From a virus: a stretch of DNA of 64,000 nucleotides. The notes beneath the pieces were generated by a model. The model did no database searches. It was not told the origin of the DNA and worked only from the letters and a program-made list of their open reading frames with translations. The stretch lies in IMG/VR virus record IMGVR_UViG_3300027759_000048; one strand, given 5' to 3'. Positions 1-64,000 of the stretch are shown in pieces. The translations under genes and the position numbers were made by a program. Every line of letters starts with the position of its first letter. Positions within the stretch are counted from its first letter, which is position 1.

Positions 1-2
1 GT

Positions 3-1139
3 TCTAAACTAGTTCTTTCATCTAACGGAACAATTCAGACAACAGATATTCTAAAGGGTGTTACATCATTAGCTAACTCTTCCGTATCTGCTATCAACGG
101 TTCAACATATTCAATGTCTAACACTGGATATACTGTTGGTGAAACAATCAACGTCTTTGCTGCTAACAATGTCTATCGTGGCATTTCAGCAAACGTTACC
201 TCTGTTTCATACGGTCGTGGTGTTCTAAACTACTATGTTGATGGTCCGACAACAAACTCAGCCATCACATACAGCATAGCACAGCTAACAAACTCTGATG
301 GTAACTTCTCAGCTAATGACTATATCTTTAGTGTCGCCGCACCAGATTACAACGGTGTAATTGGTCAGATAAGAAACTACAGATATTCCGCAATCTCATT
401 TGAGCCTGCGACAATGAACTTCAAAGATACCGATCTAAAGTTTGCTATGCGTTCTTACTCAAATACAAGTGTAGAAGGTTCTTATGTTTCCGTTCAACCA
501 TCAGAAACATATTACTACGATGCCGAGCAAGCACTACACTCAAAGAGCAATGAAACATCGGCTCTAGGCGGTGCTCGTTCTAATCAAGTTAGAGCAACAT
601 TCCTAACTGGTAAGATTGGCGTTTCTCCTGTTCTTGATATGGGCAGAACACATTCAATCTACCTAGATAACATTATTAGTGCTAACTCTGGTGGCGAAAC
701 TGCTGCCTCTGGTGGTGAGCTAATAAATAGATACATCTCCAAGACTGTAACTCTAGCAGAGGGACAAGACGCAGAGGACATTCAAGTTGTTCTAACTGCT
801 TATCGTCCACCTAATACAGACGTTAAAGTTTGGATCAAGATACTTCATCGTGAAGACTCAACATTGTTTGATAACGCACCATGGATTGAAATGTCAAGAT
901 CATCAGCCGATGAGTATTCTTCACTAGCAAACAGAAACGACTACAAAGAATACACATATGGATTTGCTACAGCTAACTTGACAGGTCCTAATGGCGAAGT
1001 TCGATATACTAATGCTGCTGGTATCACATTCACTGGCTACAAGTATTTCGCTATCAAGATTGGTCTTGTCAATACACTAAACAATACCGCTGTCTATCCA
1101 CGTGTTGGTGATTTGAGAACAATCGCACTACAGATATAA
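3..1139 (+). CDS. Large baseplate/virion structural protein, C-terminal part (5' truncated by window edge)
   Basis: Frame is open from position 3 through the track ORF 114..1139. The C-terminus YISKTVTL...F.IKI.L...YPRVGDLRTIAL resembles T4-like VrlC/DUF4815-type structural proteins. Confidence 0.75.
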   Translation, partial: SKLVLSSNGTIQTTDILKGVTSLANSSVSAINGSTYSMSNTGYTVGETINVFAANNVYRGISANVTSVSYGRGVLNYYVDGPTTNSAITYSIAQLTNSDGNFSANDYIFSVAAPDYNGVIGQIRNYRYSAISFEPATMNFKDTDLKFAMRSYSNTSVEGSYVSVQPSETYYYDAEQALHSKSNETSALGGARSNQVRATFLTGKIGVSPVLDMGRTHSIYLDNIISANSGGETAASGGELINRYISKTVTLAEGQDAEDIQVVLTAYRPPNTDVKVWIKILHREDSTLFDNAPWIEMSRSSADEYSSLANRNDYKEYTYGFATANLTGPNGEVRYTNAAGITFTGYKYFAIKIGLVNTLNNTAVYPRVGDLRTIALQI

Positions 1140-1147
1140 GGTGATGA

Positions 1148-1939
1148 ATGGAAATTGAATTTGATCTACAGAATGATTTTAGAGAAATACACGAATACGA
1201 TTTTGGCAATGGACCAGTACCAGCACACCAACACCCACGTGGAGGTGGCTGGGTAGCAAACACAGCAAAGGTAGATGATACCTGCTTTGTTGGTCCATAT
1301 GCCAGAGTTTTTGAGAATGCCTTTGTTACTGATGCTGCTATCATCAACGATGGTGCTAGTGTATTTGGAAATGCTTCTGTAACCAATCGTGCCAAAGTCT
1401 ATGGTGATGCTATGATATTTGATCACGCATCTATTAGAGACAACGCTAGAGTAAGTGGTTTCAGTAAAGTGTTTGGTAACGCTAGAGTTATGGATAACGC
1501 ACAAGTCTATGAAAATGCGGAAATCTATGATAATGCTATTATTTGTAACAATGCTGAGGTGTATGATAATAGCAAAGTTTATCGCAATGGAATAGTATAT
1601 GAATGTATCAAGCTATACGGTCATACTATTGTAACGAAGAAACCGCTTTTAGGATTAGGCTTTGATTATCCTGTGACCCTCACTGATCATCACGTATTGC
1701 TTGGCTGTACCGTTGTTCCGCCAACCATACTAAAGAAGCTCGGTAGACGAATTATTACAATGGTTGGTTACGATAAAGAGCAAGCAGAGTTGTGGCTAAG
1801 TATAGTTGATAAGTTGATAGAGGTTCACGGCTGTACCGATATCGAATCGGAATTGACACCTGAGACAGAAAGAAACGTTATTCTCAATCTCATAACAGAA
1901 AGAAATGCAGGAAGTGACAGAGACATTAGGACCCGATAG
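1148..1939 (+). CDS. Hexapeptide-repeat (left-handed beta-helix) protein
   Basis: Tandem A-x-V/I-x-G/D-N hexapeptides (ARVFEN, ASVFGN, AKVYGD, ARVMDN, AEIYDN); SD AAGGTG upstream. Confidence 0.75.
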   Translation: MEIEFDLQNDFREIHEYDFGNGPVPAHQHPRGGGWVANTAKVDDTCFVGPYARVFENAFVTDAAIINDGASVFGNASVTNRAKVYGDAMIFDHASIRDNARVSGFSKVFGNARVMDNAQVYENAEIYDNAIICNNAEVYDNSKVYRNGIVYECIKLYGHTIVTKKPLLGLGFDYPVTLTDHHVLLGCTVVPPTILKKLGRRIITMVGYDKEQAELWLSIVDKLIEVHGCTDIESELTPETERNVILNLITERNAGSDRDIRTR

Positions 1940-2132
1940 AAGAACCGACAAGCCAGGTATCTATAGAACCGCTGAGGGATTTCTTATAAATAAGGATAAT
2001 GAAGCATTAGCCGCTTATAAGAAACGTAAAAGAAGAGAACAAGCGGTTGACAGAATACAAAATCAAATTGACGAGTTACGAACCGATATCAACGAGATCA
2101 AAGACTTACTAAAAGGACTAGCGAGAAGATAA
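1905..2132 (+). CDS. Small coiled-coil hypothetical protein
   Basis: 75-aa ORF with LINKD...AYK..K and a C-terminal heptad. Similar small genes follow baseplate genes in T4-like phages. Confidence 0.6.
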   Translation: MQEVTETLGPDRRTDKPGIYRTAEGFLINKDNEALAAYKKRKRREQAVDRIQNQIDELRTDINEIKDLLKGLARR

Positions 2133-2133
2133 A

Positions 2134-2976
2134 ATGGCAATAGCAAACGTCGCACTCACAGATACATTTGATTACTGGCGAACAACAACTAACCAGATAA
2201 TTACTGTTCTTAATGGTAAGCTAGTTTATTGTAACACCACTAATGCCAATACCGTATCTATTCCTACAAGTATCTCTGGATCAAGTAATCTATACGTCAA
2301 TATCATTACATCAACCTCATTGAATGATTCCGCAACAGCAAATGTTGCTTCCGCATTTACAGCTAACACATTACAAGGACTTGCTATTTCATATGCTGCG
2401 GCAGCTAATAGCAATGCTCAATTCTCTGTTACCGCTGCTAACAACTATGCTTCCATTCTAGCTGCTAACAATGCTGTCGGCGCTAACGCATGGGCAAACA
2501 CTCTAGCATTCTCTACAGGTGTAACAGCAACAGGTTGGGCTAATAACGTTGGAGCCGCTGGTAACAGCTATACAAATTACGTTGGAACATCAGCTAACAG
2601 CTTTGCTAATATCACATATGCTCCTAAGATCAGTCCTACATTCACAGGAACAGTCACAATCAATGCCAATATTGCTAATCAAATATTGACAGATGGTGCT
2701 ACAATCAACTGGGACACATCTCTCGGTTCAGTTGCTACAGTCACACTTGGTGGCAATAGAGCAATCGCTGCCCCAACAAATCTAAAGATCGGTTCATACA
2801 TTCTTCATATTATACAAGATGGCTCTGGTAACAGAACCGTTACATGGAATTCAGTATTCAAGTGGCCTGCTGGTGTTGCGCCAGTATTGACTACAACTGC
2901 TAATCGTCGTGATCTATTCTCATTCGTCTGTGATGGAACAAATCTATACGGTTCTTATCTACCTGACGTGAGGTAA
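2134..2976 (+). CDS. Tail fibre protein with C-terminal adhesin-docking domain
   Basis: N-terminal TDTFDYWRTTTN motif, Asn/Ala stalk, C-terminal domain ...IQDGSGNRTVTW..FKWPAGVAP.LTT.. Confidence 0.7.
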   Translation: MAIANVALTDTFDYWRTTTNQIITVLNGKLVYCNTTNANTVSIPTSISGSSNLYVNIITSTSLNDSATANVASAFTANTLQGLAISYAAAANSNAQFSVTAANNYASILAANNAVGANAWANTLAFSTGVTATGWANNVGAAGNSYTNYVGTSANSFANITYAPKISPTFTGTVTINANIANQILTDGATINWDTSLGSVATVTLGGNRAIAAPTNLKIGSYILHIIQDGSGNRTVTWNSVFKWPAGVAPVLTTTANRRDLFSFVCDGTNLYGSYLPDVR

Positions 2977-2979
2977 TTA

Positions 2980-4104
<1,125 letters not shown>

Positions 4105-4114
4105 GAGGAAAGAA

Positions 4115-4642
4115 ATGAACATTCATTACCGAATAATCAAGGTTGATCCAGCGGCACATGGAATAGTCGTTCGTTACTTTACCGACAAAGTAACTGAAAC
4201 CGATCTTGCTAATTCACTCAATCCCGACGGATCAGTGATACTAAACGCTGATGGATATCCAGTATCTACAAGAACAGATGTTATGATGAGTATTTTTGAT
4301 ACACCTGCTCCAAGCAACGAGGAAATTGAAAAGCGCATTTTGATGAATGCTCCTGTCGATTGGTTGAAGTTGCAGGAAGATATCAAAGATCCTGGTGTTG
4401 ATACTAAGATGATGGATATTAGAAATCTAACAGGTGAAAGTAAATCAGTCACCTTGGATGAATTGAAAGAAATGAGACAGATTATTGTCAAACAAGAAAG
4501 AGATGAGCGTAGCGTCGAGAATGCATATGCTACTGTCACTAATCTGTTGGATTCATTGAAAGTCATAGCTGCTGAAGATCCTCATTCTATAAAAGGATTC
4601 TATGATACTTTAGAAGAGATTAAAAAGATCGCCGAAAGCTAA
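4115..4642 (+). CDS. Hypothetical protein (possible fibre assembly partner)
   Basis: 175-aa ORF with SD GAGGA, directly after the adhesin gene. Confidence 0.6.
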   Translation: MNIHYRIIKVDPAAHGIVVRYFTDKVTETDLANSLNPDGSVILNADGYPVSTRTDVMMSIFDTPAPSNEEIEKRILMNAPVDWLKLQEDIKDPGVDTKMMDIRNLTGESKSVTLDELKEMRQIIVKQERDERSVENAYATVTNLLDSLKVIAAEDPHSIKGFYDTLEEIKKIAES

Positions 4643-4699
4643 TACCTATTCTTTCTGGGAGTGATAAACATATAGTCATTGGGTCCTAGGACAGATAAA

Positions 4700-4707
4700 T
4701 ATAAATA
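4700..4707 (+). promoter_or_regulatory. T4-type late promoter TATAAATA
   Basis: Exact gp55 -10 box upstream of the giant-fibre operon. Confidence 0.75.
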
Positions 4708-4732
4708 GTAGGAACTATAAGAAAGAGACCCA

Positions 4733-5074
4733 ATGGCAGAATATGTAGAACTTTACATAGATCAAGGAAGCGACTTTTCTACCACAGTCAATCTAAATGA
4801 TGATAACACAAATCTTCCTCAAAACGTCTATGGTTATGTAGTAACCAGTTCCCTTAGAAGATCATTGCTGTCACCTAATACGTCAGCAAATCTTACCTGC
4901 ACTGTCTATGACGCATCAAACGGTGAATTTCTTATCACAATGACTGCTGGTCAAACGGCTAACCTACGATCAGGTTCATATCTTTTTGATGTAAAAGTTC
5001 GTGATACACTATCATCGACAACATCTAGATTAATTGAAGGTGTGATATTTGTAGCACCCTCTATTACCAGGTAG
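4733..5074 (+). CDS. Conserved fibre-attachment/baseplate-associated small protein
   Basis: IDQGSDF...GSYLFDV..RLIEG.I.V.PSITR pattern; late promoter at 4700. Confidence 0.65.
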   Translation: MAEYVELYIDQGSDFSTTVNLNDDNTNLPQNVYGYVVTSSLRRSLLSPNTSANLTCTVYDASNGEFLITMTAGQTANLRSGSYLFDVKVRDTLSSTTSRLIEGVIFVAPSITR

Positions 5075-5077
5075 CGC

Positions 5078-8000
5078 ATGTCAATCAAGATCACAACCGG
5101 CGGTGGTGACAAGCTAAATGTCACAACCACACCTAAGAATAGAATTACATTAACAACTGGCGGTGGCGGCTCAATGGCCGGTGCGGCTCTTATCACTGAT
5201 CTTCCTCCAATTTGGTACCATGCCAACGGTGCTGCTAACGTAGCAAACTATGCCTACGCTTCATCTAATTCTAATTGGGTTGTTCAAAATCTAATCTATA
5301 GCACAGTTAATGTCAGCTATACAATGGGCAATGCTGCCTATGTTTGCTTGAATGCTGCTTATGGTACTGTCAATGCTGTCTATGCTTCATCTAATTCCAA
5401 TTGGCAAGTTCAAAATGTAGTTTACTCTACTGTAAATGCTAACTACGTTATGGCTAATGCGAGTTATGTTGCGCTCAACACGGCATATGATACCGTCAAC
5501 GCCGTATATGCTTCAGGAAACTCTAACTGGGTTGTCCAGAATGCTCTTTATACATTAGCTAATACCATCTATGACTCTTCTGTTTCTAACTGGACAGTTC
5601 AGAATGCAATATATTCAACAGCAAATGCTGCCTATGTTATGGGTAATGCAGCGTATGCCACGATTAATGCTAACTACGCTTCATCTAATTCTAATTGGGT
5701 CGTTCAAAACGCATTATATTCTACCACCAATTCTAACTATGTTATGGGCAATGCCGCATATGCTACTATCAATGCGGTGTATGCTTCATCAAACTCAAAC
5801 TGGACAGTCCAGAACGCAGTATTTGGATTAGCAAACACAATATACGCATCATCCAACTCCAATTGGACTGTGCAGAATGCTCTATTCACACTAGCAAACA
5901 CAATCTATGCTTCATCTAATTCAAACTGGACAGTCCAGAACTTAGTATATGCCACAGTCAATGCCAACTATGTCATGGCAAATGCTGGCTATACCACACT
6001 AAATGCTGCTTATGACACAGTTAATGCCGTTTACGCATCATCTAACTCTAATTGGACAGTTCAAAACCTAGTTTATGCTACCGTAAATGCTAATTATGTT
6101 ATGGGTAATGCTTCTTACGAGGCACTAAATGCTGCTTATGATACAGTTAATGCCACTTATGCTTCTAGCAACTCTAACTGGGTCGTTCAAAACGCTCTTT
6201 ACGATCTAACAAATACTGTTTATGCTTCATCTAATTCCAATTGGGTTGTCCAAAATGCTGTTTATGACCTTACCAATACCATTTACGCATCATCTAACTC
6301 TAACTGGGTTGTTCAAAATCTAGTTTACGCTACAGTCAATGCTGCTTATACACTAGCCAATGCTGCTTATTCTAATGCTAACTCACTAGCAATTGCTGCT
6401 AATGCTTGGTCCAATCATGTTGGTCTATCTGCCAATAGCTATGCTGGCTTTATGGCCAATAGCTCTAACATCTATACCGAAGCAACCTATGTAAAACTAA
6501 TCGCACCGTCACAATTGATTGATGGCGACATTGGTATCACTGGTAATCTTACAATCTCAGGTGCTGTAACATACGCCAATACAAGACAGCTACAAGTCGG
6601 CGATAATATCATCACATTGAATGCTGATTTGCCAATGGATGTGATGGCAATTGATAATGCTGGTCTTGAAGTCAATAGAGGCAATCACAACTCTAATGCC
6701 GCTCTATTGTGGATGGAAGTTGATGGTAAGTGGGCAATCACAGGTAACGTTTCACAAACAATCAATACCTTCATATCATCAAACACTGATCTCGGTAAAG
6801 TATTAGATACAGTCAACGCTAATTATGCCTCTGCCAATTCTAACTGGACTGTCCAGAACTTAGTATATGCCACAGTAAACGCAAACTACGTTATGTCTAA
6901 TGCTGCTTATGTAGCATTGAACTCAGCCTATGATACAGTCAACGCCAATTACGCATCATCAAATTCAAACTGGGTTGTTCAAAATCTAGTATATGCTACT
7001 GTTAATGCTTCATACGTTATGGGTAATGCTTCTTATGAGGCACTTAATGCTGCTTACGGAACAGTCAATGCTGTATATGCTTCATCTAATTCCAACTGGA
7101 CAGTTCAAAATCTAGTATATGCTACTGTTAATGCCAACTATGTCATGGCAAACGCAGGATACAATACACTCAATGCTGCCTACGATACTGTCAATGTCAC
7201 TTATGCTTCTGCCAATTCAAACTGGCAGGTACAGAATGCTATCTACGATTTAACTAACACAGTTTACGCATCAAGCAACTCTAATTGGGTTGTCCAGAAT
7301 GCTGTCTATGATTTAGCTAATACAATCTACGCTTCTAGCAATTCCAACTGGACAGTTCAGAACCTAGTTTACGCTACTGTAAATGCCAACTATGTTATGG
7401 CAAATGCCAACTATGATCTAACGAATGCTGCTTACGCTTCTGGTAATTCCAACTGGCAAGTTCAAAATGCTCTATACGATCTTACCAATACTGTATATGC
7501 TTCTTCCAACTCTAACTGGGTTGTCCAGAATGCTATCTACGATTTAACAAATACAGTTTACGCTTCGTCTAATTCCAATTGGACTGTTCAGAATCTCGTA
7601 TATGCGACAGTAAATGCTTCTTACACACTAGCGAATGCTGCTTATGCTAATGCTAATGCTGTGTCTATTGGAGCAAACACATGGGCTAATACAGTCGGTT
7701 TATCAGCCAATAGCTATGCTGGCTTTATGGTCAATAGCTCCAATTCATATGCTGATGCAACATATCTAAAACTAACATCACCGTCACAGACAATCACTGG
7801 TGATCTGTCTATCACTGGTAACGTTTTCTTACTTGGCAATGCAACATCTATTGCTGCTAACAACGTTGTTATCAACGATCCAGTAATCTATCTTGCTGCT
7901 AACAATGATCAAGGCGATGTTTTAGATATTGGTTTTATTGGTAACTATAGCAACGGAACAGCAAATCTTCATACTGGTCTTTATAGAGATCATGCTAATA

Positions 8001-11000
8001 AGCAGTATTACCTCTTTGTTGAACATGCCGGTCCAGATCCATCAACAACAAACGAACTTATTCCATATGCAAATGGAATGATCAATGCGGTTCTCAACAC
8101 TGATCTAATCACAAGCAACATCTATCTTGGCGGCGCTAACGCTATTCATACAATTACTGGCGCCTTTGATAAAGCAAATGCTGCTTATAACAATGCTAAT
8201 GTTGGATTTGCTGCGGCTAATGCTTACTCAAATGCTACTGGTACTGCTGGTAACAACTATGCCTCTATTCTAGCAGCAAACAACGCAGTTGGAGCTAACA
8301 ACTGGGCTAATACAGTCGGTATTGCTGGTAATAACTACACCGATCACGTCGGTCTATCTGTCAATATCTATACATCAATACTAGCTGCCAATAATGCTGT
8401 CGGTGCTAATGCTTGGGCAAATACAGTAGGAACTGCTGGAAACAACTACACAGACCACGTTACTCTTTCTGGTAATACCTACGCTTCTATACTAGCTGCT
8501 AACAATGCTATTGGTGCTAACAACTGGGCTAACACTGTAGGCACAGCAGGTAATAATTATACTAACTATGTCGGCGCTTCAGCTAACAGCTATGCTACTG
8601 CGACATACGCTACACTATCAAACGTAGCACAGGTATACCAGACAACAAACATTTCGTTTGATACTGCTAACGCTGCTTATGCCGCTGCTAACAATGTGGC
8701 TCCACAGGTTACACCATCATACAATACTGCTAACAATGCTTATCTAACAGCAAACGCAGCATTTGGTCATTCCAATCTTACCTATGATGCTGTCAATTCT
8801 GTATTCACTGTAGCCAACGCTGCTTATAACAGTGCTAATGTGGGTCTTGCTTCAGCTAATGCTTGGACAAACACAGTTGGAGCATCTGCTAATTCTTATG
8901 CTCTTACTACAGCAACCAATATTGGAACTGCTGGTAATAACTATACTAACTATGTTGGCGCATCTGCTAACGCATTCGCTGATGCCACATACTATAAGAA
9001 GACTGGTGGATTGATCTCTGGTGATGTAGGTATCACTGGTAATCTAACAATCTCTGGCACAACAACATATGCTAACACTCAGCAACTACAGATTGGGGAT
9101 AATATCCTTACTCTTAATGCTGATTTACCAATGTCAGTTATGCCAATTGACAATGCTGGTCTTGAAGTCAATCGTGGTAATCTAAGTTCCAATGCTGCTT
9201 TACTCTGGATTGAAACCGCTGGACAGTGGAGTATTTCAGGTAATATAGCACAAACAGTTACCACATACATTGCTTCCAATACACTAGTTGAACAATATGC
9301 CTCTGCTGGTAATGCTTATACACAGCAAGTAGGAGCCGCTGGTAATAACTATACTAACTATGTTGGTGCTTCTGTCAATGCTTATGCTACCGCTACCTAT
9401 GCGACACAATCAAATGTTGCTATCATATACAACACATCTAACGTAGCATTTGATACAGCTAACGCCGCTTATGCTTCTGCCAATAACGTAGCACCTCAAG
9501 TAGAGCCAGCTTTTAGAACTGCTAACAATGCTTATCTAACTGCTAATGCTGCCTTTGCTAAAGCAAACGTTGGTGGAGCTAATGTTGCTTCTACACCGCC
9601 AACAAGTCCTACAAATGGACAGCTATGGTGGGATACTGTTACTGGTAGATTGTTTATCTATTATAATGATGGTAATACCTCACAGTGGGTAGAAACAACA
9701 CCTACACCAGAAATTGATACTGGATATTATCATCTAACAAATGTAGCATTCAATACTGTAAATGTTGCTTATGCTTCTATCAATTCCAATTGGACAGTAA
9801 CAAACACTGTTTATGATGTTGCCAATGCCGCATTTGCTTCAGCTAACAATGTTGCTCCTCAGATTCACCCAAGTTATACAACAGCAAATCTAGCATTCTT
9901 TAATAGTAATGCGGCATTCAGACACGCCAACGCAGCATTTGATTCAGCTAACAATGTAGCGCCGCAAGTAACACCTAGCTATAACACAGCTAACAATGCT
10001 TACAATACTGCCAATGCAGCTTTTGATAAAGCAAACAATGCTCTTGCTAATACAACTGGTGTTACATTTGCCGGCAATCTAAAGTTCTCTGGTTCAGCAA
10101 CCGCTAACAATGGATTCTTTTCATTACACGATTACAGAGGTTCATTCTCTGATGGTATCGTAGTTGATTATGTAAACGGTAGAGGTCGTATCAGTGTCGG
10201 TGCTAACGATGCTATGACATTCTACAATGGTGGTGTTGGAACTATACCAATTCTAACATTGTCACAGTATGGCTTCATTGGAATTGGTAATACAAATCCA
10301 ACTTATCCAGTTACCATATCTGGAAACGGCGCACCGATAACCACACTTGCTGGTGCCATCTTCAGTGCAGAGAGTTCAGAAAACGGACCAGTTCAGCTAA
10401 ACATTCGCAATGCTGGCACAAGTCCTGCATCATCTGGTGACCTTGTTGTTACCGCTGATGATGGTAATGATGTCAGCAACTTTATCAATTTTGGTATCAA
10501 CGGTTCTAACTATGCACAACCTGGTTGGACAATCAATGGTGCAAGAGACGGTTATCTCTATACATCAAATAGCAATCTAGCAATTGGTACTGCTAACTCA
10601 ACTGCTCTTAAATCACTATCATTCTTCGTCGGTGGCACACTTGCTGGTAATGAAGTATTACGCATTCAAGATAGTGCAAGCGGTGCCAATATCGGTGTCG
10701 GTAGAACTGATCCAAATTATAAACTTGATATTGTTGGAACAGTTAATGCTTCTAACATTCTCATCAATGGCGTTCCAATTGGCACAGCTTCGGTTAAGGT
10801 TCAGAACACCGCACCAATTCTTCCTGCTGGCGGTAATCTGTGGTGGGATAATGATTCAGGTAAACTTTATATCTACTACATTGATCAAGATTCGGCGCAA
10901 TGGGTTGAGGCTGCTCCAGAAGCACCTGGTATTGATCTTAGTATTCTAATACCAACTAATCAGTTGGCCAACGCAGCTTATAATACTGCTAATGCTGCCT

Positions 11001-11479
11001 TTGATAAAGCTAATAATAGTGGTGCTAATGTAGGACAAACTGCTCCTACTGTTGATCTCACAGTCGGTAAACTTTGGTGGAACTCTGACCTTGGTAAGAT
11101 GTTCGTTTACTATACTGATCCAGCGAATACAAGTTCATGGGTTGAAATATCACCTTCTGTATCATCAATTGAAGGCGCTATCGTTACAGGTTATATCAAT
11201 CCTGTTTATGATGTTGCTAATGCTGCTTTCGATGCTACTAACAATAAGGTACAAATCAGTAGTATTGCGCCTGTCAATCCAACAGCAGGAACATTGTGGT
11301 GGAATAAAGATTATGGTAGATTACTTGTTTACTATACAGATGTGGATTCATCTCAGTGGGTTGATACATCACCATCCTACGACACATCACCTATATATAA
11401 TACAGCGAACGCCGCATACGATAAAGCGAATAGTGGATCATCATTGTCACTTGCTTATGCTGTAGCACTTGGAATGTAA
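5078..11479 (+). CDS. Giant tail-fibre stalk/scaffold (2133 aa) with N-x-x-[YWF] heptad repeats and four LWW..G.L.[IV]YY..QWV 'socket' domains
   Basis: Dozens of consecutive heptads (NAAYDTV, NSNWTVQ...), duplicated beta modules, C-terminal AYAVALG motif. Confidence 0.8.
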   Translation: MSIKITTGGGDKLNVTTTPKNRITLTTGGGGSMAGAALITDLPPIWYHANGAANVANYAYASSNSNWVVQNLIYSTVNVSYTMGNAAYVCLNAAYGTVNAVYASSNSNWQVQNVVYSTVNANYVMANASYVALNTAYDTVNAVYASGNSNWVVQNALYTLANTIYDSSVSNWTVQNAIYSTANAAYVMGNAAYATINANYASSNSNWVVQNALYSTTNSNYVMGNAAYATINAVYASSNSNWTVQNAVFGLANTIYASSNSNWTVQNALFTLANTIYASSNSNWTVQNLVYATVNANYVMANAGYTTLNAAYDTVNAVYASSNSNWTVQNLVYATVNANYVMGNASYEALNAAYDTVNATYASSNSNWVVQNALYDLTNTVYASSNSNWVVQNAVYDLTNTIYASSNSNWVVQNLVYATVNAAYTLANAAYSNANSLAIAANAWSNHVGLSANSYAGFMANSSNIYTEATYVKLIAPSQLIDGDIGITGNLTISGAVTYANTRQLQVGDNIITLNADLPMDVMAIDNAGLEVNRGNHNSNAALLWMEVDGKWAITGNVSQTINTFISSNTDLGKVLDTVNANYASANSNWTVQNLVYATVNANYVMSNAAYVALNSAYDTVNANYASSNSNWVVQNLVYATVNASYVMGNASYEALNAAYGTVNAVYASSNSNWTVQNLVYATVNANYVMANAGYNTLNAAYDTVNVTYASANSNWQVQNAIYDLTNTVYASSNSNWVVQNAVYDLANTIYASSNSNWTVQNLVYATVNANYVMANANYDLTNAAYASGNSNWQVQNALYDLTNTVYASSNSNWVVQNAIYDLTNTVYASSNSNWTVQNLVYATVNASYTLANAAYANANAVSIGANTWANTVGLSANSYAGFMVNSSNSYADATYLKLTSPSQTITGDLSITGNVFLLGNATSIAANNVVINDPVIYLAANNDQGDVLDIGFIGNYSNGTANLHTGLYRDHANKQYYLFVEHAGPDPSTTNELIPYANGMINAVLNTDLITSNIYLGGANAIHTITGAFDKANAAYNNANVGFAAANAYSNATGTAGNNYASILAANNAVGANNWANTVGIAGNNYTDHVGLSVNIYTSILAANNAVGANAWANTVGTAGNNYTDHVTLSGNTYASILAANNAIGANNWANTVGTAGNNYTNYVGASANSYATATYATLSNVAQVYQTTNISFDTANAAYAAANNVAPQVTPSYNTANNAYLTANAAFGHSNLTYDAVNSVFTVANAAYNSANVGLASANAWTNTVGASANSYALTTATNIGTAGNNYTNYVGASANAFADATYYKKTGGLISGDVGITGNLTISGTTTYANTQQLQIGDNILTLNADLPMSVMPIDNAGLEVNRGNLSSNAALLWIETAGQWSISGNIAQTVTTYIASNTLVEQYASAGNAYTQQVGAAGNNYTNYVGASVNAYATATYATQSNVAIIYNTSNVAFDTANAAYASANNVAPQVEPAFRTANNAYLTANAAFAKANVGGANVASTPPTSPTNGQLWWDTVTGRLFIYYNDGNTSQWVETTPTPEIDTGYYHLTNVAFNTVNVAYASINSNWTVTNTVYDVANAAFASANNVAPQIHPSYTTANLAFFNSNAAFRHANAAFDSANNVAPQVTPSYNTANNAYNTANAAFDKANNALANTTGVTFAGNLKFSGSATANNGFFSLHDYRGSFSDGIVVDYVNGRGRISVGANDAMTFYNGGVGTIPILTLSQYGFIGIGNTNPTYPVTISGNGAPITTLAGAIFSAESSENGPVQLNIRNAGTSPASSGDLVVTADDGNDVSNFINFGINGSNYAQPGWTINGARDGYLYTSNSNLAIGTANSTALKSLSFFVGGTLAGNEVLRIQDSASGANIGVGRTDPNYKLDIVGTVNASNILINGVPIGTASVKVQNTAPILPAGGNLWWDNDSGKLYIYYIDQDSAQWVEAAPEAPGIDLSILIPTNQLANAAYNTANAAFDKANNSGANVGQTAPTVDLTVGKLWWNSDLGKMFVYYTDPANTSSWVEISPSVSSIEGAIVTGYINPVYDVANAAFDATNNKVQISSIAPVNPTAGTLWWNKDYGRLLVYYTDVDSSQWVDTSPSYDTSPIYNTANAAYDKANSGSSLSLAYAVALGM
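5240..7650 (+). repeat. Coding 21-nt (heptad) repeat array, in units of 3-6 heptads
   Basis: Recurrent gcttcatctaattc/ctaactgg...caaaat encoding YASSNSNW.VQN, interrupted once by a beta module at about 6480-6800. Confidence 0.8.
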
Positions 11480-11488
11480 GGAACCAAA

Positions 11489-14431
11489 ATGGCAAAGAAG
11501 TTAATTAAATCATATGTTTTCACACCGGGAGCGGCGGGAGTGGGATCCGTTGTTATTCCAGGCAAGGTGTCTATTGAAGATTTGTTGCTAGTTACTAACG
11601 TAACAAGAAACGTCATTATCTATAACTTCGGTGCTCCTGAATTTATTGGAACAACAGTTGTCTATACTGCCGCTGATACTGCTTTGTTCACAAATCTTCT
11701 TCAGAAAGAAGCTGGTTATACAACTATTACTCTTGCTTACAATACATCAACCCATAGTGCTACAGACAAACTACAAGTATTCGTAGAAGATTCAAAAGAC
11801 GGTGTTAAGATTAGACCATGGGCATTTGGTACTGACGCCATTGAACGTATTCGTGTAGCAAATCCACAGTCAATGATTGACGCCGACTTTGAATACGGTC
11901 TACAGCCTACGAAGTGGGCAGGTTACGGCACAATTCGTGGTTATCCTTCAACATACGAATTGCCAGGTATCGATCTAACAGTAACCACAGTTACCACAGA
12001 CTTCAATGCTACAAGTTCAACAAACAGTGTAATTACAGCAACATTCGATTCTGCTCATGGTATGGTCGCAGGTCAAGTTATTTGTATGACAAGTTTGAAT
12101 CCTGCTGTTGTTGGTTTCAGTAGAGCGGCAGGTAACTTTATCATCAACTCAGTGCCATCTTCTACATCCGTCACATACTTTGCTAAAGGTATTGTAGGAA
12201 CATTCAACGGTCAAAATTTGTTTATCACCTCTACACTAGCAAAAAGAGGTGCTCTCTACTCGGTATCAGAAATCGTTGTTAAAGATGCCACATCATCTGG
12301 TGCGATTCCTTCTGTTATGACGATCAATTTTAATGCTCCTCATGGACTTCTACCAGGTACACAGATATATGCTAACGTTGGATCTGGTAACTATGCCAAC
12401 CTAGCAACTGGTCCGTTTGTTATTACAAGCGTACCGTCACAAAACTCTTTCATCTATACTGCCAGAACAGGAGCAGCAGTTGCTTCTCCAGCTTTGATGA
12501 ATGTTTATGCGTTCAACTCATCATCTATTGTCCATCGACCACAAGACGGTGGTGTTGTTCTTGAAACAGGAACACCGACATATGGTGCTGTCGCAGTTCG
12601 TCAGACTAAAAAGTATTTCCGTTATCAATCTGGTAAAGGTTATTTCTGGTCAACTGGTACATTGTTTAAACCAAACTATGACGTTCAATCTATTACCTCC
12701 AGTGGTCTAGGCATTGGTTCTACTGTAACAGTAACCACAGATAATATCGATCATGGTTTACAACCTGGTGCGATTATTAGATTAAACAGTGTATTGACAT
12801 CTGGTTATAACGGAACATATACCGTCACTAGTATCGTAAGTGACTATTCTTTCACCTTTACTGCTACACAAAATCTTGGTGCCACTAGTGCGGTGCTTGA
12901 TATTGATTGTAGAGTTTATATTGACAGATGGACTGGCGCTTGTGTTAGAGCCGGTATGTTTGACGATCAGAACGGTATTTTCTGGGAGTTCGATGGTAAT
13001 AGACTTTATGTGGTTAGAAGATCATCCACGGCACAGGTTACTGGTACAGTTTCAGCAACATTAAACAGCAGTCTTATTACAGGAACAAGCACAAGATTTA
13101 CTCAGCAACTTAAAGCTGGTGATAAGGTCATGATTAGAGGTATGACACACTTTATTTCATATGTTGCGGATGATATAACCGCATACATTACACCAGATTA
13201 TCGTGGTGTTACTGCTACAGGTATTAAAGCAAGTATGATTAGAGAGTTGAGAATTCCTCAGAATGAATTTAACGTTGATACTATCGACGGTAACGGTCCT
13301 AGTGGATACAACATCGATCTAAACAAAATGCAGATGATGGCTATTCAGTTCTCATGGTACGGCGCTGGCTTCATTGATTACATGGTTCGTGGTTCAGATG
13401 GTAACTTCTTAACAGCACATCGTATCAAAAACAATAACGTCAATGACGAATCCTATATGCGTTCTGGTAACTTGCCTGTTCGTTATTCTATCGAGAATGA
13501 CTGTCCAGTTAGTTTCTTGACTACTGCTATGAATGCTACACAGAATACTATTCCAATCAAAGAAACTAAGTTCTTTCCTAATACGGGCATCGTTTATATT
13601 GACAATGAAATCATTAGTTATAATGGTAAGAGCACTACATCTGGTACAGGTAATCTGACGAATGCTGTTAGAAACTTTACTATGTCACAGTATCAATCCG
13701 GATCATCATATAATCTAACAGCGGGAGCTAACGTTGCTCACTCAGCCGCTAACGGCGTTATTATGATTCAGACAACTTGTAGTCCGACACTCAATCACTG
13801 GGGTTCTGCTCTTATTCTTGACGGTGGGTTTGACTCGGAACGTGGTTACATCTTCAACTATCAAAGAATTAACATGCCGCTTACAACTACAGCGCAGACG
13901 GCGTTCGTTATTCGTCTTGCTCCATCAGTTGAAAACTCACAGATTGGTCCATTGGGTTCTAAGACATTGCTCAATCGTTCTCAGTTGCTACTAGAAGAAG
14001 TCGGTGTTGCTGTCTCCGGCGGTTCATCATCACCTTTAGTTGGTAACATTATTATTGAAGGTATTCTCAATCCTAAGAACTTTAGTAATGCTACATGGAC
14101 AGCATTGAACACAGAGTCCGTGGGTGGACAGCCAAGTTTCGCTCAGGTTTCTCAGACTGTTATTTGGTCAACTATCGGTGCTGGTCCATCTTCTGGTGTT
14201 CAGTATGCTATTCCTGGTGAGCAGGTGTTCGCTTTCGCTGGTCAGGCAACTACATCAGGCGCTGTTAGTGATCGTCTTGACATCGGTAAACTAAAAGAGT
14301 TGACGGGTGCTCCACTTGGTGGTGACTTTAAGTATCCTGACGGCTCTGATATTCTAGCAATCAATATTAGAACGACATCAGGTACAGCGAACGCCGCACT
14401 TGTTTTGCGATGGTCAGAAGCACAGGCATAA
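11489..14431 (+). CDS. Large virion fibre/structural protein (980 aa, beta-rich, putative lectin-like)
   Basis: MAKKLI.SY.FTPG N-terminus, QSMIDADFEYGLQPTKW and VRQTKKYFRYQSGKG motifs as in T4-like structural proteins. Confidence 0.7.
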   Translation: MAKKLIKSYVFTPGAAGVGSVVIPGKVSIEDLLLVTNVTRNVIIYNFGAPEFIGTTVVYTAADTALFTNLLQKEAGYTTITLAYNTSTHSATDKLQVFVEDSKDGVKIRPWAFGTDAIERIRVANPQSMIDADFEYGLQPTKWAGYGTIRGYPSTYELPGIDLTVTTVTTDFNATSSTNSVITATFDSAHGMVAGQVICMTSLNPAVVGFSRAAGNFIINSVPSSTSVTYFAKGIVGTFNGQNLFITSTLAKRGALYSVSEIVVKDATSSGAIPSVMTINFNAPHGLLPGTQIYANVGSGNYANLATGPFVITSVPSQNSFIYTARTGAAVASPALMNVYAFNSSSIVHRPQDGGVVLETGTPTYGAVAVRQTKKYFRYQSGKGYFWSTGTLFKPNYDVQSITSSGLGIGSTVTVTTDNIDHGLQPGAIIRLNSVLTSGYNGTYTVTSIVSDYSFTFTATQNLGATSAVLDIDCRVYIDRWTGACVRAGMFDDQNGIFWEFDGNRLYVVRRSSTAQVTGTVSATLNSSLITGTSTRFTQQLKAGDKVMIRGMTHFISYVADDITAYITPDYRGVTATGIKASMIRELRIPQNEFNVDTIDGNGPSGYNIDLNKMQMMAIQFSWYGAGFIDYMVRGSDGNFLTAHRIKNNNVNDESYMRSGNLPVRYSIENDCPVSFLTTAMNATQNTIPIKETKFFPNTGIVYIDNEIISYNGKSTTSGTGNLTNAVRNFTMSQYQSGSSYNLTAGANVAHSAANGVIMIQTTCSPTLNHWGSALILDGGFDSERGYIFNYQRINMPLTTTAQTAFVIRLAPSVENSQIGPLGSKTLLNRSQLLLEEVGVAVSGGSSSPLVGNIIIEGILNPKNFSNATWTALNTESVGGQPSFAQVSQTVIWSTIGAGPSSGVQYAIPGEQVFAFAGQATTSGAVSDRLDIGKLKELTGAPLGGDFKYPDGSDILAINIRTTSGTANAALVLRWSEAQA

Positions 14432-14440
14432 AGGAAGAAA

Positions 14441-15190
14441 ATGGCAGCTTTAGACTTTCCAGTATCACCAGCTAATAATCAGATATACACTCTTAATGGA
14501 GTTCAGTATTACTATAATGGTGATATTGGTGCTTGGCTAACTAATCTAATTACCAATCCAGTCAATGCGAATACGACTAATACACAGATACTATTCAATG
14601 ATGCTGGCTATACTAACGGTTCAATTGGATTAGTTTTCAATAAGTATTCCAATACATTTACGACTGGTAGCATTGTTGCTTCAGGTAATATCTGGGCTAC
14701 TGGTAATGTCACTGTTTCTGGTAATGTCACTTCCAATGGTATCATATCAACATTAGATAAGATTGGTGTTGGTACTACTGGTCTAGCTGTAAATCAAAAG
14801 TTTCTGGTATATGGTGGACGTTCGGGTCTAATAGCAAATGCCGAGACATACTCAATTGGTGTCAGATATTCAATAGCGGCGGGCAACGATTACTATTACA
14901 TCGGAGCAACATCAGGAGCATCACCAAATCTAGTTTTCTCGAATGCTGGTGGTGCTGAAAGAGTTAGAATTTCTACTGATGGTAACGTTGGTATTGGTAA
15001 TACAAACCCAAGTCTAAAGCTAGAGGTTGCTGGCAATATGTCAGTAGATGCTTTCGTTGAATGCTCTGCTAACATCTCAACAAGCTATACAATCACTGAA
15101 GGTCGTAACGCTATGTCGGCTGGACCTATCACACTAAATAGTGGTGTAACAGTAACAGTTCCATCAGGTTCAACCTGGACAGTAGTGTAA
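14441..15190 (+). CDS. Branch fibre: N-terminal LDFP-SP-NQ plug, C-terminal NAMSAGP hub
   Basis: MAALDFPVSPANNQ...; ends NAMSAGPITLNSGVTVTVPSGSTWTVV. Confidence 0.7.
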   Translation: MAALDFPVSPANNQIYTLNGVQYYYNGDIGAWLTNLITNPVNANTTNTQILFNDAGYTNGSIGLVFNKYSNTFTTGSIVASGNIWATGNVTVSGNVTSNGIISTLDKIGVGTTGLAVNQKFLVYGGRSGLIANAETYSIGVRYSIAAGNDYYYIGATSGASPNLVFSNAGGAERVRISTDGNVGIGNTNPSLKLEVAGNMSVDAFVECSANISTSYTITEGRNAMSAGPITLNSGVTVTVPSGSTWTVV

Positions 15191-15200
15191 GGAAAGATAG

Positions 15201-15905
15201 ATGCCTGTTAGTATTAGTGGATCTGGACTAATTACCGGTCTCTCTTCTGGTGGTATTGCAAATGGATCAATATCAGCCAGTGCGTTGGATTCTTCGGTCC
15301 CGCTTGGATTAAAGTCAATTCAAATTTTTGAAACTGCTGGAAATTTTACATGGACAAGACCTGCTGGCATAAAAAGAATTAGAGTTTATGTGACTGGTGG
15401 TGGAGCAGGTGGCGGTTCACATAACCAAGACGATGCTCAAGGTGGTGGCGGAGCCGGTGGCACAGCAATCAAATTAATTGATGTTAGTTCTGTTTCATCT
15501 GTCGCTGTTACCATTGGTTCTGGTGGTACAGGATCAGTAGGCAACACAAATACAGGCGGATCCGACGGCGGAACATCATCATTTGGTGCATATTGTACCG
15601 CAACAGGAGGTTCAAGACCTGTAAACTGGGCGGGCGGCGGTCGTGGTGGTTCTGCTAGTGGAGGTGATATAAACTTATACGGTGCAGATGGTCACGGAGG
15701 CAATATCGACGGCGGCGGTAATGAAGAAACAGGTGGTAATGGAGGCAACTCTTTTTGGGGAGGCTCTGGAGCTGGCGGATCATACTGGATTGCTCGTGGA
15801 ACATCAAGAGGATGGGGTTGTGGTGGTGCAGGCACTCACGCCACTTCAAGCGATTCTGGTTCAAATGGTGTGTCTGGAGTTGTTGTTGTGGAGGAATACT
15901 ATTAA
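15201..15905 (+). CDS. Glycine-rich adhesin domain protein
   Basis: FTWTRPAGIKRIRVYVTGGGAGGG...GVVVVEEYY, a Gly-rich tip fold. Confidence 0.7.
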   Translation: MPVSISGSGLITGLSSGGIANGSISASALDSSVPLGLKSIQIFETAGNFTWTRPAGIKRIRVYVTGGGAGGGSHNQDDAQGGGGAGGTAIKLIDVSSVSSVAVTIGSGGTGSVGNTNTGGSDGGTSSFGAYCTATGGSRPVNWAGGGRGGSASGGDINLYGADGHGGNIDGGGNEETGGNGGNSFWGGSGAGGSYWIARGTSRGWGCGGAGTHATSSDSGSNGVSGVVVVEEYY

Positions 15906-16210
15906 TGAAAGCGTTAATATTTGACAATGTGGTAGTAGACCTAGCTCCCACTGAATTTGAAGTTCACAATAATCTATATTGGATTGATGCTGACGAAAAT
16001 GTTAAGGTGGGATGGAAATTAGTTAATGGTAATTTAGTTGAACCAGCACAACCAAATTACAACTATAAGCAGCTAAGAAGTTTATCATATCCACAAATGA
16101 TAGATTTTATTGACGCATACTACTGGGCTCAAAAGGGTGATAGCACAAAGATGGACGAATATATTGCTAAGTGTGACGCTGTTAAAGAAAAGTATCCAAA
16201 GGGTGAATAA
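15905..16210 (+). CDS. Small fibre partner/chaperone (true start ATG 15905)
   Basis: TAATG overlap with the upstream stop; R..YP...ID..Y....VKEKYPK motif. Confidence 0.65.
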   Translation: MKALIFDNVVVDLAPTEFEVHNNLYWIDADENVKVGWKLVNGNLVEPAQPNYNYKQLRSLSYPQMIDFIDAYYWAQKGDSTKMDEYIAKCDAVKEKYPKGE

Positions 16211-16797
16211 TGCCGATTAAACTAAACTCATCAGGTGGTGGTTCAATAACGATTGATGTGCCAAACATGTCAACAGCCAACACACTTACATTGCCTGCTA
16301 TTACAGGTAACGTTATCACCTCTGCGGATTCTAATACTATTACACAACCTATGATTAGTAGATCAGGTTTCTATGGTGGATTTGGTCCTGCTTTTAGTGC
16401 TTATAACATCGGTGGTCAAAGCGTATCTGCTGGTGTATATACAAAGCTACAGATTAATACTGAGGAATTTGATACAGCAAATTGTTACGATAACACAACA
16501 AACTATAGATTTACACCTAACGTCGCTGGATACTATCTTTTTACATTTAACGCTGAGAATGGTGCCGCTACCGCTCGACTAACAACATATTTGTATAAAA
16601 ATGGATCTGCATTTAAAAATGGTGTCGATTCAATAGGAAACGGAACAAATAGTAATAGTTCCAATGGATCTGCTCTTGCTTATGCCAATGGCACTTCAGA
16701 TTATTTTGAACTATATGCTCAGGGAAATAATGCTCAAAGCATACAACCAGGCTCAGCGGTTACATTTTTTCAAGCATTCTTAGTGAGGCCTGCATAA
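16210..16797 (+). CDS. Fibre tip with C1q/TNF-like beta-sandwich
   Basis: PAFSAY...EFDT..CYD...YRFTPNVAGYY.F...DYFELY...FFQAFLV. Confidence 0.7.
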   Translation: MPIKLNSSGGGSITIDVPNMSTANTLTLPAITGNVITSADSNTITQPMISRSGFYGGFGPAFSAYNIGGQSVSAGVYTKLQINTEEFDTANCYDNTTNYRFTPNVAGYYLFTFNAENGAATARLTTYLYKNGSAFKNGVDSIGNGTNSNSSNGSALAYANGTSDYFELYAQGNNAQSIQPGSAVTFFQAFLVRPA

Positions 16798-18356
16798 TGT
16801 CAACTATCAAATCAATCAACCTACAGCATCCAGGTAGCGTAAGAACAAATATCGTTTTAGATACCGGCGGTAACATGTCTTCGAACACTGTTACTTGTAA
16901 CGCTGCGGCAGTCAATAGTATTACAGCTAACGTCAGTGCCTCAAGTCTTAGATATAATAATGTGACCTACATTTCACAGTGTGGCGCAGGTTGTATGATG
17001 TTATTTCAGAATGGTAGAGTATATACAGCATCAGGTACCAGTGGTGGTACTGGAAATTATGCGACAGGTAGAGGATTGAACGGTCAAGTACCTGTGTATG
17101 GTCTAGACAAATTTAAGGCTGTTGCTTTTCCAAACGAAACCACAAATCCGATTCAATGCGGTACCGACGGGTTTAATAGATCGTGGGCACTATTCGCCAA
17201 TGGCAATCTTTATACATGGGGACTAAACAATAACGGTCAAATGGGAGTAGGCAATACAACTGCCTACGGATTCCCGACACTTTCTACAACAAACGTTAGT
17301 AATGTTTATGATCATCCAACAACATCCCAGAGATATCCAGACTACAATAGACTGATAATCAGAAAAAGAGATGGTTATCTATACACAACTGGTTACAATG
17401 GTATTGGTCAGTTAGGCGTCGGTGATACAACAAATAGAAGTTCATGGACTCAGATCACAGCATTAGGTACAGATATTCTCAATGTATGGAATATGGGATC
17501 TTATTGGGGTAATACCGTTGTTCAAAAAACTGATTTTACTATTTGGGTATGTGGTTATAATGGTTATGGTCAATTAGGTAACGGAAACACAACAACTCCT
17601 CAAAGTTCATTTATTAATGTTACATCAGCGTGGGGTGGTGGTTCGGGTTATATCTTGACAAAGGTGATTGGTGGGTTTGGTGGTTGGAACGGCGGCGATT
17701 TCGGTCAATCCTGGTTGGGAATGTTGCTTGATAATGGCACAACTACTATCTTCAGAACTTGTGGTAGAAACGGTGAAAGTCAGCTTGGTGATACCACAAC
17801 CACAGATCGTTCAACACCAATAACACCAAATGTTGGTGCAGGTCGTATCGCCGATGTTGCTTCTTTTGGTGATGGGCAGGGTGGTTGTCTTGTATTGAAA
17901 CCAGATGGTAGTTTATATACATGGGGTTATAATGGTTATGGTCAGCTAGGTAATGGCACCACAACAAATAATCCTACACCAACTATAAATCAAACTGGTG
18001 TAGCTGCCATATTATCAAACGGATGCACAAATTATGTTCAATCATTGACATCTGCCACGTTCATTAGAAAAACAGCAGATAACGGTCTTTACTGCACAGG
18101 TTATAACGGTAATGGTGAACTAGGCGTTGGTGACACAACGAATAGAACCACATACACCAAAGTTTTGTTACCTGGTGACTTTGTGGTATCTAATCTCGGA
18201 TGGATGGCCACAACATATCCCGTTCATAGTTTTATGGCACAATCTACTGATGGTAGATTTTATGTTTGGGGTTACAATTCTCAAAATAGTTTAGCTGCCG
18301 ATTCTACTATTACAGCATTAGTGCCTTATCAAATTACACCATTTCTTGGAGGGTGA
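16797..18356 (+). CDS. RCC1/BLIP-II-like seven-bladed beta-propeller adhesin
   Basis: Seven L/FY.WG.N..GQLG.G-type repeats. Confidence 0.85.
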   Translation: MSTIKSINLQHPGSVRTNIVLDTGGNMSSNTVTCNAAAVNSITANVSASSLRYNNVTYISQCGAGCMMLFQNGRVYTASGTSGGTGNYATGRGLNGQVPVYGLDKFKAVAFPNETTNPIQCGTDGFNRSWALFANGNLYTWGLNNNGQMGVGNTTAYGFPTLSTTNVSNVYDHPTTSQRYPDYNRLIIRKRDGYLYTTGYNGIGQLGVGDTTNRSSWTQITALGTDILNVWNMGSYWGNTVVQKTDFTIWVCGYNGYGQLGNGNTTTPQSSFINVTSAWGGGSGYILTKVIGGFGGWNGGDFGQSWLGMLLDNGTTTIFRTCGRNGESQLGDTTTTDRSTPITPNVGAGRIADVASFGDGQGGCLVLKPDGSLYTWGYNGYGQLGNGTTTNNPTPTINQTGVAAILSNGCTNYVQSLTSATFIRKTADNGLYCTGYNGNGELGVGDTTNRTTYTKVLLPGDFVVSNLGWMATTYPVHSFMAQSTDGRFYVWGYNSQNSLAADSTITALVPYQITPFLGG

Positions 18357-18358
18357 CA

Positions 18359-18709
18359 ATGGTTTATATCAAACGTATCTTTGAAAATGTCGTTCAACTC
18401 GCTGGCCAAGAAGCGACACCTCAGATGATAAAAGAGGGATGGTTTGCTTATGATGGTGAGATTCCTCCAGGACAAAACTTCAAACTGGTGAACGGTGTTC
18501 TAGAAGCATACACACCAGAGATATCTCCATTGATGCAATTTGAACTATATAAGAAATTTCTAAACGATACAGATTTCAAACTATTGCCTGGTTATGATCC
18601 TAAAGAAGGTGAAAGTCTAGATGATCTTATCTCAGAGAGAAAGATCGCTAGAGAGTTTATCAGAAGCTATCAAAGAGATGTAGCAAACACTCTTACCAAC
18701 TTACTATAA
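18359..18709 (+). CDS. Small fibre partner protein
   Basis: L..TD.K..P.Y...R..AR..IR motif; start is GTG 18353 or ATG 18359 after GGAGG. Confidence 0.6.
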   Translation: MVYIKRIFENVVQLAGQEATPQMIKEGWFAYDGEIPPGQNFKLVNGVLEAYTPEISPLMQFELYKKFLNDTDFKLLPGYDPKEGESLDDLISERKIAREFIRSYQRDVANTLTNLL

Positions 18710-18712
18710 ATA
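18705..18712 (+). promoter_or_regulatory. T4-type late promoter TATAAATA
   Basis: Exact box just before the 18720 gene. Confidence 0.7.
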
Positions 18713-18719
18713 GGATCAG

Positions 18720-19652
18720 ATGGCACTTACATTTCCTACAACACCAACTAACGGTCAAATATATCTAGACACTATTACGGGTAATAGATACATCTATAAC
18801 TCTAATACTGGCGCTTGGGCGTTTTCGTCTAACAATGTTGGTATGTCGGTTTCATCTACACCTCCTGGTAATATCGGGCCAGGCTCTATGTGGTTCAATA
18901 GAGAGATTGGTAGAACATTCGTATATTACAATGATGGCGATTCATCTCAGTGGATTGAGACTGTTCCTTCTGGTTCAATTGATACGACAACAATCGCATC
19001 ATATGTCAATCCAATCTATGCTTCACTAAACACCAACTGGACATACACTAACACAGCATACACGTTTGCCAATATTGCCGTAAACACAGCTAACACAGCA
19101 TTTCCGAATACACCAAACGTTTCATATAACGGTAGCTTCTATGTTCCTAATGGTGCTGTCAGTATCGGAACTAATTCATATCCCGTTGGTAAGTTTCATG
19201 TATTAGCCGCAAACGGCGAGATATCTAGATTTACAGCAACCGGCGCTTCTGGTGGTTATCATGTATCATATTTTGATAACTCGACACCATGGTATTTTGG
19301 TTCAGCTAAAGCAACTATCGCTGGCGGTAATATAAACGATTTGTATTTTGGTTCAGGCTCAGGCACAACAAACAATCTTATCTTTGGTACTGGTGGCACT
19401 GACCGCATAAGAATAAGTAGTGCGGGACATGTTCTTCCAGGATTATCCAACACATACGATCTTGGTGCTTCAACTGCCAGATGGCGTAATATCTTCACAG
19501 GCGACTTACATCTTGCTAACGAGTTTGGTAACTGGACCATTGTCGAAGGTGAAGATGAACTATTTCTCTATAACAATAAGAAAAGTAAGGTATATAAGTT
19601 CAATCTTACAGAGGTTGATCCTGCTACGGCACCACCTAAGAAAGATGTCTAA
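18720..19652 (+). CDS. Branch fibre with plug, socket and C-terminal DLHL..GNWTIVEGED hub
   Basis: MALTFPTTPTNGQ; MWFNREIGRTFVYYNDGDSSQWIE; the C-terminus resembles cyanophage fibres; late promoter at 18705. Confidence 0.7.
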   Translation: MALTFPTTPTNGQIYLDTITGNRYIYNSNTGAWAFSSNNVGMSVSSTPPGNIGPGSMWFNREIGRTFVYYNDGDSSQWIETVPSGSIDTTTIASYVNPIYASLNTNWTYTNTAYTFANIAVNTANTAFPNTPNVSYNGSFYVPNGAVSIGTNSYPVGKFHVLAANGEISRFTATGASGGYHVSYFDNSTPWYFGSAKATIAGGNINDLYFGSGSGTTNNLIFGTGGTDRIRISSAGHVLPGLSNTYDLGASTARWRNIFTGDLHLANEFGNWTIVEGEDELFLYNNKKSKVYKFNLTEVDPATAPPKKDV

Positions 19653-20227
19653 TGGCAATCAATCTAGGAAATGGTAGCAGTATAGAAGGTGGTAGTGGTG
19701 CTTTCAGAGTAAGAAACACATCTGGTTCTACAGTATTTGAACAAGGCATTACAACTTCTAGCGGCACATCATTTGGTTATTATAATAGCGGCAATATTCC
19801 TATGTTTATTGCTGGTAGAGCAACCGATTCTGGATGGATATCTGTTGCTGATGGTGCCTGGCGCAAGGTCAATGACTACTGTACCAATGTCAGCATCAAC
19901 GTAGGTTCTTGTTACGATACTTCTACAACAAGATTTACCGCTCCCATTTCAGGACCATATTTCTTAATGTTTTCAGCATACACCTATGCTGGAAACTATT
20001 ACCATCCTGTTATCGGCGTCAATGGTTCTCCAGGCGCCAGACACGGTACAGATACAAAGTATAGAATTAGAGGTCATGGTTATTTGTCTAATTATCAAAC
20101 AGACGCACAAATAGAAGAGGTTATTTGGTTACAAGCAGGTGACTATTCTGAAGTGTTTTGGGCGACCTCGGGCACAGCATATCATTATTCGCCATATAGT
20201 TTATTTGCAGGAGTTTATGTAGGCTAA
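19652..20227 (+). CDS. C1q-like tip protein A
   Basis: CYDTSTTRFTAPISGPY...LQAGDY; TAATG coupling. Confidence 0.7.
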   Translation: MAINLGNGSSIEGGSGAFRVRNTSGSTVFEQGITTSSGTSFGYYNSGNIPMFIAGRATDSGWISVADGAWRKVNDYCTNVSINVGSCYDTSTTRFTAPISGPYFLMFSAYTYAGNYYHPVIGVNGSPGARHGTDTKYRIRGHGYLSNYQTDAQIEEVIWLQAGDYSEVFWATSGTAYHYSPYSLFAGVYVG

Positions 20228-20823
20228 TGGGTATCGATGTTGGTGGCACACTACTAACGGGTGGAACATCTTTTACAGCTAGAGATTCTAGTGATAATCG
20301 ATTATACACACAATCATCCGCTGGTCTTGTTTTATCTCCGCTCGATAGTGGTGGTAATACTGTATTACCAATGTTCAATGTTGGCTTCAATTCAACGAAC
20401 GATTGGACAGACATGGGTGCTGCCTCTACTTGGGTTACTATTCCCTGGACATACACAGGCGGCAATGGATACTATAATGTAGGAAGCTGTTATAACACAT
20501 CAACATATAGATTTACTGCGCCATGGACCGGTATGTATTTGTTTTCATCTACAACATATTCGTATTGTGTTAATGGTAATACTAACAATTATTTTCACCT
20601 GATGTTTTGGGTTAATGGTGGAGGATCTAATCGTCGACCGGGTGGTGCAATCTATAGAATGAGACAATATGGTTTTCCTGGTAGCTATGCACACGACGGA
20701 GATATGTGTGAACCAATATATTTGACAGCGGGTGACTATGTTGATGTCAAATATTATTTTAACGTCACTTTGCGTATATATGGACCATATTCAACGTTTA
20801 GTGGTGTATTTCTAGGAAATTAA
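20227..20823 (+). CDS. C1q-like tip protein B
   Basis: CYNTSTYRFTAPWTGMY...LTAGDYV; paralogue of its neighbours. Confidence 0.7.
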   Translation: MGIDVGGTLLTGGTSFTARDSSDNRLYTQSSAGLVLSPLDSGGNTVLPMFNVGFNSTNDWTDMGAASTWVTIPWTYTGGNGYYNVGSCYNTSTYRFTAPWTGMYLFSSTTYSYCVNGNTNNYFHLMFWVNGGGSNRRPGGAIYRMRQYGFPGSYAHDGDMCEPIYLTAGDYVDVKYYFNVTLRIYGPYSTFSGVFLGN

Positions 20824-20824
20824 A

Positions 20825-21388
20825 ATGCCATTAGATATAGCAGGAGCCACAATTCAGTCTAGCAATACGGCATTGAGTATAATAGCCAATAGTCTGACTG
20901 GACTTAACATTGACGCATCAAATAGAGTAATACTTAGCAATAGACCTAGTTTCTTTGTTGAATCTACTCCGGCTGCCTGGAACAACTTTACTAATGGTAA
21001 TTGGGCAGTAATGCCGTTCAATACAGTTATATGGAATAATGGATCTTGTTATAGCACTAGCACTAACGCATTTACAGCACCTGTTTCTGGTGTATATTAC
21101 TTTACCTCAAGTCTATACTTTTATAAGAACACATCAACAAATTCTGATTCATATGTTCATCCTGGATTTTGGGTAAACGGAAGTTCAGGAGCAAGAGCGG
21201 CCGGGGCAGGACATGAGCATAGAATTAGAGGTAGAACAAACGCATCAAGTAGCTACTCTCACGACACACAGATAAATAACATTTATAGATTGACCGCAGG
21301 AGATTTCGTTCAGTTGTATGTATATGGTGGTGGAGCATTACAGTGGTATGCTACCCAAAACTTCTTTAGCGGCGCACTTATAGGATAA
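20825..21388 (+). CDS. C1q-like tip protein C
   Basis: CYSTSTNAFTAPVSGVY...LTAGDFV...FSGALIG. Confidence 0.7.
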   Translation: MPLDIAGATIQSSNTALSIIANSLTGLNIDASNRVILSNRPSFFVESTPAAWNNFTNGNWAVMPFNTVIWNNGSCYSTSTNAFTAPVSGVYYFTSSLYFYKNTSTNSDSYVHPGFWVNGSSGARAAGAGHEHRIRGRTNASSSYSHDTQINNIYRLTAGDFVQLYVYGGGALQWYATQNFFSGALIG

Positions 21389-21400
21389 GGAGAATAAAAA

Positions 21401-21673
21401 ATGGCTATGACTATTACAGTGTCACTTAATGATGTTGATGAAAAATGTATCAGATCGTTTGCGGCAGATCCAGAAGACTGGGTCAATAACTTTGTTCAGG
21501 CTAGGGTCTTTGCGGCAAAGCAAGAAATCTATCAGGCAGAGGTTCGTCGCATGACAGCCGATCCTAATATTCCTACTATTCCGGCAGATGTTGATTTAGT
21601 AGTATCTCAGGCTAATATTAAATACGCTAATTCTCAGCCAGAGTTGCCTCCGATGGGATCGCCTACCAACTAA
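21401..21673 (+). CDS. Small partner of C1q-like tips
   Basis: 90-aa ORF with SD AAGGAG; DP..WV.N...R..AK.EI motif. Confidence 0.6.
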   Translation: MAMTITVSLNDVDEKCIRSFAADPEDWVNNFVQARVFAAKQEIYQAEVRRMTADPNIPTIPADVDLVVSQANIKYANSQPELPPMGSPTN

Positions 21674-21696
21674 ATAGGAACAAAAGAGGAAAAACT

Positions 21697-21996
21697 ATGA
21701 GAGATTTATCAAAAGCAATTATGTCACTATATCCAGGAGCACAGTGGGTTCTCAATGGTGAGGAATACTCTGGGCTAGACTGGCTACCAGGTAATGAAAA
21801 ACCAAAGCCAACTCAGAAAGAGTTAGAAGATGAATGTGACCGTCTTCATCAGATTTGGTTGAACAATCAGTATCAGAGAGATAGAGCAAAGGCATATCCG
21901 TCATTCGCCGATCAGTTTGATACACTATATCACGGTGGTTATGATGCTTGGAAGGCATCTGTTGACGAAGTAAAGAACAAGTTTCCAAAACCATAA
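21697..21996 (+). CDS. Small fibre partner/chaperone
   Basis: AI.SL.PGA.W...LDW...YQRDRAKAYPS..DQ.D.LY...VK.KFPKP. Confidence 0.65.
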   Translation: MRDLSKAIMSLYPGAQWVLNGEEYSGLDWLPGNEKPKPTQKELEDECDRLHQIWLNNQYQRDRAKAYPSFADQFDTLYHGGYDAWKASVDEVKNKFPKP

Positions 21997-22004
21997 GGTA
22001 AGTA

Positions 22005-22811
22005 ATGGCTCTTAATTTTCCAAATACACCGACCAATGGTCAAGTATATACGGATGTGTCAACCGGCAATCGCTGGGCATGGGACTCAGCTAATACTTGT
22101 TGGAAATCTACATCTGCGTTTACACAATCGATTACTATTGCGGCTTCTGCTCCAGGCAGTCCTGTAGTCGGACAGTTGTGGTGGAATCAGGAATATGGGC
22201 GTCTATTAGTCTATTACAACGATGGTACATCCACACAGTGGGTTGATGCTTCACCGTCTGACTATACAAGCACACAGGCATTCAATCAGTCTAACAATGC
22301 TTATATTTTGGCTAATGCTTCTTTCAATATGGCTAATGCGGCATATATTACATCCAATTTGGCAATTGCGACTGCCAATACTGTAACCCCAGCTTTCAAT
22401 AGAGCCAACACAGCCTTACAAAATACAACCGGTACTTTTAGTGGAACTCTGACTGTCACCGGCAACATTATTATGGGTGGTGGAACATCGGTCGGCTATC
22501 TGACAATACCGCAGAATGCTCAGACTTCGGCATATATTCTTGTGGCTAGCGACACTGGCAAACACATATCTATCACTACTGGTGGTGTTACTGTCAATGC
22601 GTCGGTTTTCAGTATTGGTGATACTGTTGTTATATACAATAATTCTGGATCAAATCAGACCATCACACAAGGAACAAACGTTACGTTACGTTTAAGCGGA
22701 ACAGCCACAACTGGTAATAGAACATTAGCACAATATGGAACAGCAACGTTATTGTGTGTTACTGGTGGCGCTAATCCAGTATTTGTTGTTTCAGGATCGG
22801 GATTATCATAG
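22005..22811 (+). CDS. Branch fibre with plug, socket and adhesin-docking C-terminus
   Basis: MALNFPNTPTNGQ; LWWNQEYGRLLVYYNDG.S.QWVD; C-terminus IPQN.Q..AY.L..SD.GK...LAQYG.ATL...VSGSGLS. Confidence 0.7.
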   Translation: MALNFPNTPTNGQVYTDVSTGNRWAWDSANTCWKSTSAFTQSITIAASAPGSPVVGQLWWNQEYGRLLVYYNDGTSTQWVDASPSDYTSTQAFNQSNNAYILANASFNMANAAYITSNLAIATANTVTPAFNRANTALQNTTGTFSGTLTVTGNIIMGGGTSVGYLTIPQNAQTSAYILVASDTGKHISITTGGVTVNASVFSIGDTVVIYNNSGSNQTITQGTNVTLRLSGTATTGNRTLAQYGTATLLCVTGGANPVFVVSGSGLS

Positions 22812-22812
22812 T

Positions 22813-23577
22813 ATGACTGGTATTTTAGGAGCTATGGTAGGGGCTGGACGAGGAAGAACGAATATTGATTATTTCGTTTTAGGTGGCGGCGGTGCTGGAG
22901 CTAAAGGTATCGGTGGTGTCACTTACGGCGGAGGCGGAGGTGGCGGTGGTTATTACACAGGAACAGGACTCGAAGTATTTTTAGGCACCACTTATCAAGT
23001 AACAGTTGGTTTGGGTGGTGTAGGATCACAGGCATCAGCCACTGGCTTGTCAGGTAACCCATCCACATTTGCGAGTTTTGTGGCAGGTGGTGGTGTGGGC
23101 GGAACAAATGGTGGTCAAGGTGGTTCGTGTGGTTCACCTCAAACATTTACCGGCGCTGCTCGTAGTGGAATCACTGGTGGTGCTGGTGCTGGTTGTGGTG
23201 GCAATGGTTCTAGTACCACTGGTGGTGCTGGTGTCGCATCAACATATGGTGGATCTAATCAGACATATGGTGGTGGTGGCGGTGGATCAAACGACGGTTC
23301 TAATGGTCCTGGTCAAGATGGTGGTGGTAATGGCGGCGCACAAGGAAACGCTCCAACAAGTGGCGCTCCTAACAGAGGTGGTGGTGGTGGTTCAACGAGA
23401 ATTGAGAATGGTAATCCTGGCGGCTCTGGTGGATCTGGTGTAATTTTATTAAGAATACTTTTAGCGAGAACAGCAACATTCTCCGCAGGTGTTACTCAGA
23501 CAAGTACCTCAGATGCTACTTATAGATACTATACAATAACTGCGGCGGGCGTTACCGATACAGTAACATTTGGTTAA
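22813..23577 (+). CDS. Glycine-rich adhesin (true start ATG 22813, MTGILGAMVG)
   Basis: Starts 1 nt after the upstream TAG; DY.V.GGGGAG...GGSGVILLR pattern. Confidence 0.7.
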   Translation: MTGILGAMVGAGRGRTNIDYFVLGGGGAGAKGIGGVTYGGGGGGGGYYTGTGLEVFLGTTYQVTVGLGGVGSQASATGLSGNPSTFASFVAGGGVGGTNGGQGGSCGSPQTFTGAARSGITGGAGAGCGGNGSSTTGGAGVASTYGGSNQTYGGGGGGSNDGSNGPGQDGGGNGGAQGNAPTSGAPNRGGGGGSTRIENGNPGGSGGSGVILLRILLARTATFSAGVTQTSTSDATYRYYTITAAGVTDTVTFG

Positions 23578-23601
23578 AATAATAAAAGGCAACAGCAAGA
23601 A

Positions 23602-24591
23602 ATGGCTATTATAGACTTTCCATCAAACCCAACTAATGGGCAGACATATAACCAGAATGGTGTTAGCTATTATTACAATGCTGCTATTGGCGCATGGTTG
23701 ACTCAAATCACATCTACAGAGTTATCATCAACCGCTGCTAACAATCAGGTATTGTTCGTTGATGGTGGCTTATCAAACGGAACATCTGGACTAGTCTATA
23801 CTAAAGCAGCGAATACATTGTTTGCTAATGGTGTCGTCGCTAATACAATGGTTACTGACCGCCTTCATGTGAATGTTCTTTCTGGCAGCGGACTGAACCC
23901 AACGAATAACGCTATCGTTGCTGCCTTTGATAGAGCTAATAACTCACTACAAAACACCAGCTTTACTCTAAATGGTGACTTAACTGTAAGCGGCACGGTT
24001 AACACAAACATCAATATCAATGCTACTAGACTAAGATCAAACATCATTCAAAGTTCTACAGGCACAGACTTTATGATTGATGGTTATCCTAGAATGCCAG
24101 GACAGATCATTCAGGTTGTCAATACATATTATAGAACTCCAACGTCTCTATCAATTCCAGCTAGTTACAACACATATACAGATGTTCCTGGTATATCAGC
24201 AACTATCACTCCTAGAAGTTCTAGTAGTAAAATCTATATGACGGTTAGATGGTTTGGTGAATGGAATGGCGCAGGATTGACTTGGGAAGCTATGTTCAAC
24301 ATCAAAAGAAACGGCACCGTTGTCGGACTACCTGATCCTAATGGAACAAATACCCTGGGTATTCATATGGCTGCTTTATCTTATTATGCAGGAGGCGACG
24401 CCGACAGCACGCCAGAAACTTGTTTTTTTGATTATTATGATTCTCCAGCAACGACATCAGCATTGACATATCAATTAGCAATTGCTTCATTTACTGCCGG
24501 TACAATGTTTATCAATAGATGCGTTAATGCTTCGGCGGGTAACAGTTATGAAAGAGGCACAAGTTCAATCACACTATTTGAGATATCATAA
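23602..24591 (+). CDS. Branch fibre with plug and C-terminal G.I.QVV...S.ITL.EI domain
   Basis: MAIIDFPSNPTNGQ; N-terminus paralogous to the 14441 gene; C-terminal domain shared with 24940 and 26239. Confidence 0.7.
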   Translation: MAIIDFPSNPTNGQTYNQNGVSYYYNAAIGAWLTQITSTELSSTAANNQVLFVDGGLSNGTSGLVYTKAANTLFANGVVANTMVTDRLHVNVLSGSGLNPTNNAIVAAFDRANNSLQNTSFTLNGDLTVSGTVNTNININATRLRSNIIQSSTGTDFMIDGYPRMPGQIIQVVNTYYRTPTSLSIPASYNTYTDVPGISATITPRSSSSKIYMTVRWFGEWNGAGLTWEAMFNIKRNGTVVGLPDPNGTNTLGIHMAALSYYAGGDADSTPETCFFDYYDSPATTSALTYQLAIASFTAGTMFINRCVNASAGNSYERGTSSITLFEIS

Positions 24592-24610
24592 CAGATAGGA
24601 AAACAGTTTT

Positions 24611-24940
24611 ATGGCACTTAATTTTCCAAACTCACCTACTAATGGACAAGTCTATGTTGACGGCACATCAGGAAGTCGTTATGTCTATGATGCGGCTAAT
24701 GGTAGATGGAACTCAAATACATACGTTCAATCTATTCTAGGTGGTTTCTATGCTGGTAACAATGGTGAAGTTGGGCAAGCGCCGTCACTAGGTGATATCT
24801 TTAGATTACACACTAACACACTAACATCAAACGTTACGATCTATTCAGGCAACAATGCTATATGTGCCGGTCCCCTAAATATCACAGGAAATAATACTAC
24901 ACTAACTATTCAGTCGGGATCTAGGGTGGTAATCGTATAA
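24611..24940 (+). CDS. Minimal adaptor: plug fused to NA..AGP hub (109 aa)
   Basis: MALNFPNSPTNGQ...; ends NAICAGPLNITGNNTTLTIQSGSRVVIV. Confidence 0.7.
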   Translation: MALNFPNSPTNGQVYVDGTSGSRYVYDAANGRWNSNTYVQSILGGFYAGNNGEVGQAPSLGDIFRLHTNTLTSNVTIYSGNNAICAGPLNITGNNTTLTIQSGSRVVIV

Positions 24941-26205
24941 TGTCAACTTTATCCGTATCAAATATCACCACACCATCTAATACGACACCGCTCGTTCTTT
25001 CATCAGCGAATAGTCAGGCTGCTTTTGTTAGAGTAGAGGCAGCTAACAATGATATTGTCTTTGGTGGAACAACTAAGTTTCTAGGAACATTCTCATCAGC
25101 AGGTCTTCAATCAAATAGTATAAATGTTGCTTTTGATGTTGCTAATGCTTCATTCAATATTGCTAACACAGTATCGGCCGCCGTAGTATCAGCTTCTTTC
25201 AATACAGCTAATGCGGCATATGGTTTAGCTAATACATCTTCAGCTTCTCTCGGCTCTAACTGGGCTGTCACTAATACTGTCTATGGTGTAGCCAACGCAG
25301 CTTTCGCCTCTGCTAATAACGTAGCGCCACAAGTCACACCAGCTTTCAATACAGCTAATGCAGCATACAGCTACGCTAATGCGGCATTCTCATCTCTCAG
25401 TGCCTCTATCAATTCCAACTGGACAGTCACCAATACTGTCTATGGCGTTGCTAATACTGCTTTACCAAATACAAGTAGTGTTACGCTTGCAGGTGCTTTG
25501 ACATTATCGACAACAGGTGTACCTCAGATAATCAATTCAAGCGATAGTAACACTTACAAAGTAGCATTGCGTAATAATGGCACAACCGTAGGATTTTTTG
25601 GTGCGTCTTCTAGCAATCCGTTTATTGTTGCTAATAGCAGCGTGGCGACTTTGTTTAGTGTCGATAGTGTGGGCAACTTTGCTACAACAGGAACACTGAC
25701 TACATCATCTCGTGGTATTGCTAAAGCATCTATGCCTTCTGGTTCTATTCTACAAGTTCAACAGACATGGTGGGATGGAGTCGCAACTCTTGCTGTAAGT
25801 TCTTTTACCAATCATCCAAATCTATCAGTATCAATCACGCCAACATCCGCAACCAGTAAAGTATTAGTTATGATTTCAATGCAGGCTGTCGTCTATAACG
25901 TAACAATGCAGGCGAGATTTACTAGAAATGACACACCTATTGGAATTGCTGCCGCAGCAAGTTCAAGAGTTCTTTCTACCTTTGGTGGTCTCCAGACAAT
26001 TGGCGATGGTAACCACCAGTTTACCCCATGGAATTATCAGTATCTCGATTCACCAGCATCAACATCCGCTTTGACATATAGAATACAATTAAAAATGCAG
26101 GGTGGTTCAACAGCATATCTTAACCGTTCAGTCAATGATGCCGATAACACCGACTGGGCGCAAAGAACAACATCATCTATAACAGTTATGGAAATAGCAC
26201 AGTAA
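24940..26205 (+). CDS. Fibre/adhesin (MSTL.V N-terminus, heptad stalk, GSILQV...SITVMEIAQ domain)
   Basis: TAATG coupling; AFASANNVAPQVTPAF module. Confidence 0.7.
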   Translation: MSTLSVSNITTPSNTTPLVLSSANSQAAFVRVEAANNDIVFGGTTKFLGTFSSAGLQSNSINVAFDVANASFNIANTVSAAVVSASFNTANAAYGLANTSSASLGSNWAVTNTVYGVANAAFASANNVAPQVTPAFNTANAAYSYANAAFSSLSASINSNWTVTNTVYGVANTALPNTSSVTLAGALTLSTTGVPQIINSSDSNTYKVALRNNGTTVGFFGASSSNPFIVANSSVATLFSVDSVGNFATTGTLTTSSRGIAKASMPSGSILQVQQTWWDGVATLAVSSFTNHPNLSVSITPTSATSKVLVMISMQAVVYNVTMQARFTRNDTPIGIAAAASSRVLSTFGGLQTIGDGNHQFTPWNYQYLDSPASTSALTYRIQLKMQGGSTAYLNRSVNDADNTDWAQRTTSSITVMEIAQ

Positions 26206-26238
26206 TATGAAGAGAATAAATATCCTAAAGGGTAATCA

Positions 26239-27900
26239 ATGTCAATTCTAAGAGTAGCAAACGTTCAGTTTAACGCCTCAGGCACCAGACGTATCGATTA
26301 CGATTCTGTGGCTGATGATGGTATCATTAAAGTATCAGCGGCTGCCATTAGACTACCTGTAGGTGATACTGCTTCTCGTCCTAATTCACAAGCTGGTATG
26401 ATACGCTACAATAGTGATACAGGTTACGTTGAGTTTGGTGGTAATACTAACTGGATTCCTGTTGCTTCTAATGCTGCTTTTAATGTTGCCAACGCTGCCT
26501 TTGCCTCAGCTAACAATGTTGCTCCGCAAGTAACACCTGCTTTTCTAACTGCTAACAATGCTTATGCTTCAATCAATTCTAATTGGACAGTAACGAACGC
26601 CATATACGGTATAGCAAATACATCATTGACAACTAGTAATTATTTGACATATTCCTTTCCAAGAAGAGGCCTTAGTGTAAATCAAGGTAGTGATTCAAAC
26701 ACTTATTACTATCTAATTGGTACCATTGGTAATAATAATGGTAATTTTCATGTTAGAGGAAATATAGGCGGACACGATGGTCCTGCTGGAGGAACACAAG
26801 GTGCTGCCTCTGTTGTAATTTCAATATTTTCAAGAGTTGGTAATATTCCTGTTCAAGGTCTTATCAATGGATCCATAGGTAACCAAGACCTTCAAGTTTA
26901 TAAAGATTCAGGTAACAATGTCTATATATACGTTAAAAGTACCGCATATTCTCTAATTGATCTTCAATACAGCGATGCTGCTGGAGCGACTTCTTATTAC
27001 TCTCCAACTGGATCTCAGACTACTCCAGTCTCTCTTGGATACACATTAACGTGGGCGGCCGCCAATAATCAAGGCAATTCAACCACATCTACTGCAATCC
27101 AAGGAACTCTTAGTGCATCAAATCTTGGTGTTGGTAATACTACACCAGGTGCCGCAAAACTTCACATAACTGCCGCCAACACAATTGGTGGTATCGGTTA
27201 TGCAGATTTCTTGAGAGTAACAAACAACTCATATCCCGCTGTTACAAATCCTGTTAAAACTTTTAGACTGAACCAATCTGGTAGTTTTGAGATTATCAAT
27301 AACGCATATACTCAAGTTATTGCCGCTCTTGATGATACCGGTAACTTAGTTACTTCAGGAAATATAACATCATCTTCTCGTGGCATTGCAAAAGCATCAA
27401 TGCCTGCTGGATCGGTATTACAAGCAGCATCTACTACAAAAACAGACACTTTTAGTACCGCAGTCAATATTTCCGCCTCAGGCGGTAGTTATACATCTAC
27501 AGGCACAACTGTTACAGGATTATCGGTTACAATAACGCCTACTAGTTCTACAAGTAAAATTTTAGTCATGGTTAATTTGAATGGTATGGGAACACCCGGT
27601 GTTGCTCAATTGTATTGTTTATTATACAGAGATTCTACATTAATCGGAAATCCATCTCCGGTTAGTGCTAGACCCGGTGTAATGGCAAGAACTCATTCTG
27701 AAAATGGTGTCATTGTAGTAGGAACTTGTTCTTTTTCTCATCTGGATTCTCCGGCGACCACATCAGCAGTAACATATTCAGTAAAAGTTGGGGGTGAAAA
27801 CTCCGGAACGGTTTATGTGAATAGATCATATTCTGATGGCGACTCTACTAATGGAGCTAGAATGTCCAGCACAATCACCGTTATGGAGATCGCTCAGTAA
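26239..27900 (+). CDS. Fibre/adhesin (553 aa)
   Basis: LP.G.TA.RP...GMIRYN module, heptad stalk, same C-terminal domain as 24940. Confidence 0.7.
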   Translation: MSILRVANVQFNASGTRRIDYDSVADDGIIKVSAAAIRLPVGDTASRPNSQAGMIRYNSDTGYVEFGGNTNWIPVASNAAFNVANAAFASANNVAPQVTPAFLTANNAYASINSNWTVTNAIYGIANTSLTTSNYLTYSFPRRGLSVNQGSDSNTYYYLIGTIGNNNGNFHVRGNIGGHDGPAGGTQGAASVVISIFSRVGNIPVQGLINGSIGNQDLQVYKDSGNNVYIYVKSTAYSLIDLQYSDAAGATSYYSPTGSQTTPVSLGYTLTWAAANNQGNSTTSTAIQGTLSASNLGVGNTTPGAAKLHITAANTIGGIGYADFLRVTNNSYPAVTNPVKTFRLNQSGSFEIINNAYTQVIAALDDTGNLVTSGNITSSSRGIAKASMPAGSVLQAASTTKTDTFSTAVNISASGGSYTSTGTTVTGLSVTITPTSSTSKILVMVNLNGMGTPGVAQLYCLLYRDSTLIGNPSPVSARPGVMARTHSENGVIVVGTCSFSHLDSPATTSAVTYSVKVGGENSGTVYVNRSYSDGDSTNGARMSSTITVMEIAQ

Positions 27901-29582
27901 TGTCAACCCTTAGCGTTCAAACCATCAGAGACATTCGTAGTATGGATTTCAGCAACACAGAGTTCGCTGGTGCGTATAATGCTTCTAATGCTGCGTTCAA
28001 TTCTGCCAATCTTTCTTATAACGCACAAAATGTTGTGTTTGCTGTTGCTAATGCTTCTTATAACTCCGTCAATTCTAATTGGACAGTTACTAATACTGTA
28101 TATGGTGTTGCTAACGCTGCCTTTGCTTCAGCTAACAATGTAGCACCACAAGTAACACCTGCGTTTAATACAGCCAACTTAGCCTATGCTAAAGCTAACT
28201 CAGCATTACCAAACACAACTAATGCTGTGTTTCAAGGCAATCTAACAATCACCGGCGCATTGACTATCGGTCAGAATACAGTAACAATCACAGAAACCTC
28301 GCTAAATGTAGCTAATGGATTGTTTGTTACCAAAGATTACATGACAATACCAACCGGTAATACTGCTCAGAGACCGTCAGGCGCAATGCCAGGTATGATG
28401 AGATTTAACACAGAAACGGGTTATCTCGAACAATATTCACAAGGTTCGTGGTCGAGTATTTCAACACCACCAGTGATTTCAAATGTAACACCATCATCAT
28501 TTAGCGGTGAAACTGGTACCACATTTACTATCAATGGATCAAATTTTGACGGATCACCTGTAGTAAAATTTATCACTAATGGTGGCACAGAATACTTCGC
28601 ATCAGTAACAACTAGAGTTAGTGCTTCTCAATTAACAGCAACTACTCCACAAGATTTTACTATTGCTAATGAACCTCTCAAAGTAAAAGTTATTAATGCT
28701 AGTGGTTTGTCTTTTGTATTGGATTCAGCTATTGATTGTGGTGGTGTTCCTGCCTGGGCTAATTCATCTGGTTCATTAGGATCCACAATAGGTGGTATAG
28801 GTTCTGGTGTTTTGGCAACAGCAAATGCGACTGATCCAGATATTGGTGCTACTTTATCATATTCATTAACCTCAGGATCTCTACCAGCAGGTTGTTATCT
28901 AGGTTCATCAAACGGTAACATCTTTGGTACAACAACATTTTCAGAAAGCAATACTACATATAGTTTTACATTAACAGCAACAGATAATGCCGGCAATCAA
29001 ACACCACGCAGTTTCTCTTTCTTGGTGGAAAGAGGTGTAGAATCTGGTGGGGGATTGGGATATCTATCGCAATTTGCGGACAAAACCGTTGCTAATAATA
29101 TTACAAACACTGGCATGACACTCTATTATGCTAATGCTCAAGCGGCAAGTCCGAATAGTCCAACAAATTGGTTAAATTATAGTTATGGCAATTTCGCAAT
29201 TCATACAGGTCATGATGGTGTTAAACCAACATATCTGTGTTTCAACTTAACAGGCGGAACGCCTCGTGCTCTAAATAGATTTCGCTGGGTTAAACATGCT
29301 AATGCTTGTGGTAATATTGATTTTTATGGATCAAATCAAAACATTACTAGCGGTAACTATCAAACTATTGGTAATTGGACATATCTAGGTCGTGGTCATA
29401 TGGGTGGTTCAGGTTCAGAGGGTGATGGTACCGTAAAAACAGCAGCCTTCAATTCAAGTCGATATGGTTATCGTTGGTATATGGTTCTTGTTAGAGATAT
29501 TGGTGGTTCACTTGCTTATCCGTCTGAGGGTAACATGGGTGGTTATGCTATGTATGGAGCAACATTCGATTATGTTGCTTAA
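27900..29582 (+). CDS. Fibre/adhesin with IPT/TIG and Ig-like domains and putative carbohydrate-binding C-terminus
   Basis: P.ISNVTP...FTINGSNF (TIG); ATD.D...YSL..GSLPAG..L...G.I.GT (He_PIG-like). Confidence 0.7.
   Translation: MSTLSVQTIRDIRSMDFSNTEFAGAYNASNAAFNSANLSYNAQNVVFAVANASYNSVNSNWTVTNTVYGVANAAFASANNVAPQVTPAFNTANLAYAKANSALPNTTNAVFQGNLTITGALTIGQNTVTITETSLNVANGLFVTKDYMTIPTGNTAQRPSGAMPGMMRFNTETGYLEQYSQGSWSSISTPPVISNVTPSSFSGETGTTFTINGSNFDGSPVVKFITNGGTEYFASVTTRVSASQLTATTPQDFTIANEPLKVKVINASGLSFVLDSAIDCGGVPAWANSSGSLGSTIGGIGSGVLATANATDPDIGATLSYSLTSGSLPAGCYLGSSNGNIFGTTTFSESNTTYSFTLTATDNAGNQTPRSFSFLVERGVESGGGLGYLSQFADKTVANNITNTGMTLYYANAQAASPNSPTNWLNYSYGNFAIHTGHDGVKPTYLCFNLTGGTPRALNRFRWVKHANACGNIDFYGSNQNITSGNYQTIGNWTYLGRGHMGGSGSEGDGTVKTAAFNSSRYGYRWYMVLVRDIGGSLAYPSEGNMGGYAMYGATFDYVA
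27901..27925 (+). repeat. 25-bp direct repeat, copy 1
   Basis: TGTCAACCCTTAGCGTTCAAACCAT, identical at 29604-29628. Confidence 0.9.
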
Positions 29583-29603
29583 CACAGTAAAAGGAACAAA
29601 CGT

Positions 29604-29628
29604 TGTCAACCCTTAGCGTTCAAACCAT
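29604..29628 (+). repeat. 25-bp direct repeat, copy 2 (within mini-ORF 29603-29638)
   Basis: Identical to 27901-27925. Confidence 0.9.
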
Positions 29629-29638
29629 AGAGAGATAA

Positions 29639-31216
29639 ATGGCATTAGATTTTCCACCATCACCTTCCGACGGACAGATATTTGTAGATCCTACATCAGG
29701 AAGTAAATATATCTATGTAGCTGCTACAACAAAATGGCAGTCAATCCAACACGTCGGTGTGATAGTAGCATATGGCTTTGATAAAGCTAATGCCGCATTC
29801 ATAACTGCTAATGCCGCTTATGGCGCTGCTAACAATGTTGGACCGCAGCTTGCTCCAGCATTCAATACCGCTAATGCTGCTTTTGCTGTTGCCAACTCTG
29901 CTTTACCAAACGTAAGCAATACTGTGTTCGAGGGTAATCTAAGAATTACAGGCACATTATCAATCGGTACAAACACTGTAGTAATTACTGATAACTCTAT
30001 ATCAGCACAATCTATCATTGTTGCAGGTTCACCTATTCCTTCTGGTGTAACATCCAATCTTGCTTTTGATACCGCTAATGCCGCATTTGCTTCAGCTAAC
30101 AATGTTGCTCCTCAAATTGCTCCTGCTTTCAATACTGCTAATGCTGCCTTTGCTTCAGCTAACAATGTTGCACCACAAGTAACACCTGCTTTTCTAACTG
30201 CCAACTTAGCGTTTGCGGCTGCTAACAGTGCTAACATATACTCTAATAGTACCTATGTTAAACTAACATCATCAAGTCAGACAATTACCGGCGACCTTGC
30301 TATCACTGGCAATTTATCACTATTAGGTAATGTAACAACATTACGATCAAACAATCTGATTGTTAATGACTCGCTAATCTATCTTGCTGCCAACAACGAT
30401 CTTTCTGATATTATAGACATCGGCTTTGTTGGTAACTATAGCAACGGAACAGCCAATCTACATACAGGTCTTTTCAGAGATCATGCTACCAAACAATATT
30501 TTCTATTCAACAATCTAGGTGGACCTGAACCAGAAACAATAAACGATATAATTCCATATGCGAACGGTATGATCAATGCTGTTCTTAATGCTGATGTCAT
30601 CACAAGTAACCTTACACTTGGCGGTGCTAATGCTATAAATTGGATTACGGCAGCTTATACATCTTCCAATGCTGATTATGCTACAAGCAATGCGGCTTTT
30701 AATACTACTAATGCTGCTTTTGGTAGAGCTAACACCGCTTTACAGAATACCAGTGGTACACTTGCTGGCAGTTTAACTATTACAGGTAGTTTAGGTATTG
30801 GAACAGGCGCTTCCGCTAATACGGGTGAAATTAGAGCAACAAATAACATTACCGCTTACTATTCCGATGAACGTTTAAAGAATATCATATCAACTATTCA
30901 ATCACCGTTAGAGAAAGTAAATCAACTATCAGGCGTCATATACACTAACAATGATGTGGCTGCCTCATTTGGTTATACAGATATGTCGGAGCAAGTCGGA
31001 CTACTTGCCGGACAAGTGCAAAAAGTTTTACCTCAGATTGTTAAGTCTGCACCATTTGATACTGAGTTTATAGATGGTGTAGAGGTGTCAAAGTCAGGTC
31101 AGAATTATAAGACTGTTCAATATGAAAAAGTAATACCGCTGTTAGTTGAAGCAATCAAAGAGCAGCAGAAACAGATTGAGGAACTAAAGACACTAATCTC
31201 AAGAGAAGTTAAATGA
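29639..31216 (+). CDS. Branch fibre with plug and C-terminal peptidase S74 intramolecular chaperone
   Basis: MALDFPPSPSDGQ; YYSDERLKN...YEKVIPLLVEAIKEQQKQIEEL. Confidence 0.8.
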   Translation: MALDFPPSPSDGQIFVDPTSGSKYIYVAATTKWQSIQHVGVIVAYGFDKANAAFITANAAYGAANNVGPQLAPAFNTANAAFAVANSALPNVSNTVFEGNLRITGTLSIGTNTVVITDNSISAQSIIVAGSPIPSGVTSNLAFDTANAAFASANNVAPQIAPAFNTANAAFASANNVAPQVTPAFLTANLAFAAANSANIYSNSTYVKLTSSSQTITGDLAITGNLSLLGNVTTLRSNNLIVNDSLIYLAANNDLSDIIDIGFVGNYSNGTANLHTGLFRDHATKQYFLFNNLGGPEPETINDIIPYANGMINAVLNADVITSNLTLGGANAINWITAAYTSSNADYATSNAAFNTTNAAFGRANTALQNTSGTLAGSLTITGSLGIGTGASANTGEIRATNNITAYYSDERLKNIISTIQSPLEKVNQLSGVIYTNNDVAASFGYTDMSEQVGLLAGQVQKVLPQIVKSAPFDTEFIDGVEVSKSGQNYKTVQYEKVIPLLVEAIKEQQKQIEELKTLISREVK

Positions 31217-31854
31217 CCATAAAGGCATCAGGTTCATCTTTGTCTATGAGCGAGATTAACGCTGAATTTGCTTTAGGTAACAATCTCAATTCTCATAGAG
31301 GCATCGGTTGGTACTTGGATAATGTTCAAAAAGGAACTTTTTCTTCTGGAGCTATATCTTTCAGCGACTTTTATTCTAAGAGAAAAACCACTCCAGTAAC
31401 CGCAGGAAGTGCAACGGTTTCTGCAAGTGGTAACTATACTGTTCCTCTATATGAAACACTAACGGTTACTGTATATGGTGGAAGAGGTGGACAATCCGGC
31501 ACACAAGATAGTGGTTGCGCTGGTTTACAGGGTTCTGGTAATGGCGGTACAGGAGGTGCAAGTAGTTTTGGAGCATTTGCTTCAGCGGCTGGAGGAGCTG
31601 GTGGTAGCGGAAATTTAGTTTCTGGATCTCAACCGTCTTCAGTAACAGTTTTCACCAATCCACTAAACGGTGGAACTGGACCAGCGACAGGTGCTGTTGT
31701 TGCTGTAACTTGTGGCGGTGGTGGCAGTGGGGGTAGCGGAGCCCCACAATATCGAACAGTACCTTCTGGTTGTAGCACCGTTTGTTCCCTTGTTAGTTAT
31801 GCAGCAGCGGGTGCTGCTGGAGCTACCGGATCCGTAGTTATAAGTTGGACTTAG
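31213..31854 (+). CDS. Gly-rich cap adhesin for the S74-type fibre
   Basis: SG..LSMSEINAEF...SGAISFSDFY N-terminus; ATGA overlap. Confidence 0.65.
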   Translation: MTIKASGSSLSMSEINAEFALGNNLNSHRGIGWYLDNVQKGTFSSGAISFSDFYSKRKTTPVTAGSATVSASGNYTVPLYETLTVTVYGGRGGQSGTQDSGCAGLQGSGNGGTGGASSFGAFASAAGGAGGSGNLVSGSQPSSVTVFTNPLNGGTGPATGAVVAVTCGGGGSGGSGAPQYRTVPSGCSTVCSLVSYAAAGAAGATGSVVISWT

Positions 31855-31858
31855 TATA

Positions 31859-33070
31859 ATGAACAAATATTTTTGTATGGCACCATTTAAAAGTTTAGAG
31901 ATTAGACCCGAAGGAAAATGCACAGCCTGTCCTATATTTCGTGAAGATGGAATAATTAGAAACAGTGATGCGACAAATAGTTATATCCAAAATTCCGATA
32001 TATCTACTATCTGGAATAGTCCATGGTTAAATGATCTTAGACAAAGATTTACTAATGAAGAGAAAAGACCTGAGTGTCAGCTATGTTGGGACAAAGAAGA
32101 TGCTGGTGTAGTTAGTTTGCGACAACAGTTTAACAATGATTATGATTTGAAAAAAGTTGAAGAGCCTGTTATAGATGAGTTGATGATAAGGTTTTCAAAC
32201 GAATGCAATTCTGCCTGTAGAGTTTGTTACTCTTGGTATAACAGTAGTCTCTGGGAAAAAGAGTTCTCAGAAACAGGAAGACACAACACCAAACACAAAG
32301 ATCATAATTCCTGGTTTGACAGAAGTAAAGTTAATAAGATTAATGAGAAGAATTGGGAAGACTGGAAAAAACATTTAGGTTCTGTCCAAAAACTATTCAT
32401 ATCAGGCGGAGAGCCTTTGATCATGAAAGAGAGCATTAAGGTTATAGACTATCTTGTGGAAAGCGGAAATAGTAAGAACATCAATCTAAGATTAGTCACA
32501 AACGGAACCGTCACTGACGAATTTCTGTTTGAAAAGTTGAATACGTTTAAAAGCGTAGACCTGAACTTCAGCATAGATGACATCGGTGAAAGATATGACT
32601 ACGAAAGATGGCCATGTAAATTTGATGCTGTTATGAAAAACTTAAAAGAGATTCATGATAGTAACAAATACTCCAACATTAACTTTTCGTTCAATACAGT
32701 TATAAGCGTTTTCAATATACTACATCTAAAAGACATACTGGAAAAGTTTAAAGAATTTCCTAAGTGGAATGTAAGTTTTGATTACATTTCTCAGTATCCT
32801 CAACATGTCAGCATAGCTAGTGTTCCTGAAAATTTAAAATTAGAAATCAAAAACTATTTGGATACTTTTGATTGGACTGATACCAATTGGAAGAAAGAAG
32901 ATTACGATTATAAATCTGGTATCATTGATTTTCTATCTGTTAATAAGAGCGACTTACAACTCAGCGAATACGTTGATCTCTTAGACAGTGGGCTCAAAAT
33001 TGACGACGAAAGACGACATCAAGATTGGAGAAAAACGTTTTCTAAACTAAATGATCTACTAGACATCTAG
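31859..33070 (+). CDS. Radical SAM protein with N-terminal twitch/SPASM-like Cys cluster
   Basis: CNSACRVC (CxxxCxxC), SGGEP, VTNG; N-terminal C..PF...C..C and CQLC. Confidence 0.85.
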   Translation: MNKYFCMAPFKSLEIRPEGKCTACPIFREDGIIRNSDATNSYIQNSDISTIWNSPWLNDLRQRFTNEEKRPECQLCWDKEDAGVVSLRQQFNNDYDLKKVEEPVIDELMIRFSNECNSACRVCYSWYNSSLWEKEFSETGRHNTKHKDHNSWFDRSKVNKINEKNWEDWKKHLGSVQKLFISGGEPLIMKESIKVIDYLVESGNSKNINLRLVTNGTVTDEFLFEKLNTFKSVDLNFSIDDIGERYDYERWPCKFDAVMKNLKEIHDSNKYSNINFSFNTVISVFNILHLKDILEKFKEFPKWNVSFDYISQYPQHVSIASVPENLKLEIKNYLDTFDWTDTNWKKEDYDYKSGIIDFLSVNKSDLQLSEYVDLLDSGLKIDDERRHQDWRKTFSKLNDLLDI

Positions 33071-33076
33071 AAAACT

Positions 33077-34171
33077 ATGTTTAGATTTTCGCAATTATCA
33101 TTGATAACTGTTGATATATCTAGTAGATGTCAGGCATCATGTCCTATGTGTCGTCGGAATATACATGGTGGATCTTTACATCCTGATCTGATACTGTCCG
33201 ATTGGTCTTTAGAAGATTTTAAAAGTATCATCAATGAAGATGTTTTGAATCAGATTACCTATTTCTCTTTTTGTGGCAATAGTGGAGATCCGGCAATCAA
33301 TAAAAACTTAGTAGATATGTGTCAGCATATAACAGACATAAATCCTAACGTTATAGTATCAATCAGCACCAATGGGAGTCTTCAAAAAGAAGATTGGTGG
33401 AAACGATTAGCAAAGGCATTGCCTCCAGTTCATACTGTTCTTTTTGGTATCGACGGTTTAGAGGATACACATCATCTTTATAGAATTGGAACCGACTACA
33501 ACAAAATTATAGATAATGCTAAAGCGTTCATATCTGCGGGCGGATTCGCCGTTTGGCAATTCATTAAATTTAAACATAACGAACATCAGTTTGAGGAGGC
33601 TCGAGGAAGAGCCAAAGAATTAGGATTTCGAAACTTTATAATAAAGGAATCATCTAGGTTTGATAGTGCAAAAGAGTTTAAGGTCGTTGATGATAAGAAT
33701 GACACTCTCTATTACTTAGAAGCACCTAGTAATAACAGTCTGTTTTATCCAACAGAAGACATGGTTCTAAACTACAAGCATTATGCTCAAATAGCAGACA
33801 TCCGATGTTCCGCAAAAGAGACGAAACAACTCTATATAGATTCTTTAAAGAAGATTCGACCCTGTTGTTTCTTTGATGGACTAAATCCTCTTACTGAAAA
33901 CGAATATATATATTCAGAAATGAGACAAGTTTCGGATCAGCAAAATCTAGATTTGATTGACAGTTTGGGAGAAGTGGATTGTTCTAAAAAGTCAATAAAG
34001 GATATCATTGACAGCGAAACGTGGCAGATTGACTGGAACAAGCACTGGTGTGGGAACAACAAACTATTAACCTGCGTTAGAAACTGTGGACAATGGAAGA
34101 AAGACGATCTGCCGGAAACCCTAGCACAGTGTTTTTACAATGAGGTGATAAGCGTCGATAGTTTTATATGA
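33077..34171 (+). CDS. Radical SAM protein with C-terminal twitch/SPASM-like Cys cluster
   Basis: CQASCPMC, CGNSGDP, STNG, IDG; C-terminal C...PCC...CVRNC. Confidence 0.85.
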   Translation: MFRFSQLSLITVDISSRCQASCPMCRRNIHGGSLHPDLILSDWSLEDFKSIINEDVLNQITYFSFCGNSGDPAINKNLVDMCQHITDINPNVIVSISTNGSLQKEDWWKRLAKALPPVHTVLFGIDGLEDTHHLYRIGTDYNKIIDNAKAFISAGGFAVWQFIKFKHNEHQFEEARGRAKELGFRNFIIKESSRFDSAKEFKVVDDKNDTLYYLEAPSNNSLFYPTEDMVLNYKHYAQIADIRCSAKETKQLYIDSLKKIRPCCFFDGLNPLTENEYIYSEMRQVSDQQNLDLIDSLGEVDCSKKSIKDIIDSETWQIDWNKHWCGNNKLLTCVRNCGQWKKDDLPETLAQCFYNEVISVDSFI

Positions 34172-34177
34172 AGGCTA

Positions 34178-34185
34178 TATAAATA
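34178..34185 (+). promoter_or_regulatory. T4-type late promoter TATAAATA
   Basis: Exact box upstream of gp13. Confidence 0.75.
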
Positions 34186-34210
34186 AGTAAACAACAAATA
34201 AGAGAGTCAG

Positions 34211-34960
34211 ATGTCGCTCAACAAACCTGCTAACAAAGAAGAACTAAAAGAGTTTTGCCTCCGTCAGCTCGGCCATCCGGTTGTTCAAATCAACGTGGAT
34301 GATGAGCAGGTCAATGACGCCGTAGAACTTGCCTTTGAGTATTGGAATGAATTCCACTTTAACGGTACCGAACGCACATACGTTAAGCATCAGGTTACTA
34401 ATACAGACAAGGCTAACAAATACATTACCGTTAGTGACAGTCTAATCGGCGCTACAAGAGTTTTTAGAGTTGGTCAAAACAAGATGGGTATGAATATGTT
34501 TGACCTTCGCTATCAGTTGCGTCTCAATGATCTTTGGGACTTATCATCCACATCATATGTCAATTACTCTCTCACAATGCAGCATCTAGCCACACTCGAT
34601 CTAGTGTTTACCGGTGAGCAGCCAATTCGTTTCAATCGCTTGACTGATAAGCTCTATGTTGATTGGGATTGGGAGAACGATATTCAAGCCGGTGAGTTTA
34701 TGGTCGTTGAAGGATTCGTTATTACTGATCCTGATACATATACACAGGTATGGAATGATCGTATGCTCAAGAAACTCACCACAGCATACATCAAGAAACA
34801 ATGGGGCACCAATATGTCCAAGTTCGACAAGATGCAATTGCCAGGCGGTGTCACTATGCGTGGTGTTGATATCTATAACGAAGCCGTCAATGACATTGAA
34901 AAGGTTGAACAAAACATTCGTGAGACATATGAAGCCCCTCCAGGATTCTTGGTAGGCTAA
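34211..34960 (+). CDS. gp13: Neck protein gp13
   Basis: CLRQLG.PV.QINVD.EQ; KKQWG.N.SKF...LPGGV. Confidence 0.92.
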   Translation: MSLNKPANKEELKEFCLRQLGHPVVQINVDDEQVNDAVELAFEYWNEFHFNGTERTYVKHQVTNTDKANKYITVSDSLIGATRVFRVGQNKMGMNMFDLRYQLRLNDLWDLSSTSYVNYSLTMQHLATLDLVFTGEQPIRFNRLTDKLYVDWDWENDIQAGEFMVVEGFVITDPDTYTQVWNDRMLKKLTTAYIKKQWGTNMSKFDKMQLPGGVTMRGVDIYNEAVNDIEKVEQNIRETYEAPPGFLVG

Positions 34961-35856
34961 TGGCTCTCAATCGATACTTTAACAACTTTCCTCAGCAAAA
35001 TCGTTTAAACAATGAGCATCGTCTTATGGAGGATGTTATTGTAGAGTCCATTGAGATCATGGGACATGGTGTATATTATATTCCTAGAGATTCCTACGAT
35101 AGTGGTGATATGATCTTTGGTGAGTATAAGAACTCAAAGTTTTCTAAAGCATATACAATGGAAGCCTATCTCGCTAACGTCGAAGGCTTTGAAGGCGATG
35201 GTGATTTCTTTAGTAAGTTTGGATTAGAGATTAGAGACACATCTAACTTTGTCATCTCTCGCCGATCATTTGTCAAAGGTCTTCCTACAACATTACGCAC
35301 CAGACCACAAGAAGGGGATCTAATCTACGTTCCTCTAATGCATCGTCTATTTGAGATCAAGTTCATCGAAAAGAAACTTATGTTCTATTCTCTCGGTAAC
35401 AGAGAGCCATACATCTATGAAATGCGCTGCGAACTATTCAGATTTAGTCAAGAAGAGATTGATACAGGTATTGAAGAGATTGATAAGATTGAACAAGATA
35501 ACGCATACACACAAAAACTAAATCTAGGTCTTACAGGCTTCAATAACTTCTTTGATAACGAGGTTGTCTATCAGAGTCCTGACGGAACATGGGCTAACAA
35601 TACAGCAAATGGTGAGATTAGAGATTGGTATAAAGCCAATGGCACAATGTTTGTTGTTGGTATTGGTGGTCAATTCTCATCAAATGGTGCTAATGGACTA
35701 TATGGTAATACCTCAGGTGCTCAATTTAATGTGTTATCAGTTGATGACGAAAGAAACGACTACGTTAAGTTTGATATCTTTAACAACGAAGACTTTGATA
35801 CTGGCGCTGATCTAATACTAGACTTGTCAGAAACTAATCCGTTTGGAACGCCATAA
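34960..35856 (+). CDS. gp14: Neck protein gp14
   Basis: ESI.I.G..VYYIPR, SKFGLEIRD, RPQEGDLIY. Confidence 0.92.
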   Translation: MALNRYFNNFPQQNRLNNEHRLMEDVIVESIEIMGHGVYYIPRDSYDSGDMIFGEYKNSKFSKAYTMEAYLANVEGFEGDGDFFSKFGLEIRDTSNFVISRRSFVKGLPTTLRTRPQEGDLIYVPLMHRLFEIKFIEKKLMFYSLGNREPYIYEMRCELFRFSQEEIDTGIEEIDKIEQDNAYTQKLNLGLTGFNNFFDNEVVYQSPDGTWANNTANGEIRDWYKANGTMFVVGIGGQFSSNGANGLYGNTSGAQFNVLSVDDERNDYVKFDIFNNEDFDTGADLILDLSETNPFGTP

Positions 35857-36860
35857 TGCTCGGTAATGCTCACTACTATCATCAGCTAACAAAGAAAGCA
35901 GTCATCCTCTTTGGAAGACTATTTGATGATATTAGTATCATTCGTAAGAATGAACAGACAGGAAAAGAAGTCAACCGCTTTCTTGTTCCGATCATCTATG
36001 CTCCTAAAGAGAAGATGGTTACCCGTGTCTTTTCCGATCCAGATTTGACTCGACAACTACAGGCATTGCTTCCACGCATGTCATTTGAGATTGCTGGTCT
36101 GACCTACGATGCTTCACGCAAGCAGAATAGCCTTTTAAAAGCGTCTAAACCGGTCACTGGCGGGTCAACTGCATCTTCAGCATATATGGGTGCTCCCTAC
36201 GATCTAAACTTTCAATTAAACGTTTATGCCAGAAACATCGACGACGGAACACAAATCGTTGAACAAATTCTTCCGTTCTTCAATCCTGACTTTACAGTAT
36301 CAGCCGCTATGGTTCCTGATCTAGGGTTCATCAAAGATATTCCGATAGTTCTCAATAATGTGACAAACAACATTGAATACGAAGGAAACTTTGACTCGGT
36401 GAGATATGTCTATTGGACACTAAACTTTACGATGAAACTACACTATTATGGTCCAATTACAACACCGAAGATTATTCGTACCGTTTATGCTAACATTCAT
36501 AATGATAACAATCTAAATCCTAGATTTATCACAAATATGCTTATTGGCAATGCTAATGGTACATTCAAGATAGAAGACACAGTTTTTCAAGGCGATAGTT
36601 ATAGAAACGCTACCGCACAGGGTATCGTTCTCAGTTTTAGAGAAGATAGTGGTCTATTGACTATCGGCGCTACTCAAGGCACATTCATAGTCAATACTAA
36701 TATTCACGCCGTCTCAACTAATGCTAACGGAAAGCTAGTTTCATTCTATGAACCACCGTCAAAGATGGTAGAGATCAAGATTGAACCTGATCCGATAAAC
36801 GCACAGATCGGCGACGATTACGGTTATACGACTACAATTACCGAATGGCCTGACGCATAA
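35856..36860 (+). CDS. gp15: Tail sheath stabilizer/completion protein gp15
   Basis: FG.LF.DI, VPI.YAPKEK, LPRMSFE, QIVEQILPFF.P. Confidence 0.92.
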   Translation: MLGNAHYYHQLTKKAVILFGRLFDDISIIRKNEQTGKEVNRFLVPIIYAPKEKMVTRVFSDPDLTRQLQALLPRMSFEIAGLTYDASRKQNSLLKASKPVTGGSTASSAYMGAPYDLNFQLNVYARNIDDGTQIVEQILPFFNPDFTVSAAMVPDLGFIKDIPIVLNNVTNNIEYEGNFDSVRYVYWTLNFTMKLHYYGPITTPKIIRTVYANIHNDNNLNPRFITNMLIGNANGTFKIEDTVFQGDSYRNATAQGIVLSFREDSGLLTIGATQGTFIVNTNIHAVSTNANGKLVSFYEPPSKMVEIKIEPDPINAQIGDDYGYTTTITEWPDA

Positions 36861-36888
36861 ATAGAAGAAAGAATTAGGATAAAGGCAA

Positions 36889-37818
36889 ATGGCACAGAAA
36901 ATTATTAATGTAGGAACAGTAGCAAATGACGGTACCGGCGATACAATTCGTGGTGCTTTCACTAACGTCAATGCTAACTTTACCGAAGTCTATGGTAATA
37001 TCTCTAGTTTATCGGTAATATTAGCTGGTGTGGATCTGAACCAAAACACAACAATTCAGGCATCATACAATGTTGCTAATGCTGCCTTTGCGTTTTCCAA
37101 TTCTGTCAATACACTAGCTTACAACATTGGCACAAGCGGCAATCTATTTGCTGTTAGTGTTGGTGCTTCTAGTAATGCTTATGCTGTCGTAGTTGGAGCG
37201 GCATCTAATTCATACGCCTCTTCTGTAGGTGCTGCTGGTAACAACTATGCCTCTATTCTTGCTGCTAACAATGCTGTTGGAGCTAACGGTTGGGCTAACG
37301 CTGTAGCAGTAACAACATATGGTTGGGCAAACTCAACATTTACCACATTATCAAATACAGCAATTGTTTATAATACAACAAACGCAGCATTCTCTAGAGC
37401 AAACACATCATTACAGAATACATCAGGTACACTTGGTGGTAACATTACTATTACAGGTACTGTTACATCAACAGCAGGTTTTTCTGATACACTAGGACCA
37501 GTTAGAGAAAGATTTCCAGTTAGTGCTGTTTCTAACTCAGCTATTGTGGTTCCACATTCTATTATTATTGCTAACAATCCAAATACTATCTTCATTAGCA
37601 TTCCAGATGATAATGTGTTTCTATCTCCTGCTAATATCGGTTCAGCAATCTATATCTATCAGTATGGTTCAGGTACAACAAAGATTATCGCTAATGACGC
37701 CGCTGTTACAGTCAATTCATCAAACAACTGGGCAAACCTTGCTGGACAATATCTAACAGCAACAGCGGTAAAGGTTTTAGCTAATACCTGGATACTAACA
37801 GGAGACTTGAGAGCGTAA
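36889..37818 (+). CDS. Fibre with gp9/gp10-type N-terminal attachment motif
   Basis: INVGTVANDGTGDTIRGAF..VNANF.EVY; heptad stalk; C-terminal ...WILTGDL docking domain. Confidence 0.65.
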   Translation: MAQKIINVGTVANDGTGDTIRGAFTNVNANFTEVYGNISSLSVILAGVDLNQNTTIQASYNVANAAFAFSNSVNTLAYNIGTSGNLFAVSVGASSNAYAVVVGAASNSYASSVGAAGNNYASILAANNAVGANGWANAVAVTTYGWANSTFTTLSNTAIVYNTTNAAFSRANTSLQNTSGTLGGNITITGTVTSTAGFSDTLGPVRERFPVSAVSNSAIVVPHSIIIANNPNTIFISIPDDNVFLSPANIGSAIYIYQYGSGTTKIIANDAAVTVNSSNNWANLAGQYLTATAVKVLANTWILTGDLRA

Positions 37819-37827
37819 GGATACATT

Positions 37828-38277
37828 ATGGGTGTTGAGAAAAATCTGTCAGATGCTTTGGGCATCGAACACTTGCCTGTTCCTAAAGAAGAGGTCAAGA
37901 GTGAAGTTATTGAATATGAACCAGTAAGCGATGAAGATGGAGATGAAGATTACCGACTAGTTCGTAATACTTTACGCAATCTCATTGAAAAGGGCAACGA
38001 TGCCCTTGAAGACATTTCTACTATCGCCAGACAGAATGAATCCGCACGAGGATTCGAGGTCGTTGCTAATCTTATCAAGACTGTTGGCGAAACGTCAAAA
38101 GATTTATACAATCTACAAAAGATGAAGCGTGATCTGAAAGAACCAGATCCAGCGGCTGATCCACGTAAGAAGAATGCCGAAAGCATTAACGTGGAGCAGG
38201 CGGTATTCGTAGGTTCAGCGGCAGAGTTATTATCTGCTATCAAGAAACAGAAAGAAGATGGCAAGGACTCCGTTTAG
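37828..38277 (+). CDS. gp16: Terminase small subunit gp16
   Basis: DY...R..L..LIEKG..AL...AR.FEV..., VFVGS.AEL. Confidence 0.9.
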   Translation: MGVEKNLSDALGIEHLPVPKEEVKSEVIEYEPVSDEDGDEDYRLVRNTLRNLIEKGNDALEDISTIARQNESARGFEVVANLIKTVGETSKDLYNLQKMKRDLKEPDPAADPRKKNAESINVEQAVFVGSAAELLSAIKKQKEDGKDSV

Positions 38278-39937
38278 TTATCAAAACAATCCGAATCTGC
38301 CTAATGAGCAGTATCGCCATTCGTTTACCCAAGCAGAACTTGATGAATATATCAAGTGTGCTGACGATCCCGTTTACTTTGCCAAGACTTACATCAAAAT
38401 CATCAACGTCGATAAAGGTCTCATACCATTTGCTATGTGGGACTTTCAGGAACGTATGTTACAGACGTTCCATGATAATCGTTTCTCTATCTGTAAGCTA
38501 CCACGACAGGTTGGTAAGTCAACTACAAGTGTGGCATATATTCTTCATCAGGTTCTATTCAACGAAAACTTTGTTGTCGCTATTCTAGCTAACCGTGCTC
38601 CAACTGCCCGTGAGTTGTTACAGAAACTTAAACTTGCTTTTGAGTATCTACCTATGTTCTTGAAGCAAGGCATCAAAGAATGGAACAAAGGTTCTATCTA
38701 TCTTGCTAACGGTTCAAGAGTTCTAGCTGACTCAACATCAGGCTCCTCAGTTCGTGGTTTCTCATTTAACATAATCTTTCTTGATGAGTTTGCGTTCGTT
38801 CCAAACAACATTGCTGAAGAGTTCTTTAATTCAACTTATCCTACTATTTCATCTGGTAAAACATCTAAGGTCGTTATCGTTTCTACACCAAATGGAATGA
38901 ATCTTTTCTACAAGATGTGGCAGAAAGCTATTGACAAGACTAGCACATATCAGCCTATTGAGATCCACTGGTCAATGGTGCCGGGCAGAGATGAAGCATG
39001 GGCGGCAGAAACTATACGAAACACTAGCCAACGTCAGTTTGACCAAGAGTTTGGTTGTGAGTTCTTAGGTTCATCTAACACACTAATCAGTGGTGCCAAA
39101 CTTGCTTCACTACACTGGAAAGAACCAATCACTCGTATGGAGTGTATGGATATCTTTGAGCAACCAGAACACAAACACACATATGTATTGTGTGCCGATG
39201 TTGCTGAAGGGCAGGGACTAGATTACTCCACATTCTCTATCTTTGACGTTACACAAATCCCATATCGCCAGGTAGCTAAATATAGAAATAACGAAATTAG
39301 CCCGATGCTTCTACCGGCAGTTATCTACTCAGCGGCAAGAAAGTATAATGACGCTTTCGTTCTTATCGAAATCAATTCTATTGGTCTACAGGTCGCAGAC
39401 ATTCTACACTATGAACTGGCATATGAAAATCTGCTAAAGTTTCAGTTAAAGGGTAAACAGGGTATGCAGGCCTCAGGTGGGTTTGCTGCTGGTAAGAATA
39501 AACTAGCATTTGGTCTCAAAATCACAGCCCAGTCAAAGATGATTGGTTGTGCTAACCTCAAGACGCTAGTTGAGAGTGATAAACTAATACTTAACGATGA
39601 GGATACAATTACAGAGCTATATTCCTTCTCATCAACAAAGAAGACCTTTGCGGCAGAAGAAGGAGCAAACGATGACCTAGCTATGACGCTGGTTCATTTT
39701 GGCTGGTTAACAGCCCAGAAATTGTTCAAAGAAACCGTTTCTAATGACATACGTTATGTTCTACAGAAAGAAATTGCTTATCTTGAAGATGTAGAAAATG
39801 TGCCATTTGGTTTCATTGATAACGGATTAGATGAGGTTGTGGACGAGATAGATGCTAGTGGTGATCGATGGGTTCGTGAAAGAGAACAGCTATACCCGTT
39901 TGATGATCTTGGATATAAGTGGGACGGTCGGCTATAG
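38258..39937 (+). CDS. gp17: Terminase large subunit gp17
   Basis: RQVGKST Walker A, FLDEFAF Walker B, STPNG, DVAEG, DDLAM nuclease. Confidence 0.97.
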   Translation: MARTPFSYQNNPNLPNEQYRHSFTQAELDEYIKCADDPVYFAKTYIKIINVDKGLIPFAMWDFQERMLQTFHDNRFSICKLPRQVGKSTTSVAYILHQVLFNENFVVAILANRAPTARELLQKLKLAFEYLPMFLKQGIKEWNKGSIYLANGSRVLADSTSGSSVRGFSFNIIFLDEFAFVPNNIAEEFFNSTYPTISSGKTSKVVIVSTPNGMNLFYKMWQKAIDKTSTYQPIEIHWSMVPGRDEAWAAETIRNTSQRQFDQEFGCEFLGSSNTLISGAKLASLHWKEPITRMECMDIFEQPEHKHTYVLCADVAEGQGLDYSTFSIFDVTQIPYRQVAKYRNNEISPMLLPAVIYSAARKYNDAFVLIEINSIGLQVADILHYELAYENLLKFQLKGKQGMQASGGFAAGKNKLAFGLKITAQSKMIGCANLKTLVESDKLILNDEDTITELYSFSSTKKTFAAEEGANDDLAMTLVHFGWLTAQKLFKETVSNDIRYVLQKEIAYLEDVENVPFGFIDNGLDEVVDEIDASGDRWVREREQLYPFDDLGYKWDGRL

Positions 39938-40013
39938 TTCTGAAAAACACCAAAACGATAAATATTGGTTGAAATGGATTTTAACACCATTCCAACCTAC
40001 AAAGGAGTAAAAG

Positions 40014-41759
40014 ATGGCATATTCACTTTCCCCAGGCGTGACATGGTCCGAAATTGATCTTACGACCGTTGTTCCTGCCGCATCTACTACAGAAGGGGCA
40101 TTTGCCGGAAACTTTGATTGGGGTCCTATTGACGAGGTTACTACAATTGCTAATGAGGTTGAACTAGTTCGCTGGTTCGGTCAACCATCAGATAATACAG
40201 CAGTTTCATTCTTCACCGCAGCTAACTTCTTGGCTTATGGTGATAACCTCAGAGTAGTTCGCTCAGCCAATACATTCGCCGCTAAATGCGCTACATCTGG
40301 TAACACAGCAGCCCTAGTTAAAAATCGTGACGATTGGGATACCAATTGGGACGTATTCGCTACCAATAGCCCTGCATACGGCATGTTCGCTGCTCGTTAT
40401 GCTGGTACACTCGGCAACGAGATTAAAGTTTGCGTGTTTGCTAAAGCAAATGTTAGTTCTTCTGACGCCGATTGGGCAAATTGGGAACAAGCTGCACAGT
40501 TCAATGGTCCTCCAGGAACATCAAAGTATGTTGCCGACCGTGGTGGTGCTAACGACGAAATGCACATTATCGTTCTTGATACCAAAGGTACATTCACTGG
40601 TGGTATTGCAAACTCAGTTCTTGAAAGATACTCAAACCTTTCAAAAGCAGTTGACGCTACTAATGATGACGGTTCTTCAAACTACTATGCTAGTGTTATT
40701 GCGGACCGTTCAGCATTCCTATGGCCAATCAACCATGCGATTTCTAACACAACTGTTCCTGTTGTTCAAACCTCAACATGGGGTAACACAGCATCAGGTG
40801 TTCAATTCTCGCAGTCAAATGCTTCATTCAACTTTACATTAGCAGGCGGTGTTCTAGCTACTCCAACTGATGGACAGCTTCAGAATTCCTATGTTAAGTT
40901 TTCTGATACCGATGCTTACGACACATCATTAATCATGATGGGCGGTTCTTCAAACACCGTTTCTAAGTATATTATCGATAACATTGCTGCTCCTGGTGGT
41001 TCATTTGGTCGTGGCGACGTTGTTGTATTCGTTTCACCACAATACACAGACGTTGTTGATCAACCTGGCTCAGAAGTAACAAAGTCACTTGTTACAAGAA
41101 ACTTCTTTGGTTCATCTTCATATGCCTTCATGGACTCAGGATGGAAGAAGCAGTTTGACAAGTATAACAACAAGTATCGTTGGATTCCTCTCAATGGTGA
41201 CGTTGCTGGTCTCTGTGCCCGCACCGATCAGACAAGAGATGCTTGGTTCTCACCAGCCGGTCTTAACCGTGGTCAGATCAAGAATGTTACAAAACTTTCT
41301 TGGCAGCCAACAAAGGCTGACAGAGATAACCTCTACAAGAACAACATCAATCCAGTTGTTACATTCAAAGGCGAAGGCACTGTTCTCTATGGTGATAAAA
41401 CACTACAGACAAAGCCATCAGCATTTGATCGTATCAATGTTCGTAGATTGTTTATCGTTCTTGAAAAGTCAATCTCAAAGGCAGCTAAGTATTCACTCTT
41501 TGAGTTCAACGATGAATTTACAAGATCACAATTCGTTGCTCTTGTAGAACCATTCCTACGAGACGTTAAAGGTCGTCGTGGTATCTATGACTTCCGTGTA
41601 GTTTGTGACGAAACAAACAATACACCACAAGTCATCGATAGTAATCAATTCATCGGGGACATTTATGTCAAGCCAGCCCGTTCTATCAACTTTATTCATC
41701 TTAACTTTGTGGCTGTTAGAACTGGTGTTGCCTTCTCCGAAATTGTTGGCAAATTCTAA
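40014..41759 (+). CDS. gp18: Tail sheath protein gp18
   Basis: LSPGV...EIDLT, WFSPAG.NRG, FDRINVRRLF, KPARSINFI. Confidence 0.97.
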   Translation: MAYSLSPGVTWSEIDLTTVVPAASTTEGAFAGNFDWGPIDEVTTIANEVELVRWFGQPSDNTAVSFFTAANFLAYGDNLRVVRSANTFAAKCATSGNTAALVKNRDDWDTNWDVFATNSPAYGMFAARYAGTLGNEIKVCVFAKANVSSSDADWANWEQAAQFNGPPGTSKYVADRGGANDEMHIIVLDTKGTFTGGIANSVLERYSNLSKAVDATNDDGSSNYYASVIADRSAFLWPINHAISNTTVPVVQTSTWGNTASGVQFSQSNASFNFTLAGGVLATPTDGQLQNSYVKFSDTDAYDTSLIMMGGSSNTVSKYIIDNIAAPGGSFGRGDVVVFVSPQYTDVVDQPGSEVTKSLVTRNFFGSSSYAFMDSGWKKQFDKYNNKYRWIPLNGDVAGLCARTDQTRDAWFSPAGLNRGQIKNVTKLSWQPTKADRDNLYKNNINPVVTFKGEGTVLYGDKTLQTKPSAFDRINVRRLFIVLEKSISKAAKYSLFEFNDEFTRSQFVALVEPFLRDVKGRRGIYDFRVVCDETNNTPQVIDSNQFIGDIYVKPARSINFIHLNFVAVRTGVAFSEIVGKF

Positions 41760-41786
41760 TAAATAAAGGAAAAGGAGAAAACTCAA

Positions 41787-42344
41787 ATGGCTTTTAATGT
41801 CAATCAATTTAGAGCAACACTAGTAAACGACGGCGCTCGTCCAAGTTTATTTGAAGTTGTAATGGCTCTACCACCAATTCTTGGTGCTGCGCCATTGACC
41901 CCAGATGTCATCTTCAGAGTGAGGGCAACCTCACTCCCAGGTGATGGTGTTTCATCAATCAGTGTTCCTTATTTCGGTCGTGAAATCAAGATCGCCGGAA
42001 CAAGAACATTCCCAGATTGGTCATTCACAATCATCAATGATGAAAACTTTGTTGCCCGTAGAAACTTAGAAACATGGCTAAACCTAATCAATGGTCACGT
42101 TTCTAACCTTCGTGCTCCACAGGCTCTAGCAGCGTTCTCATATCAATCAGACGCATTAGTAACACAGTTTAGTAAAGCTGGTCCTCCAATCAAGTCATAC
42201 AAGATTGTTGGTTGCTTTCCTACTGATGTTGCTCCAATTGAACTTGATTGGGGACTAGGCGATCAGATCGAAGAATACGGTGTTACACTCGCCTATCAAT
42301 GGTGGGAAGCACTCGACGGTTCTACAGATATTTCTGGCGCTTAA
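41787..42344 (+). CDS. gp19: Tail tube protein gp19
   Basis: GARPSLFEV, FGREIKIAG.RTF..W..T..NDE.F. Confidence 0.95.
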   Translation: MAFNVNQFRATLVNDGARPSLFEVVMALPPILGAAPLTPDVIFRVRATSLPGDGVSSISVPYFGREIKIAGTRTFPDWSFTIINDENFVARRNLETWLNLINGHVSNLRAPQALAAFSYQSDALVTQFSKAGPPIKSYKIVGCFPTDVAPIELDWGLGDQIEEYGVTLAYQWWEALDGSTDISGA

Positions 42345-42366
42345 TAGCTAGACTAAATACTAGACA

Positions 42367-42392
42367 TTCCATGGGGCTACGGTCCCATGGAA
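42367..42392 (+). terminator. Hairpin with cUACGg tetraloop between gp19 and gp20 (terminator/attenuator or 5' stabiliser)
   Basis: TTCCATGGGGC-TACG-GTCCCATGGAA, 11-bp stem with one G-U pair, weak U tract. Confidence 0.65.
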
Positions 42393-42420
42393 CTTTCATC
42401 ATGTTCAAGGAGTAACGACC

Positions 42421-44307
42421 ATTCGTTTATTTGGCTTTCAGATAGGTGCCGACGATCAGGATAAGAAACCAGATCAATACGGTCAACCAACACAAAAGAC
42501 ATTTGCTATACCGCAGACAGACGATGGTGCTGTTACGGTTGCAGGTGCTGGCTATTATGGTACATATGTTGATCTCGATGGTACGTTTAGAAACGAAACA
42601 CAACTTATCACAAAGTATCGTGAACTTGCTATTCAACCTGAAATGGAAACTGCTATTGACGAAATCGTCAATGAAGCAATCGTTATTGAGGACTCTGGCA
42701 CATCCGTAGAAATCAATATGGATGAAGTCAAAGCTCCACCTGCTATTAAGAAAAAGATCGAAGACGAATTTAACCTACTACTAAAGATGTTGAACTTCGG
42801 TAACATGGGTCACGACATCTTTCGTCGTTGGTATGTTGATGGTAGATTATACTATCACCTTGTTATCGATGAGCTTAATCCAGCAATGGGTGTTCAGGAG
42901 ATCAAGTATATTGATCCTCGTCGTATTCGCAAGATACGTGAAATCCAAAAGATGCGTGATCCTCAAACAGGTATTGAGTTGATCAAAAAGACAATTGAAT
43001 ACTATCTCTATAATGAAAAAGGTATGGTCGGCGCTGGTGCTAATCTTGGTGCTAAGATTGCCGTCGATTCCGTTGTCAACGTAAACTCAGGTATCATGGA
43101 TCCAAAACAGACCATGGTGCTTTCATACTTACACAAAGCAATCAAACCATTTAACAATCTACGCATGGTAGAGGACGCAACTGTTATCTATCGTCTAAGC
43201 CGTGCTCCTGAGCGTAGAGTTTTCTATATCGACGTTGGTAACATGCCAACAGTTAAAGCGGAACAGTATGTCCGTGATATCATGGTTAAGTATCGTAACA
43301 AACTAGTTTACGATAGTAATACTGGTGAGATCAAAGACGACCGCAAACATCTATCAATGCTAGAAGATTTCTGGTTGCCACGCCGTGAAGGTTCTAAAGG
43401 AACTGAAATCTCTACACTAGAAGGCGCACGTAATCTAGGTGAAATGGAAGACGTTAAGTATTTCCAAAGTAAACTATACAAGTCACTCAATGTTCCTATT
43501 GGTCGTCTAGAACCTCAGCAAGGCTTCTCACTTGGTCGTTCAACAGAAATTACCAGAGACGAAATCAAGTTCAATAAGTTTGTTCAAAGACTACGCAATA
43601 AGTTTTCATCACTCTTTGATGATCTTCTTCGTGTTCAACTCATTCTCAAGAATGTATGTACCGAAGAAGAGTGGAAAGAGTTTAAAGAAGACATTTGGTA
43701 TGACTATAAGAAAGACAATAACTTTGATGAACTAAAAGACGCCGAACTATTATCAATGCGTCTCGATACACTTATTAAAGTTGATCCATTCGTTGGTAAG
43801 TATTACAGTGTTGAATGGGTTCGTAAGAACATTCTACAGCAAACCGACGAAGATATGGAAGAGATCAACGCACAGATGGAACAAGAGAATGCTGTTCTAG
43901 CACAGCAACAGCAACAAGCAATGGTTGATCAGCAGGTTCAACAACAGCAAGATATGCAGAACCAAATTGAGTTTGGTGCTCAACAGCAAATTGCTCAGGC
44001 TATAACACAAAAAGAAGTTGACAAGATTACTGGACCAGATCAAGGTCAAGGTAAATCAGAAAAAGCAAATCAAAGCCATGAAACTAAAATCATGGATAAG
44101 AAGATTGAACTAGAACGTATCAAGGCAAGCAAAGGCGCTCCTAAGAAACCAGAGAAGAAGCCTGCTGCTAAGAAGAAGACTGTGGCAGAAGAAGCCAAAG
44201 ATATGGGACTAGTGTATATCGGCAACGGTCGTTATGCTGATCGTTCTGGTAGTGTTACACATCTAAATGAAAATGGTATATTGTTACCATACATAAATAA
44301 GGATTAA
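42421..44307 (+). CDS. gp20: Portal protein gp20 (probable ATT start at 42421)
   Basis: WYVDGR, IYRL.RAPERR.FYIDVGN, MLEDFWLPRREG. The conserved N-terminus (LFGF...LI.KYRE.A..PE) lies upstream of the track start at 42643. Confidence 0.95.
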   Translation: MRLFGFQIGADDQDKKPDQYGQPTQKTFAIPQTDDGAVTVAGAGYYGTYVDLDGTFRNETQLITKYRELAIQPEMETAIDEIVNEAIVIEDSGTSVEINMDEVKAPPAIKKKIEDEFNLLLKMLNFGNMGHDIFRRWYVDGRLYYHLVIDELNPAMGVQEIKYIDPRRIRKIREIQKMRDPQTGIELIKKTIEYYLYNEKGMVGAGANLGAKIAVDSVVNVNSGIMDPKQTMVLSYLHKAIKPFNNLRMVEDATVIYRLSRAPERRVFYIDVGNMPTVKAEQYVRDIMVKYRNKLVYDSNTGEIKDDRKHLSMLEDFWLPRREGSKGTEISTLEGARNLGEMEDVKYFQSKLYKSLNVPIGRLEPQQGFSLGRSTEITRDEIKFNKFVQRLRNKFSSLFDDLLRVQLILKNVCTEEEWKEFKEDIWYDYKKDNNFDELKDAELLSMRLDTLIKVDPFVGKYYSVEWVRKNILQQTDEDMEEINAQMEQENAVLAQQQQQAMVDQQVQQQQDMQNQIEFGAQQQIAQAITQKEVDKITGPDQGQGKSEKANQSHETKIMDKKIELERIKASKGAPKKPEKKPAAKKKTVAEEAKDMGLVYIGNGRYADRSGSVTHLNENGILLPYINKD

Positions 44308-44310
44308 GAT

Positions 44311-45129
44311 TTGTCTAAAGGTCTTGCTAGTGTTAAGACACTAACAGCAAAACAGATTGCGGATAAGTGGAAGCTACCTTTATCAGTAGTGGCAAAGAAG
44401 ATTGCTGCTGGAGTCAAGGTAGAGAAAGAACACACTACAAGCACAAGACAAGCTAACGAGATTGCAAGAGACCATCTTGGTGAAAGACCAGATTACTATG
44501 ATAAACTTGACAAGATGGAAAAAACAAAGATTGTAAAAGAGAATACAACTGTTACTGCTGGTATTGGTGGTTTAGGATTCAATACAGGAACACCTGCAAT
44601 TGATGCCGACAATCAATACATAGATACTAATTCCATGTCATATGAAGATTGGAATGGTGCTATACTAAAGATGATCAAAGACAAACATCATAATCATCTT
44701 ATTGATATGGGCTTTACATCATATTCACCTAATGATATACAGACCGCTTCTAACAAAATTGTTAAAGAAGCAAAACATCCATTACAAGCTAACTATGATA
44801 AGTATAGAAAAGGTGAACTAAACGAACTTGGTGAGTATGATAACAAAGGTGGTATGTCAGGTTACGAAGGTACATCAGGTCCTATAGGCAACAAACCCGA
44901 CTTGATTGTGGATAGAGGCGGTGAAAAGGGTCAAACAAAATACGGTCAACAATTCAAAGAGGAAACTAAAATGGACAATAAAGAACTTATCAACGAGGCT
45001 CTTGATTGTATCCTTGAAGATAATCTTCCAGAAATGAAAGATAATCTTATGAAGGCTCTACAAGAGAAAGCTATGGAAAAGTTGGAAGAGCGTAAGAAAG
45101 AAATCGCTGCCAACTACTTTGCACAGTAA
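44311..45129 (+). CDS. Prohead core/internal protein: DUF5661-like N-domain fused to gp67-like C-terminus
   Basis: G.KVE.EHT...A.EIA.DHL.E.PDYY.KL; C-terminal ...AMEKLEERKKEIAANYF; TTG start after AAGGA. Confidence 0.65.
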   Translation: MSKGLASVKTLTAKQIADKWKLPLSVVAKKIAAGVKVEKEHTTSTRQANEIARDHLGERPDYYDKLDKMEKTKIVKENTTVTAGIGGLGFNTGTPAIDADNQYIDTNSMSYEDWNGAILKMIKDKHHNHLIDMGFTSYSPNDIQTASNKIVKEAKHPLQANYDKYRKGELNELGEYDNKGGMSGYEGTSGPIGNKPDLIVDRGGEKGQTKYGQQFKEETKMDNKELINEALDCILEDNLPEMKDNLMKALQEKAMEKLEERKKEIAANYFAQ

Positions 45130-45139
45130 GGATTAGACA

Positions 45140-46426
45140 ATGAAGACCATCAAGCAATTTCGTGAAGAATACGATAGTGAAATTTTGGCGATTACTGCGC
45201 CAGATGAACTTATGCTTGAAGGTCGTGAAAACAGTGTGATCAAGGCTGCCGATAAAGCAGTACCATCACCAAGTGTTATGCCAACTATGCTTATGTTTAG
45301 AAGAGTAGCATATAGACAGTATCCTGGTAAACAGGTTGTTGCTCTTTACTATTCTAAACTAGTCAATAAGTATCTATCTATACCTTTTGGTCCTGATGGT
45401 AATCTAAATCTAAGTGAAGCGGTTGTTCTTGACGAAGGAGCAATTCGTGACATTGCTACAAATGCCGCTGCTGGACACATAGTAGGAACAGTTGGTGGCT
45501 TGCCTGGCGCTATAGTAGGAACTGCCGTTGGTGCTGGTGTTGGTGCTTACAAGGCATACAAGAAATCAAAAGAGAAGAAAGACATGAAAGAAGATTGGTC
45601 TGATGCGAAATATAAGAACCCTGAAGGTGGTCTAACTAAAGCTGGTGTCATGAGATATCGTCGTGAGAATCCAGGTTCAAAGTTGCAGACTGCCGTTACT
45701 ACTAAGCCTTCAAAGTTGAAGAAAGGTAGTAAAGCAGCCAATCGTCGTAAATCATTCTGTGCCCGTATGGGTGGAATGAAAAAGAGATTAACCTCTGCTA
45801 AGACAGCAAGAGATCCAGATTCACGTATCAATAAAGCATTGCGTAAGTGGAACTGTGAGGAATCATTCAAAGCAAAACTCGCTGAGAAGAGACAAGAAAG
45901 ACTTGATGAGTTTGCACCTTTAGCCGCTGCAGGAGCTATGGGAAGAGCCGCACTTAGTGCAGTTGGTGGATGGGCTTTAGATAAAGTCAAATCATTTGTT
46001 ACAGGCGGATCAGGTCAAGGCGGTGCGGCAGGCGGTGATAGTTCTTCATCTAAATCACGCCGTGGTGAATTGTTAAGAGCAAAGCCTAACACACAAACAC
46101 AGAGCACATGGAAAGCTGCTAGACCTGGTAATGAAACAACTCAATCCAGACAAAAGGCAGCACTAGAGAAACAACTTAGTGCTACACCTAAGAAACAAGT
46201 TGCTGAGAACAAGATTTCGGATATACAAAACATGCTCAATGAGGGTGATGAAACTATGGATCTTTCTATCAACGGAAGAACAGTTACCCTAAATAATAGT
46301 ATGGCAAAAAAGATTATAAGAGTTTATGAGTCCGTCAATACTAAGAACAAGAAGATTGTTGAAAGTATGCTAAACGAAGACCTCGACTCTTTCAAGAAAC
46401 TACTAAACTTTTCAATAAAGGCATAA
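45140..46426 (+). CDS. Internal head protein containing DUF6321-like basic domain
   Basis: MKTIKQFRE (capsid-targeting-like N-terminus); KNPEGGL...RRKSFCARM...SRINKALRKWNC. Confidence 0.65.
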   Translation: MKTIKQFREEYDSEILAITAPDELMLEGRENSVIKAADKAVPSPSVMPTMLMFRRVAYRQYPGKQVVALYYSKLVNKYLSIPFGPDGNLNLSEAVVLDEGAIRDIATNAAAGHIVGTVGGLPGAIVGTAVGAGVGAYKAYKKSKEKKDMKEDWSDAKYKNPEGGLTKAGVMRYRRENPGSKLQTAVTTKPSKLKKGSKAANRRKSFCARMGGMKKRLTSAKTARDPDSRINKALRKWNCEESFKAKLAEKRQERLDEFAPLAAAGAMGRAALSAVGGWALDKVKSFVTGGSGQGGAAGGDSSSSKSRRGELLRAKPNTQTQSTWKAARPGNETTQSRQKAALEKQLSATPKKQVAENKISDIQNMLNEGDETMDLSINGRTVTLNNSMAKKIIRVYESVNTKNKKIVESMLNEDLDSFKKLLNFSIKA

Positions 46427-46429
46427 TCG

Positions 46430-46918
46430 ATGGCAACAGTATTAACAACTCAAACATTGGTCGATACCAATAGACATACAGTGATTAAGGTTGTTGGTGT
46501 CGGTGGCACTGATGCCAATGTATCTCTAGTTAAAGCAGCTAATTTAGCATACGCAATCAATGCTACAGGTCAGGTTAGTTCAACTAATCCTAAGCGTCTT
46601 AATAGAGTTGCTATCAAGCGTGTTTGGGGTCAAGGTCAAATGACTGCGGCTAAGGCAGTAACACTACAATGGGGTGGCAACTCCAATAGTGCTATCGTTA
46701 CATTTGGTACAGGTTCATTTGATTATAACTTTGATTCCTCAAGCACCCAAGGAACAATTGAAATTCCCGATCAAGCAAACTGCACAGGCGATATTGTATT
46801 CTCCAGCACAGCAGGCGCTACAGATACCTGGACACTCTTTATTGATCTAAAGAAAGATGGTCGTGACTTTGATCAAGGTCAGGCCAGAGATCCTCTAGCT
46901 TTTAACAACGGATTGTAA
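46430..46918 (+). CDS. Conserved virion-associated hypothetical protein
   Basis: 162-aa beta-rich ORF in the head module. Confidence 0.6.
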   Translation: MATVLTTQTLVDTNRHTVIKVVGVGGTDANVSLVKAANLAYAINATGQVSSTNPKRLNRVAIKRVWGQGQMTAAKAVTLQWGGNSNSAIVTFGTGSFDYNFDSSSTQGTIEIPDQANCTGDIVFSSTAGATDTWTLFIDLKKDGRDFDQGQARDPLAFNNGL

Positions 46919-46919
46919 T

Positions 46920-47675
46920 ATGTCAAGACAACTAATCGAATCCATCATTTCAAATAACATGCTTGAAGCCAATGATATGGTTGAAGCAAAACTTGCTGAG
47001 ATTAGAGAACGCAAGATTTACGAAATGAAGCGTATGTTTGCTGCCAAGATGCATGAAGGCGTTGGTGGTCTGACTAAAGCTGAGGTTGAAGCAAGAAGAA
47101 AAGCTGGCTATAAAAAAGCATCCGAAGTTCTTGGTGATCCTAGAAAAGAAATGACACCAATCGCAGGACATCGATTCAAGAAGATTAAAAAAAAAGTAGT
47201 TGAAGCTGTAGAAGTTCAACCTGATCCAGAAGGTAAAGTTAGAGGCGGATCTGGTAAAGTTCAAAAAGGTACTTTTAGAAGAAAAGCTGAGACAGTTGCA
47301 ATAAAAGCTGGAAGAAAGATAGGTGGTGCTGCCGGTGAGGTTATTAATCGTGTTAATGCAGCCAGACAATTTTGGAAACAGTATAAACAAGAAAGAGCAT
47401 CAGCTAAACCGTCTGATGACGATTATAGAAAAGCTGCCGGTGCTGAACCAAGTCAGCCAAAAGCGACAACTAAGAGACCTGGAATGCTAAAAAGAAATAT
47501 CAATACTTTCATGGGTCGTGAACCTGGTCATGTTGATGATAGAACGCCTGAAGAGAAGCTAAATCAAAAAGGCGGTCGTGTTGGTAAGGTAGCAAGAGCA
47601 GTTGCTGGTGCCGCCGGTCGTTCTGTTGGATCAGTTGTATCCGATCTTGAAAGTATCGGAACTAAACATTTATAA
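46920..47675 (+). CDS. Prohead core protein (gp67/68-like) with Lys/Arg-rich extension
   Basis: Position just before gp21; helical N-terminus, very basic C-terminus. Confidence 0.55.
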   Translation: MSRQLIESIISNNMLEANDMVEAKLAEIRERKIYEMKRMFAAKMHEGVGGLTKAEVEARRKAGYKKASEVLGDPRKEMTPIAGHRFKKIKKKVVEAVEVQPDPEGKVRGGSGKVQKGTFRRKAETVAIKAGRKIGGAAGEVINRVNAARQFWKQYKQERASAKPSDDDYRKAAGAEPSQPKATTKRPGMLKRNINTFMGREPGHVDDRTPEEKLNQKGGRVGKVARAVAGAAGRSVGSVVSDLESIGTKHL

Positions 47676-47678
47676 ATA
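47671..47678 (+). promoter_or_regulatory. T4-type late promoter TATAAATA
   Basis: Exact box upstream of gp21. Further nnTAAATA boxes at 1985, 21669, 26215, 36856, 39957, 41758, 42352, 44292, 48349 and 51284. Confidence 0.75.
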
Positions 47679-47696
47679 CACCTATAGGGTAAACAA

Positions 47697-48344
47697 ATGA
47701 AACTTATTAGAGAAGAAATACAAGACGTTCAATACTTAGTAGAAGCCGATGGTAAAGGTGGCAAGAACCACTTTATCACTGGCATCTTCATGCAGGCTGA
47801 AAAGCAGAACCGTAACGGTCGTGTATATCCTATGAATGTGCTTTCAAAAGAAGCATCAAGATATAACACCGAGTATGTTGCTAAGAACAGAGCATTTGGT
47901 GAACTAGGTCATCCAGAGAATCCTCAAATCAATCTAGACAGAGTTTCGCATATGATCACCAAGTTATATGCTGATGGTACTAACTTTATTGGTAAAGCAA
48001 AGATTATGGATACTCCTAATGGTAAGATTGTTAAGAGCTTACTAGATGGTGGTGCAAGTCTTGGTGTGTCGACCAGAGGCGTAGGGTCTCTTCGTCCACA
48101 CAATGGATATCAACAAGTCCAAGACGATTTCAAGTTGGCTACAGCGGCAGACATTGTAGCAGATCCAAGCGCACCAGACGCATTTGTGCAGGGCATTATG
48201 GAAGGCAAAGAGTGGGTTTTTGAGAATGGTAAGTGGAAAGAGCAAGAATATTATCATGCTAAGAAACTTATATCAGAAGCCTCAAAGAGTGAAATTGAGT
48301 CAGTGGCTCTACGAATTTTTGAAAATTACATTTCAAAACTTTGA
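47697..48344 (+). CDS. gp21: Prohead protease gp21
   Basis: GIFMQAE..NRNGRVYP, GELGHP, GVSTRG.GS, DIVADPSAPDAFV. Confidence 0.96.
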   Translation: MKLIREEIQDVQYLVEADGKGGKNHFITGIFMQAEKQNRNGRVYPMNVLSKEASRYNTEYVAKNRAFGELGHPENPQINLDRVSHMITKLYADGTNFIGKAKIMDTPNGKIVKSLLDGGASLGVSTRGVGSLRPHNGYQQVQDDFKLATAADIVADPSAPDAFVQGIMEGKEWVFENGKWKEQEYYHAKKLISEASKSEIESVALRIFENYISKL

Positions 48345-48382
48345 AAATACTAAATAAAGAAAGATAAAGGAGTATCTATCAA

Positions 48383-49780
48383 ATGGCATCACTAACAGAA
48401 ACAGCAAAGGCTGTTCTTGAAGGTAAAAGCAAGATCGAGGAAGGATATGGCATCAATTATCCATCAGTGGGTAATGGTTCTGTTTCTAACCCAAATCCTG
48501 TTGATCCTTCAACAGCATCAACAGCTAATGCTAAGACACTAAAACCAAAGTCAAAATCATCTGAAGCCGATCCAAAGCATAATGAAGCTAAGGACCTCGG
48601 TGGTCAGACACCTACTTCACTTCCATCTGGCAACCTTGGTGCTGCCGCTGCTGGTGGTGAGAAGAGAGACACCTCAATCAAGGGTTCTGGCGCAAATGCT
48701 GAACCTGCTAAGAAGCTATCTGCCGTCGCTGAAGAGATGGAAGATGACGGTGAGGTAGTTGAAGAGAATAGAGAACTTTCTCTCGCCGAACGTGTTAAGG
48801 CTCTTAAAGAAGCCCGTAAGCACAAGGCTGAAAAAGAAGAGGAAGACGAGAAAGAAGAGAAGCATGAAGGCAAAATGGAAAAGTGCGATGAAGACATCGA
48901 ACTTTCCGAAGAGCTTGAAGACTTTATTCAAGAAGGCATCGAAGCCGGTCTTTCAGAAGAAGAAATTCTAGCTGCTATTGATGAGAACTTTGAATTTGTT
49001 TCAGAAGAAGCAGAAGAAGAGACAGTAGCAGAAGCCCTAGAGACCTATGAAGTCGATATGGCTGAACACGTTAATGCCCTTCTCGAAGGCGAAGACCTTT
49101 CAGAAGAGTTCCAAGCTAAAGCTACAACAATCTTTGAAGCTGCTGTTAAGGCAAAGCTAGAAGAGGAAGTTGCTCTACTAGAACAGGCTTATGCCGAGAC
49201 ACTAGAAGAGAGAGTTGAAGAGATTATGGAAGAACTTGCTTCCAATGTTGATGACTATCTCAACTATGTTGTTGAACAATGGATTGCTGAGAATGAGGTT
49301 GCTGTTGAGTCCGCTCTCCGTAGCGAACTTACAGAAGATTTCATTTCTGGACTCCGTTCCCTATTTGCTGAACATTACATTGATGTTCCAGAAGAAGAGG
49401 TTCAGGTTGTTGAAGAACTATCATCAACAGTCGAAGAACTCGAAGCAAAACTAAACGAAGAAATTCAGCGTAATGTTGAACTAACATCTATGCTTGCTGA
49501 ATCCCGCAAGGTCGAACTAGCCGCTACAGTTTGTGAAGGTCTAACCGATACACAAGCTCAGAAGCTACTTGCTCTTGTTGAGAACGTCGAGTATACCGAC
49601 GACGAAACTTTTGTCAATAAAATTTCAACACTAAGGGAGAATTACTTCCCAACATCAGTTAAGGCTGATGCAGTTCTTGACCGTGTTGAGTCAGCCGATC
49701 CACAGACAATCACTGAAGAAAATCTACAGGGTCCAATGGCTAAATATGTGAAGGCACTTGGTAAAAGTCTTCCAAAGTAA
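48383..49780 (+). CDS. gp22: Prohead core scaffold gp22
   Basis: Glu-rich; LSEEF..KA.TIFEAA, YLNYVVEQW, LF.EHYIDVPEE. Confidence 0.93.
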   Translation: MASLTETAKAVLEGKSKIEEGYGINYPSVGNGSVSNPNPVDPSTASTANAKTLKPKSKSSEADPKHNEAKDLGGQTPTSLPSGNLGAAAAGGEKRDTSIKGSGANAEPAKKLSAVAEEMEDDGEVVEENRELSLAERVKALKEARKHKAEKEEEDEKEEKHEGKMEKCDEDIELSEELEDFIQEGIEAGLSEEEILAAIDENFEFVSEEAEEETVAEALETYEVDMAEHVNALLEGEDLSEEFQAKATTIFEAAVKAKLEEEVALLEQAYAETLEERVEEIMEELASNVDDYLNYVVEQWIAENEVAVESALRSELTEDFISGLRSLFAEHYIDVPEEEVQVVEELSSTVEELEAKLNEEIQRNVELTSMLAESRKVELAATVCEGLTDTQAQKLLALVENVEYTDDETFVNKISTLRENYFPTSVKADAVLDRVESADPQTITEENLQGPMAKYVKALGKSLPK

Positions 49781-49818
49781 TTTAACTAGTTAAAAAACAT
49801 AGAAAGAAGGAAACTAAA

Positions 49819-51186
49819 ATGTATCTTACAGAAAACCTAGAGAAGAAGTGGTCACCAGTTCTTGACCACGACGGTCTCAATTCAATTAAGGATCCATATC
49901 GCCGTGCTGTTACAGCGGTTATCCTTGAAAACCAAGAAAAGGCAATGGCTGAAGAAGGCAACATCCTTAACGAAGCCGCTCCTACAAACTCCGGTGGTGG
50001 TCTTGGTGCAGGTACAAACATTGGTTCATACGATCCAATTTTGATCTCACTCGTTCGCCGTGCGCTTCCAAACCTCATTGCTTATGACGTTTGTGGCGTT
50101 CAGCCAATGACTGGCCCAACAGGCCTCATCTTCGCTATGCGCTCACGTTATAAGTCAATGTCTGGTACAAATGCTCCAGTCGCTGGCTCAAACGAAGCGT
50201 TCTTTAACGAAGCTAACACAGCATTCTCTGGTCAGAACAACGCTTTCGGCATCACCGAAGCTGGCTTCCATCCAGATGCTAACAACAACCCATTTGCTGA
50301 TGCTACCCTTTCTGGCAACTCATACGTTGTCAACAAAGGCATGTCAACAGCACAGGCTGAAGCTCTCGGCGATGCTGCTGGTAACATGTTCAACGAAATG
50401 GCCTTCTCAATCGATAAGGTTACCGTTACTGCTCGTAGCCGTGCGCTAAAAGCAGAATACACCACAGAGCTTGCTCAGGATCTTAAAGCCATTCACGGCC
50501 TTGATGCTGAGACAGAATTGGCCAACATTCTTTCAACAGAAATCTTGGCTGAAATCAACCGTGAAGTTATCAGAACAATCTATCGTTCTGCTACACTCGG
50601 TGCTCAGTATGGTGTTACAACTGCTGGTACATTCGATCTTGACACCGACTCAAACGGTCGTTGGTCAGTTGAGAAGTTCAAAGGTCTCATTTTCCACATC
50701 GAGCGTGAATGTAACGCAATCGCCAAGGCAACCCGTCGTGGCAAGGGTAACGTCCTTATCGTTTCTTCAGACGTTGCTTCAGCTATGGCTATGGCTGGTG
50801 TTCTTTCTTACACCCCACAGCTTTCTGCTGATCTAACTGTTGACGATACAGGCAACACCTTCGTTGGTACTCTTCATGGCCGCATTAAGGTTTATATCGA
50901 TCCTTACTTCGGTGGTTCAGAGAACGGCGATGAGCTAGTAACCGTTGGTTACCGTGGTTCTTCACCATTCGACGCTGGCTTGTTCTACTGCCCATACGTT
51001 CCACTACAGATGGTTCGTGCAATCGGTCAGGACACCTTCCAGCCAAAGATTGGCTTCAAAACACGTTACGGAATGGTAGCAAATCCGTTTGCGACAACTG
51101 CTGGTGACGGTGTTGTTGGTACCCGTGAGACAGCTACACAGGCAAATAGATACTATCGTATCTTCAGGGTCCGAAATTTGACCTGA
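49819..51186 (+). CDS. gp23: Major capsid protein gp23
   Basis: KWSPVL, DVCGVQPMTGPTGLIFAMR, RALKAEY, FQPKIGFKTRYG. Confidence 0.98.
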   Translation: MYLTENLEKKWSPVLDHDGLNSIKDPYRRAVTAVILENQEKAMAEEGNILNEAAPTNSGGGLGAGTNIGSYDPILISLVRRALPNLIAYDVCGVQPMTGPTGLIFAMRSRYKSMSGTNAPVAGSNEAFFNEANTAFSGQNNAFGITEAGFHPDANNNPFADATLSGNSYVVNKGMSTAQAEALGDAAGNMFNEMAFSIDKVTVTARSRALKAEYTTELAQDLKAIHGLDAETELANILSTEILAEINREVIRTIYRSATLGAQYGVTTAGTFDLDTDSNGRWSVEKFKGLIFHIERECNAIAKATRRGKGNVLIVSSDVASAMAMAGVLSYTPQLSADLTVDDTGNTFVGTLHGRIKVYIDPYFGGSENGDELVTVGYRGSSPFDAGLFYCPYVPLQMVRAIGQDTFQPKIGFKTRYGMVANPFATTAGDGVVGTRETATQANRYYRIFRVRNLT

Positions 51187-51206
51187 TTATACCATTATGG
51201 TATACT
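51178..51206 (+). promoter_or_regulatory. Sigma70-like promoter overlapping gp23 stop with embedded palindrome
   Basis: TTGACC-N17-TATACT with TG extended -10; palindrome TATACCAT-T-ATGGTATA at 51188-51204. Confidence 0.5.
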
Positions 51207-51233
51207 AATAAGAAACGGGATTACCGTTCATCT

Positions 51234-51257
51234 AAGGGGGCTACGGCCCCCTTTTTT
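51234..51257 (+). terminator. Rho-independent terminator after gp23
   Basis: AAGGGGGC-TACG-GCCCCCTTTTTT. Confidence 0.9.
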
Positions 51258-51308
51258 GTTGACCAATTTTTTTTTTGCTAATGACTAAATATAGTCAGGA
51301 GAACTATT

Positions 51309-51830
51309 ATGGCATTAGAGTCCTTTGCTTCAAACACACCACAGAATAGCAGTATTCTACAGCTAACACGATTTACGTTTATCATACCTGATAAGCCATA
51401 TCTAAAGTATTTCTGCCAGACAGTCTCCATACCATCAGTATCAACATCTGAGGTAACTGTACCAACACCTTTCTCTAATACATATCGTCATGGTGATAAG
51501 TTAGCATTTGAGCCATTGTCTATTACAGCTATCGTTGATGAAGATATGCGTATATGGGAAGAGACATACAACTGGCTCAAAGGATTAACAAGACCATCAT
51601 CATCAGAAGAATACTTGAGAAAAGGTCTACAAGATAAAACTCCTCTTTACTTTGACGGTTATCTAACTGTCAATACCAACGCAAATAATCCGAACATTCG
51701 TTTTAAGTTTCACAATTGTCATCCAACCTCATTGGGTGGAATTGATTTCGATACTAAGACAGATGCGGATAACATTCCTACCTGCACAATTCAATTCCGT
51801 TACGATCTATTTGAAGTAGAAAGATTTTGA
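51309..51830 (+). CDS. gp3: Tail completion/tube terminator gp3
   Basis: YFCQ...IP, GDKL.F..L.IT..VDEDM..W.E.YNW; position after gp23. Confidence 0.85.
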   Translation: MALESFASNTPQNSSILQLTRFTFIIPDKPYLKYFCQTVSIPSVSTSEVTVPTPFSNTYRHGDKLAFEPLSITAIVDEDMRIWEETYNWLKGLTRPSSSEEYLRKGLQDKTPLYFDGYLTVNTNANNPNIRFKFHNCHPTSLGGIDFDTKTDADNIPTCTIQFRYDLFEVERF

Positions 51831-51855
51831 CTTTCTGACTGATATATGATACACT
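51827..51855 (+). promoter_or_regulatory. Sigma70-like early/middle promoter for uvsY
   Basis: TTGACT-N17-TACACT. Confidence 0.6.
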
Positions 51856-51887
51856 ACACAGTCTAATGGCTGATAAAGGATTACATA

Positions 51888-52337
51888 ATGCTTACTGCAC
51901 CGGTGACACTTGAAACATTGATGAAGGAATGGGCAAGTGATACTAGTATAAACCCAGATGCTATGGAAAAGGAAACTCTAAAGATTTCCCATCTTCATAG
52001 CAAATACCTTAATGTTCGTGTCCATCATAACATTCTATTGCGTAGAATGGAAACAGATTACAAGTTGCTTAAAGGCTTGCGTGAAGAATACTATCAAGGT
52101 CATCTTACAAAGGAAGACTGTGATGAAAGAGGATGGGACTATATGCAGCATGTATTGTCTAATCCGCAGATTGCTAGAAAACTTGATACAGATGCCGAAC
52201 TAAATAAACTGTTACTTAAAAGAATAGCACATGAAGAGATTGTCTCCTATTGTGATATGGTTCTAAAGTCTCTACACAATAGAACGTGGGATCTAGGAAA
52301 CTTTATCAAGTATAAACATATGATGAATGGAAACTAA
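51888..52337 (+). CDS. uvsY: Recombination mediator UvsY
   Basis: W..D..I...E..KI..LHSKYL, EYY.G, L..R.W.L.N.I; upstream of uvsW. Confidence 0.85.
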   Translation: MLTAPVTLETLMKEWASDTSINPDAMEKETLKISHLHSKYLNVRVHHNILLRRMETDYKLLKGLREEYYQGHLTKEDCDERGWDYMQHVLSNPQIARKLDTDAELNKLLLKRIAHEEIVSYCDMVLKSLHNRTWDLGNFIKYKHMMNGN

Positions 52338-53807
52338 GTGCATATCACTATTACTAATGAGAATGAATCCTACATCAAGGTTCACTGTGACGAAAGCGTG
52401 GCATGGGAACTTAGAGACGCATTCTCATTTAGACCCCCAGGGTTTCAGTTTGTTCCTTCTTACAAGCAGAAACTTTGGGATGGTTATCTAAGACTATTCA
52501 ATCCACTCAATAGACAAATGTATCGTGGTCTAGCACCACAAGTTATTGAATGGGCAGAGAACCATGGATATACATTTGAGTATTCTGGTGAAGACCTAGA
52601 TACATCATTCTCATTAGATGAGGCAAAAGAGTTTGTTGAAAAACTTAACCCGAAACATCTTCCTAGAGATTATCAGATGGATGCTTTCGTCCATGCTATT
52701 CGTTCTAAACGTCGCATTGTTCTTAGTCCTACTGGTTCCGGCAAGTCTCTTTTGCTATATCTTGTTTGTAATTATCTTCTTAAACAAGGGAAGCGAGGCC
52801 TTCTTATTGTTCCGAGGTCAGCCCTAGTAGAACAAATGTATAGTGACTTTGAGGACTATTCTGCTAAGAATGGCAAAGACATGGACAAGTATTGTCATCG
52901 TGTCTATTCAGGTAAAGATAAAGTATCAGAGAAGCCAATTATAATCTCTACATGGCAGTCATTACAGAGATTACCAAAAGAATACTTTCAACAGTTTGAC
53001 TACGTTATCTGTGACGAAGTGCATCAGGCACAAGCTAAGGCGCTAACAGATATCGTAGGTAAATGTACCAAGGCAAACTATCGTCTTGGTGTAACAGGAA
53101 CACTATCAGGTGCCAAGTCTCATGAATGGCAGTTGATAGGGTTGTTTGGTCAAGTCTATAAGGCTACAACCTCGGCTGAGTTGATGAAGAAAAAGCAACT
53201 GGCTGAATTGACCATTAAATGTTTGATATTGAAATATAGTGACGAAGAATGTCAGTATATGAAATCAGCATCATATCAGGATGAGATAAAGTATATCATA
53301 TCTAATCCTGCACGTAACACATTTGTTACAAATCTTGCTATCTCAATGGAAGGCAATACTCTATTGCTGTTCAACTATGTTGAGTCGCATGGTGCTATTC
53401 TATATGACATGATTAAGAGTAAATCTAAAGAAGGACGAAAGGTCTTCTTTATTCACGGAGGAACAAATGTCGAAGATAGAGAACAAATACGAAGGATCGT
53501 CGAGACTGAACACAATGCTATTATTGTTGGGTCCGTTGGTGTTCTTAGCACTGGTACTAACATCGTGGCCTTGGATAACGTCATATTTTCATCTCCTTCC
53601 AAGTCCAAGATTCGTAACTTACAATCAATCGGTAGAGGTCTTAGGGTTAGTGACACAAAGAAATCCGCCACCTTATATGACATTGCCGACGACTTTAGCT
53701 GGAAGTCAAAAGAGAATTTTACTCTCAAGCATTTCTTCGAGCGAGTTAAAACCTACAACGAAGAAAAGTTCAAGTTCAAAATCTACAAAATAAGTATGAA
53801 AGGATAG
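52338..53807 (+). CDS. uvsW: UvsW RNA-DNA/DNA helicase
   Basis: WDG..RLF, SPTGSGKS, DEVH, QSIGRGLR; GTG start. Confidence 0.95.
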   Translation: MHITITNENESYIKVHCDESVAWELRDAFSFRPPGFQFVPSYKQKLWDGYLRLFNPLNRQMYRGLAPQVIEWAENHGYTFEYSGEDLDTSFSLDEAKEFVEKLNPKHLPRDYQMDAFVHAIRSKRRIVLSPTGSGKSLLLYLVCNYLLKQGKRGLLIVPRSALVEQMYSDFEDYSAKNGKDMDKYCHRVYSGKDKVSEKPIIISTWQSLQRLPKEYFQQFDYVICDEVHQAQAKALTDIVGKCTKANYRLGVTGTLSGAKSHEWQLIGLFGQVYKATTSAELMKKKQLAELTIKCLILKYSDEECQYMKSASYQDEIKYIISNPARNTFVTNLAISMEGNTLLLFNYVESHGAILYDMIKSKSKEGRKVFFIHGGTNVEDREQIRRIVETEHNAIIVGSVGVLSTGTNIVALDNVIFSSPSKSKIRNLQSIGRGLRVSDTKKSATLYDIADDFSWKSKENFTLKHFFERVKTYNEEKFKFKIYKISMKG

Positions 53808-53810
53808 ATT

Positions 53811-54230
53811 ATGGATATCAGTGATTATCCCAATGCGAAGCTAGTTAGATTACAAAATGGGGATGATGTGATTGCGGAAGTAGTTGAGATGGAGGATGAG
53901 AATGGTGTAGTCTATGCGCTATTCCATCCTCTTAAAGTTGTATATGTACCTTCGGAATCTTCAGGTTATCTTACTGTAGCATTTATGCCATGGGTCTTTC
54001 CACGTATATGTGAGCAACAAGAGTTCATTATACATTCCCTTGATATTCTGTTTATGGTAGATGTAGCACCAAAGATGAATGAGTATTACTGGAACAACAT
54101 GGACTACTATACAAAGAAGTCACAAGAGGAAGAAAAGGTAAATGAAAAGTCCGAGGAAGAAAACTCTTTTGAAAGGTTGAAAGAGGCCTTAGAAGAAGCA
54201 GGACTATATAATAAGAAGGTGTATCACTAA
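53811..54230 (+). CDS. Conserved T4-like hypothetical protein (Sm-like fold candidate)
   Basis: VRL.NG.D.I..V...P......PW; standard position after uvsW. Confidence 0.65.
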   Translation: MDISDYPNAKLVRLQNGDDVIAEVVEMEDENGVVYALFHPLKVVYVPSESSGYLTVAFMPWVFPRICEQQEFIIHSLDILFMVDVAPKMNEYYWNNMDYYTKKSQEEEKVNEKSEEENSFERLKEALEEAGLYNKKVYH

Positions 54231-54532
54231 TGGCTACTACAACTAACCCATACCTATCACTAGAAGATGCTGACCTAGTAGATGACTTTGGTTTTTCATT
54301 CAGCAACGAAGACGACATTGTAGCAGAAGCAACTGCTCCTACAGTGGATGAAATCGCTGACCTTAAAAAGAGATTGGAAGCAGTCAGAAAGATATATCTT
54401 CCTCTACTACAGAACTTATCAAAGAATTCCGATCAACCTATTATCAAGTGGCCTGATCGTGGTCCTGTGCTTAAAAAGCAGATTGATAAGCTAATGATGC
54501 TTACTGAACCAGGATTTACTACTGCTAAGTAG
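54230..54532 (+). CDS. Conserved hypothetical protein
   Basis: DFGFS...PLL.NL.KN.D...I.WP.R. Confidence 0.65.
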   Translation: MATTTNPYLSLEDADLVDDFGFSFSNEDDIVAEATAPTVDEIADLKKRLEAVRKIYLPLLQNLSKNSDQPIIKWPDRGPVLKKQIDKLMMLTEPGFTTAK

Positions 54533-54608
54533 TTGCTTCGCAACACTCGCTTCGCTCGTAAGTTGCATTTGGTTTGCAATTGGTAGTAGTGGTGTTAATG
54601 CAAAGCAT

Positions 54609-54637
54609 ATTATACCGAGGTGTGAAAAGCCTGTCAA
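54609..54637 (-). promoter_or_regulatory. Perfect consensus sigma70 promoter on minus strand
   Basis: Plus strand reads ATTATA-N17-TGTCAA, i.e. TTGACA-N17-TATAAT on the minus strand. Confidence 0.75.
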
Positions 54638-54662
54638 GGGCCAAAATGAAAGTTTTTACATT

Positions 54663-55430
54663 ATGTTCCATTTTTTTCATAGAGCGCCTGAGATCCATCT
54701 AGACTGCTTTACAGCTAGTAATGAAACCTACATGACAACACCCATTGTCAGAGCAAGTAAAGCATTTCCAGACTGGTGGCAACAGCTAACTCCCTACGAA
54801 CCTACTTTCTATAGCACACCTGAGAACGGACACTTTCTTAGAAAACACGAAGATATGACGGCTAGGGATTGCTATGCTATTGTGGAATTGTATAAGAAAG
54901 GTATCATAATAGAAAACTGGAGTGATATCTCATTCAAGATTGAAGATGGTATCTATCATTACTGGGCTGCCAACAATACCGATCCGCCTCAAGATCATAT
55001 TAGAGAACAACTCGGTGGATCTTTTCCTAATCATTATCATATCAAACTTGTAAGTCCTTGGGCATTCAGAGAGAAGACAGGCGCTAAGTTTCTATGGCTT
55101 GGTGCGGAATGGTCTCTTGATAAACTTGAAATAAAAGTCTTGCCAGGGGTGATAAACTTTGATATAATATCTCCAGTGAATGTGAATTTTATGTTTCCTA
55201 TGCGGAATGGAACGTTTATGATACCTGTCGGTAATCCTTTCGTTCATCTAGTTCCGTTGTCAGAAAAGAAACTAAAGGTTCATAATCATCTGGTAACAAA
55301 GCCTGAGTTTGAAAAGTTGAGACTGATATCAGATAACCCATCATTCTATGGATGGAGAAAAGTGTTACAGCTTAGGAAAAGAAATAAAGAACGAGGAACA
55401 TGTCCGTTCCATGGAGACAGCAATGGCTAA
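54663..55430 (+). CDS. Hypothetical protein (possible dUTPase-like/DUF6065-type beta fold)
   Basis: PDWW..L, C....L...G, SPW, LPG.I, G.P...LVP, terminal CPFH. Confidence 0.55.
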   Translation: MFHFFHRAPEIHLDCFTASNETYMTTPIVRASKAFPDWWQQLTPYEPTFYSTPENGHFLRKHEDMTARDCYAIVELYKKGIIIENWSDISFKIEDGIYHYWAANNTDPPQDHIREQLGGSFPNHYHIKLVSPWAFREKTGAKFLWLGAEWSLDKLEIKVLPGVINFDIISPVNVNFMFPMRNGTFMIPVGNPFVHLVPLSEKKLKVHNHLVTKPEFEKLRLISDNPSFYGWRKVLQLRKRNKERGTCPFHGDSNG

Positions 55431-55995
55431 GAAGAAAACGCACTATGTAGATAACGAAAGATTTTATAATGAGATAGTTGAGTATAAGAAAAACTGTAAG
55501 ATTGCCCTTGCTGAAGGTAAAGAGAAGCCTGTTCTTTCGGACTACATAGGAAAGTGTATCTTTCTTATTGCGGAGAACTTAGCACATAAGCCTAGGTTCA
55601 TGAACTACTCGTTTGTTGATGAAATGAAATCTGACGCCATTGAAAACTGCTTGATGTATTTTGATAACTTTGATAGTGACAAGTATAGTAATCCGTTCGC
55701 ATACTTTACACAGATCATCTACTACGCCTTTCATAGACGTATAAACAAAGAAGAGAAGAATAGATATATAATATACAAGAAGTTTCAAGAGAGTGTTCTT
55801 GATTCCAGTGTATCTGATTTGATGCTTGATAACGATGGTAATCATATGATACCGACCACAATGTATGATAACATCAATGAGTTTATCGGTAGGTTTGAGG
55901 AAAGAGAACTGGTAAAGAAAGAAAAGCGTAAAGAGAAAAAAGAAGGTCTTGAAAAGTTTGTAGGAGAGAGTGATGAAAGAAGAGAATCAGTTTGA
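55423..55995 (+). CDS. gp55: Late transcription sigma factor gp55 (start ATG 55423)
   Basis: HYVDN..F, IAE.L...P.F.NY...EM.SD..ENC, NPFAYFTQI.YYAF.RRI.KE; SD GGAG. Confidence 0.95.
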   Translation: MAKKKTHYVDNERFYNEIVEYKKNCKIALAEGKEKPVLSDYIGKCIFLIAENLAHKPRFMNYSFVDEMKSDAIENCLMYFDNFDSDKYSNPFAYFTQIIYYAFHRRINKEEKNRYIIYKKFQESVLDSSVSDLMLDNDGNHMIPTTMYDNINEFIGRFEERELVKKEKRKEKKEGLEKFVGESDERRESV

Positions 55996-56179
55996 TGTAC
56001 CTTTTCAGGTTCAGTCATTGATTGCTACCATGAAGGACAAGAAAGAACGAGTTCATGTTCGTGGCAACTATCGCCAGCGTCTTGCTGCTATCAAGACAGC
56101 TATTGATAATGCCATTGTGGAATATGATAGAGAGATGGGAAACGTTATCGCACCTAAGTTTAAGCGGGAGCGACGATAA
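55973..56179 (+). CDS. Small hypothetical protein
   Basis: SD AGGAG; R.NYR.RL motif. Confidence 0.6.
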   Translation: MKEENQFDVPFQVQSLIATMKDKKERVHVRGNYRQRLAAIKTAIDNAIVEYDREMGNVIAPKFKRERR

Positions 56180-56361
56180 TGGATATTGATGATATGGTCA
56201 AAGAGATTGATCAAAACATTGAATGGTTCTGTGATAAGGTCGTTGAACCTTTTCCTATTGATAAGCAAAGTAAAGACAAGGTTATGAAGCGTATGATTTC
56301 CTTAGGTTGGCTTCGTCAATCAGAATATGAGACTTACAATGAAGCTACCAAAGAAGATTGA
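56179..56361 (+). CDS. Small hypothetical protein
   Basis: TAATG coupling, 60 aa. Confidence 0.55.
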   Translation: MDIDDMVKEIDQNIEWFCDKVVEPFPIDKQSKDKVMKRMISLGWLRQSEYETYNEATKED

Positions 56362-56386
56362 CGAGGTCATCTTTTTAGTTTATACT
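56358..56386 (+). promoter_or_regulatory. Sigma70-like promoter for gp47-ftsH
   Basis: TTGACG-N17-TATACT. Confidence 0.7.
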
Positions 56387-56424
56387 GTGTCTTTGAACTT
56401 GTTACGTGAACTAAAGGAAAGATT

Positions 56425-57501
56425 ATGGCGCTGATTGCTATGCCAACTGATACACACGCCGGAGTCAGAAATGATAATCCGGCGTTTCAGTTGTACCAAA
56501 ATAAATGTTGGAAGTGGTTCTTCGATTACATTGATGAGCATAAGATCAAGCATGTCATTCATCTTGGTGATATCTATGACCGTCGTAAGTATGTGAACTT
56601 TATGTCGGCAAAGCGACTTCGTGAAGATTTCTTTGAACCTCTAGCAGATAGAGGTATTGAAACGCATATCATCGTTGGTAATCATGATATGTATTATAAA
56701 GACACACACGAGGTTAACGCACTAGATGAAATTATCGCCGGACGATATGGGAATATTCATACTCATTCTGTACCTAGTATTGTCAATATTGATGGGTTGG
56801 ATATTCAGTTGATGCCATGGATTACAGAGAGTAATCGAGAAGCAGCATTTGAAGCAATCACAAAGCCTAAGGCAGAAATCATGATGGGTCACCTTGAAGT
56901 TCAAGGTTTCACCATGCACAAAGGAGCAATATCAGACCATGGTATGGATCGCAACGTCTTTGATAAATTTGATAGAGTGTATTCGGGTCACTATCATCAC
57001 CGTTCTACTATTGGCAATGTTAGTTATATTGGTGCCTTTGGCGAATATACTTGGGCTGATTACAACGATCCTCGAGGGTTTAGTGTCCTGGATACTAACA
57101 CTAGAAATTTAGAGTTTATCAAGAATCCTTATCGTATGTTCAGGATCGTCAAGTATGATGATGTCGTTGATGATAACATTATTGAGAAGATACAGAAAAC
57201 AGATTTCAGCAGATTTAAAGATTGCTACATAAAGTTAGTAGTCGTAAACAAATCTAATCCGTATGCGTTTGACCTGTTATTTGACTCACTATATAAAGCA
57301 GGGCCATTAGATATACAGATTGTTGAAGATGCTTCCGTCCTCATAGACAATGAAGACGATATGGAAGTTGATGAAGCGGAAGATACCGCAACGATATTAA
57401 GAAAATACATTTCCGGGCTAACATTGCCTGTGAACAATGATAAGATGAAAGATTTTATGATAGATGTATATAACGAAGCCCTCCAAGTGGAGACAGTCTA
57501 A
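56425..57501 (+). CDS. gp47: Recombination nuclease gp47 (Mre11/SbcD-like)
   Basis: TDTH, HLGD, GNHD, GHL, SGHYH metallophosphoesterase motifs. Confidence 0.95.
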
Positions 57502-57512
57502 GGGAATTTGAT

Positions 57513-59297
57513 ATGAAGAAACATTTAGCATGGTTGGCATTCATTGCCGTTGCTATCTTTTTGGTAGCGACAATTTGGAGCGAACCGAATAAGAAAACAA
57601 CCAGTGAGATCGGATATAGTGATTTCATTGCACAGGTAGATGGTGATAAAATCCACGATGTTGTTATTAGTGGTAGTGAGATTGTAGGTCACTATAGAGA
57701 CAACAATAGAACATTCTCCACATATGTTGCTAGTCTTTCTACACTATTACCAAGACTAGAGCAACACAAAGTTAATGTAACGGTGAGACCTGAATCCGAA
57801 GGAAACTTCTGGGTCAATCTGTTTATCAATATCTTTCCCATCTTTCTATTCTTTGGCTTATGGATGTTTCTTACTCGTCGTGGTCCTGCTGGTGGCGGCG
57901 TTATGGGTATGGGTAAGTCAAAAGCAAAACTACTCACAGAAAGCAATACCAAGATAACCTTTGAAGATGTTGCTGGTGTAGACCATGCTAAAGACGATTT
58001 ACAGGAAGTTGTAGAGTTTCTACAAGACCCACATAAGTTTGAAAGACTTGGTGGTAAGATTCCAAAAGGCGTTCTACTCGTTGGTCCTCCAGGTACAGGT
58101 AAGACACTATTAGCAAGAGCCGTTGCTGGTGAAGCTGGTGTTCCTTTCTTTAGTATCTCTGGTTCAGACTTTGTTGAAATGTTTGTCGGCGTCGGTGCTT
58201 CCCGTGTCCGTGATATGTTTGAACAAGCAAAGAAGAATGCTCCTTGCATTATCTTTATTGATGAGATTGATGCTGTTGGTCGCTCCCGTGCCAATGGTAT
58301 CAGTGGCAACGATGAAAGAGATCAGACATTGAATGCTATGCTCGTTGAGATGGATGGCTTTGAAACAAACGAAGGTATCATCATTGTAGCAGCAACAAAC
58401 CGTGTTGATGTTCTCGATCAAGCATTGCTACGCCCAGGTCGTTTTGATAGACAGATCCAAGTTCCGAATCCTGACTTTGTTGGTCGTGAAAAGATTTTGA
58501 AAGTTCACACTCGCAAAGTTCCGATTGGTCCTGATGTTGATCTAAAGATTGTAGCAAAAGGAACACCTGGTTTCTCTGGTGCTGATCTTGCTAATCTTGT
58601 CAACGAAGCGGCTCTACTAGCGGCAAGACGATCAAAGCGTATTGTTACTAGAATGGAGTTTGAAGATGCCCGTGATAAGATCCTTATGGGTCCAGAGCGT
58701 AAGTCACTATTGATGACTGATGAAGAAAAGAGAATGACTGCCTATCACGAAGCTGGTCACGCTCTAGTATCACTCAATATGCCTGGCTCTATTCCTATTC
58801 ACAAGGCAACAATCATTCCTCGTGGACGTGCATTGGGTATGGTTCAATCTCTACCAGAACGTGATCAAATCTCACAGTCTTATGAAGAGATGATTGCCCA
58901 ACTAGCAATGGCTATGGGTGGACGAGTTGCTGAAGAGATTATCTTTGGTAATAAGAATGTAACCTCTGGTGCGTCTGGTGATATCCAGATGGCGACTAAA
59001 CTTGCAAGAGCAATGGTTACACAACTTGGGTTTTCTCCTATTCTTGGTAGAATGGCATACAGTGATCCTAGTGCTGATATGTGGCATTCACCTAAGATTG
59101 CTGAGGAAACACAAAAGATTGTTGATAAGGAAGTATTGCGTCTTGTAGAAGAAGGATACGATACCGCAAAGAAAATTATCATTAGAAAGAGAAAAGACCT
59201 TGACACACTAGCGAAAGGCCTGCTAGAATATGAAACTCTATCAGGTGAAGAAATCTCAGACTTGTTAGAAGGAAAGATACCAACTAGAGAGTTTTAA
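57513..59297 (+). CDS. ftsH: ATP-dependent zinc metalloprotease FtsH (full length)
   Basis: Two TM helices, [15 protein letters not shown] pore loop, [12 protein letters not shown]...[14 protein letters not shown]. Confidence 0.96.
59200..59229 (+). promoter_or_regulatory. Sigma70-like promoter within 3' end of ftsH, upstream of gp46
   Basis: TTGACA-N18-TAGAAT with TG extended -10. Confidence 0.55.
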
Positions 59298-61018
59298 TGT
59301 TAACCTTTCATTATGTCAAGTGGCGCAACTTTCTGTCCGCTGGTAATCAGTGGACAGAAATTTCTTTAGATACACATAAGAACACACTCATTATGGGACA
59401 CAACGGCTCGGGAAAGTCAACCTTTCTCGATGCCCTTACATTCGTTCTTTTCGGCAAACCTTTTCGTAAAGTTAGTAAAGGTAATGTTGTCAACTCTATC
59501 AATCAAAAGAATTGTGAGGTAGAGATTGAGTTTACATCAAGTAACAAAAGATACAAAGTAATCCGTGGTGCAAAGCCTAATGTGTTTGAAATCTTTTGTG
59601 AAGGTGTCAAAGTAAATCAAGACGCCGCAGTTAAAGATTACCAAGAGTATCTTGAAAAGTATATTATCAAGATGAACTACAAGTCCTTTACACAGATTGT
59701 TATTCTCGGCTCTGCCTCATTCACACCATTTATGCAGTTGTCTTCCAATGATCGTCGTGCCGTCATCGAAGAACTATTGGACATTCAAATCTTTACTGCC
59801 ATGACTAATGTGATCAAGACACGTTTACAAGTCAATCGTGAAGGTATCGAAAAGAACAAAATCACTCTTACAAGCAAAGAAGAAAATAAAACTTACATTG
59901 AACAGACATTGGCCTCATTAAAGGTCAATAATGAAAGTAAAGTTTCCGAATTGCGACTAAAAGAACAAGAACTAAAAGATAGTTTAGTTGCCGAACAAGC
60001 TATCATTTCCGACTTAGAAACAAAGAGAGATACCATCATTGAGAAAGGTGCTGATACCTCGGCATTGAAATCAAAGCATAGTAAGCTAATCAGTTTCAAG
60101 GCTAAGATGGAAGGTAACATGGATCGGTTTCAAACCGAGGCACATTTTCTAATGGAGAACAATACTTGTCCAACTTGTCATCAGGATATTGATACATCGT
60201 TCAAGAATGTTAGACTAGATGAAATAGGAAACAAAACTGGTGAACTTGCTGACGGACTAAATAAGGTTGAAGAACAGATTACTTCAATTCTAGCAGAGAT
60301 TGAAAAGATAGATGAAATTCTACGAAGCCTCAATCAAATTAAGATGGATCTTTCATCTGCTAAGTCTACCTATAAGCATATTTCTAATAATCTTAATCAA
60401 ATCATTGAACAGATTGAGTCCTTGGCGTCATCAGATAAAACCACCCAAGAGTCAGAACGACAACTCGAAACCGTCCAATATGATATTTCCACCCTCGAAG
60501 AAGAAAAGAAGACCCTTCTAGATGAGCGGACATACATCGACCTCGCTACTACTCTACTCAAAGATGGTGGAATCAAAACTAAGATCATTAAGCAATATCT
60601 CCCAATCATCAACAAGCACATCAATAAGTATCTGGCAAAACTTGGTTTCTTCGTCAACTTTAACATTAACGAGTCCTTTGAGGAAACAATCAAATCAAGA
60701 TACCGAGATGAGTTTTCATACCATAACTTTTCTGAGGGAGAGAAACTAAGAATTGATCTTGCTATTCTACTCACATGGCGTCAGGTTGCCAAGCTAAAGA
60801 ATAGCGTCAATGTCAATATACTTGTGTTTGATGAGATCCTAGATCGTGCTATGGATACAGCAGGTATAGATGAGTTCATTCGTATTATGTGGGATATAGG
60901 TCATGAAGGTGGAAACATCTTTGTTATCTCTCACAAAGATACAATGGTAGATAAGTTCCAAAGAACATTACAATTCCAAAAAGTGAAGAACTTTTCCACC
61001 TTGACAAACGATGGCTAG
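59297..61018 (+). CDS. gp46: Recombination ATPase gp46 (Rad50/SbcC-like)
   Basis: GHNGSGKST, CPTC zinc hook, FSEGEK signature, DEILD, ISH. Confidence 0.96.
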   Translation: MLTFHYVKWRNFLSAGNQWTEISLDTHKNTLIMGHNGSGKSTFLDALTFVLFGKPFRKVSKGNVVNSINQKNCEVEIEFTSSNKRYKVIRGAKPNVFEIFCEGVKVNQDAAVKDYQEYLEKYIIKMNYKSFTQIVILGSASFTPFMQLSSNDRRAVIEELLDIQIFTAMTNVIKTRLQVNREGIEKNKITLTSKEENKTYIEQTLASLKVNNESKVSELRLKEQELKDSLVAEQAIISDLETKRDTIIEKGADTSALKSKHSKLISFKAKMEGNMDRFQTEAHFLMENNTCPTCHQDIDTSFKNVRLDEIGNKTGELADGLNKVEEQITSILAEIEKIDEILRSLNQIKMDLSSAKSTYKHISNNLNQIIEQIESLASSDKTTQESERQLETVQYDISTLEEEKKTLLDERTYIDLATTLLKDGGIKTKIIKQYLPIINKHINKYLAKLGFFVNFNINESFEETIKSRYRDEFSYHNFSEGEKLRIDLAILLTWRQVAKLKNSVNVNILVFDEILDRAMDTAGIDEFIRIMWDIGHEGGNIFVISHKDTMVDKFQRTLQFQKVKNFSTLTNDG

Positions 61019-61029
61019 TGTAGTAGAAT
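61001..61029 (+). promoter_or_regulatory. Sigma70-like promoter for small-gene/modification cluster
   Basis: TTGACA-N17-TAGAAT. Confidence 0.7.
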
Positions 61030-61054
61030 GTATATCTAACTGAGAGGAATAGTT

Positions 61055-61168
61055 ATGATCACCTACGTTTATAATACACAGTTTGGTTATCAGCAATACA
61101 ACATCGACAATCTTTGGTTCGGTCTTTCACAGATGGGAGATGTTAATGTTTACCAAGAAACGAATTGA
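61055..61168 (+). CDS. 37-aa small protein (not in ORF track)
   Basis: SD GAGGA then ATG; MITYVYNTQFGYQQYNIDNLWFGLSQMGDVNVYQETN; directly after the promoter at 61001. Confidence 0.5.
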   Translation: MITYVYNTQFGYQQYNIDNLWFGLSQMGDVNVYQETN

Positions 61169-61382
61169 GTTCATTTTTGAATGGGCTTCTACATTCATTC
61201 TTCTTTGTGGAGCCGCACTAACATCCTTGAACATCTATCCTGCTAATGTTGTTCTATCACTAGCAGGCAATCTCGGATGGTTGGTTGTTTCACTAATGTG
61301 GCGTAAGCCATCACTAATAGTAATCCAGCTAGTGATATCATTCATATATGTTGCTGGTCTTATAGATAAAGGAGTTATCTAA
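61146..61382 (+). CDS. Small three-TM membrane protein
   Basis: W..T.....GA.LTS.NIYP.N......G..GW.....W...L; SD GGAG. Confidence 0.65.
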   Translation: MFTKKRIEFIFEWASTFILLCGAALTSLNIYPANVVLSLAGNLGWLVVSLMWRKPSLIVIQLVISFIYVAGLIDKGVI

Positions 61383-61489
61383 TGAGATACAATCACTGGT
61401 TTTGGAATAGCAGTTTCATAAATTGGTTGGCAAGTTTTGTCATTCGTGTCAATAACTATCTCTGGAGCAAACAGTATGGCAAAAACTGA
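61382..61489 (+). CDS. 35-aa Trp-rich peptide (not in ORF track)
   Basis: TAATG coupling; MRYNHWFWNSSFINWLASFVIRVNNYLWSKQYGKN. Confidence 0.45.
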   Translation: MRYNHWFWNSSFINWLASFVIRVNNYLWSKQYGKN

Positions 61490-61652
61490 TTCCAACAAAA
61501 ATCATTGCTACTCACAAGATTATAATAAGATGATCGCCTTCATACAAGAAGTTGGTAGTTTGAAACTGAAAAAAGACCGTAGCAATGAAATAGCTATAGT
61601 TCAAGAATACCTAGAGCAACGTGTCAAAGAAATCAAAGATAGGTGGAAATGA
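61476..61652 (+). CDS. Small hypothetical protein
   Basis: SD GGAG then ATG 61476; 58 aa. Confidence 0.55.
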   Translation: MAKTDSNKNHCYSQDYNKMIAFIQEVGSLKLKKDRSNEIAIVQEYLEQRVKEIKDRWK

Positions 61653-62449
61653 TAGATACTATATTAATGGACATTGTGAATGAACAATCAAAAGAACAAG
61701 ACGTAGCAGTATTACTATCAGGCGGCATTGACTCCATCTCTGTCGCCTTTGCTGCACATAGACTTGGCAAGACATTACATTGCTATACCATGTATGTTGA
61801 TGATGTCGTTTCTAAAGACGCACAGAACGCCATTGATACAGCAAAAGAGTTTAACTGGGATATCAATATCATTAATGTTCCTACTGTCAATATAGTGGGT
61901 GACTTTAAGCATTTGGTATCCCATTATAACTGTCAAAAGAAAACACAGCTAGAATGTACCTGGCCGTTTCTATATGTCTATCCCAATATCAAAGAGAAAG
62001 AACTACTGACAGGCTGGGGTGCTGATGGTTGGTATGGTGTATCTAAAAGAGCCTGCCTCCATTTCAAAGAGCCTAAAGAAAAGTTTGATGAGTTCCGCAA
62101 CGCATACTTTGCCGCTTCTAATCCAGTTGGTGTTAGACAGCAAGAGCAACTATGTGATGAACGTGGTATAAAGTTTATCGCTCCATACTTTGATGATCGT
62201 GTCCGAAATTATATGATGCAGTTTGATTGGTATGAGATGAACAGGCCATTCCAGAAAGTGAAAGTCGTCAGTGCCTTTCCTGAGTTCAAGAGAACAAAGG
62301 TAAGACGCCACGAGAACCTACAACTAGCAGCAAACATACCTAGTCAGTTTGAGAAACTGCTTGACAATCCCGAAATCAATCTCTATAATAGAAAACGAGT
62401 AATTGATCTTGTCCGTGATTGGCAAGACAAAGGAGAGTCGTTATTTTGA
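61649..62449 (+). CDS. Asparagine-synthetase-like ATP-dependent amide ligase (synthetase domain only)
   Basis: LLSGGIDS PP-loop, LTGWGADGWYG (cf. AsnB SGEGADE.FG), APYFD (cf. PFLD); no Ntn glutaminase domain. Confidence 0.8.
   Translation: MIDTILMDIVNEQSKEQDVAVLLSGGIDSISVAFAAHRLGKTLHCYTMYVDDVVSKDAQNAIDTAKEFNWDINIINVPTVNIVGDFKHLVSHYNCQKKTQLECTWPFLYVYPNIKEKELLTGWGADGWYGVSKRACLHFKEPKEKFDEFRNAYFAASNPVGVRQQEQLCDERGIKFIAPYFDDRVRNYMMQFDWYEMNRPFQKVKVVSAFPEFKRTKVRRHENLQLAANIPSQFEKLLDNPEINLYNRKRVIDLVRDWQDKGESLF
62361..62389 (+). promoter_or_regulatory. Perfect sigma70 promoter inside the amide ligase gene, driving MTase-cmoA
   Basis: TTGACA-N17-TATAAT. Confidence 0.75.
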
Positions 62450-63588
62450 AATACAAACCATATACTGTCAAAGATGTGAAGAAGGCTTCCGCTCAAAATA
62501 AGTTTTCCGTTATTAGTTGCTTCGCCGGTGGTGGTGGCAGTTCTACTGGCTATCGTCTTGCTGGTGGAAAGATATTATTGATTAATGAATTTGTGGAAGA
62601 AGCCATAGCGTCATATAAAAAGAACTATCCTGACACACCTGTTCTAGTTGATGATATCAAGAAATACGCCGGAAAAGACTTTTTAGACAAGGTTAAGCTA
62701 AAAGAAGGGGAGTTAGACATCCTCGACGGTTCCCCGCCATGCTCGGCTTTCTCTGTTGCGGGAAAACGGGAGAAAGGTTGGGACAAGACTAAGAGCTATT
62801 CTGACGGTAAGACGGTAGAGAATATCGAGGATTTATTCCTAGAGTTTATTCGTGTCGCTAATGAGATTAAGCCAAAGGTCATCGTGGCAGAGAATGTTAA
62901 AGGTATCACATTTGGTGAAGCAACTAAGAAGCTAAACGAGTTCATCAAAGCCTTTGAAGGTATTGGTTACTATGTCACATATAGAGTATTGAATGCTGCC
63001 GACTTTGGTGTTGCTCAAGGTAGAGAAAGAACAATCTTTATCTGTGTTCGTGAAGATGTAGCAGATGCCATCGGTTTATCGTTTCTCAATTTAGCAGGTA
63101 TCTTTCCAGATGAGTTTGGCTATCAGATATCAATGGAAGATGCTATTGACGATATCAAGAACGATCCAGAAGAAATCAAAGAGCTAAGAGACTTTTACGA
63201 AGGTTCGTTTCAGAAAAAGTTTCTTGACCCAATTCCTTTTAGACCAAAGCGGCATATGAAACCAAGTGACCCTGAGTTTCGTGAATGGAATCCCAAAGCA
63301 TCTTGCTTCAATATGATTAGACCTGCACCACATCTACCATGTCCAACATTAACACAGCAGGGACAGAAGAAAGGTTTGTCGGGTGTCTTTCATTATGCTG
63401 AGAACCGCAAGCTAACAATCAAAGAGCTAAAACGCCTTATGTCATTACCTGAAGATTATGAGTTGACAGGAACATTTGACCAGCAAGCAGAACGCATTGG
63501 TCGTATGGTTGCTCCAAAGATGATGGCAGAGGTTGCTAAGTCAATCTATGAGAATGTATTGAAACCATACAATGAGGTATCAAAATGA
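62446..63588 (+). CDS. C5 DNA cytosine methyltransferase homologue, predicted carboxymethyltransferase (motif X GRMV)
   Basis: FAGGGG (I), GSPPC (IV), ENV (VI), Q.RER (VIII), R.LT..E..R (IX), IGRMVAP (X). Probable TTG start at 62446 after AGGAG. Confidence 0.9.
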   Translation: MKYKPYTVKDVKKASAQNKFSVISCFAGGGGSSTGYRLAGGKILLINEFVEEAIASYKKNYPDTPVLVDDIKKYAGKDFLDKVKLKEGELDILDGSPPCSAFSVAGKREKGWDKTKSYSDGKTVENIEDLFLEFIRVANEIKPKVIVAENVKGITFGEATKKLNEFIKAFEGIGYYVTYRVLNAADFGVAQGRERTIFICVREDVADAIGLSFLNLAGIFPDEFGYQISMEDAIDDIKNDPEEIKELRDFYEGSFQKKFLDPIPFRPKRHMKPSDPEFREWNPKASCFNMIRPAPHLPCPTLTQQGQKKGLSGVFHYAENRKLTIKELKRLMSLPEDYELTGTFDQQAERIGRMVAPKMMAEVAKSIYENVLKPYNEVSK

Positions 63589-64000
63589 GTGATTATGATT
63601 TTACGTTTGCCCATCGTGACGAAGGCTTTGACAATCACATTGAAAAGTCCATTCGTGGTTATACACACCTACATGACGATGTTGTAAATTTGTCACGGTA
63701 TTATGTTGAAGATTGGACTAATGTAGTTGATATTGGATCATCAACTGGCAAGACGATTGAGGCAATGGCGATACAGAATGAAACTATTGCTCCTTCTGCC
63801 ACATACATTGGTGTAGAGGTTGCTACAGGCTTCAAGAATGATATGGAGAAACGCTTTACAGTTCTACGTGATAGATTTCCAGAAACATCTTTTGAGTTTG
63901 AGTTTTCCGATATTAGAAGCTATACCTTTTACAATTGTTCACTTGTAACATCTCTCTTTACTTTACAGTTCATGCCACCAAAAGACCGTGAAGAGGTTAT
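63585..64000 (+). CDS. cmoA: CmoA-like carboxy-SAM synthase (3' truncated; missing from ORF track)
   Basis: MSDYDFTF...FDNHIEKSIRGY...VVDIGSSTG...DIRSYTFYNCSLVTSLFTLQFMPPKDR aligns by eye with E. coli CmoA DWTF...F..MIQRSVPGY...VYDLGCSLG...DIR...NASMVVLNFTLQFL.P.ER; ATGA overlap. Confidence 0.85.
   Translation, partial: MSDYDFTFAHRDEGFDNHIEKSIRGYTHLHDDVVNLSRYYVEDWTNVVDIGSSTGKTIEAMAIQNETIAPSATYIGVEVATGFKNDMEKRFTVLRDRFPETSFEFEFSDIRSYTFYNCSLVTSLFTLQFMPPKDREEV

Follow-up and report, generated by a model that had tools for sequence, protein, structure and literature searches.

The tail-fibre gene array of the phage analysed here probably encodes a branched fibre assembled by docking one copy of a small module onto another, a reading that rests on computational evidence throughout and that we hold with moderate confidence. 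A strict one-to-one code between plug and socket copies of the module is less certain. Branched receptor-binding complexes are known, and the arrangement would add a further variant to them; its connector has not been described before, and a literature search found neither the module nor branched cyanophage fibres described. The array belongs to an uncultivated T4-like, cyanomyovirus-like phage and lies between baseplate-side genes and gp13, with homologues of gp13/14/15 from position 34211 in a T4-type virion module of Kyanoviridae-like context. The best isolate matches were S-CAM1 and S-CAM3 (45% at the amino-acid level), and near-identical DNA was not found among isolate phages. The C-terminal, socket-bearing part of the largest fibre protein matched 93 phage records, 88 of which were Synechococcus or Prochlorococcus phages.

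Modules and genes of the array

The window (the whole 64-kb stretch of DNA that was analysed, from a genome of ~175 kb) contained six ORFs that start with the plug pattern MA(L/I/A)xFPxxPxxGQ...W, at 14441, 18720, 22005, 23602, 24611 and 29639 on the plus strand. The internal socket pattern G.LWW....G.L.[IV]YY.D..SQW[VI] also occurred six times, four times in the giant fibre protein and once each in 18720 and 22005. A profile of these 12 modules, run against the six-frame translation of the window, gave 12 matches (E 3e-21 to 5.5e-14), of which six open a protein and six lie inside one, and the next match had E 0.34; the profile was made from the 12 modules themselves, and the gap shows only the absence of further copies in the window. 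Independent support for the modules comes from thousands of other proteins in which both subtypes recur. Pattern and profile scans thus agreed exactly with the six plugs and six sockets, and their coordinates, that the first-pass annotation had listed.

The four plus-strand sockets of the giant are S1 (9584..9706, aa 1503-1543, HMM E 2.7e-22), S2 (10799..10921, aa 1908-1948, E 1.8e-19), S3 (11033..11158, aa 1987-2027, E 8e-18) and S4 (11255..11377, aa 2060-2100). S5 (18849-18971) spans aa 44-84 of 18720 and S6 (22137-22259) spans aa 45-85 of 22005, both also on the plus strand. The modules had been described as falling into three look-alike pairs on each side, and this held in part. Plugs 14441 and 23602 (58% identity), plugs 24611 and 29639 (57%, one clade) and sockets S4 and S6 (63%) paired as proposed, but S1/S2 and S3/S5 were not mutual nearest relatives. 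S3 and S5 were only 37% identical, the nearest socket to S3 was S4, those nearest to S5 were S1 and S4, and plug 22005 was closer to 24611 (59%) than to 18720 (54%). Plug and socket had also been taken for two different, complementary parts; instead, profile-profile comparison (probability 91%, E 1e-6) showed them to be homologous variants of one module of ~38 residues, which AF2 models as three beta-strands.

All genes of the array are on the plus strand. The giant (5078..11479, 2133 aa), the proposed root, carries long N.A(F/Y)..AN repeats with its four sockets near the C-terminus; repeats of this type right behind S6 in 22005 are predicted to be helical, and homologues of the giant are present in relatives. 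A 980-aa virion structural protein without plug or socket follows (11489..14431; phrog_5838, E 1e-246), 45% identical to the S-CAM1/S-CAM3 structural proteins. Plug protein 14441 (14441..15190, 249 aa) has its plug at aa 1-37 and a C-terminal "adaptor" domain at ~aa 198-249. Behind it (15201..18709) lie a 118-aa ORF and three tip genes, the latter with short N-terminal motifs of the classes MPVSISGSG, MPIKLNSSGGGS and MSTIKSINLQHP; in the relatives UViG29 and lineage D all three classes also stand behind adaptor domains, but the C-termini joined to them differ.

Protein 18720 (18720..19652, 310 aa), with orthologues in all lineages examined, bears a plug at aa 1-36 followed by S5. Next (19652..21996) come two small ORFs and three paralogous tip genes that have phrog_15750 in common; these tips were at first called C1q-like, and Pfam C1q matches (faint, weak or unmarked) occurred on some tip or plug-bearing genes in the clusters of relatives. 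Protein 22005 (22005..22811, 268 aa) has a plug at aa 1-37, then S6, then a helix. The 254-aa Gly-rich tip protein behind it (22813..23577; phrog_2295) was listed as an ORF from 22735, and its overlap with 22005 makes the ATG at 22813 the more likely start. The plug of 23602 (23602..24591, 329 aa) is N-terminal and its only module, and 24611 (24611..24940, 109 aa) combines a plug with an adaptor C-domain, for which the ESM Atlas look-alikes, all viral clusters and one with Mtd_N in 11% of its members, are a lead only. Three further tip genes (24940..29582) have N-termini of the form MST/MSI-L-(S/R)-V, and two of the tip genes, 26239 and 27900, bear a third, related motif, P.G.TA.RP....G.(I/M)R(Y/F)N...G..E......W. 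The plug-only fibre 29639 (29639..31216, 525 aa) contains helical repeats and has an intramolecular chaperone of the Peptidase_S74 family at its C-terminus (Pfam PF13884, E 1e-7), and its orthologues in UViG29 and lineage E start with TTG. The last gene (31213..31854, 213 aa) had no family match, and the PHROG matches of the fibre proteins were to generic "tail fiber" families.

Modules in related phages

The N-termini of the plug and plug-plus-socket proteins were highly conserved and their C-termini variable, a pattern typical of an anchor. The N-terminal 70-105 aa were mostly 62-97% identical to the window protein in proteins of 143-485 aa, a trait of the secondary receptor-binding proteins (RBPs) of branched complexes. 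Against the window protein, the first 100 aa of 22005 were 70-96% identical in most representatives (lowest 33-55%), at protein lengths of 143-450 aa, and the first 70 aa of 23602 were 49-97% identical (mostly at least 62%), at lengths of 193-485 aa.

Socket types and plug types were present or absent together. S3-type sockets were found in every lineage examined. L115, UViG29 and lineage E had orthologues of the S1 type, which across lineages co-occurred with the 29639-type plug. S2-type sockets, which co-occurred with the 24611-type plug, were present in L115 and lineage C and absent from UViG29 and lineages D and E. S4-type sockets were confined to the window and L115, the two cases in which a gene of the 14441 type stands separately behind the giant, and lineage D had three sockets of its own alongside three plugs of its own. 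In two lineages a fusion took the place of a socket and its plug. The UViG29 giant is without S4, its C-terminal end is an adaptor domain of the 14441 type (60% identical over 52 aa), and no separate 14441-type gene stands behind it. The lineage-E giant is without S2 and ends in the whole non-plug part of 24611 (24611 aa 44-109; 71% over 65 aa, E 1e-29), and the 24611-type plug is absent from that lineage. Both the co-occurrence and the fusions support, in silico, the proposed pairings S4-14441, S2-24611 and S1-29639. Docking of 18720 on S3 and of 22005 on S5 was assigned only by elimination.

Matched type by type, plug and socket totals were equal in the window (6/6), UViG29 (4/4), lineage C (4/4, up to gp13) and lineage D (6/6), but the lineages are related and the agreement of their counts cannot be taken as four separate observations. 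The sixth plug of lineage D was forecast and afterwards found. Lineage E had five plugs and four sockets, and the extra S4/S6-type socket forecast there was not found. Equality of the two counts, as first proposed, therefore does not hold as a general rule: it failed by one in lineage E and by more in six distant phages (plugs/sockets: S-N03 ~10/15, S-H34 ~10/13, S-B68 3/9, S-CRM01 5/9, G004 5/7 and G012 2/4), and ACG-2014e/j and G008 had sockets with no detectable plug. Counting a tandem array as one site gave 5/5 in S-CRM01 but 3 plugs to 4 arrays in S-B68 and 10 plugs to 6 arrays in S-N03, and was rejected as a general fix.

The array had been read as a depth-first walk from the C-terminus of the giant, and given the type pairings S4-14441, S2-24611 and S1-29639 this gene order fitted all five lineages compared. 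Diverse contigs supplied 19 untruncated clusters; 18 of these begin their module-bearing genes with a socket-only gene, and 13 close them with a plug-only gene. The order socket-only, plug-plus-socket, plug-only was seen five times among these clusters, and also in G011 (complete genome), G016 (89% complete) and G010 (44%), while in G005 (complete, 3/3) the order was socket-only, plug-plus-socket, plug-only, plug-plus-socket.

Predicted docking of a plug on a socket

One pair was modelled as a complex, with three copies of 22005 aa 1-105 and three of 23602 aa 1-70. The ipSAE values were 0.72, 0.70 and 0.74, and the best of three controls gave 0.00. In the calibration set, which is unlike this 3+3 job, 58 of 80 solved complexes attained the mark used, as did 2 of 110 mismatched pairs, and close cousins of a true partner pass as well. 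Each partner had pLDDT of at least 70 and the runs shared at least 63% of contacts, with alignments of our own; alone, 22005 aa 1-105 had an AF2 pLDDT of 81 with an alignment. With no homologue solved, the predictor had no known complex from which to copy this score. The predicted interface joins socket residues 47-49 and 61-86 to plug residues 1-10 and 19-34, with one plug per socket copy, and corresponds exactly to S6 and the 23602 plug, leaving out the helix and the other plug. The idea that plugs dock on sockets is to this extent supported in silico, for the one pair modelled.

From this model we infer how docking might proceed. The connector would be a self-similar module, whose socket subtype lies inside trimeric fibre proteins amid helical repeat segments and whose plug subtype forms the extreme N-terminus of other fibre proteins. 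Each plug would pair edge-to-edge with one socket, its last strand (G-A-W-L-T) against the last strand of the socket (Q-W-V-D), with the invariant plug Phe6 packed on the socket Tyr/Val. A trimeric socket node would carry three plugs, and a second fibre would be anchored there. Proteins 18720 and 22005 bear both plug and socket, so docking can be recursive. The giant would be a root with four sockets, from which a chain 18720 -> 22005 -> 23602 and the side fibres 14441, 24611 and 29639 would extend, and several fibres may end in an adaptor domain that receives further tip proteins through their short N-terminal strands.

Module family and fold

The module family comprised 8,936 cluster representatives, frequently in tandem arrays. 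The socket subtype follows TAP..P..G.LWW....G.LYIYY.D..S.QWV..SP and the plug subtype MALNFP.SP..GQ.Y.D...G..Y.Y.....W. There is neither a Pfam model nor a solved structure of the family. The best E-value in a sequence search of the PDB with two profiles was 0.045, and Foldseek gave zero PDB matches at E <= 0.001. In a wide VIA-align search the best match was to CBA120 TSP3 residues 584-625 (Z 4.1), followed by a collagen XV trimerisation domain (Z 3.5), and no fold could be assigned. Pfam searches with eight main proteins and ten multi-copy relatives gave sub-threshold or partial matches only, with no passing stretch. Of these, Phage_Gene47, KTSC, Tudor_5, Cyclophil_like2 and DUF2793 were set aside as noise from an aromatic hairpin motif, although DUF2793 may be a distant relative of the module.

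WW domains and other small three-stranded beta-meanders resemble the module in length, in their three strands, in a G-x-x-Y-Y-x-(N/D) core and in two aromatic positions ~20 residues apart; in WW domains these are two Trp with a spacing of 20-22 residues. The profile matched the WW prototype and the PRP40 WW domain in the PDB at E 0.06-0.4, which is not significant, and WW domains were absent from the Foldseek and VIA-align results; we treat this as a resemblance only.

Sockets commonly stand in tandem with a period of ~50 residues (up to 14 copies per protein, median spacing 52 aa), and protein P0001 consists of six sockets linked by poly-Gly. Such a huge, repetitive family would suit a module that is a structural repeat only, a small trimerisation or node domain along fibre shafts, with a copy at an N-terminus being no more than the opening repeat of a shorter fibre. 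In that case plug proteins would attach in some other way, and equal counts in the window would reflect coincidence and shared ancestry. The homology of plug and socket, the many genomes with far more sockets than plugs or with zero plugs, and the weak, inconclusive likeness to trimerisation units such as that of collagen XV all agree with this explanation. We nevertheless consider it unlikely, as it leaves unaccounted for the confinement of the plug subtype to the protein start, its invariant Phe6, the co-variation of socket and plug types across distances of 13-20 kb, the pair of fusions in which precisely a socket and its plug are replaced, the recurrent gene order and a complex score well separated from its controls. 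The same homology and tandem habit mean that, in the docking model, the interface between proteins could copy the packing of neighbouring repeats within one.

Attachment site of the plug proteins

Directly upstream of the giant lies a plus-strand gene (4733..5074) for a 113-aa protein with a T5 collar (p132)-like domain, which matched phrog_3304 at positions 6-113 (E 4.3e-16), phrog_1084 and, weakly, chain 8hqz_Q of the "L-shaped tail fiber assembly" (E 0.01). In T5, p132 is associated with the L-shaped tail fibre pb1 (PDB 8hqz), and the fibres are unbranched. The family phrog_3304 is annotated "L-shaped tail fiber protein assembly". Its positions 112-170 match the socket module, so that in other phages a p132-like domain is fused to a socket; this part (~112-170) matched the giant in three stretches (E 1.5e-30), 18720 (E 3.8e-7) and 22005 (E 2.4e-7). 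In some cyanophages, as in gp131 of S-CAM7, a collar-type domain likewise presents a socket, comparable to the C-terminal part of phrog_3304.

The adjoining p132-like gene bears on whether the plugs anchor on some other common receptor (the baseplate, the 4733 product, or the C-terminal ends of other fibres, joined end-to-end as in T4 gp34-37), with the sockets uninvolved. Phages with several fibres most often attach them to a single site through an N-terminal anchor that the fibres share, as is well established (PMC6872550), and the fusions tie plug proteins to the C-terminal region of the giant rather than strictly to a socket. The complex model, by comparison, seats the plug on the socket and on neither the helix nor the other plug, a socket type is lost along with its plug type, and the p132-like domain of phrog_3304 is itself fused to a socket, as would fit sockets being a presented docking site. 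A common receptor seems to us, on balance, a little less probable even than a purely structural repeat.

Comparison with known fibres

CBA120 TSP1-4 form an anchor-branch receptor-binding complex. Anchor-branch complexes are also described for the E. coli phages G7C (gp66/gp63.1) and K1-5/SP6 and for Klebsiella phages of the KP32, Menlow and PhiK64-1 groups, the last with five T4gp10-like domains and four conserved peptides (PMC6872550). They share with the window several RBPs per particle, a docking domain on one protein with a short conserved N-terminal element on the next, variable distal parts, and similar numbers of docking domains and N-terminal peptides. Their platform, however, is a T4 gp10-like (XD) domain and their ligand an unrelated peptide or domain, whereas in the window plug and socket alike are forms of a single beta-meander module of ~38 residues, the sockets sit amid coiled-coil-like helical repeats of a 2133-aa fibre, and docking is proposed to be recursive, through proteins with both plug and socket, in chains three deep. 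The gp10-like family was absent at E <= 0.1 from the giant, the 980-aa protein and the six plug proteins (Pfam, at HMMER rather than HHpred sensitivity).

In the T4 long tail fibre (gp34-gp35-gp36-gp37), several proteins are joined non-covalently into one fibre. Like the window, it has separately encoded trimeric segments with genes in assembly order; its joints, in contrast, run end-to-end without branches, its sequences show no similarity to those of the window, and it is not known to have a self-similar connector.

Cyanomyoviruses and many environmental phages encode at least 12 "tail fibre" genes, and uncertainty over the arrangement of their products on the particle is a chief reason why host range is hard to predict from sequence. 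If the module is a connector, the wiring of fibres would become predictable from gene content, interchange of fusion and docking would explain how fibre repertoires grow and shrink, and the module would clearly merit structure determination and would offer a natural site at which receptor-binding proteins of phages could be exchanged in laboratory strains. Only tentatively do we extend this to a general, recursive connector "grammar" in thousands of tailed phages, in which cognate subtypes specify the docking site, fusion and docking are interchangeable and genes stand in assembly order. Were it true, the branching topology of a virion could be read from its genome, and new tips could be grafted by plug swaps.

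Mosaicism among fibre genes

The fibre genes were strongly mosaic, as in the N-terminal motifs of UViG29 and the last plug protein of lineage C, and it could be supposed that the modules are mainly recombination linkers for swapping distal fibre parts between genes or phages, with no docking role; we regard this as very improbable, since the modules are conserved as protein sequence between phages that otherwise share <50% identity, and throughout the 8,936 clusters, and since a linker function predicts neither count nor type matching and is compatible with module-on-module docking rather than an alternative to it. The UViG29 motifs were 84% identical and were followed by unrelated C-termini. 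The last plug protein of lineage C bears the C-terminal domain of window gene 2134.

Phage and fibre gene array

Judged by its genes, the window is a portion of an uncultivated T4-like phage near the cyanomyoviruses. The placement follows from the gp13, gp14 and gp15 homologues from 34211 on and from a 980-aa protein at 11489, a phrog_5838 member that shares 45% identity with structural proteins from the Synechococcus phages S-CAM1 and S-CAM3. No DNA longer than ~45 bp was shared with isolate phages; an identical copy of protein 23602 (plug proteins are named by start coordinate) was found on a 174,808-bp contig. Every long ORF of 1-36 kb in the window lies on the + strand, and the plug and socket modules belong to the tail-fibre gene array.

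One module family

The first-pass annotation listed six ORFs starting with a plug (14441, 18720, 22005, 23602, 24611 and 29639) and six internal sockets, S1-S4 in the 2133-aa giant fibre protein (5078-11479), S5 in 18720 and S6 in 22005, all of which were found where described. A profile built from these 12 modules gave exactly 12 matches in the six-frame translation of the window (E 3e-21 to 5.5e-14; next 0.34). Plug and socket had been taken for two different parts; they are instead one module, since all 12 align collinearly, with common Pro, Gly, Gly, Tyr and Trp columns, and a profile-profile comparison matches plug with socket (probability 91%, E 1e-6). The look-alike pairs proposed within each set held for plugs 14441/23602 and 24611/29639 and sockets S4/S6, only loosely for plugs 18720/22005, and not for S1/S2 or S3/S5.

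In an AF2 model of 22005 residues 1-105 (alignment with 22 relatives; mean pLDDT 81), the plug is predicted to form three strands (14-16, 23-27, 32-35) and the socket another three (58-61, 66-72, 77-81) preceded by a short strand (43-46), while the N.A(F/Y)..AN repeats after the socket form a helix.

The family is very large and often tandem. At E <= 1e-3 the profile matched 8,936 cluster representatives, of which 1,856 also passed E <= 1e-10, and one protein can hold as many as 14 copies; in the best 150 proteins, 528 modules had a median spacing of 52 residues and 34 of them began at residue 1. Poly-Gly linkers join six sockets in one protein (P0001). Pfam held no model for the module, a sequence search of the PDB found no matching chain, and fold searches, with a best Z of 4.1, assigned no fold. 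The C-terminal part of phrog_3304 is the module; its N-terminal two-thirds match the 113-aa protein at 4733-5074, which also weakly matches T5 collar protein p132 (8hqz_Q, E 0.01). S-CAM7 gp131 likewise joins this domain to a C-terminal socket module.

A third motif, P.G.TA.RP....G.(I/M)R(Y/F)N...G..E......W, occurs at 26239-27900 (aa ~40), at 27900-29582 (aa ~151) and at the giant C-terminus of the relative L002 (IMGVR_UViG_3300034198_000029; UViG29 below). It has the spacing logic of plug and socket yet is missed by the profile, and may be a more distant family member.

Predicted plug-socket complex

Three copies of 22005 residues 1-105 were modelled with three copies of 23602 residues 1-70, alongside three controls. 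The proposed docking of 23602 on S6 was borne out in the model, where the interface falls on that socket and that plug with ipSAE of 0.72, 0.70 and 0.74 versus 0.00 for the best control. Of 80 solved complexes 58 reached this ipSAE mark, as did 2 of 110 mismatched pairs; these counts apply only roughly to a 3+3 job with its own alignments. Close cousins of a true partner pass too, so the score is no evidence on plug-type specificity. Partner pLDDT did not fall below 70, and runs shared at least 63% of contacts. The confident predicted interface joins socket residues 47-49 and 61-86 to plug residues 1-10 and 19-34, each socket copy taking one plug, with strand 30-34 against strand 78-81 and plug Phe6 against residues 71, 78 and 80. 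Interface positions are the most conserved ones in both subtypes. For this one pair, the model favours plug-socket binding.

Fusions, counts and gene order in relatives

The giant of UViG29 (a 51% relative) carries only S1' and S3' (primes mark orthologous sockets) and ends in a 14441-type adaptor domain (60% over 52 aa), directly followed by three tip genes. In lineage E, S1' is the giant's only socket, and everything in 24611 except the plug reappears as the giant's C-terminal end (71% over 65 aa, E 1e-29); neither S2 nor a 24611-type plug is present. In both relatives, then, a covalent adaptor takes the place of a socket plus plug-adaptor of the window. In each fusion the missing socket is the one that had been paired with that plug, in agreement with the pairings of 14441 and 24611.

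Plug and socket counts, expected to be equal in relatives, agreed in UViG29, lineages C and D but not in lineage E or in many distant phages. The window has six of each; L115, a window-like but truncated sequence, shows S1'-S4', S5' and S6' with 14441-, 18720- and 22005-type plugs. UViG29 has four sockets (S1, S3, S5, S6 types) and four plugs (18720, 22005, 23602, 29639 types); lineage C (L126) has four (S2, S3, S5, S6 types) and four (18720, 22005, 23602, 24611 types), its last plug gene being followed by gp13. Lineage D has six and six, three of each being D-specific; the socket count predicted a sixth plug, which was then located, with a TTG start, ahead of gp13. Lineage E has four sockets and five plugs, the second 23602-type plug lacking a matching socket; the prediction of an extra S4/S6-type socket failed here. 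These lineages are kin, and their matching counts are dependent observations. Elsewhere plugs and sockets were unequal (S-N03 ~10/15, S-H34 ~10/13, S-B68 3/9, S-CRM01 5/9, G004 5/7, G012 2/4), and plugs were undetected in the socket-bearing ACG-2014e/j and G008. Parity is not a general rule, and sockets evidently have a structural role of their own.

Several 29639/24611-type plug genes start with TTG ('LALNFP...'; L002 14758, L198 14391, L131 7412, L205 20942), and gene callers restricted to ATG therefore overlook the plug.

Among 19 clusters uncut by a contig end, from diverse contigs, the first module-bearing gene was socket-only in 18 and the last plug-only in 13. The order socket-only, plug plus socket, plug-only occurred five times, and also in genomes G011, G016 and G010; in G005 a further plug-plus-socket gene follows. 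Within the clade, plug genes run in reverse to their presumed sockets along the giant, as the suggested depth-first layout implies.

Tip proteins and the proposed branched fibre

Tip genes after the C-domain of a 14441/24611-type adaptor (window 15201-18356 and 24940-29582; L002 3518-9216 and 12138-14728; L196 4341-6884) start with MP(V/I)xISGS, MPIK(L/I)NSxGGGS or MST(I/L)K/SxxN. These motifs reach 84% identity among relatives, with exchanged C-termini, and the giant's own start, MSIKITTGGG, resembles the second class. They may be a second connector system, in which tip proteins would join the adaptor domain by means of three classes of short N-terminal strand. Gene 2134-2976, plug-less and upstream of the giant, shares its C-terminal 135 aa (57% identity) with the distal domain of the last lineage C plug protein (L126 14536-15318), one tip being mounted via different N-terminal connectors in different phages.

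Taken together, the models and sequences make it fairly probable that the array encodes a branched, multi-tipped fibre with this second tip connector, in which each socket node would anchor a plug-bearing protein through beta-strand pairing between modules. Within the clade, cognate subtypes could plausibly follow a strict one-plug-one-socket code, though this is already broken once. Given that plug and socket are homologues and that sockets pile up in tandem, the predicted contact between chains may imitate the cis packing of neighbouring modules; a further point against docking is that two trimeric shafts would have to leave one node. The initially favoured view that plug and socket just share a repeat gave way to docking on the complex model, the two fusions, the type counts and the gene order. 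Anchor-branch receptor-binding complexes (PMC6872550) follow the same principle as the proposed fibre, here known from sequence and models; the novelty lies in the connector with its self-similarity and recursion, of which literature searches found no description.

Individual genes

The ORF listed after 22005 (22735-23577) overlaps the 22005 end by 77 nt; translation more plausibly starts at ATG 22813, directly behind the 22005 stop codon, giving a Gly-rich 254-aa phrog_2295 protein. The last plug fibre (29639-31216) has a C-terminal Peptidase_S74 intramolecular chaperone domain (PF13884, E 1e-7), like endosialidase-type fibres, which in relatives sits on other N-termini (L002 7376, L196 10001). 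An HNH-endonuclease-like ORF (HHIIPKH...H; L126 16159-16824) lies between gp13 and gp14 in lineage C, where the gp14 N-terminus appears shortened; the window has no such ORF there. In L002 (9232-10332), a TAG stop falls within S5 of the 18720 orthologue, leaving the remainder as a separate ORF; pseudogenisation, a sequencing error or some programmed event may lie behind the split.

Follow-up and report, generated by a model that had tools for sequence, protein, structure and literature searches.

The DNA analysed here (the window) is a stretch of 64,000 nucleotides from IMG/VR virus record IMGVR_UViG_3300027759_000048. Three genes on the plus strand occupy its right end. The first, cmoY (61649..62449), runs from an ATG start to a TGA stop and encodes a predicted ATP-dependent amide ligase of 266 amino acids, which consists of an AsnB-type synthetase domain alone. 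It is followed by cmoX (62446..63588), which starts with TTG and encodes a predicted DNA cytosine C5-carboxymethyltransferase of 380 amino acids. The last gene, cmoA (63585..64000), starts with ATG and encodes a predicted carboxy-SAM (Cx-SAM) synthase, the first 138 of 233 codons of which are present. The genes overlap by TTGA at the cmoY/cmoX junction (62446-62449) and by ATGA at the cmoX/cmoA junction (63585-63588). A preliminary description of this DNA had reported three coupled genes at 61649-64000, namely an AsnB-synthetase-domain protein without the glutaminase domain, a C5 DNA methyltransferase with all catalytic motifs and a CmoA homologue at the window end. Both overlaps were verified and each of the three assignments is borne out below.

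Two observations support TTG as the start of cmoX: the homologues L005-L008 have ATG at the aligned codon, and a GGAG precedes the TTG by about 10 nt. The relatives L002-L004 also start with TTG. The open frame of cmoA reaches the end of the window, and this end is the sole cause of its truncation. The 41-nt sequence of the window end has no exact match in IMG/VR; an exact-protein look-up recovered a contig (L025) that is 99.95% identical over 12,352 bases and carries an intact cmoA of 233 amino acids (L025 coordinates 11937-12638; adding 51648 to an L025 coordinate gives the window coordinate). The part of cmoA that the preliminary description lacked was retrieved in this way.

A third ATGA (61649-61652) joins cmoY to a 58-amino-acid ORF (61476..61652, plus strand), which is a called gene in L025. 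This ORF belongs to no Pfam or PHROG family and, in a similarity comparison, is unlike the ORFs at the equivalent place in L002, L003 and the Synechococcus phage S-B43. It was considered as a fourth component and dropped because it is not conserved, and it probably lies outside the cmoY-cmoX-cmoA system. The gene that follows cmoA in L025 was likewise tried as a fourth component and matched no family in Pfam or NCBIfam.

The same three enzyme families act together in a pathway characterised in phage S-B43 by Yang et al. (Nat Commun 2025, published December 2025; PMC12783734). In S-B43, CmoA makes Cx-SAM, CmoX converts cytosine at GC sites to 5-carboxymethylcytosine, and CmoY uses ATP to attach glycine to this base; resistance to HhaI and the glycine adduct were both demonstrated (PMC12783734). 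A megablast search of window positions 61000-64000 against the phage collection gave no match, and the relatives described here came from protein searches. Of 23 related IMG/VR viral loci, 19 contain the complete set of three genes, and the remaining four are cut by a contig end on the flank that should carry the absent gene. The genes are co-inherited in two different orders, Y-X-A in the window and A-Y-X in S-B43. A failure of the three genes to co-occur, which would have counted against the original proposal, was not seen. The major capsid protein of the phage is 62-65% identical to its best matches, from Pelagibacter, Stenotrophomonas and Methylophilales phages and from cyanophages. The phage is an uncultured T4-like myovirus without a close cultured relative.

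The Pfam scan of CmoY returned Asn_synthase (1.8e-12, residues 8-131) and no glutaminase domain within its 266 amino acids. The PP-loop SGGIDS is encoded at 61718-61735. An AF2 model of the protein (pLDDT 88) matches the synthetase domain of beta-lactam synthetase and AsnB over its full length with TMq of 0.73-0.78 (0.73-0.75 for the synthetase domains of 1MC1, 1CT9 and 6GQ3), which points to the same fold. CmoY is 51% identical to the S-B43 enzyme (SpCmoY) over 267 columns (E 3e-94). The active-site motif blocks are invariant between the two clades, and 97 alignment columns are invariant across both. Clade-specific differences stand beside these blocks (GWGADGW versus GIGADGY, and NPVGVRQQ versus NVTGFRQI), and 15 of the 36 Arg/Lys residues of SpCmoY are not basic in the window protein. 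The E value is far beyond the threshold of 1e-56 at which ligases were grouped with SpCmoY in a similarity network (PMC12783734), so the window CmoY would connect directly to SpCmoY in the largest ligase cluster of that study. According to its authors this cluster keeps the residues that bind the glycine carboxylate, and other amines are expected in other ligase clusters (PMC12783734).

CmoX matches the full profile of Pfam DNA_methylase (PF00145, 1.7e-53), and the motifs FAGGGG, SPPC (62731-62742), ENV, QGRER and GRMV (63499-63510) are all intact. The catalytic Cys lies in SPPC. CmoX matches the structure of SpCmoX with Cx-SAM (PDB 8YF3) at E 6.8e-113 and is 52% identical to SpCmoX (E 5e-134), again far beyond the threshold for grouping with that enzyme, here 1e-70 (PMC12783734). 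Pairwise alignments place conserved equivalents at SpCmoX F25, E47, F48, D69, C98 and R350; the first four are cofactor contacts of SpCmoX (PMC12783734) and are identical in the window protein. The Arg of GRMV (codon 63502-63504) occupies the R350 position, where HaeIII has Asn (GNAV), and it is invariant in 12 of 12 aligned CmoX homologues. In SpCmoX this Arg contacts the carboxymethyl group of Cx-SAM; the wild-type enzyme took Cx-SAM only and the R350N mutant took neither cofactor (PMC12783734). The recognition region can be aligned with that of SpCmoX, relative to which insertions of 5 and 6 amino acids flank a conserved TL dipeptide. Because of these two insertions the GC motif cannot be assumed for the window CmoX. 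The dinucleotide GC shows no depletion in the window (observed/expected 1.10).

The 138 residues of CmoA encoded in the window match NCBIfam TIGR00740 (1.9e-12) and PHROG 4752 (6e-29), and share 54% identity with the corresponding part of SpCmoA. The full-length protein from L025 aligns with SpCmoA over 230 of 233 residues at 58% identity (E 2e-96). It scores 109.5 bits against a TIGR00740 cut-off of 193.3 and is thus below the curated threshold for bacterial equivalogs. SpCmoA, whose activity is proven, also falls below the cut-off (115.6 bits), so the low score excludes strict membership of the bacterial equivalog family and not activity. Arg199 of E. coli CmoA, which we take to be a cofactor contact, aligns to an invariant Glu (Glu190) of the phage enzymes, with an invariant Arg (Arg194) four residues, or one helical turn, further on, a placement given by sequence and profile alignments. 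SpCmoA has the same local sequence at this position, and it synthesises Cx-SAM faster than the E. coli enzyme does (PMC12783734).

A perfect match to the sigma70-type promoter consensus (TTGACA-N17-TATAAT, 62361..62389, plus strand) lies within the final 90 nt of cmoY and precedes the cmoX start by 57 nt. It is the sole perfect plus-strand site in the 64 kb. The same position carries the promoter in seven of seven Y-X-A relatives (six with 12/12 consensus matches, one with 11/12), and the promoter is absent from the S-B43 clade. Four codons have a synonymous base that falls in a promoter hexamer, and three of them are identical in 8/8 sequences, compared with 11% of comparable codons gene-wide. 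Another candidate (TTGACA-N17-TAGAAT, 61001..61029, plus strand; L025 9353-9381), a consensus match only (11/12), lies at the gp46 3' end, upstream of small ORFs and cmoY. The consensus scan found 13 promoter-like sites against 10.0 ± 2.8 in shuffled sequences, a total not above the shuffles, so weight is given only to the perfect, conserved site. The scan revealed no convincing terminator. The conserved promoter inside cmoY suggests that cmoX and cmoA receive extra, probably early, transcription.

These observations establish that the operon is orthologous to the S-B43 genes, with conserved catalytic and cofactor residues, fold and synteny, and the operon very probably encodes the same carboxymethylation-amidation pathway. 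CmoA would convert SAM and host prephenate to Cx-SAM. CmoX, with motif X Asn replaced by Arg, would use Cx-SAM in place of SAM and install 5-carboxymethylcytosine in double-stranded phage DNA. CmoY would then adenylate the carboxylate of this base and couple an amine, most likely glycine, to give 5-glycylcarboxymethylcytosine, and the modified base would protect the phage DNA from restriction. The preliminary description had proposed Cx-SAM synthesis, C5 carboxymethylation and ATP-dependent amidation for the locus. This reading gains support from the chemistry shown for S-B43, where each step is experimental, from close homology over the full length of the proteins and from the conserved Arg that selects Cx-SAM. 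By homology, then, the window enzymes are expected to perform the same chemistry. The amine of the window CmoY is probably glycine, and the target motif of its CmoX may resemble GC.

The end product could nevertheless differ from that of S-B43. CmoA and CmoX would still make 5-carboxymethylcytosine, but CmoY would attach a different amine in place of glycine (ammonia, a polyamine or some other amino acid); instead or in addition, the motif recognised by CmoX might not be GC. The modest identity of CmoY to SpCmoY, the clade-specific differences next to the invariant blocks, the two insertions in the recognition region of CmoX and the expectation of other amines in other ligase clusters (PMC12783734) all leave room for this. 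However, the E value of CmoY would put it in the cluster that keeps the glycine-carboxylate residues, the 97 invariant columns span both clades, and the missing glutaminase domain makes glutamine-derived ammonia unlikely. On balance we consider a different end product unlikely. The same low expectation applies to the wider proposal that the Y-X-A clade makes a different amide adduct, modifies a different motif or both, and runs cmoX-cmoA from its own conserved host-type promoter. If it were true, carboxymethylation could be uncoupled from amidation in timing or level by this promoter, and a non-glycine amine or non-GC motif would be a previously undescribed hypermodified base or pattern.

Two further readings were considered. 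CmoX might be an ordinary SAM-dependent 5mC methylase, with cmoA and the AsnB-like gene serving unrelated ends (tRNA modification or depletion of SAM, for example); its Pfam and NCBIfam matches are indeed generic C5 DNA methylases, and bacterial CmoA belongs to a tRNA pathway. This is very improbable given the Arg that CmoX shares with the Cx-SAM-only SpCmoX, the translational coupling of three genes that are co-inherited in two gene orders, and a scan of ORFs adjoining the operon (window 52338-61652 and the gene after cmoA in L025) that gave no CmoB match. Nor is the cassette likely to be inactive or decaying in the window phage, an extremely improbable state to which the incomplete cmoA and the weak TTG start of cmoX might point. 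The cmoA gene is truncated solely by the end of the window and is whole in the near-identical contig, all catalytic motifs are intact, the TTG start is common to L002-L004 with ATG aligned in L005-L008, and the promoter is conserved at synonymous sites. The orthologous carboxymethylation-amidation pathway is the reading that we prefer.

The hypermodification system itself is already known, and the window locus is a further orthologue of it. The high novelty hoped for in the preliminary description does not stand, as the system has been published together with the glycine amine and GC motif of S-B43; the caveat in that description that Cx-SAM-dependent cytosine modification had recently been reported in phages was correct (PMC12783734). 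A literature search under the name CmoX returned this paper alone and no second report. The pathway is a recently discovered route to phage DNA hypermodification through a carboxyl handle, not the classical hydroxymethyl handle, and is also of interest for enzymatic DNA labelling. The window locus leaves this picture unchanged and adds an orthologue that is about 50% diverged, with an altered recognition region, a different gene order and an internal promoter conserved at synonymous sites. Orthologues of this kind can help to map variation in CmoX specificity and in the amine choice of CmoY.

Each enzyme has counterparts in other systems. CmoY has the PP-loop ATP pyrophosphatase fold in common with AsnB, beta-lactam synthetase and carbapenam synthetase (1CT9, 1JGT, 1Q15) and is predicted to use the same carboxylate-adenylation chemistry. 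It differs from them in having no N-terminal glutaminase domain, in sequence (13-20% identity) and in its predicted substrate, a carboxylate on a DNA base. CmoX is comparable to the engineered M.MpeI N374K, in which a basic residue in place of the motif X Asn allows Cx-SAM to be accepted and 5-carboxymethylcytosine to be produced (cited in PMC12783734). The engineered enzyme has Lys and a CG target, whereas the natural CmoX enzymes have Arg and the target of SpCmoX is GC (PMC12783734); the window CmoX is weakly similar to M.MpeI structures (E about 1e-10). The phage CmoA matches E. coli CmoA (PDB 4GEK) over its whole length in a profile comparison (E 3e-35), and its predicted reaction, from SAM and prephenate to Cx-SAM, is that of the bacterial CmoA/CmoB pathway for tRNA cmo5U34. 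It departs from bacterial CmoA in its score under the curated cut-off and in the Glu opposite E. coli Arg199, and the acceptor enzyme is CmoB in bacteria and a DNA C5 methyltransferase homologue in the phage.

The closest known system is that of S-B43. Besides the gene order and the promoter inside cmoY ahead of cmoX, the two differ in the recognition region of CmoX and in an 8-amino-acid insert after motif IV, which SpCmoX has and the window CmoX lacks. Their three enzymes are 51-58% identical over full length. Both systems keep SPPC and the Cx-SAM-binding Arg, both have as the ligase a stand-alone synthetase domain that lacks a glutaminase domain, and in both the genes are tightly linked in a T4-like myovirus.

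The three genes at the 3' end of the window overlap on the plus strand, in the frames and with the TTGA and ATGA junctions that the preliminary description had read. The first, cmoY (61649-62449, +), runs from ATG to TGA and encodes 266 aa; its product matches Asn_synthase (1.8e-12) and showed no glutaminase domain in the family scan, as expected of the AsnB-synthetase-domain protein described. The second, cmoX (62446-63588, +, 380 aa), most likely starts at the TTG at 62446, within the cmoY stop (TTGA). This start is supported by homologue alignment, as the aligned codon is ATG in S-B43 and in four related IMG/VR loci (L005-L008; TTG in L002-L004), and by a GGAG about 10 nt upstream. Its product belongs to the C5 DNA methyltransferase family (DNA_methylase 1.7e-53 across the full profile). 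The third, cmoA (63585-64000, +), begins with an ATG within the cmoX stop (ATGA) and stays open for 138 codons to the window end; the CmoA assignment also holds (TIGR00740 1.9e-12; PHROG 4752 6e-29). A small ORF overlapping the cmoY start is not conserved in L002, L003 or S-B43. The operon itself is confirmed.

The caveat that such a system might already be reported proved justified, as a full-text search returned the description of Synechococcus phage S-B43 (Yang et al., Nat Commun 2025, PMC12783734). In that phage CmoA is a fast carboxy-SAM (Cx-SAM) synthase, and CmoX, which accepts no cofactor other than Cx-SAM, moves the carboxymethyl group from it to cytosine C5 at GC sites in dsDNA. CmoY is homologous to asparagine synthetase but lacks the amidase domain; using ATP, it then joins glycine to 5-carboxymethylcytosine, and approximately 75% of GC sites in virion DNA bear the glycine amide (5gcxmC). 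Phage sequence data yielded 5,615 CmoX, 4,257 CmoA and 2,251 ligase candidates (PMC12783734). Orthology to this experimentally characterised system supports the predicted route from Cx-SAM through carboxymethylcytosine to amidation in the window. The discovery of the pathway is thus already in print, and the window adds a further orthologue.

Window CmoX is 52% identical to S-B43 CmoX (SpCmoX; E 5e-134), and the S-B43 locus coordinates agree with the published source data (PMC12783734). Among all solved structures 8YF3 is the best match (6.8e-113), followed by HaeIII (1e-22). SpCmoX Arg350 touches the carboxymethyl group in 8YF3, and its M.HhaI counterpart is Asn304 (PMC12783734). Pairwise alignments show SpCmoX F25, E47, F48, D69, C98 and R350 all identical in window CmoX, and structure-sequence alignment places Arg where HaeIII carries Asn; the Arg codon lies at 63502-63504 (+), inside GRMV (63499-63510). 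The recognition region contains 5-aa and 6-aa insertions relative to SpCmoX, flanking a conserved TL dipeptide, and therefore the S-B43 target specificity is not simply transferable. In C5 methylases the loop after motif IV closes over the flipped base. SpCmoX carries an 8-aa insert after this motif that is absent from window CmoX. A 27-29-aa insert directly follows it (after GKREKGW) in L002 (homologue at 6771-8024) and L004-L008, and is missing from the window and L003. CmoX-like methylases approximately 40% identical to window CmoX occur in Methylophilales phage Melnitz (MZ577095-MZ577098) and Moraxella phage Mcat8 (KR093632), cultured phages of non-cyanobacterial hosts.

Window CmoY is 51% identical to S-B43 CmoY (SpCmoY; E 3e-94). 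Across 17 aligned homologues drawn from the two clades, 97 columns are invariant, including the PP-loop, CxKKTxxECTxPFLY, GADGxYGxSK and HxKEPKEKFDxFR. Solved structures include no CmoY; the nearest relative by sequence profile is beta-lactam synthetase, at merely 1e-5. In structural comparison the AlphaFold2 model (pLDDT 88, pTM 0.87) aligns over its full length with beta-lactam synthetase, AsnB and human ASNS, in each case with the synthetase domain (TMq 0.73-0.78). Of 36 Arg/Lys positions in SpCmoY, 21 are basic in the window protein. The amine is therefore most likely glycine. CmoY-like proteins are also found in Erwinia and Dickeya jumbo phages (33-35% identity).

The N-terminal part of CmoA in the window is 54% identical to S-B43 CmoA (SpCmoA; E 3e-49). 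The rest of the gene, whose retrieval had been proposed, was obtained by an exact-protein look-up with CmoY, which led to L025, a JGI metagenome contig of 174,778 bp. This contig is 99.95% identical to window 51649-64000 (6 mismatches, 0 gaps) and its cmoA is intact (233 aa; 58% identity with SpCmoA over the full length), so the window edge alone cuts cmoA. In single-sequence and profile alignments Arg199 of E. coli CmoA (4GEK) aligns to an invariant phage Glu190, and Arg194, also invariant, lies four positions further on. This placement does not count against activity, because SpCmoA, with the same residues in this stretch, is a more active enzyme than E. coli CmoA (PMC12783734). Phage CmoA scores 109.5 bits against TIGR00740, below the curated cut-off of 193.3, as does SpCmoA (115.6). 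The gene 3' of cmoA matched no known family in family scans. In L025 this large gene (12846 onward) is preceded by a sigma70-like TTGACA-N17-TATACT with an upstream TG (12792-12820, 11/12), approximately 440 nt past the window end; the corresponding L003 ORF is 736 aa.

The window is a T4-like myovirus, encoding a major head protein, scaffold, UvsW-type helicase and gp47/gp46 nuclease. The major capsid proteins of Pelagibacter phage Mosig, a Stenotrophomonas phage, Melnitz and several cyanophages share just 62-65% identity with that of the window. Between the gp47-like (56425-57501) and gp46-like (59297-61018) genes, here as in L025, lies a full-length FtsH-type AAA+ zinc protease (57513-59297, +; TIGR01241 809 bits, cut-off 600; Pfam FtsH_ext, AAA, Peptidase_M41). 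Between gp46 and the operon is a 99-aa ORF (61083-61382, +; Pfam DUF6552 2.9e-14), equalled in length and position at L003 4923-5222. Dinucleotide observed/expected ratios over 1-64000 are CG 0.75, CC 0.71, GC 1.10 and GG 1.04.

The synteny search proposed in the preliminary description showed that the genes co-occur: 19 of 23 related IMG/VR loci have all three, and the other four are truncated by the end of the contig on the flank where the absent gene would be expected. The order cmoY-cmoX-cmoA (Y-X-A) is shared by the window, L025 and L002-L008, whose CmoY proteins are 62-87% identical to that of the window; S-B43 and L009-L023 are A-Y-X.

Within the 3' end of cmoY, 57 nt before cmoX, lies a perfect TTGACA-N17-TATAAT (62361-62389, +), the sole one on the plus strand of the 64 kb. 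It occurs at identical codons in all seven Y-X-A relatives (12/12 matches in six, 11/12 in one). Of the four codons in which a hexamer includes a synonymous base, three are identical across all 8 sequences, against 13 of 123 comparable codons across the gene (11%; post hoc binomial approximately 0.005). We infer a host-type promoter that would give cmoX-cmoA their own transcription, probably early. The sole perfect minus-strand copy (54637-54609, -) lies among large ORFs that are all on the plus strand.

What the Y-X-A clade can still teach concerns the amine, the motif and regulation. The window differs from S-B43 in its gene order (Y-X-A, against A-Y-X), in its CmoX recognition region and in the conserved candidate promoter inside cmoY, which the S-B43 clade lacks.

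Follow-up and report, generated by a model that had tools for sequence, protein, structure and literature searches.

A predicted DNA cytosine C5-carboxymethyltransferase with a motif X arginine, encoded between predicted amide ligase and carboxy-SAM synthase genes of a T4-like phage

The DNA analyzed here, referred to as the window, is a stretch of 64,000 nucleotides from the IMG/VR virus record IMGVR_UViG_3300027759_000048. The window is a segment of a T4-like myovirus and carries genes for portal, sheath and scaffold proteins, a UvsW-like helicase and gp46/gp47 on the + strand. A close match to it was not found among isolate phages. A membrane AAA protease that resembles FtsH is encoded at full length at 57513-59297 (phrog_30773, E 2.9e-220). 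Its gene is located between the genes of SbcD-like gp47 and SbcC-like gp46, which are usually adjacent to each other. At the end of the window three genes follow one another on the + strand, namely cmoY (61643..62449), cmoX (62446..63588) and cmoA (63585..64000). The stop codon of cmoY overlaps the start of cmoX as TTGA, and the stop codon of cmoX overlaps the ATG of cmoA as ATGA. By these overlaps the three genes are translationally coupled.

The cmoX gene encodes a predicted DNA cytosine C5-carboxymethyltransferase of 380 aa. Its ORF matched the profile of C-5 cytosine DNA methylases over the full length (PF00145; E 1.7e-53, profile 1-323 of 324) as well as TIGR00675 dcm (E 2.4e-45). The closest characterized relative is SpCmoX of Synechococcus phage S-B43, which has been crystallized with carboxy-SAM (Cx-SAM; PDB 8YF3; Yang et al., Nat Commun 2025, PMC12783734). 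With SpCmoX the window protein shared 52% identity over 377 residues (E 5e-134), and 8yf3_A was also the top match among solved structures (E 6.7e-113). The ORF begins at an in-frame TTG at 62419, which would yield 389 aa. We consider the TTG at 62446 to be the likely start and correct the ORF start to it, because of its TTGA overlap with the cmoY stop, the AAGGAG at 62430-62435 and an N-terminus (M-K-Y-K-P-Y) that matches SpCmoX. A consensus scan detected a candidate promoter (TTGACA-17-TATAAT; 62361..62389, + strand), which lies within the 3'-terminal part of cmoY and precedes the cmoX start by 57 nt. Its sequence is a perfect sigma-70 consensus (12/12) and could give cmoX and cmoA an early transcript of their own, with the total of promoter-like sites in the region being not above that of shuffled sequence.

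Motif IV of the window enzyme (S-P-P-C; 62731..62742, + strand) contains the catalytic cysteine C99 and corresponds to S95-P96-P97-C98 of SpCmoX. Motif VI (E-N-V; 62890..62898, + strand) contains E149, equivalent to SpCmoX E156 and contacting the target cytosine. Both motifs were invariant in the A1 alignment, and the cytosine-binding Glu and Arg residues (E149, R193 and R195) were conserved. The Cx-SAM contacts F25, E47, F48 and D69 of SpCmoX correspond to F26, E48, F49 and D70, respectively, and all of them were kept. Taken together, all cofactor and catalytic residues named in PMC12783734, including SPPC and R350, are conserved in the window CmoX.

The upstream gene cmoY encodes an ATP-dependent amide ligase with a predicted function in the ligation of glycine to 5-carboxymethylcytosine (5cxmC). 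Residues 8-131 of its 268 residues matched PF00733 (E 1.8e-12), and an asparagine-synthetase-type PP-loop (SGGIDS) was present without a glutaminase domain. The identity with SpCmoY was 51% over 267 residues (E 3e-94), which places the window CmoY inside the SpCmoY sequence cluster, as the glycine-ligase cluster is defined at a level of about 30% (PMC12783734).

The downstream gene cmoA, predicted to encode a carboxy-SAM synthase, is cut off by the window end and is represented by its first 138 codons. This fragment was 54% identical to SpCmoA (E 3e-49), and its best NCBIfam match was TIGR00740 CmoA (1.9e-12), besides phrog_4752 (6e-29). The nearest relative, locus L002, carries an intact CmoA of 230 aa at the same position. 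The CmoA equivalog model has a trusted cut-off of 193 bits; the score was 47 bits for the 138-codon fragment and 114 bits for the L002 homologue at full length. SpCmoA, whose function is biochemically proven, diverges from bacterial CmoA to the same degree and shares 54-59% identity with the CmoA of the window and of L002.

An earlier note on this DNA, made from the letters alone, had reported that motif X of the methylase reads G-R-M-V where GN[AS]V is normally present. This reading is correct: positions 63499..63510 on the + strand are GGT CGT ATG GTT in the frame of ORF 62419..63588. The context of the arginine in this ORF, QQAERIGRMVAP, agrees with the earlier quotation. The arginine codon CGT (63502..63504, + strand) corresponds to R353 when counted from TTG 62446 and to R362 when counted from TTG 62419. 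The Gly-Asn of motif X, a feature of canonical SAM-dependent C5-methyltransferases, is absent in the window protein.

In phmmer alignments the segment ERIGRMVAP of the window protein paired with IGNAVP of M.HaeIII and IGNAVPP of DNMT1. For a finer placement a C-terminal profile was used that consisted of the last 72 residues of 16 relatives, with the motif X arginine at profile position 45. In 8YF3 this position was occupied by R350 (3-66 vs 308-371), in M.HhaI by N304 (8-60 vs 267-319, segments of equal length). For M.MpeI (4DKJ) the full window protein aligned over residues 98-226 only, a range in which N374 is not covered, and the C-terminal part of 4DKJ was reached neither by the C-terminal 72 residues alone nor by the 16-sequence profile. 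M.HhaI N304 is the motif X asparagine that lines the cofactor pocket and is the counterpart of M.SssI N370 and Dnmt1 N1580 (PMC10666283). M.HhaI N304, M.SssI N370 and M.MpeI N374 have been treated as one motif X position (PMC10666283, PMC6009647), and the steric mutant of M.MpeI at these conserved positions is Q136A/N374A (PMC6009647). The window arginine can therefore be equated with the N374 position by way of M.HhaI N304 and this literature. From the sequence, Arg353 is predicted to be the residue that binds the carboxylate of carboxy-SAM.

The arginine, its role and its link to cmoA have already been published together with a crystal structure and biochemistry in December 2025 (PMC12783734). 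Wild-type SpCmoX accepts only Cx-SAM and not SAM, and its product is 5cxmC. The cofactor is provided by the phage CmoA, and in E. coli 5cxmC was formed only with cmoA present. R350 of SpCmoX stands in the place of M.HhaI N304 and touches the carboxymethyl group of carboxy-SAM. The adjacent CmoY, an asparagine-synthetase homologue, ligates glycine to 5cxmC, and the virion DNA of S-B43 carried 5gcxmC at about 75% of GC sites (all PMC12783734).

Judged by its sequence, the gene at 62446..63588 is very probably an orthologue of CmoX, a phage DNA cytosine C5-carboxymethyltransferase. As a 52%-identical orthologue it belongs to this known system and is not a new system. The window enzyme resembles SpCmoX in the C5-methyltransferase fold, the SPPC motif, the motif X arginine (R350 = R353) and the F/E/F/D contacts to Cx-SAM. 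In both cases the gene is clustered with cmoA and cmoY and belongs to a T4-like myovirus. The order of the genes is cmoY-cmoX-cmoA in the window, whereas it is cmoA-cmoY-cmoX in S-B43; the window order was common to 43 of 80 metagenomic relatives. In addition, an insert of 8 residues that follows motif IV in SpCmoX is absent from the window CmoX, which has an insert of 6 residues ahead of motif IX and is diverged from SpCmoX in the variable target-recognition region.

The earlier note had regarded the arginine as the natural counterpart of the engineered N374K substitution of M.MpeI. This is supported, since the arginine aligns with SpCmoX R350, which its authors likened to N374K themselves (PMC12783734). 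Lysine or arginine at the homologous residue turns M.MpeI and M.CviPI into carboxymethyltransferases (PMC12015181, PMC13288465). In M.MpeI N374K, M.MedI N377K and M.CviPI Y205K/R a cationic motif X side chain next to the transferred group allows carboxy-SAM to be used and 5cxmC to be formed, as is predicted for the window CmoX. These variants differ from it as man-made single mutants of SAM enzymes that keep their methylation and are without partner CmoA and CmoY. Furthermore, the best engineered variants carry lysine whereas the window CmoX carries arginine, and M.MpeI and M.MedI are CpG-specific. A prediction of the note, that an R-to-N revertant would switch to SAM, does not hold for the homologue, in which the R350N mutant of SpCmoX showed activity with neither SAM nor Cx-SAM (PMC12783734). 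By analogy with this inactive mutant the arginine appears to be necessary and its pocket co-adapted, and reversion of the natural enzyme is apparently not simple.

The engineered lysine variants retain methyltransferase activity (PMC12015181, PMC13288465), and about half of the residues differ between the window enzyme and SpCmoX. Both observations would fit a dual-cofactor enzyme which, like M.MpeI N374K and M.MedI N377K, uses SAM as well as carboxy-SAM and would leave DNA with both 5mC and 5cxmC derivatives. We regard such an enzyme as very unlikely here, since SpCmoX was reported to be Cx-SAM-only (PMC12783734) and all named cofactor contacts are kept in the window enzyme.

If the window gene is a CmoX orthologue, the following pathway can be proposed. 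The product of the downstream gene, CmoA, would form carboxy-SAM from SAM and prephenate. CmoX would flip out a cytosine, probably in GpC context, and Cys99 would attack its C6. The resulting C5 carbanion would take the carboxymethyl group from carboxy-SAM. Arg353, at the site of the ordinary motif X asparagine, would pair with the extra carboxylate of the cofactor and in this way lead to the use of carboxy-SAM. With ATP, the upstream gene product CmoY would then join the new carboxyl group to glycine or a similar amine. The phage DNA would in this way carry 5-glycyl-carboxymethylcytosine, which may shield it from restriction. For the window proteins the basis is sequence, alignment, conservation and gene linkage; chemistry, structure, GC motif and glycine ligation come from the 52%-identical homologue, and we infer their transfer. 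A GpC target of the window CmoX is likewise suggested by SpCmoX and by the GpC preference of the sister TET-linked methyltransferases. In its amine or its target motif, the end product of the window phage could differ from the 5gcxmC of S-B43.

In bacteria the carboxy-SAM made by CmoA is usually consumed by the tRNA carboxymethyltransferase CmoB. It is comparable to CmoX in that its cofactor is made by CmoA and an arginine has been proposed to recognize the carboxylate (cited in PMC12783734). It differs in belonging to another methyltransferase family, in its substrate ho5U34 of tRNA and in the transfer to oxygen and not to C5.

Co-variation of the arginine with a neighbouring cmoA, which the earlier note had suggested as a check, was analyzed in IMG/VR with flanks of 8 kb. 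The sample comprised 80 relatives of the window protein (62-88% identity), 86 relatives of two Asn-type phage methyltransferases (Thermus P74-26 and Cronobacter SemperBestia) and 80 Leu-type relatives of the methylase of Methylophilales phage Melnitz, which is 40% identical to the window protein. All 80 relatives of the window protein carried the arginine, with the motif GRMVAP in 78 and ARMVAP and GRMVCP in one each. CmoA was found at 75 and CmoY at 69 of these 80 loci, and a TET/JBP gene at none (0/80). The Asn-type relatives had asparagine (GN[AS]V) in 86 of 86 cases, and CmoA, CmoY and TET/JBP were each found in 0/86. Leucine (GLMVAP) was present in 80/80 of the Melnitz methylase relatives; here CmoA and CmoY were found in 0/80 and TET/JBP in 64/80. 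Hence, CmoA accompanied 75 of 80 Arg-type genes vs 0 of 166 non-Arg loci. The motif X arginine is not a chance substitution.

The arginine had also been put forward as support for the cmoA linkage and as a searchable diagnostic. The first holds with the adjacent cmoA of the window and with the counts among the Arg-type relatives. For the second, SPPC together with R350 has already been used in this way, giving 5,615 homologues with CmoA on the contigs of 4,257 (PMC12783734), and our IMG/VR counts agree. The published survey counted CmoA among Arg-type enzymes only; the Asn- and Leu-type relatives without CmoA add a negative control to the published diagnostic.

Five Arg-type loci (L044, L048, L049, L052 and L053) carried CmoY and CmoX, and no CmoA was found over the full length of these fragments, none of which is more than 33% complete. 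An Arg-type enzyme without a phage CmoA is also present in Moraxella phage Mcat8 (L083). Arg-type phages without CmoA may depend on the carboxy-SAM of their host. In the isolate-phage collection CmoA was present in 66 records, which overlap the C5-methyltransferase-bearing phages of Erwinia, Dickeya, Yersinia and Synechococcus. In Erwinia phage Yoloswag gp43 (L085:1492-3600) an intein-like insertion of about 320 residues was located exactly at the catalytic cysteine of motif IV (SPP|C...HN|C). An insertion in the Arg-type methylase is a feature of Erwinia jumbo phages, and the Yoloswag CmoA lies about 14 kb away.

That the window gene encodes an ordinary SAM-dependent 5-methylcytosine methyltransferase with the arginine as a tolerated neutral substitution can hardly be believed. 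In its favour, the site varies, with Leu, Met, Tyr, Asp and Lys represented in the best 150 sequences, M.CviPI has a natural tyrosine (PMC13288465) and M.HhaI N304A still methylates (PMC10666283). Against it, SpCmoX with the same arginine and pocket residues uses only Cx-SAM (PMC12783734), the arginine is invariant in the 80 relatives of the window protein, 75 of them have the Cx-SAM synthase gene next to the methylase as counted above, and a phage has no evident use for cmoA and an amide ligase beside a plain methylase.

The evolution of the motif X site was analyzed for the carboxymethyltransferase and its relatives. In an IQ-TREE phylogeny of 48 sequences the Arg-type rows formed one side of a branch with an SH-aLRT of 80. 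The Arg and Leu types grouped together with an SH-aLRT of 96; the Met type branched outside this group, followed by the Asn type. Since the Arg-type rows lie on one side of a branch, the ratio of 75/80 vs 0/166 corresponds to approximately a single event and not to 246 independent observations. Many independent Arg-CmoA events within the main sample were rejected for the same reason.

The residue at this site was also counted in the best 150 representatives drawn from 1.84 billion proteins and was R in 106 of 143, N in 26, L in 5, K and D in 2 each and Y and M in 1 each. The statement of the earlier note that C5-methyltransferases normally have GN[AS]V is true for most of them. It does not apply to the GpC-related neighbourhood of the window enzyme, in which the site can also be Leu, Met, Tyr or Lys. 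M.CviPI has tyrosine at the motif X site (PMC13288465). In a FastTree phylogeny of the best representatives, R and N were interleaved and at least 8 changes were forced by well-supported branches of an otherwise weakly resolved tree. A second, distant lineage contained one long-flanked Arg-type locus (L272) with CmoA and a CmoY-like gene, and four Asn-type sisters without them. The weakly supported FastTree phylogeny and this one extra lineage give a hint of repeated switches to arginine.

The Leu-type group (L082:4010-6194 of Methylophilales phage Melnitz-3 and loci L177-L256) comprises the closest non-Arg relatives of CmoX. A PF12851 TET/JBP-type dioxygenase adjoins the methylase in 64 of the 80 Leu-type loci. 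TET-associated GpC C5-methyltransferases such as that of Melnitz (Burke et al., PNAS 2021, PMC8256090) are phage enzymes too and, like CmoX, provide C5 with a handle for hypermodification. GpC is favoured by their published members (PMC8256090), as it is by SpCmoX. They differ from CmoX by leucine in motif X and by forming 5mC from SAM, which is then oxidized to 5hmC. TET is not mentioned in the CmoX paper (PMC12783734). By this comparison, one methyltransferase scaffold may be common to two routes of hypermodification.

A further-reaching idea, which we put forward tentatively and consider rather doubtful, would be that evolution has used the motif X residue repeatedly as a switch on a single scaffold of GpC-reading phage methyltransferases. 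According to it, arginine with cmoA may lead to the carboxymethyl/amide route and leucine with TET/JBP to the route from 5mC via 5hmC to a glycan, while the Asn-type kin in bacterial mobile elements may carry out plain methylation. Natural lysine, the residue of N374K, was found in two representatives, namely P0026 (L257:3710-4801; IGKSVPP) and P0102 (L258:4639-5772; MGKMVAP). No CmoA, CmoY or TET was found on their short contigs (5.2 and 12 kb), one of which carries an integrase. Both could be natural enzymes of the N374K kind that draw on the carboxy-SAM of the host.

For the window itself, cmoY-cmoX-cmoA can confidently be assigned to the locus as a hypermodification module for 5cxmC / 5-glycyl-carboxymethylcytosine. 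That a single motif X arginine makes a carboxymethyltransferase, supplied by a phage CmoA, out of a DNA methyltransferase was established with SpCmoX (PMC12783734), and the earlier note had deduced this from the raw sequence. The practical value is modest: the window CmoX is a further divergent natural carboxymethyltransferase for 5cxmC-based sequencing methods.

Two other types of relatives were observed. A Met-type group with the motif GMSVPP (L084:2923-4050, L088:1453-2448 and L089:428-1480) has members in Flavobacterium phage tooticki, Rhodobacteraceae phage MD05 and Parabacteroides phage PD491P1; for phages of the genera of these members no CmoA was recorded. For Lys-type relatives and for Asn-type relatives with GNMV, no or very few viral contigs were found in the search, and the short contigs of the GNMV type had no CmoA, CmoY or TET. 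Each of these GNMV relatives (L262-L265; contigs of P0064 and P0060) has in front of it an ORF of about 325-335 aa that gave no Pfam match. The end of this ORF overlaps the start of the methylase, and its product is a possible conserved partner.
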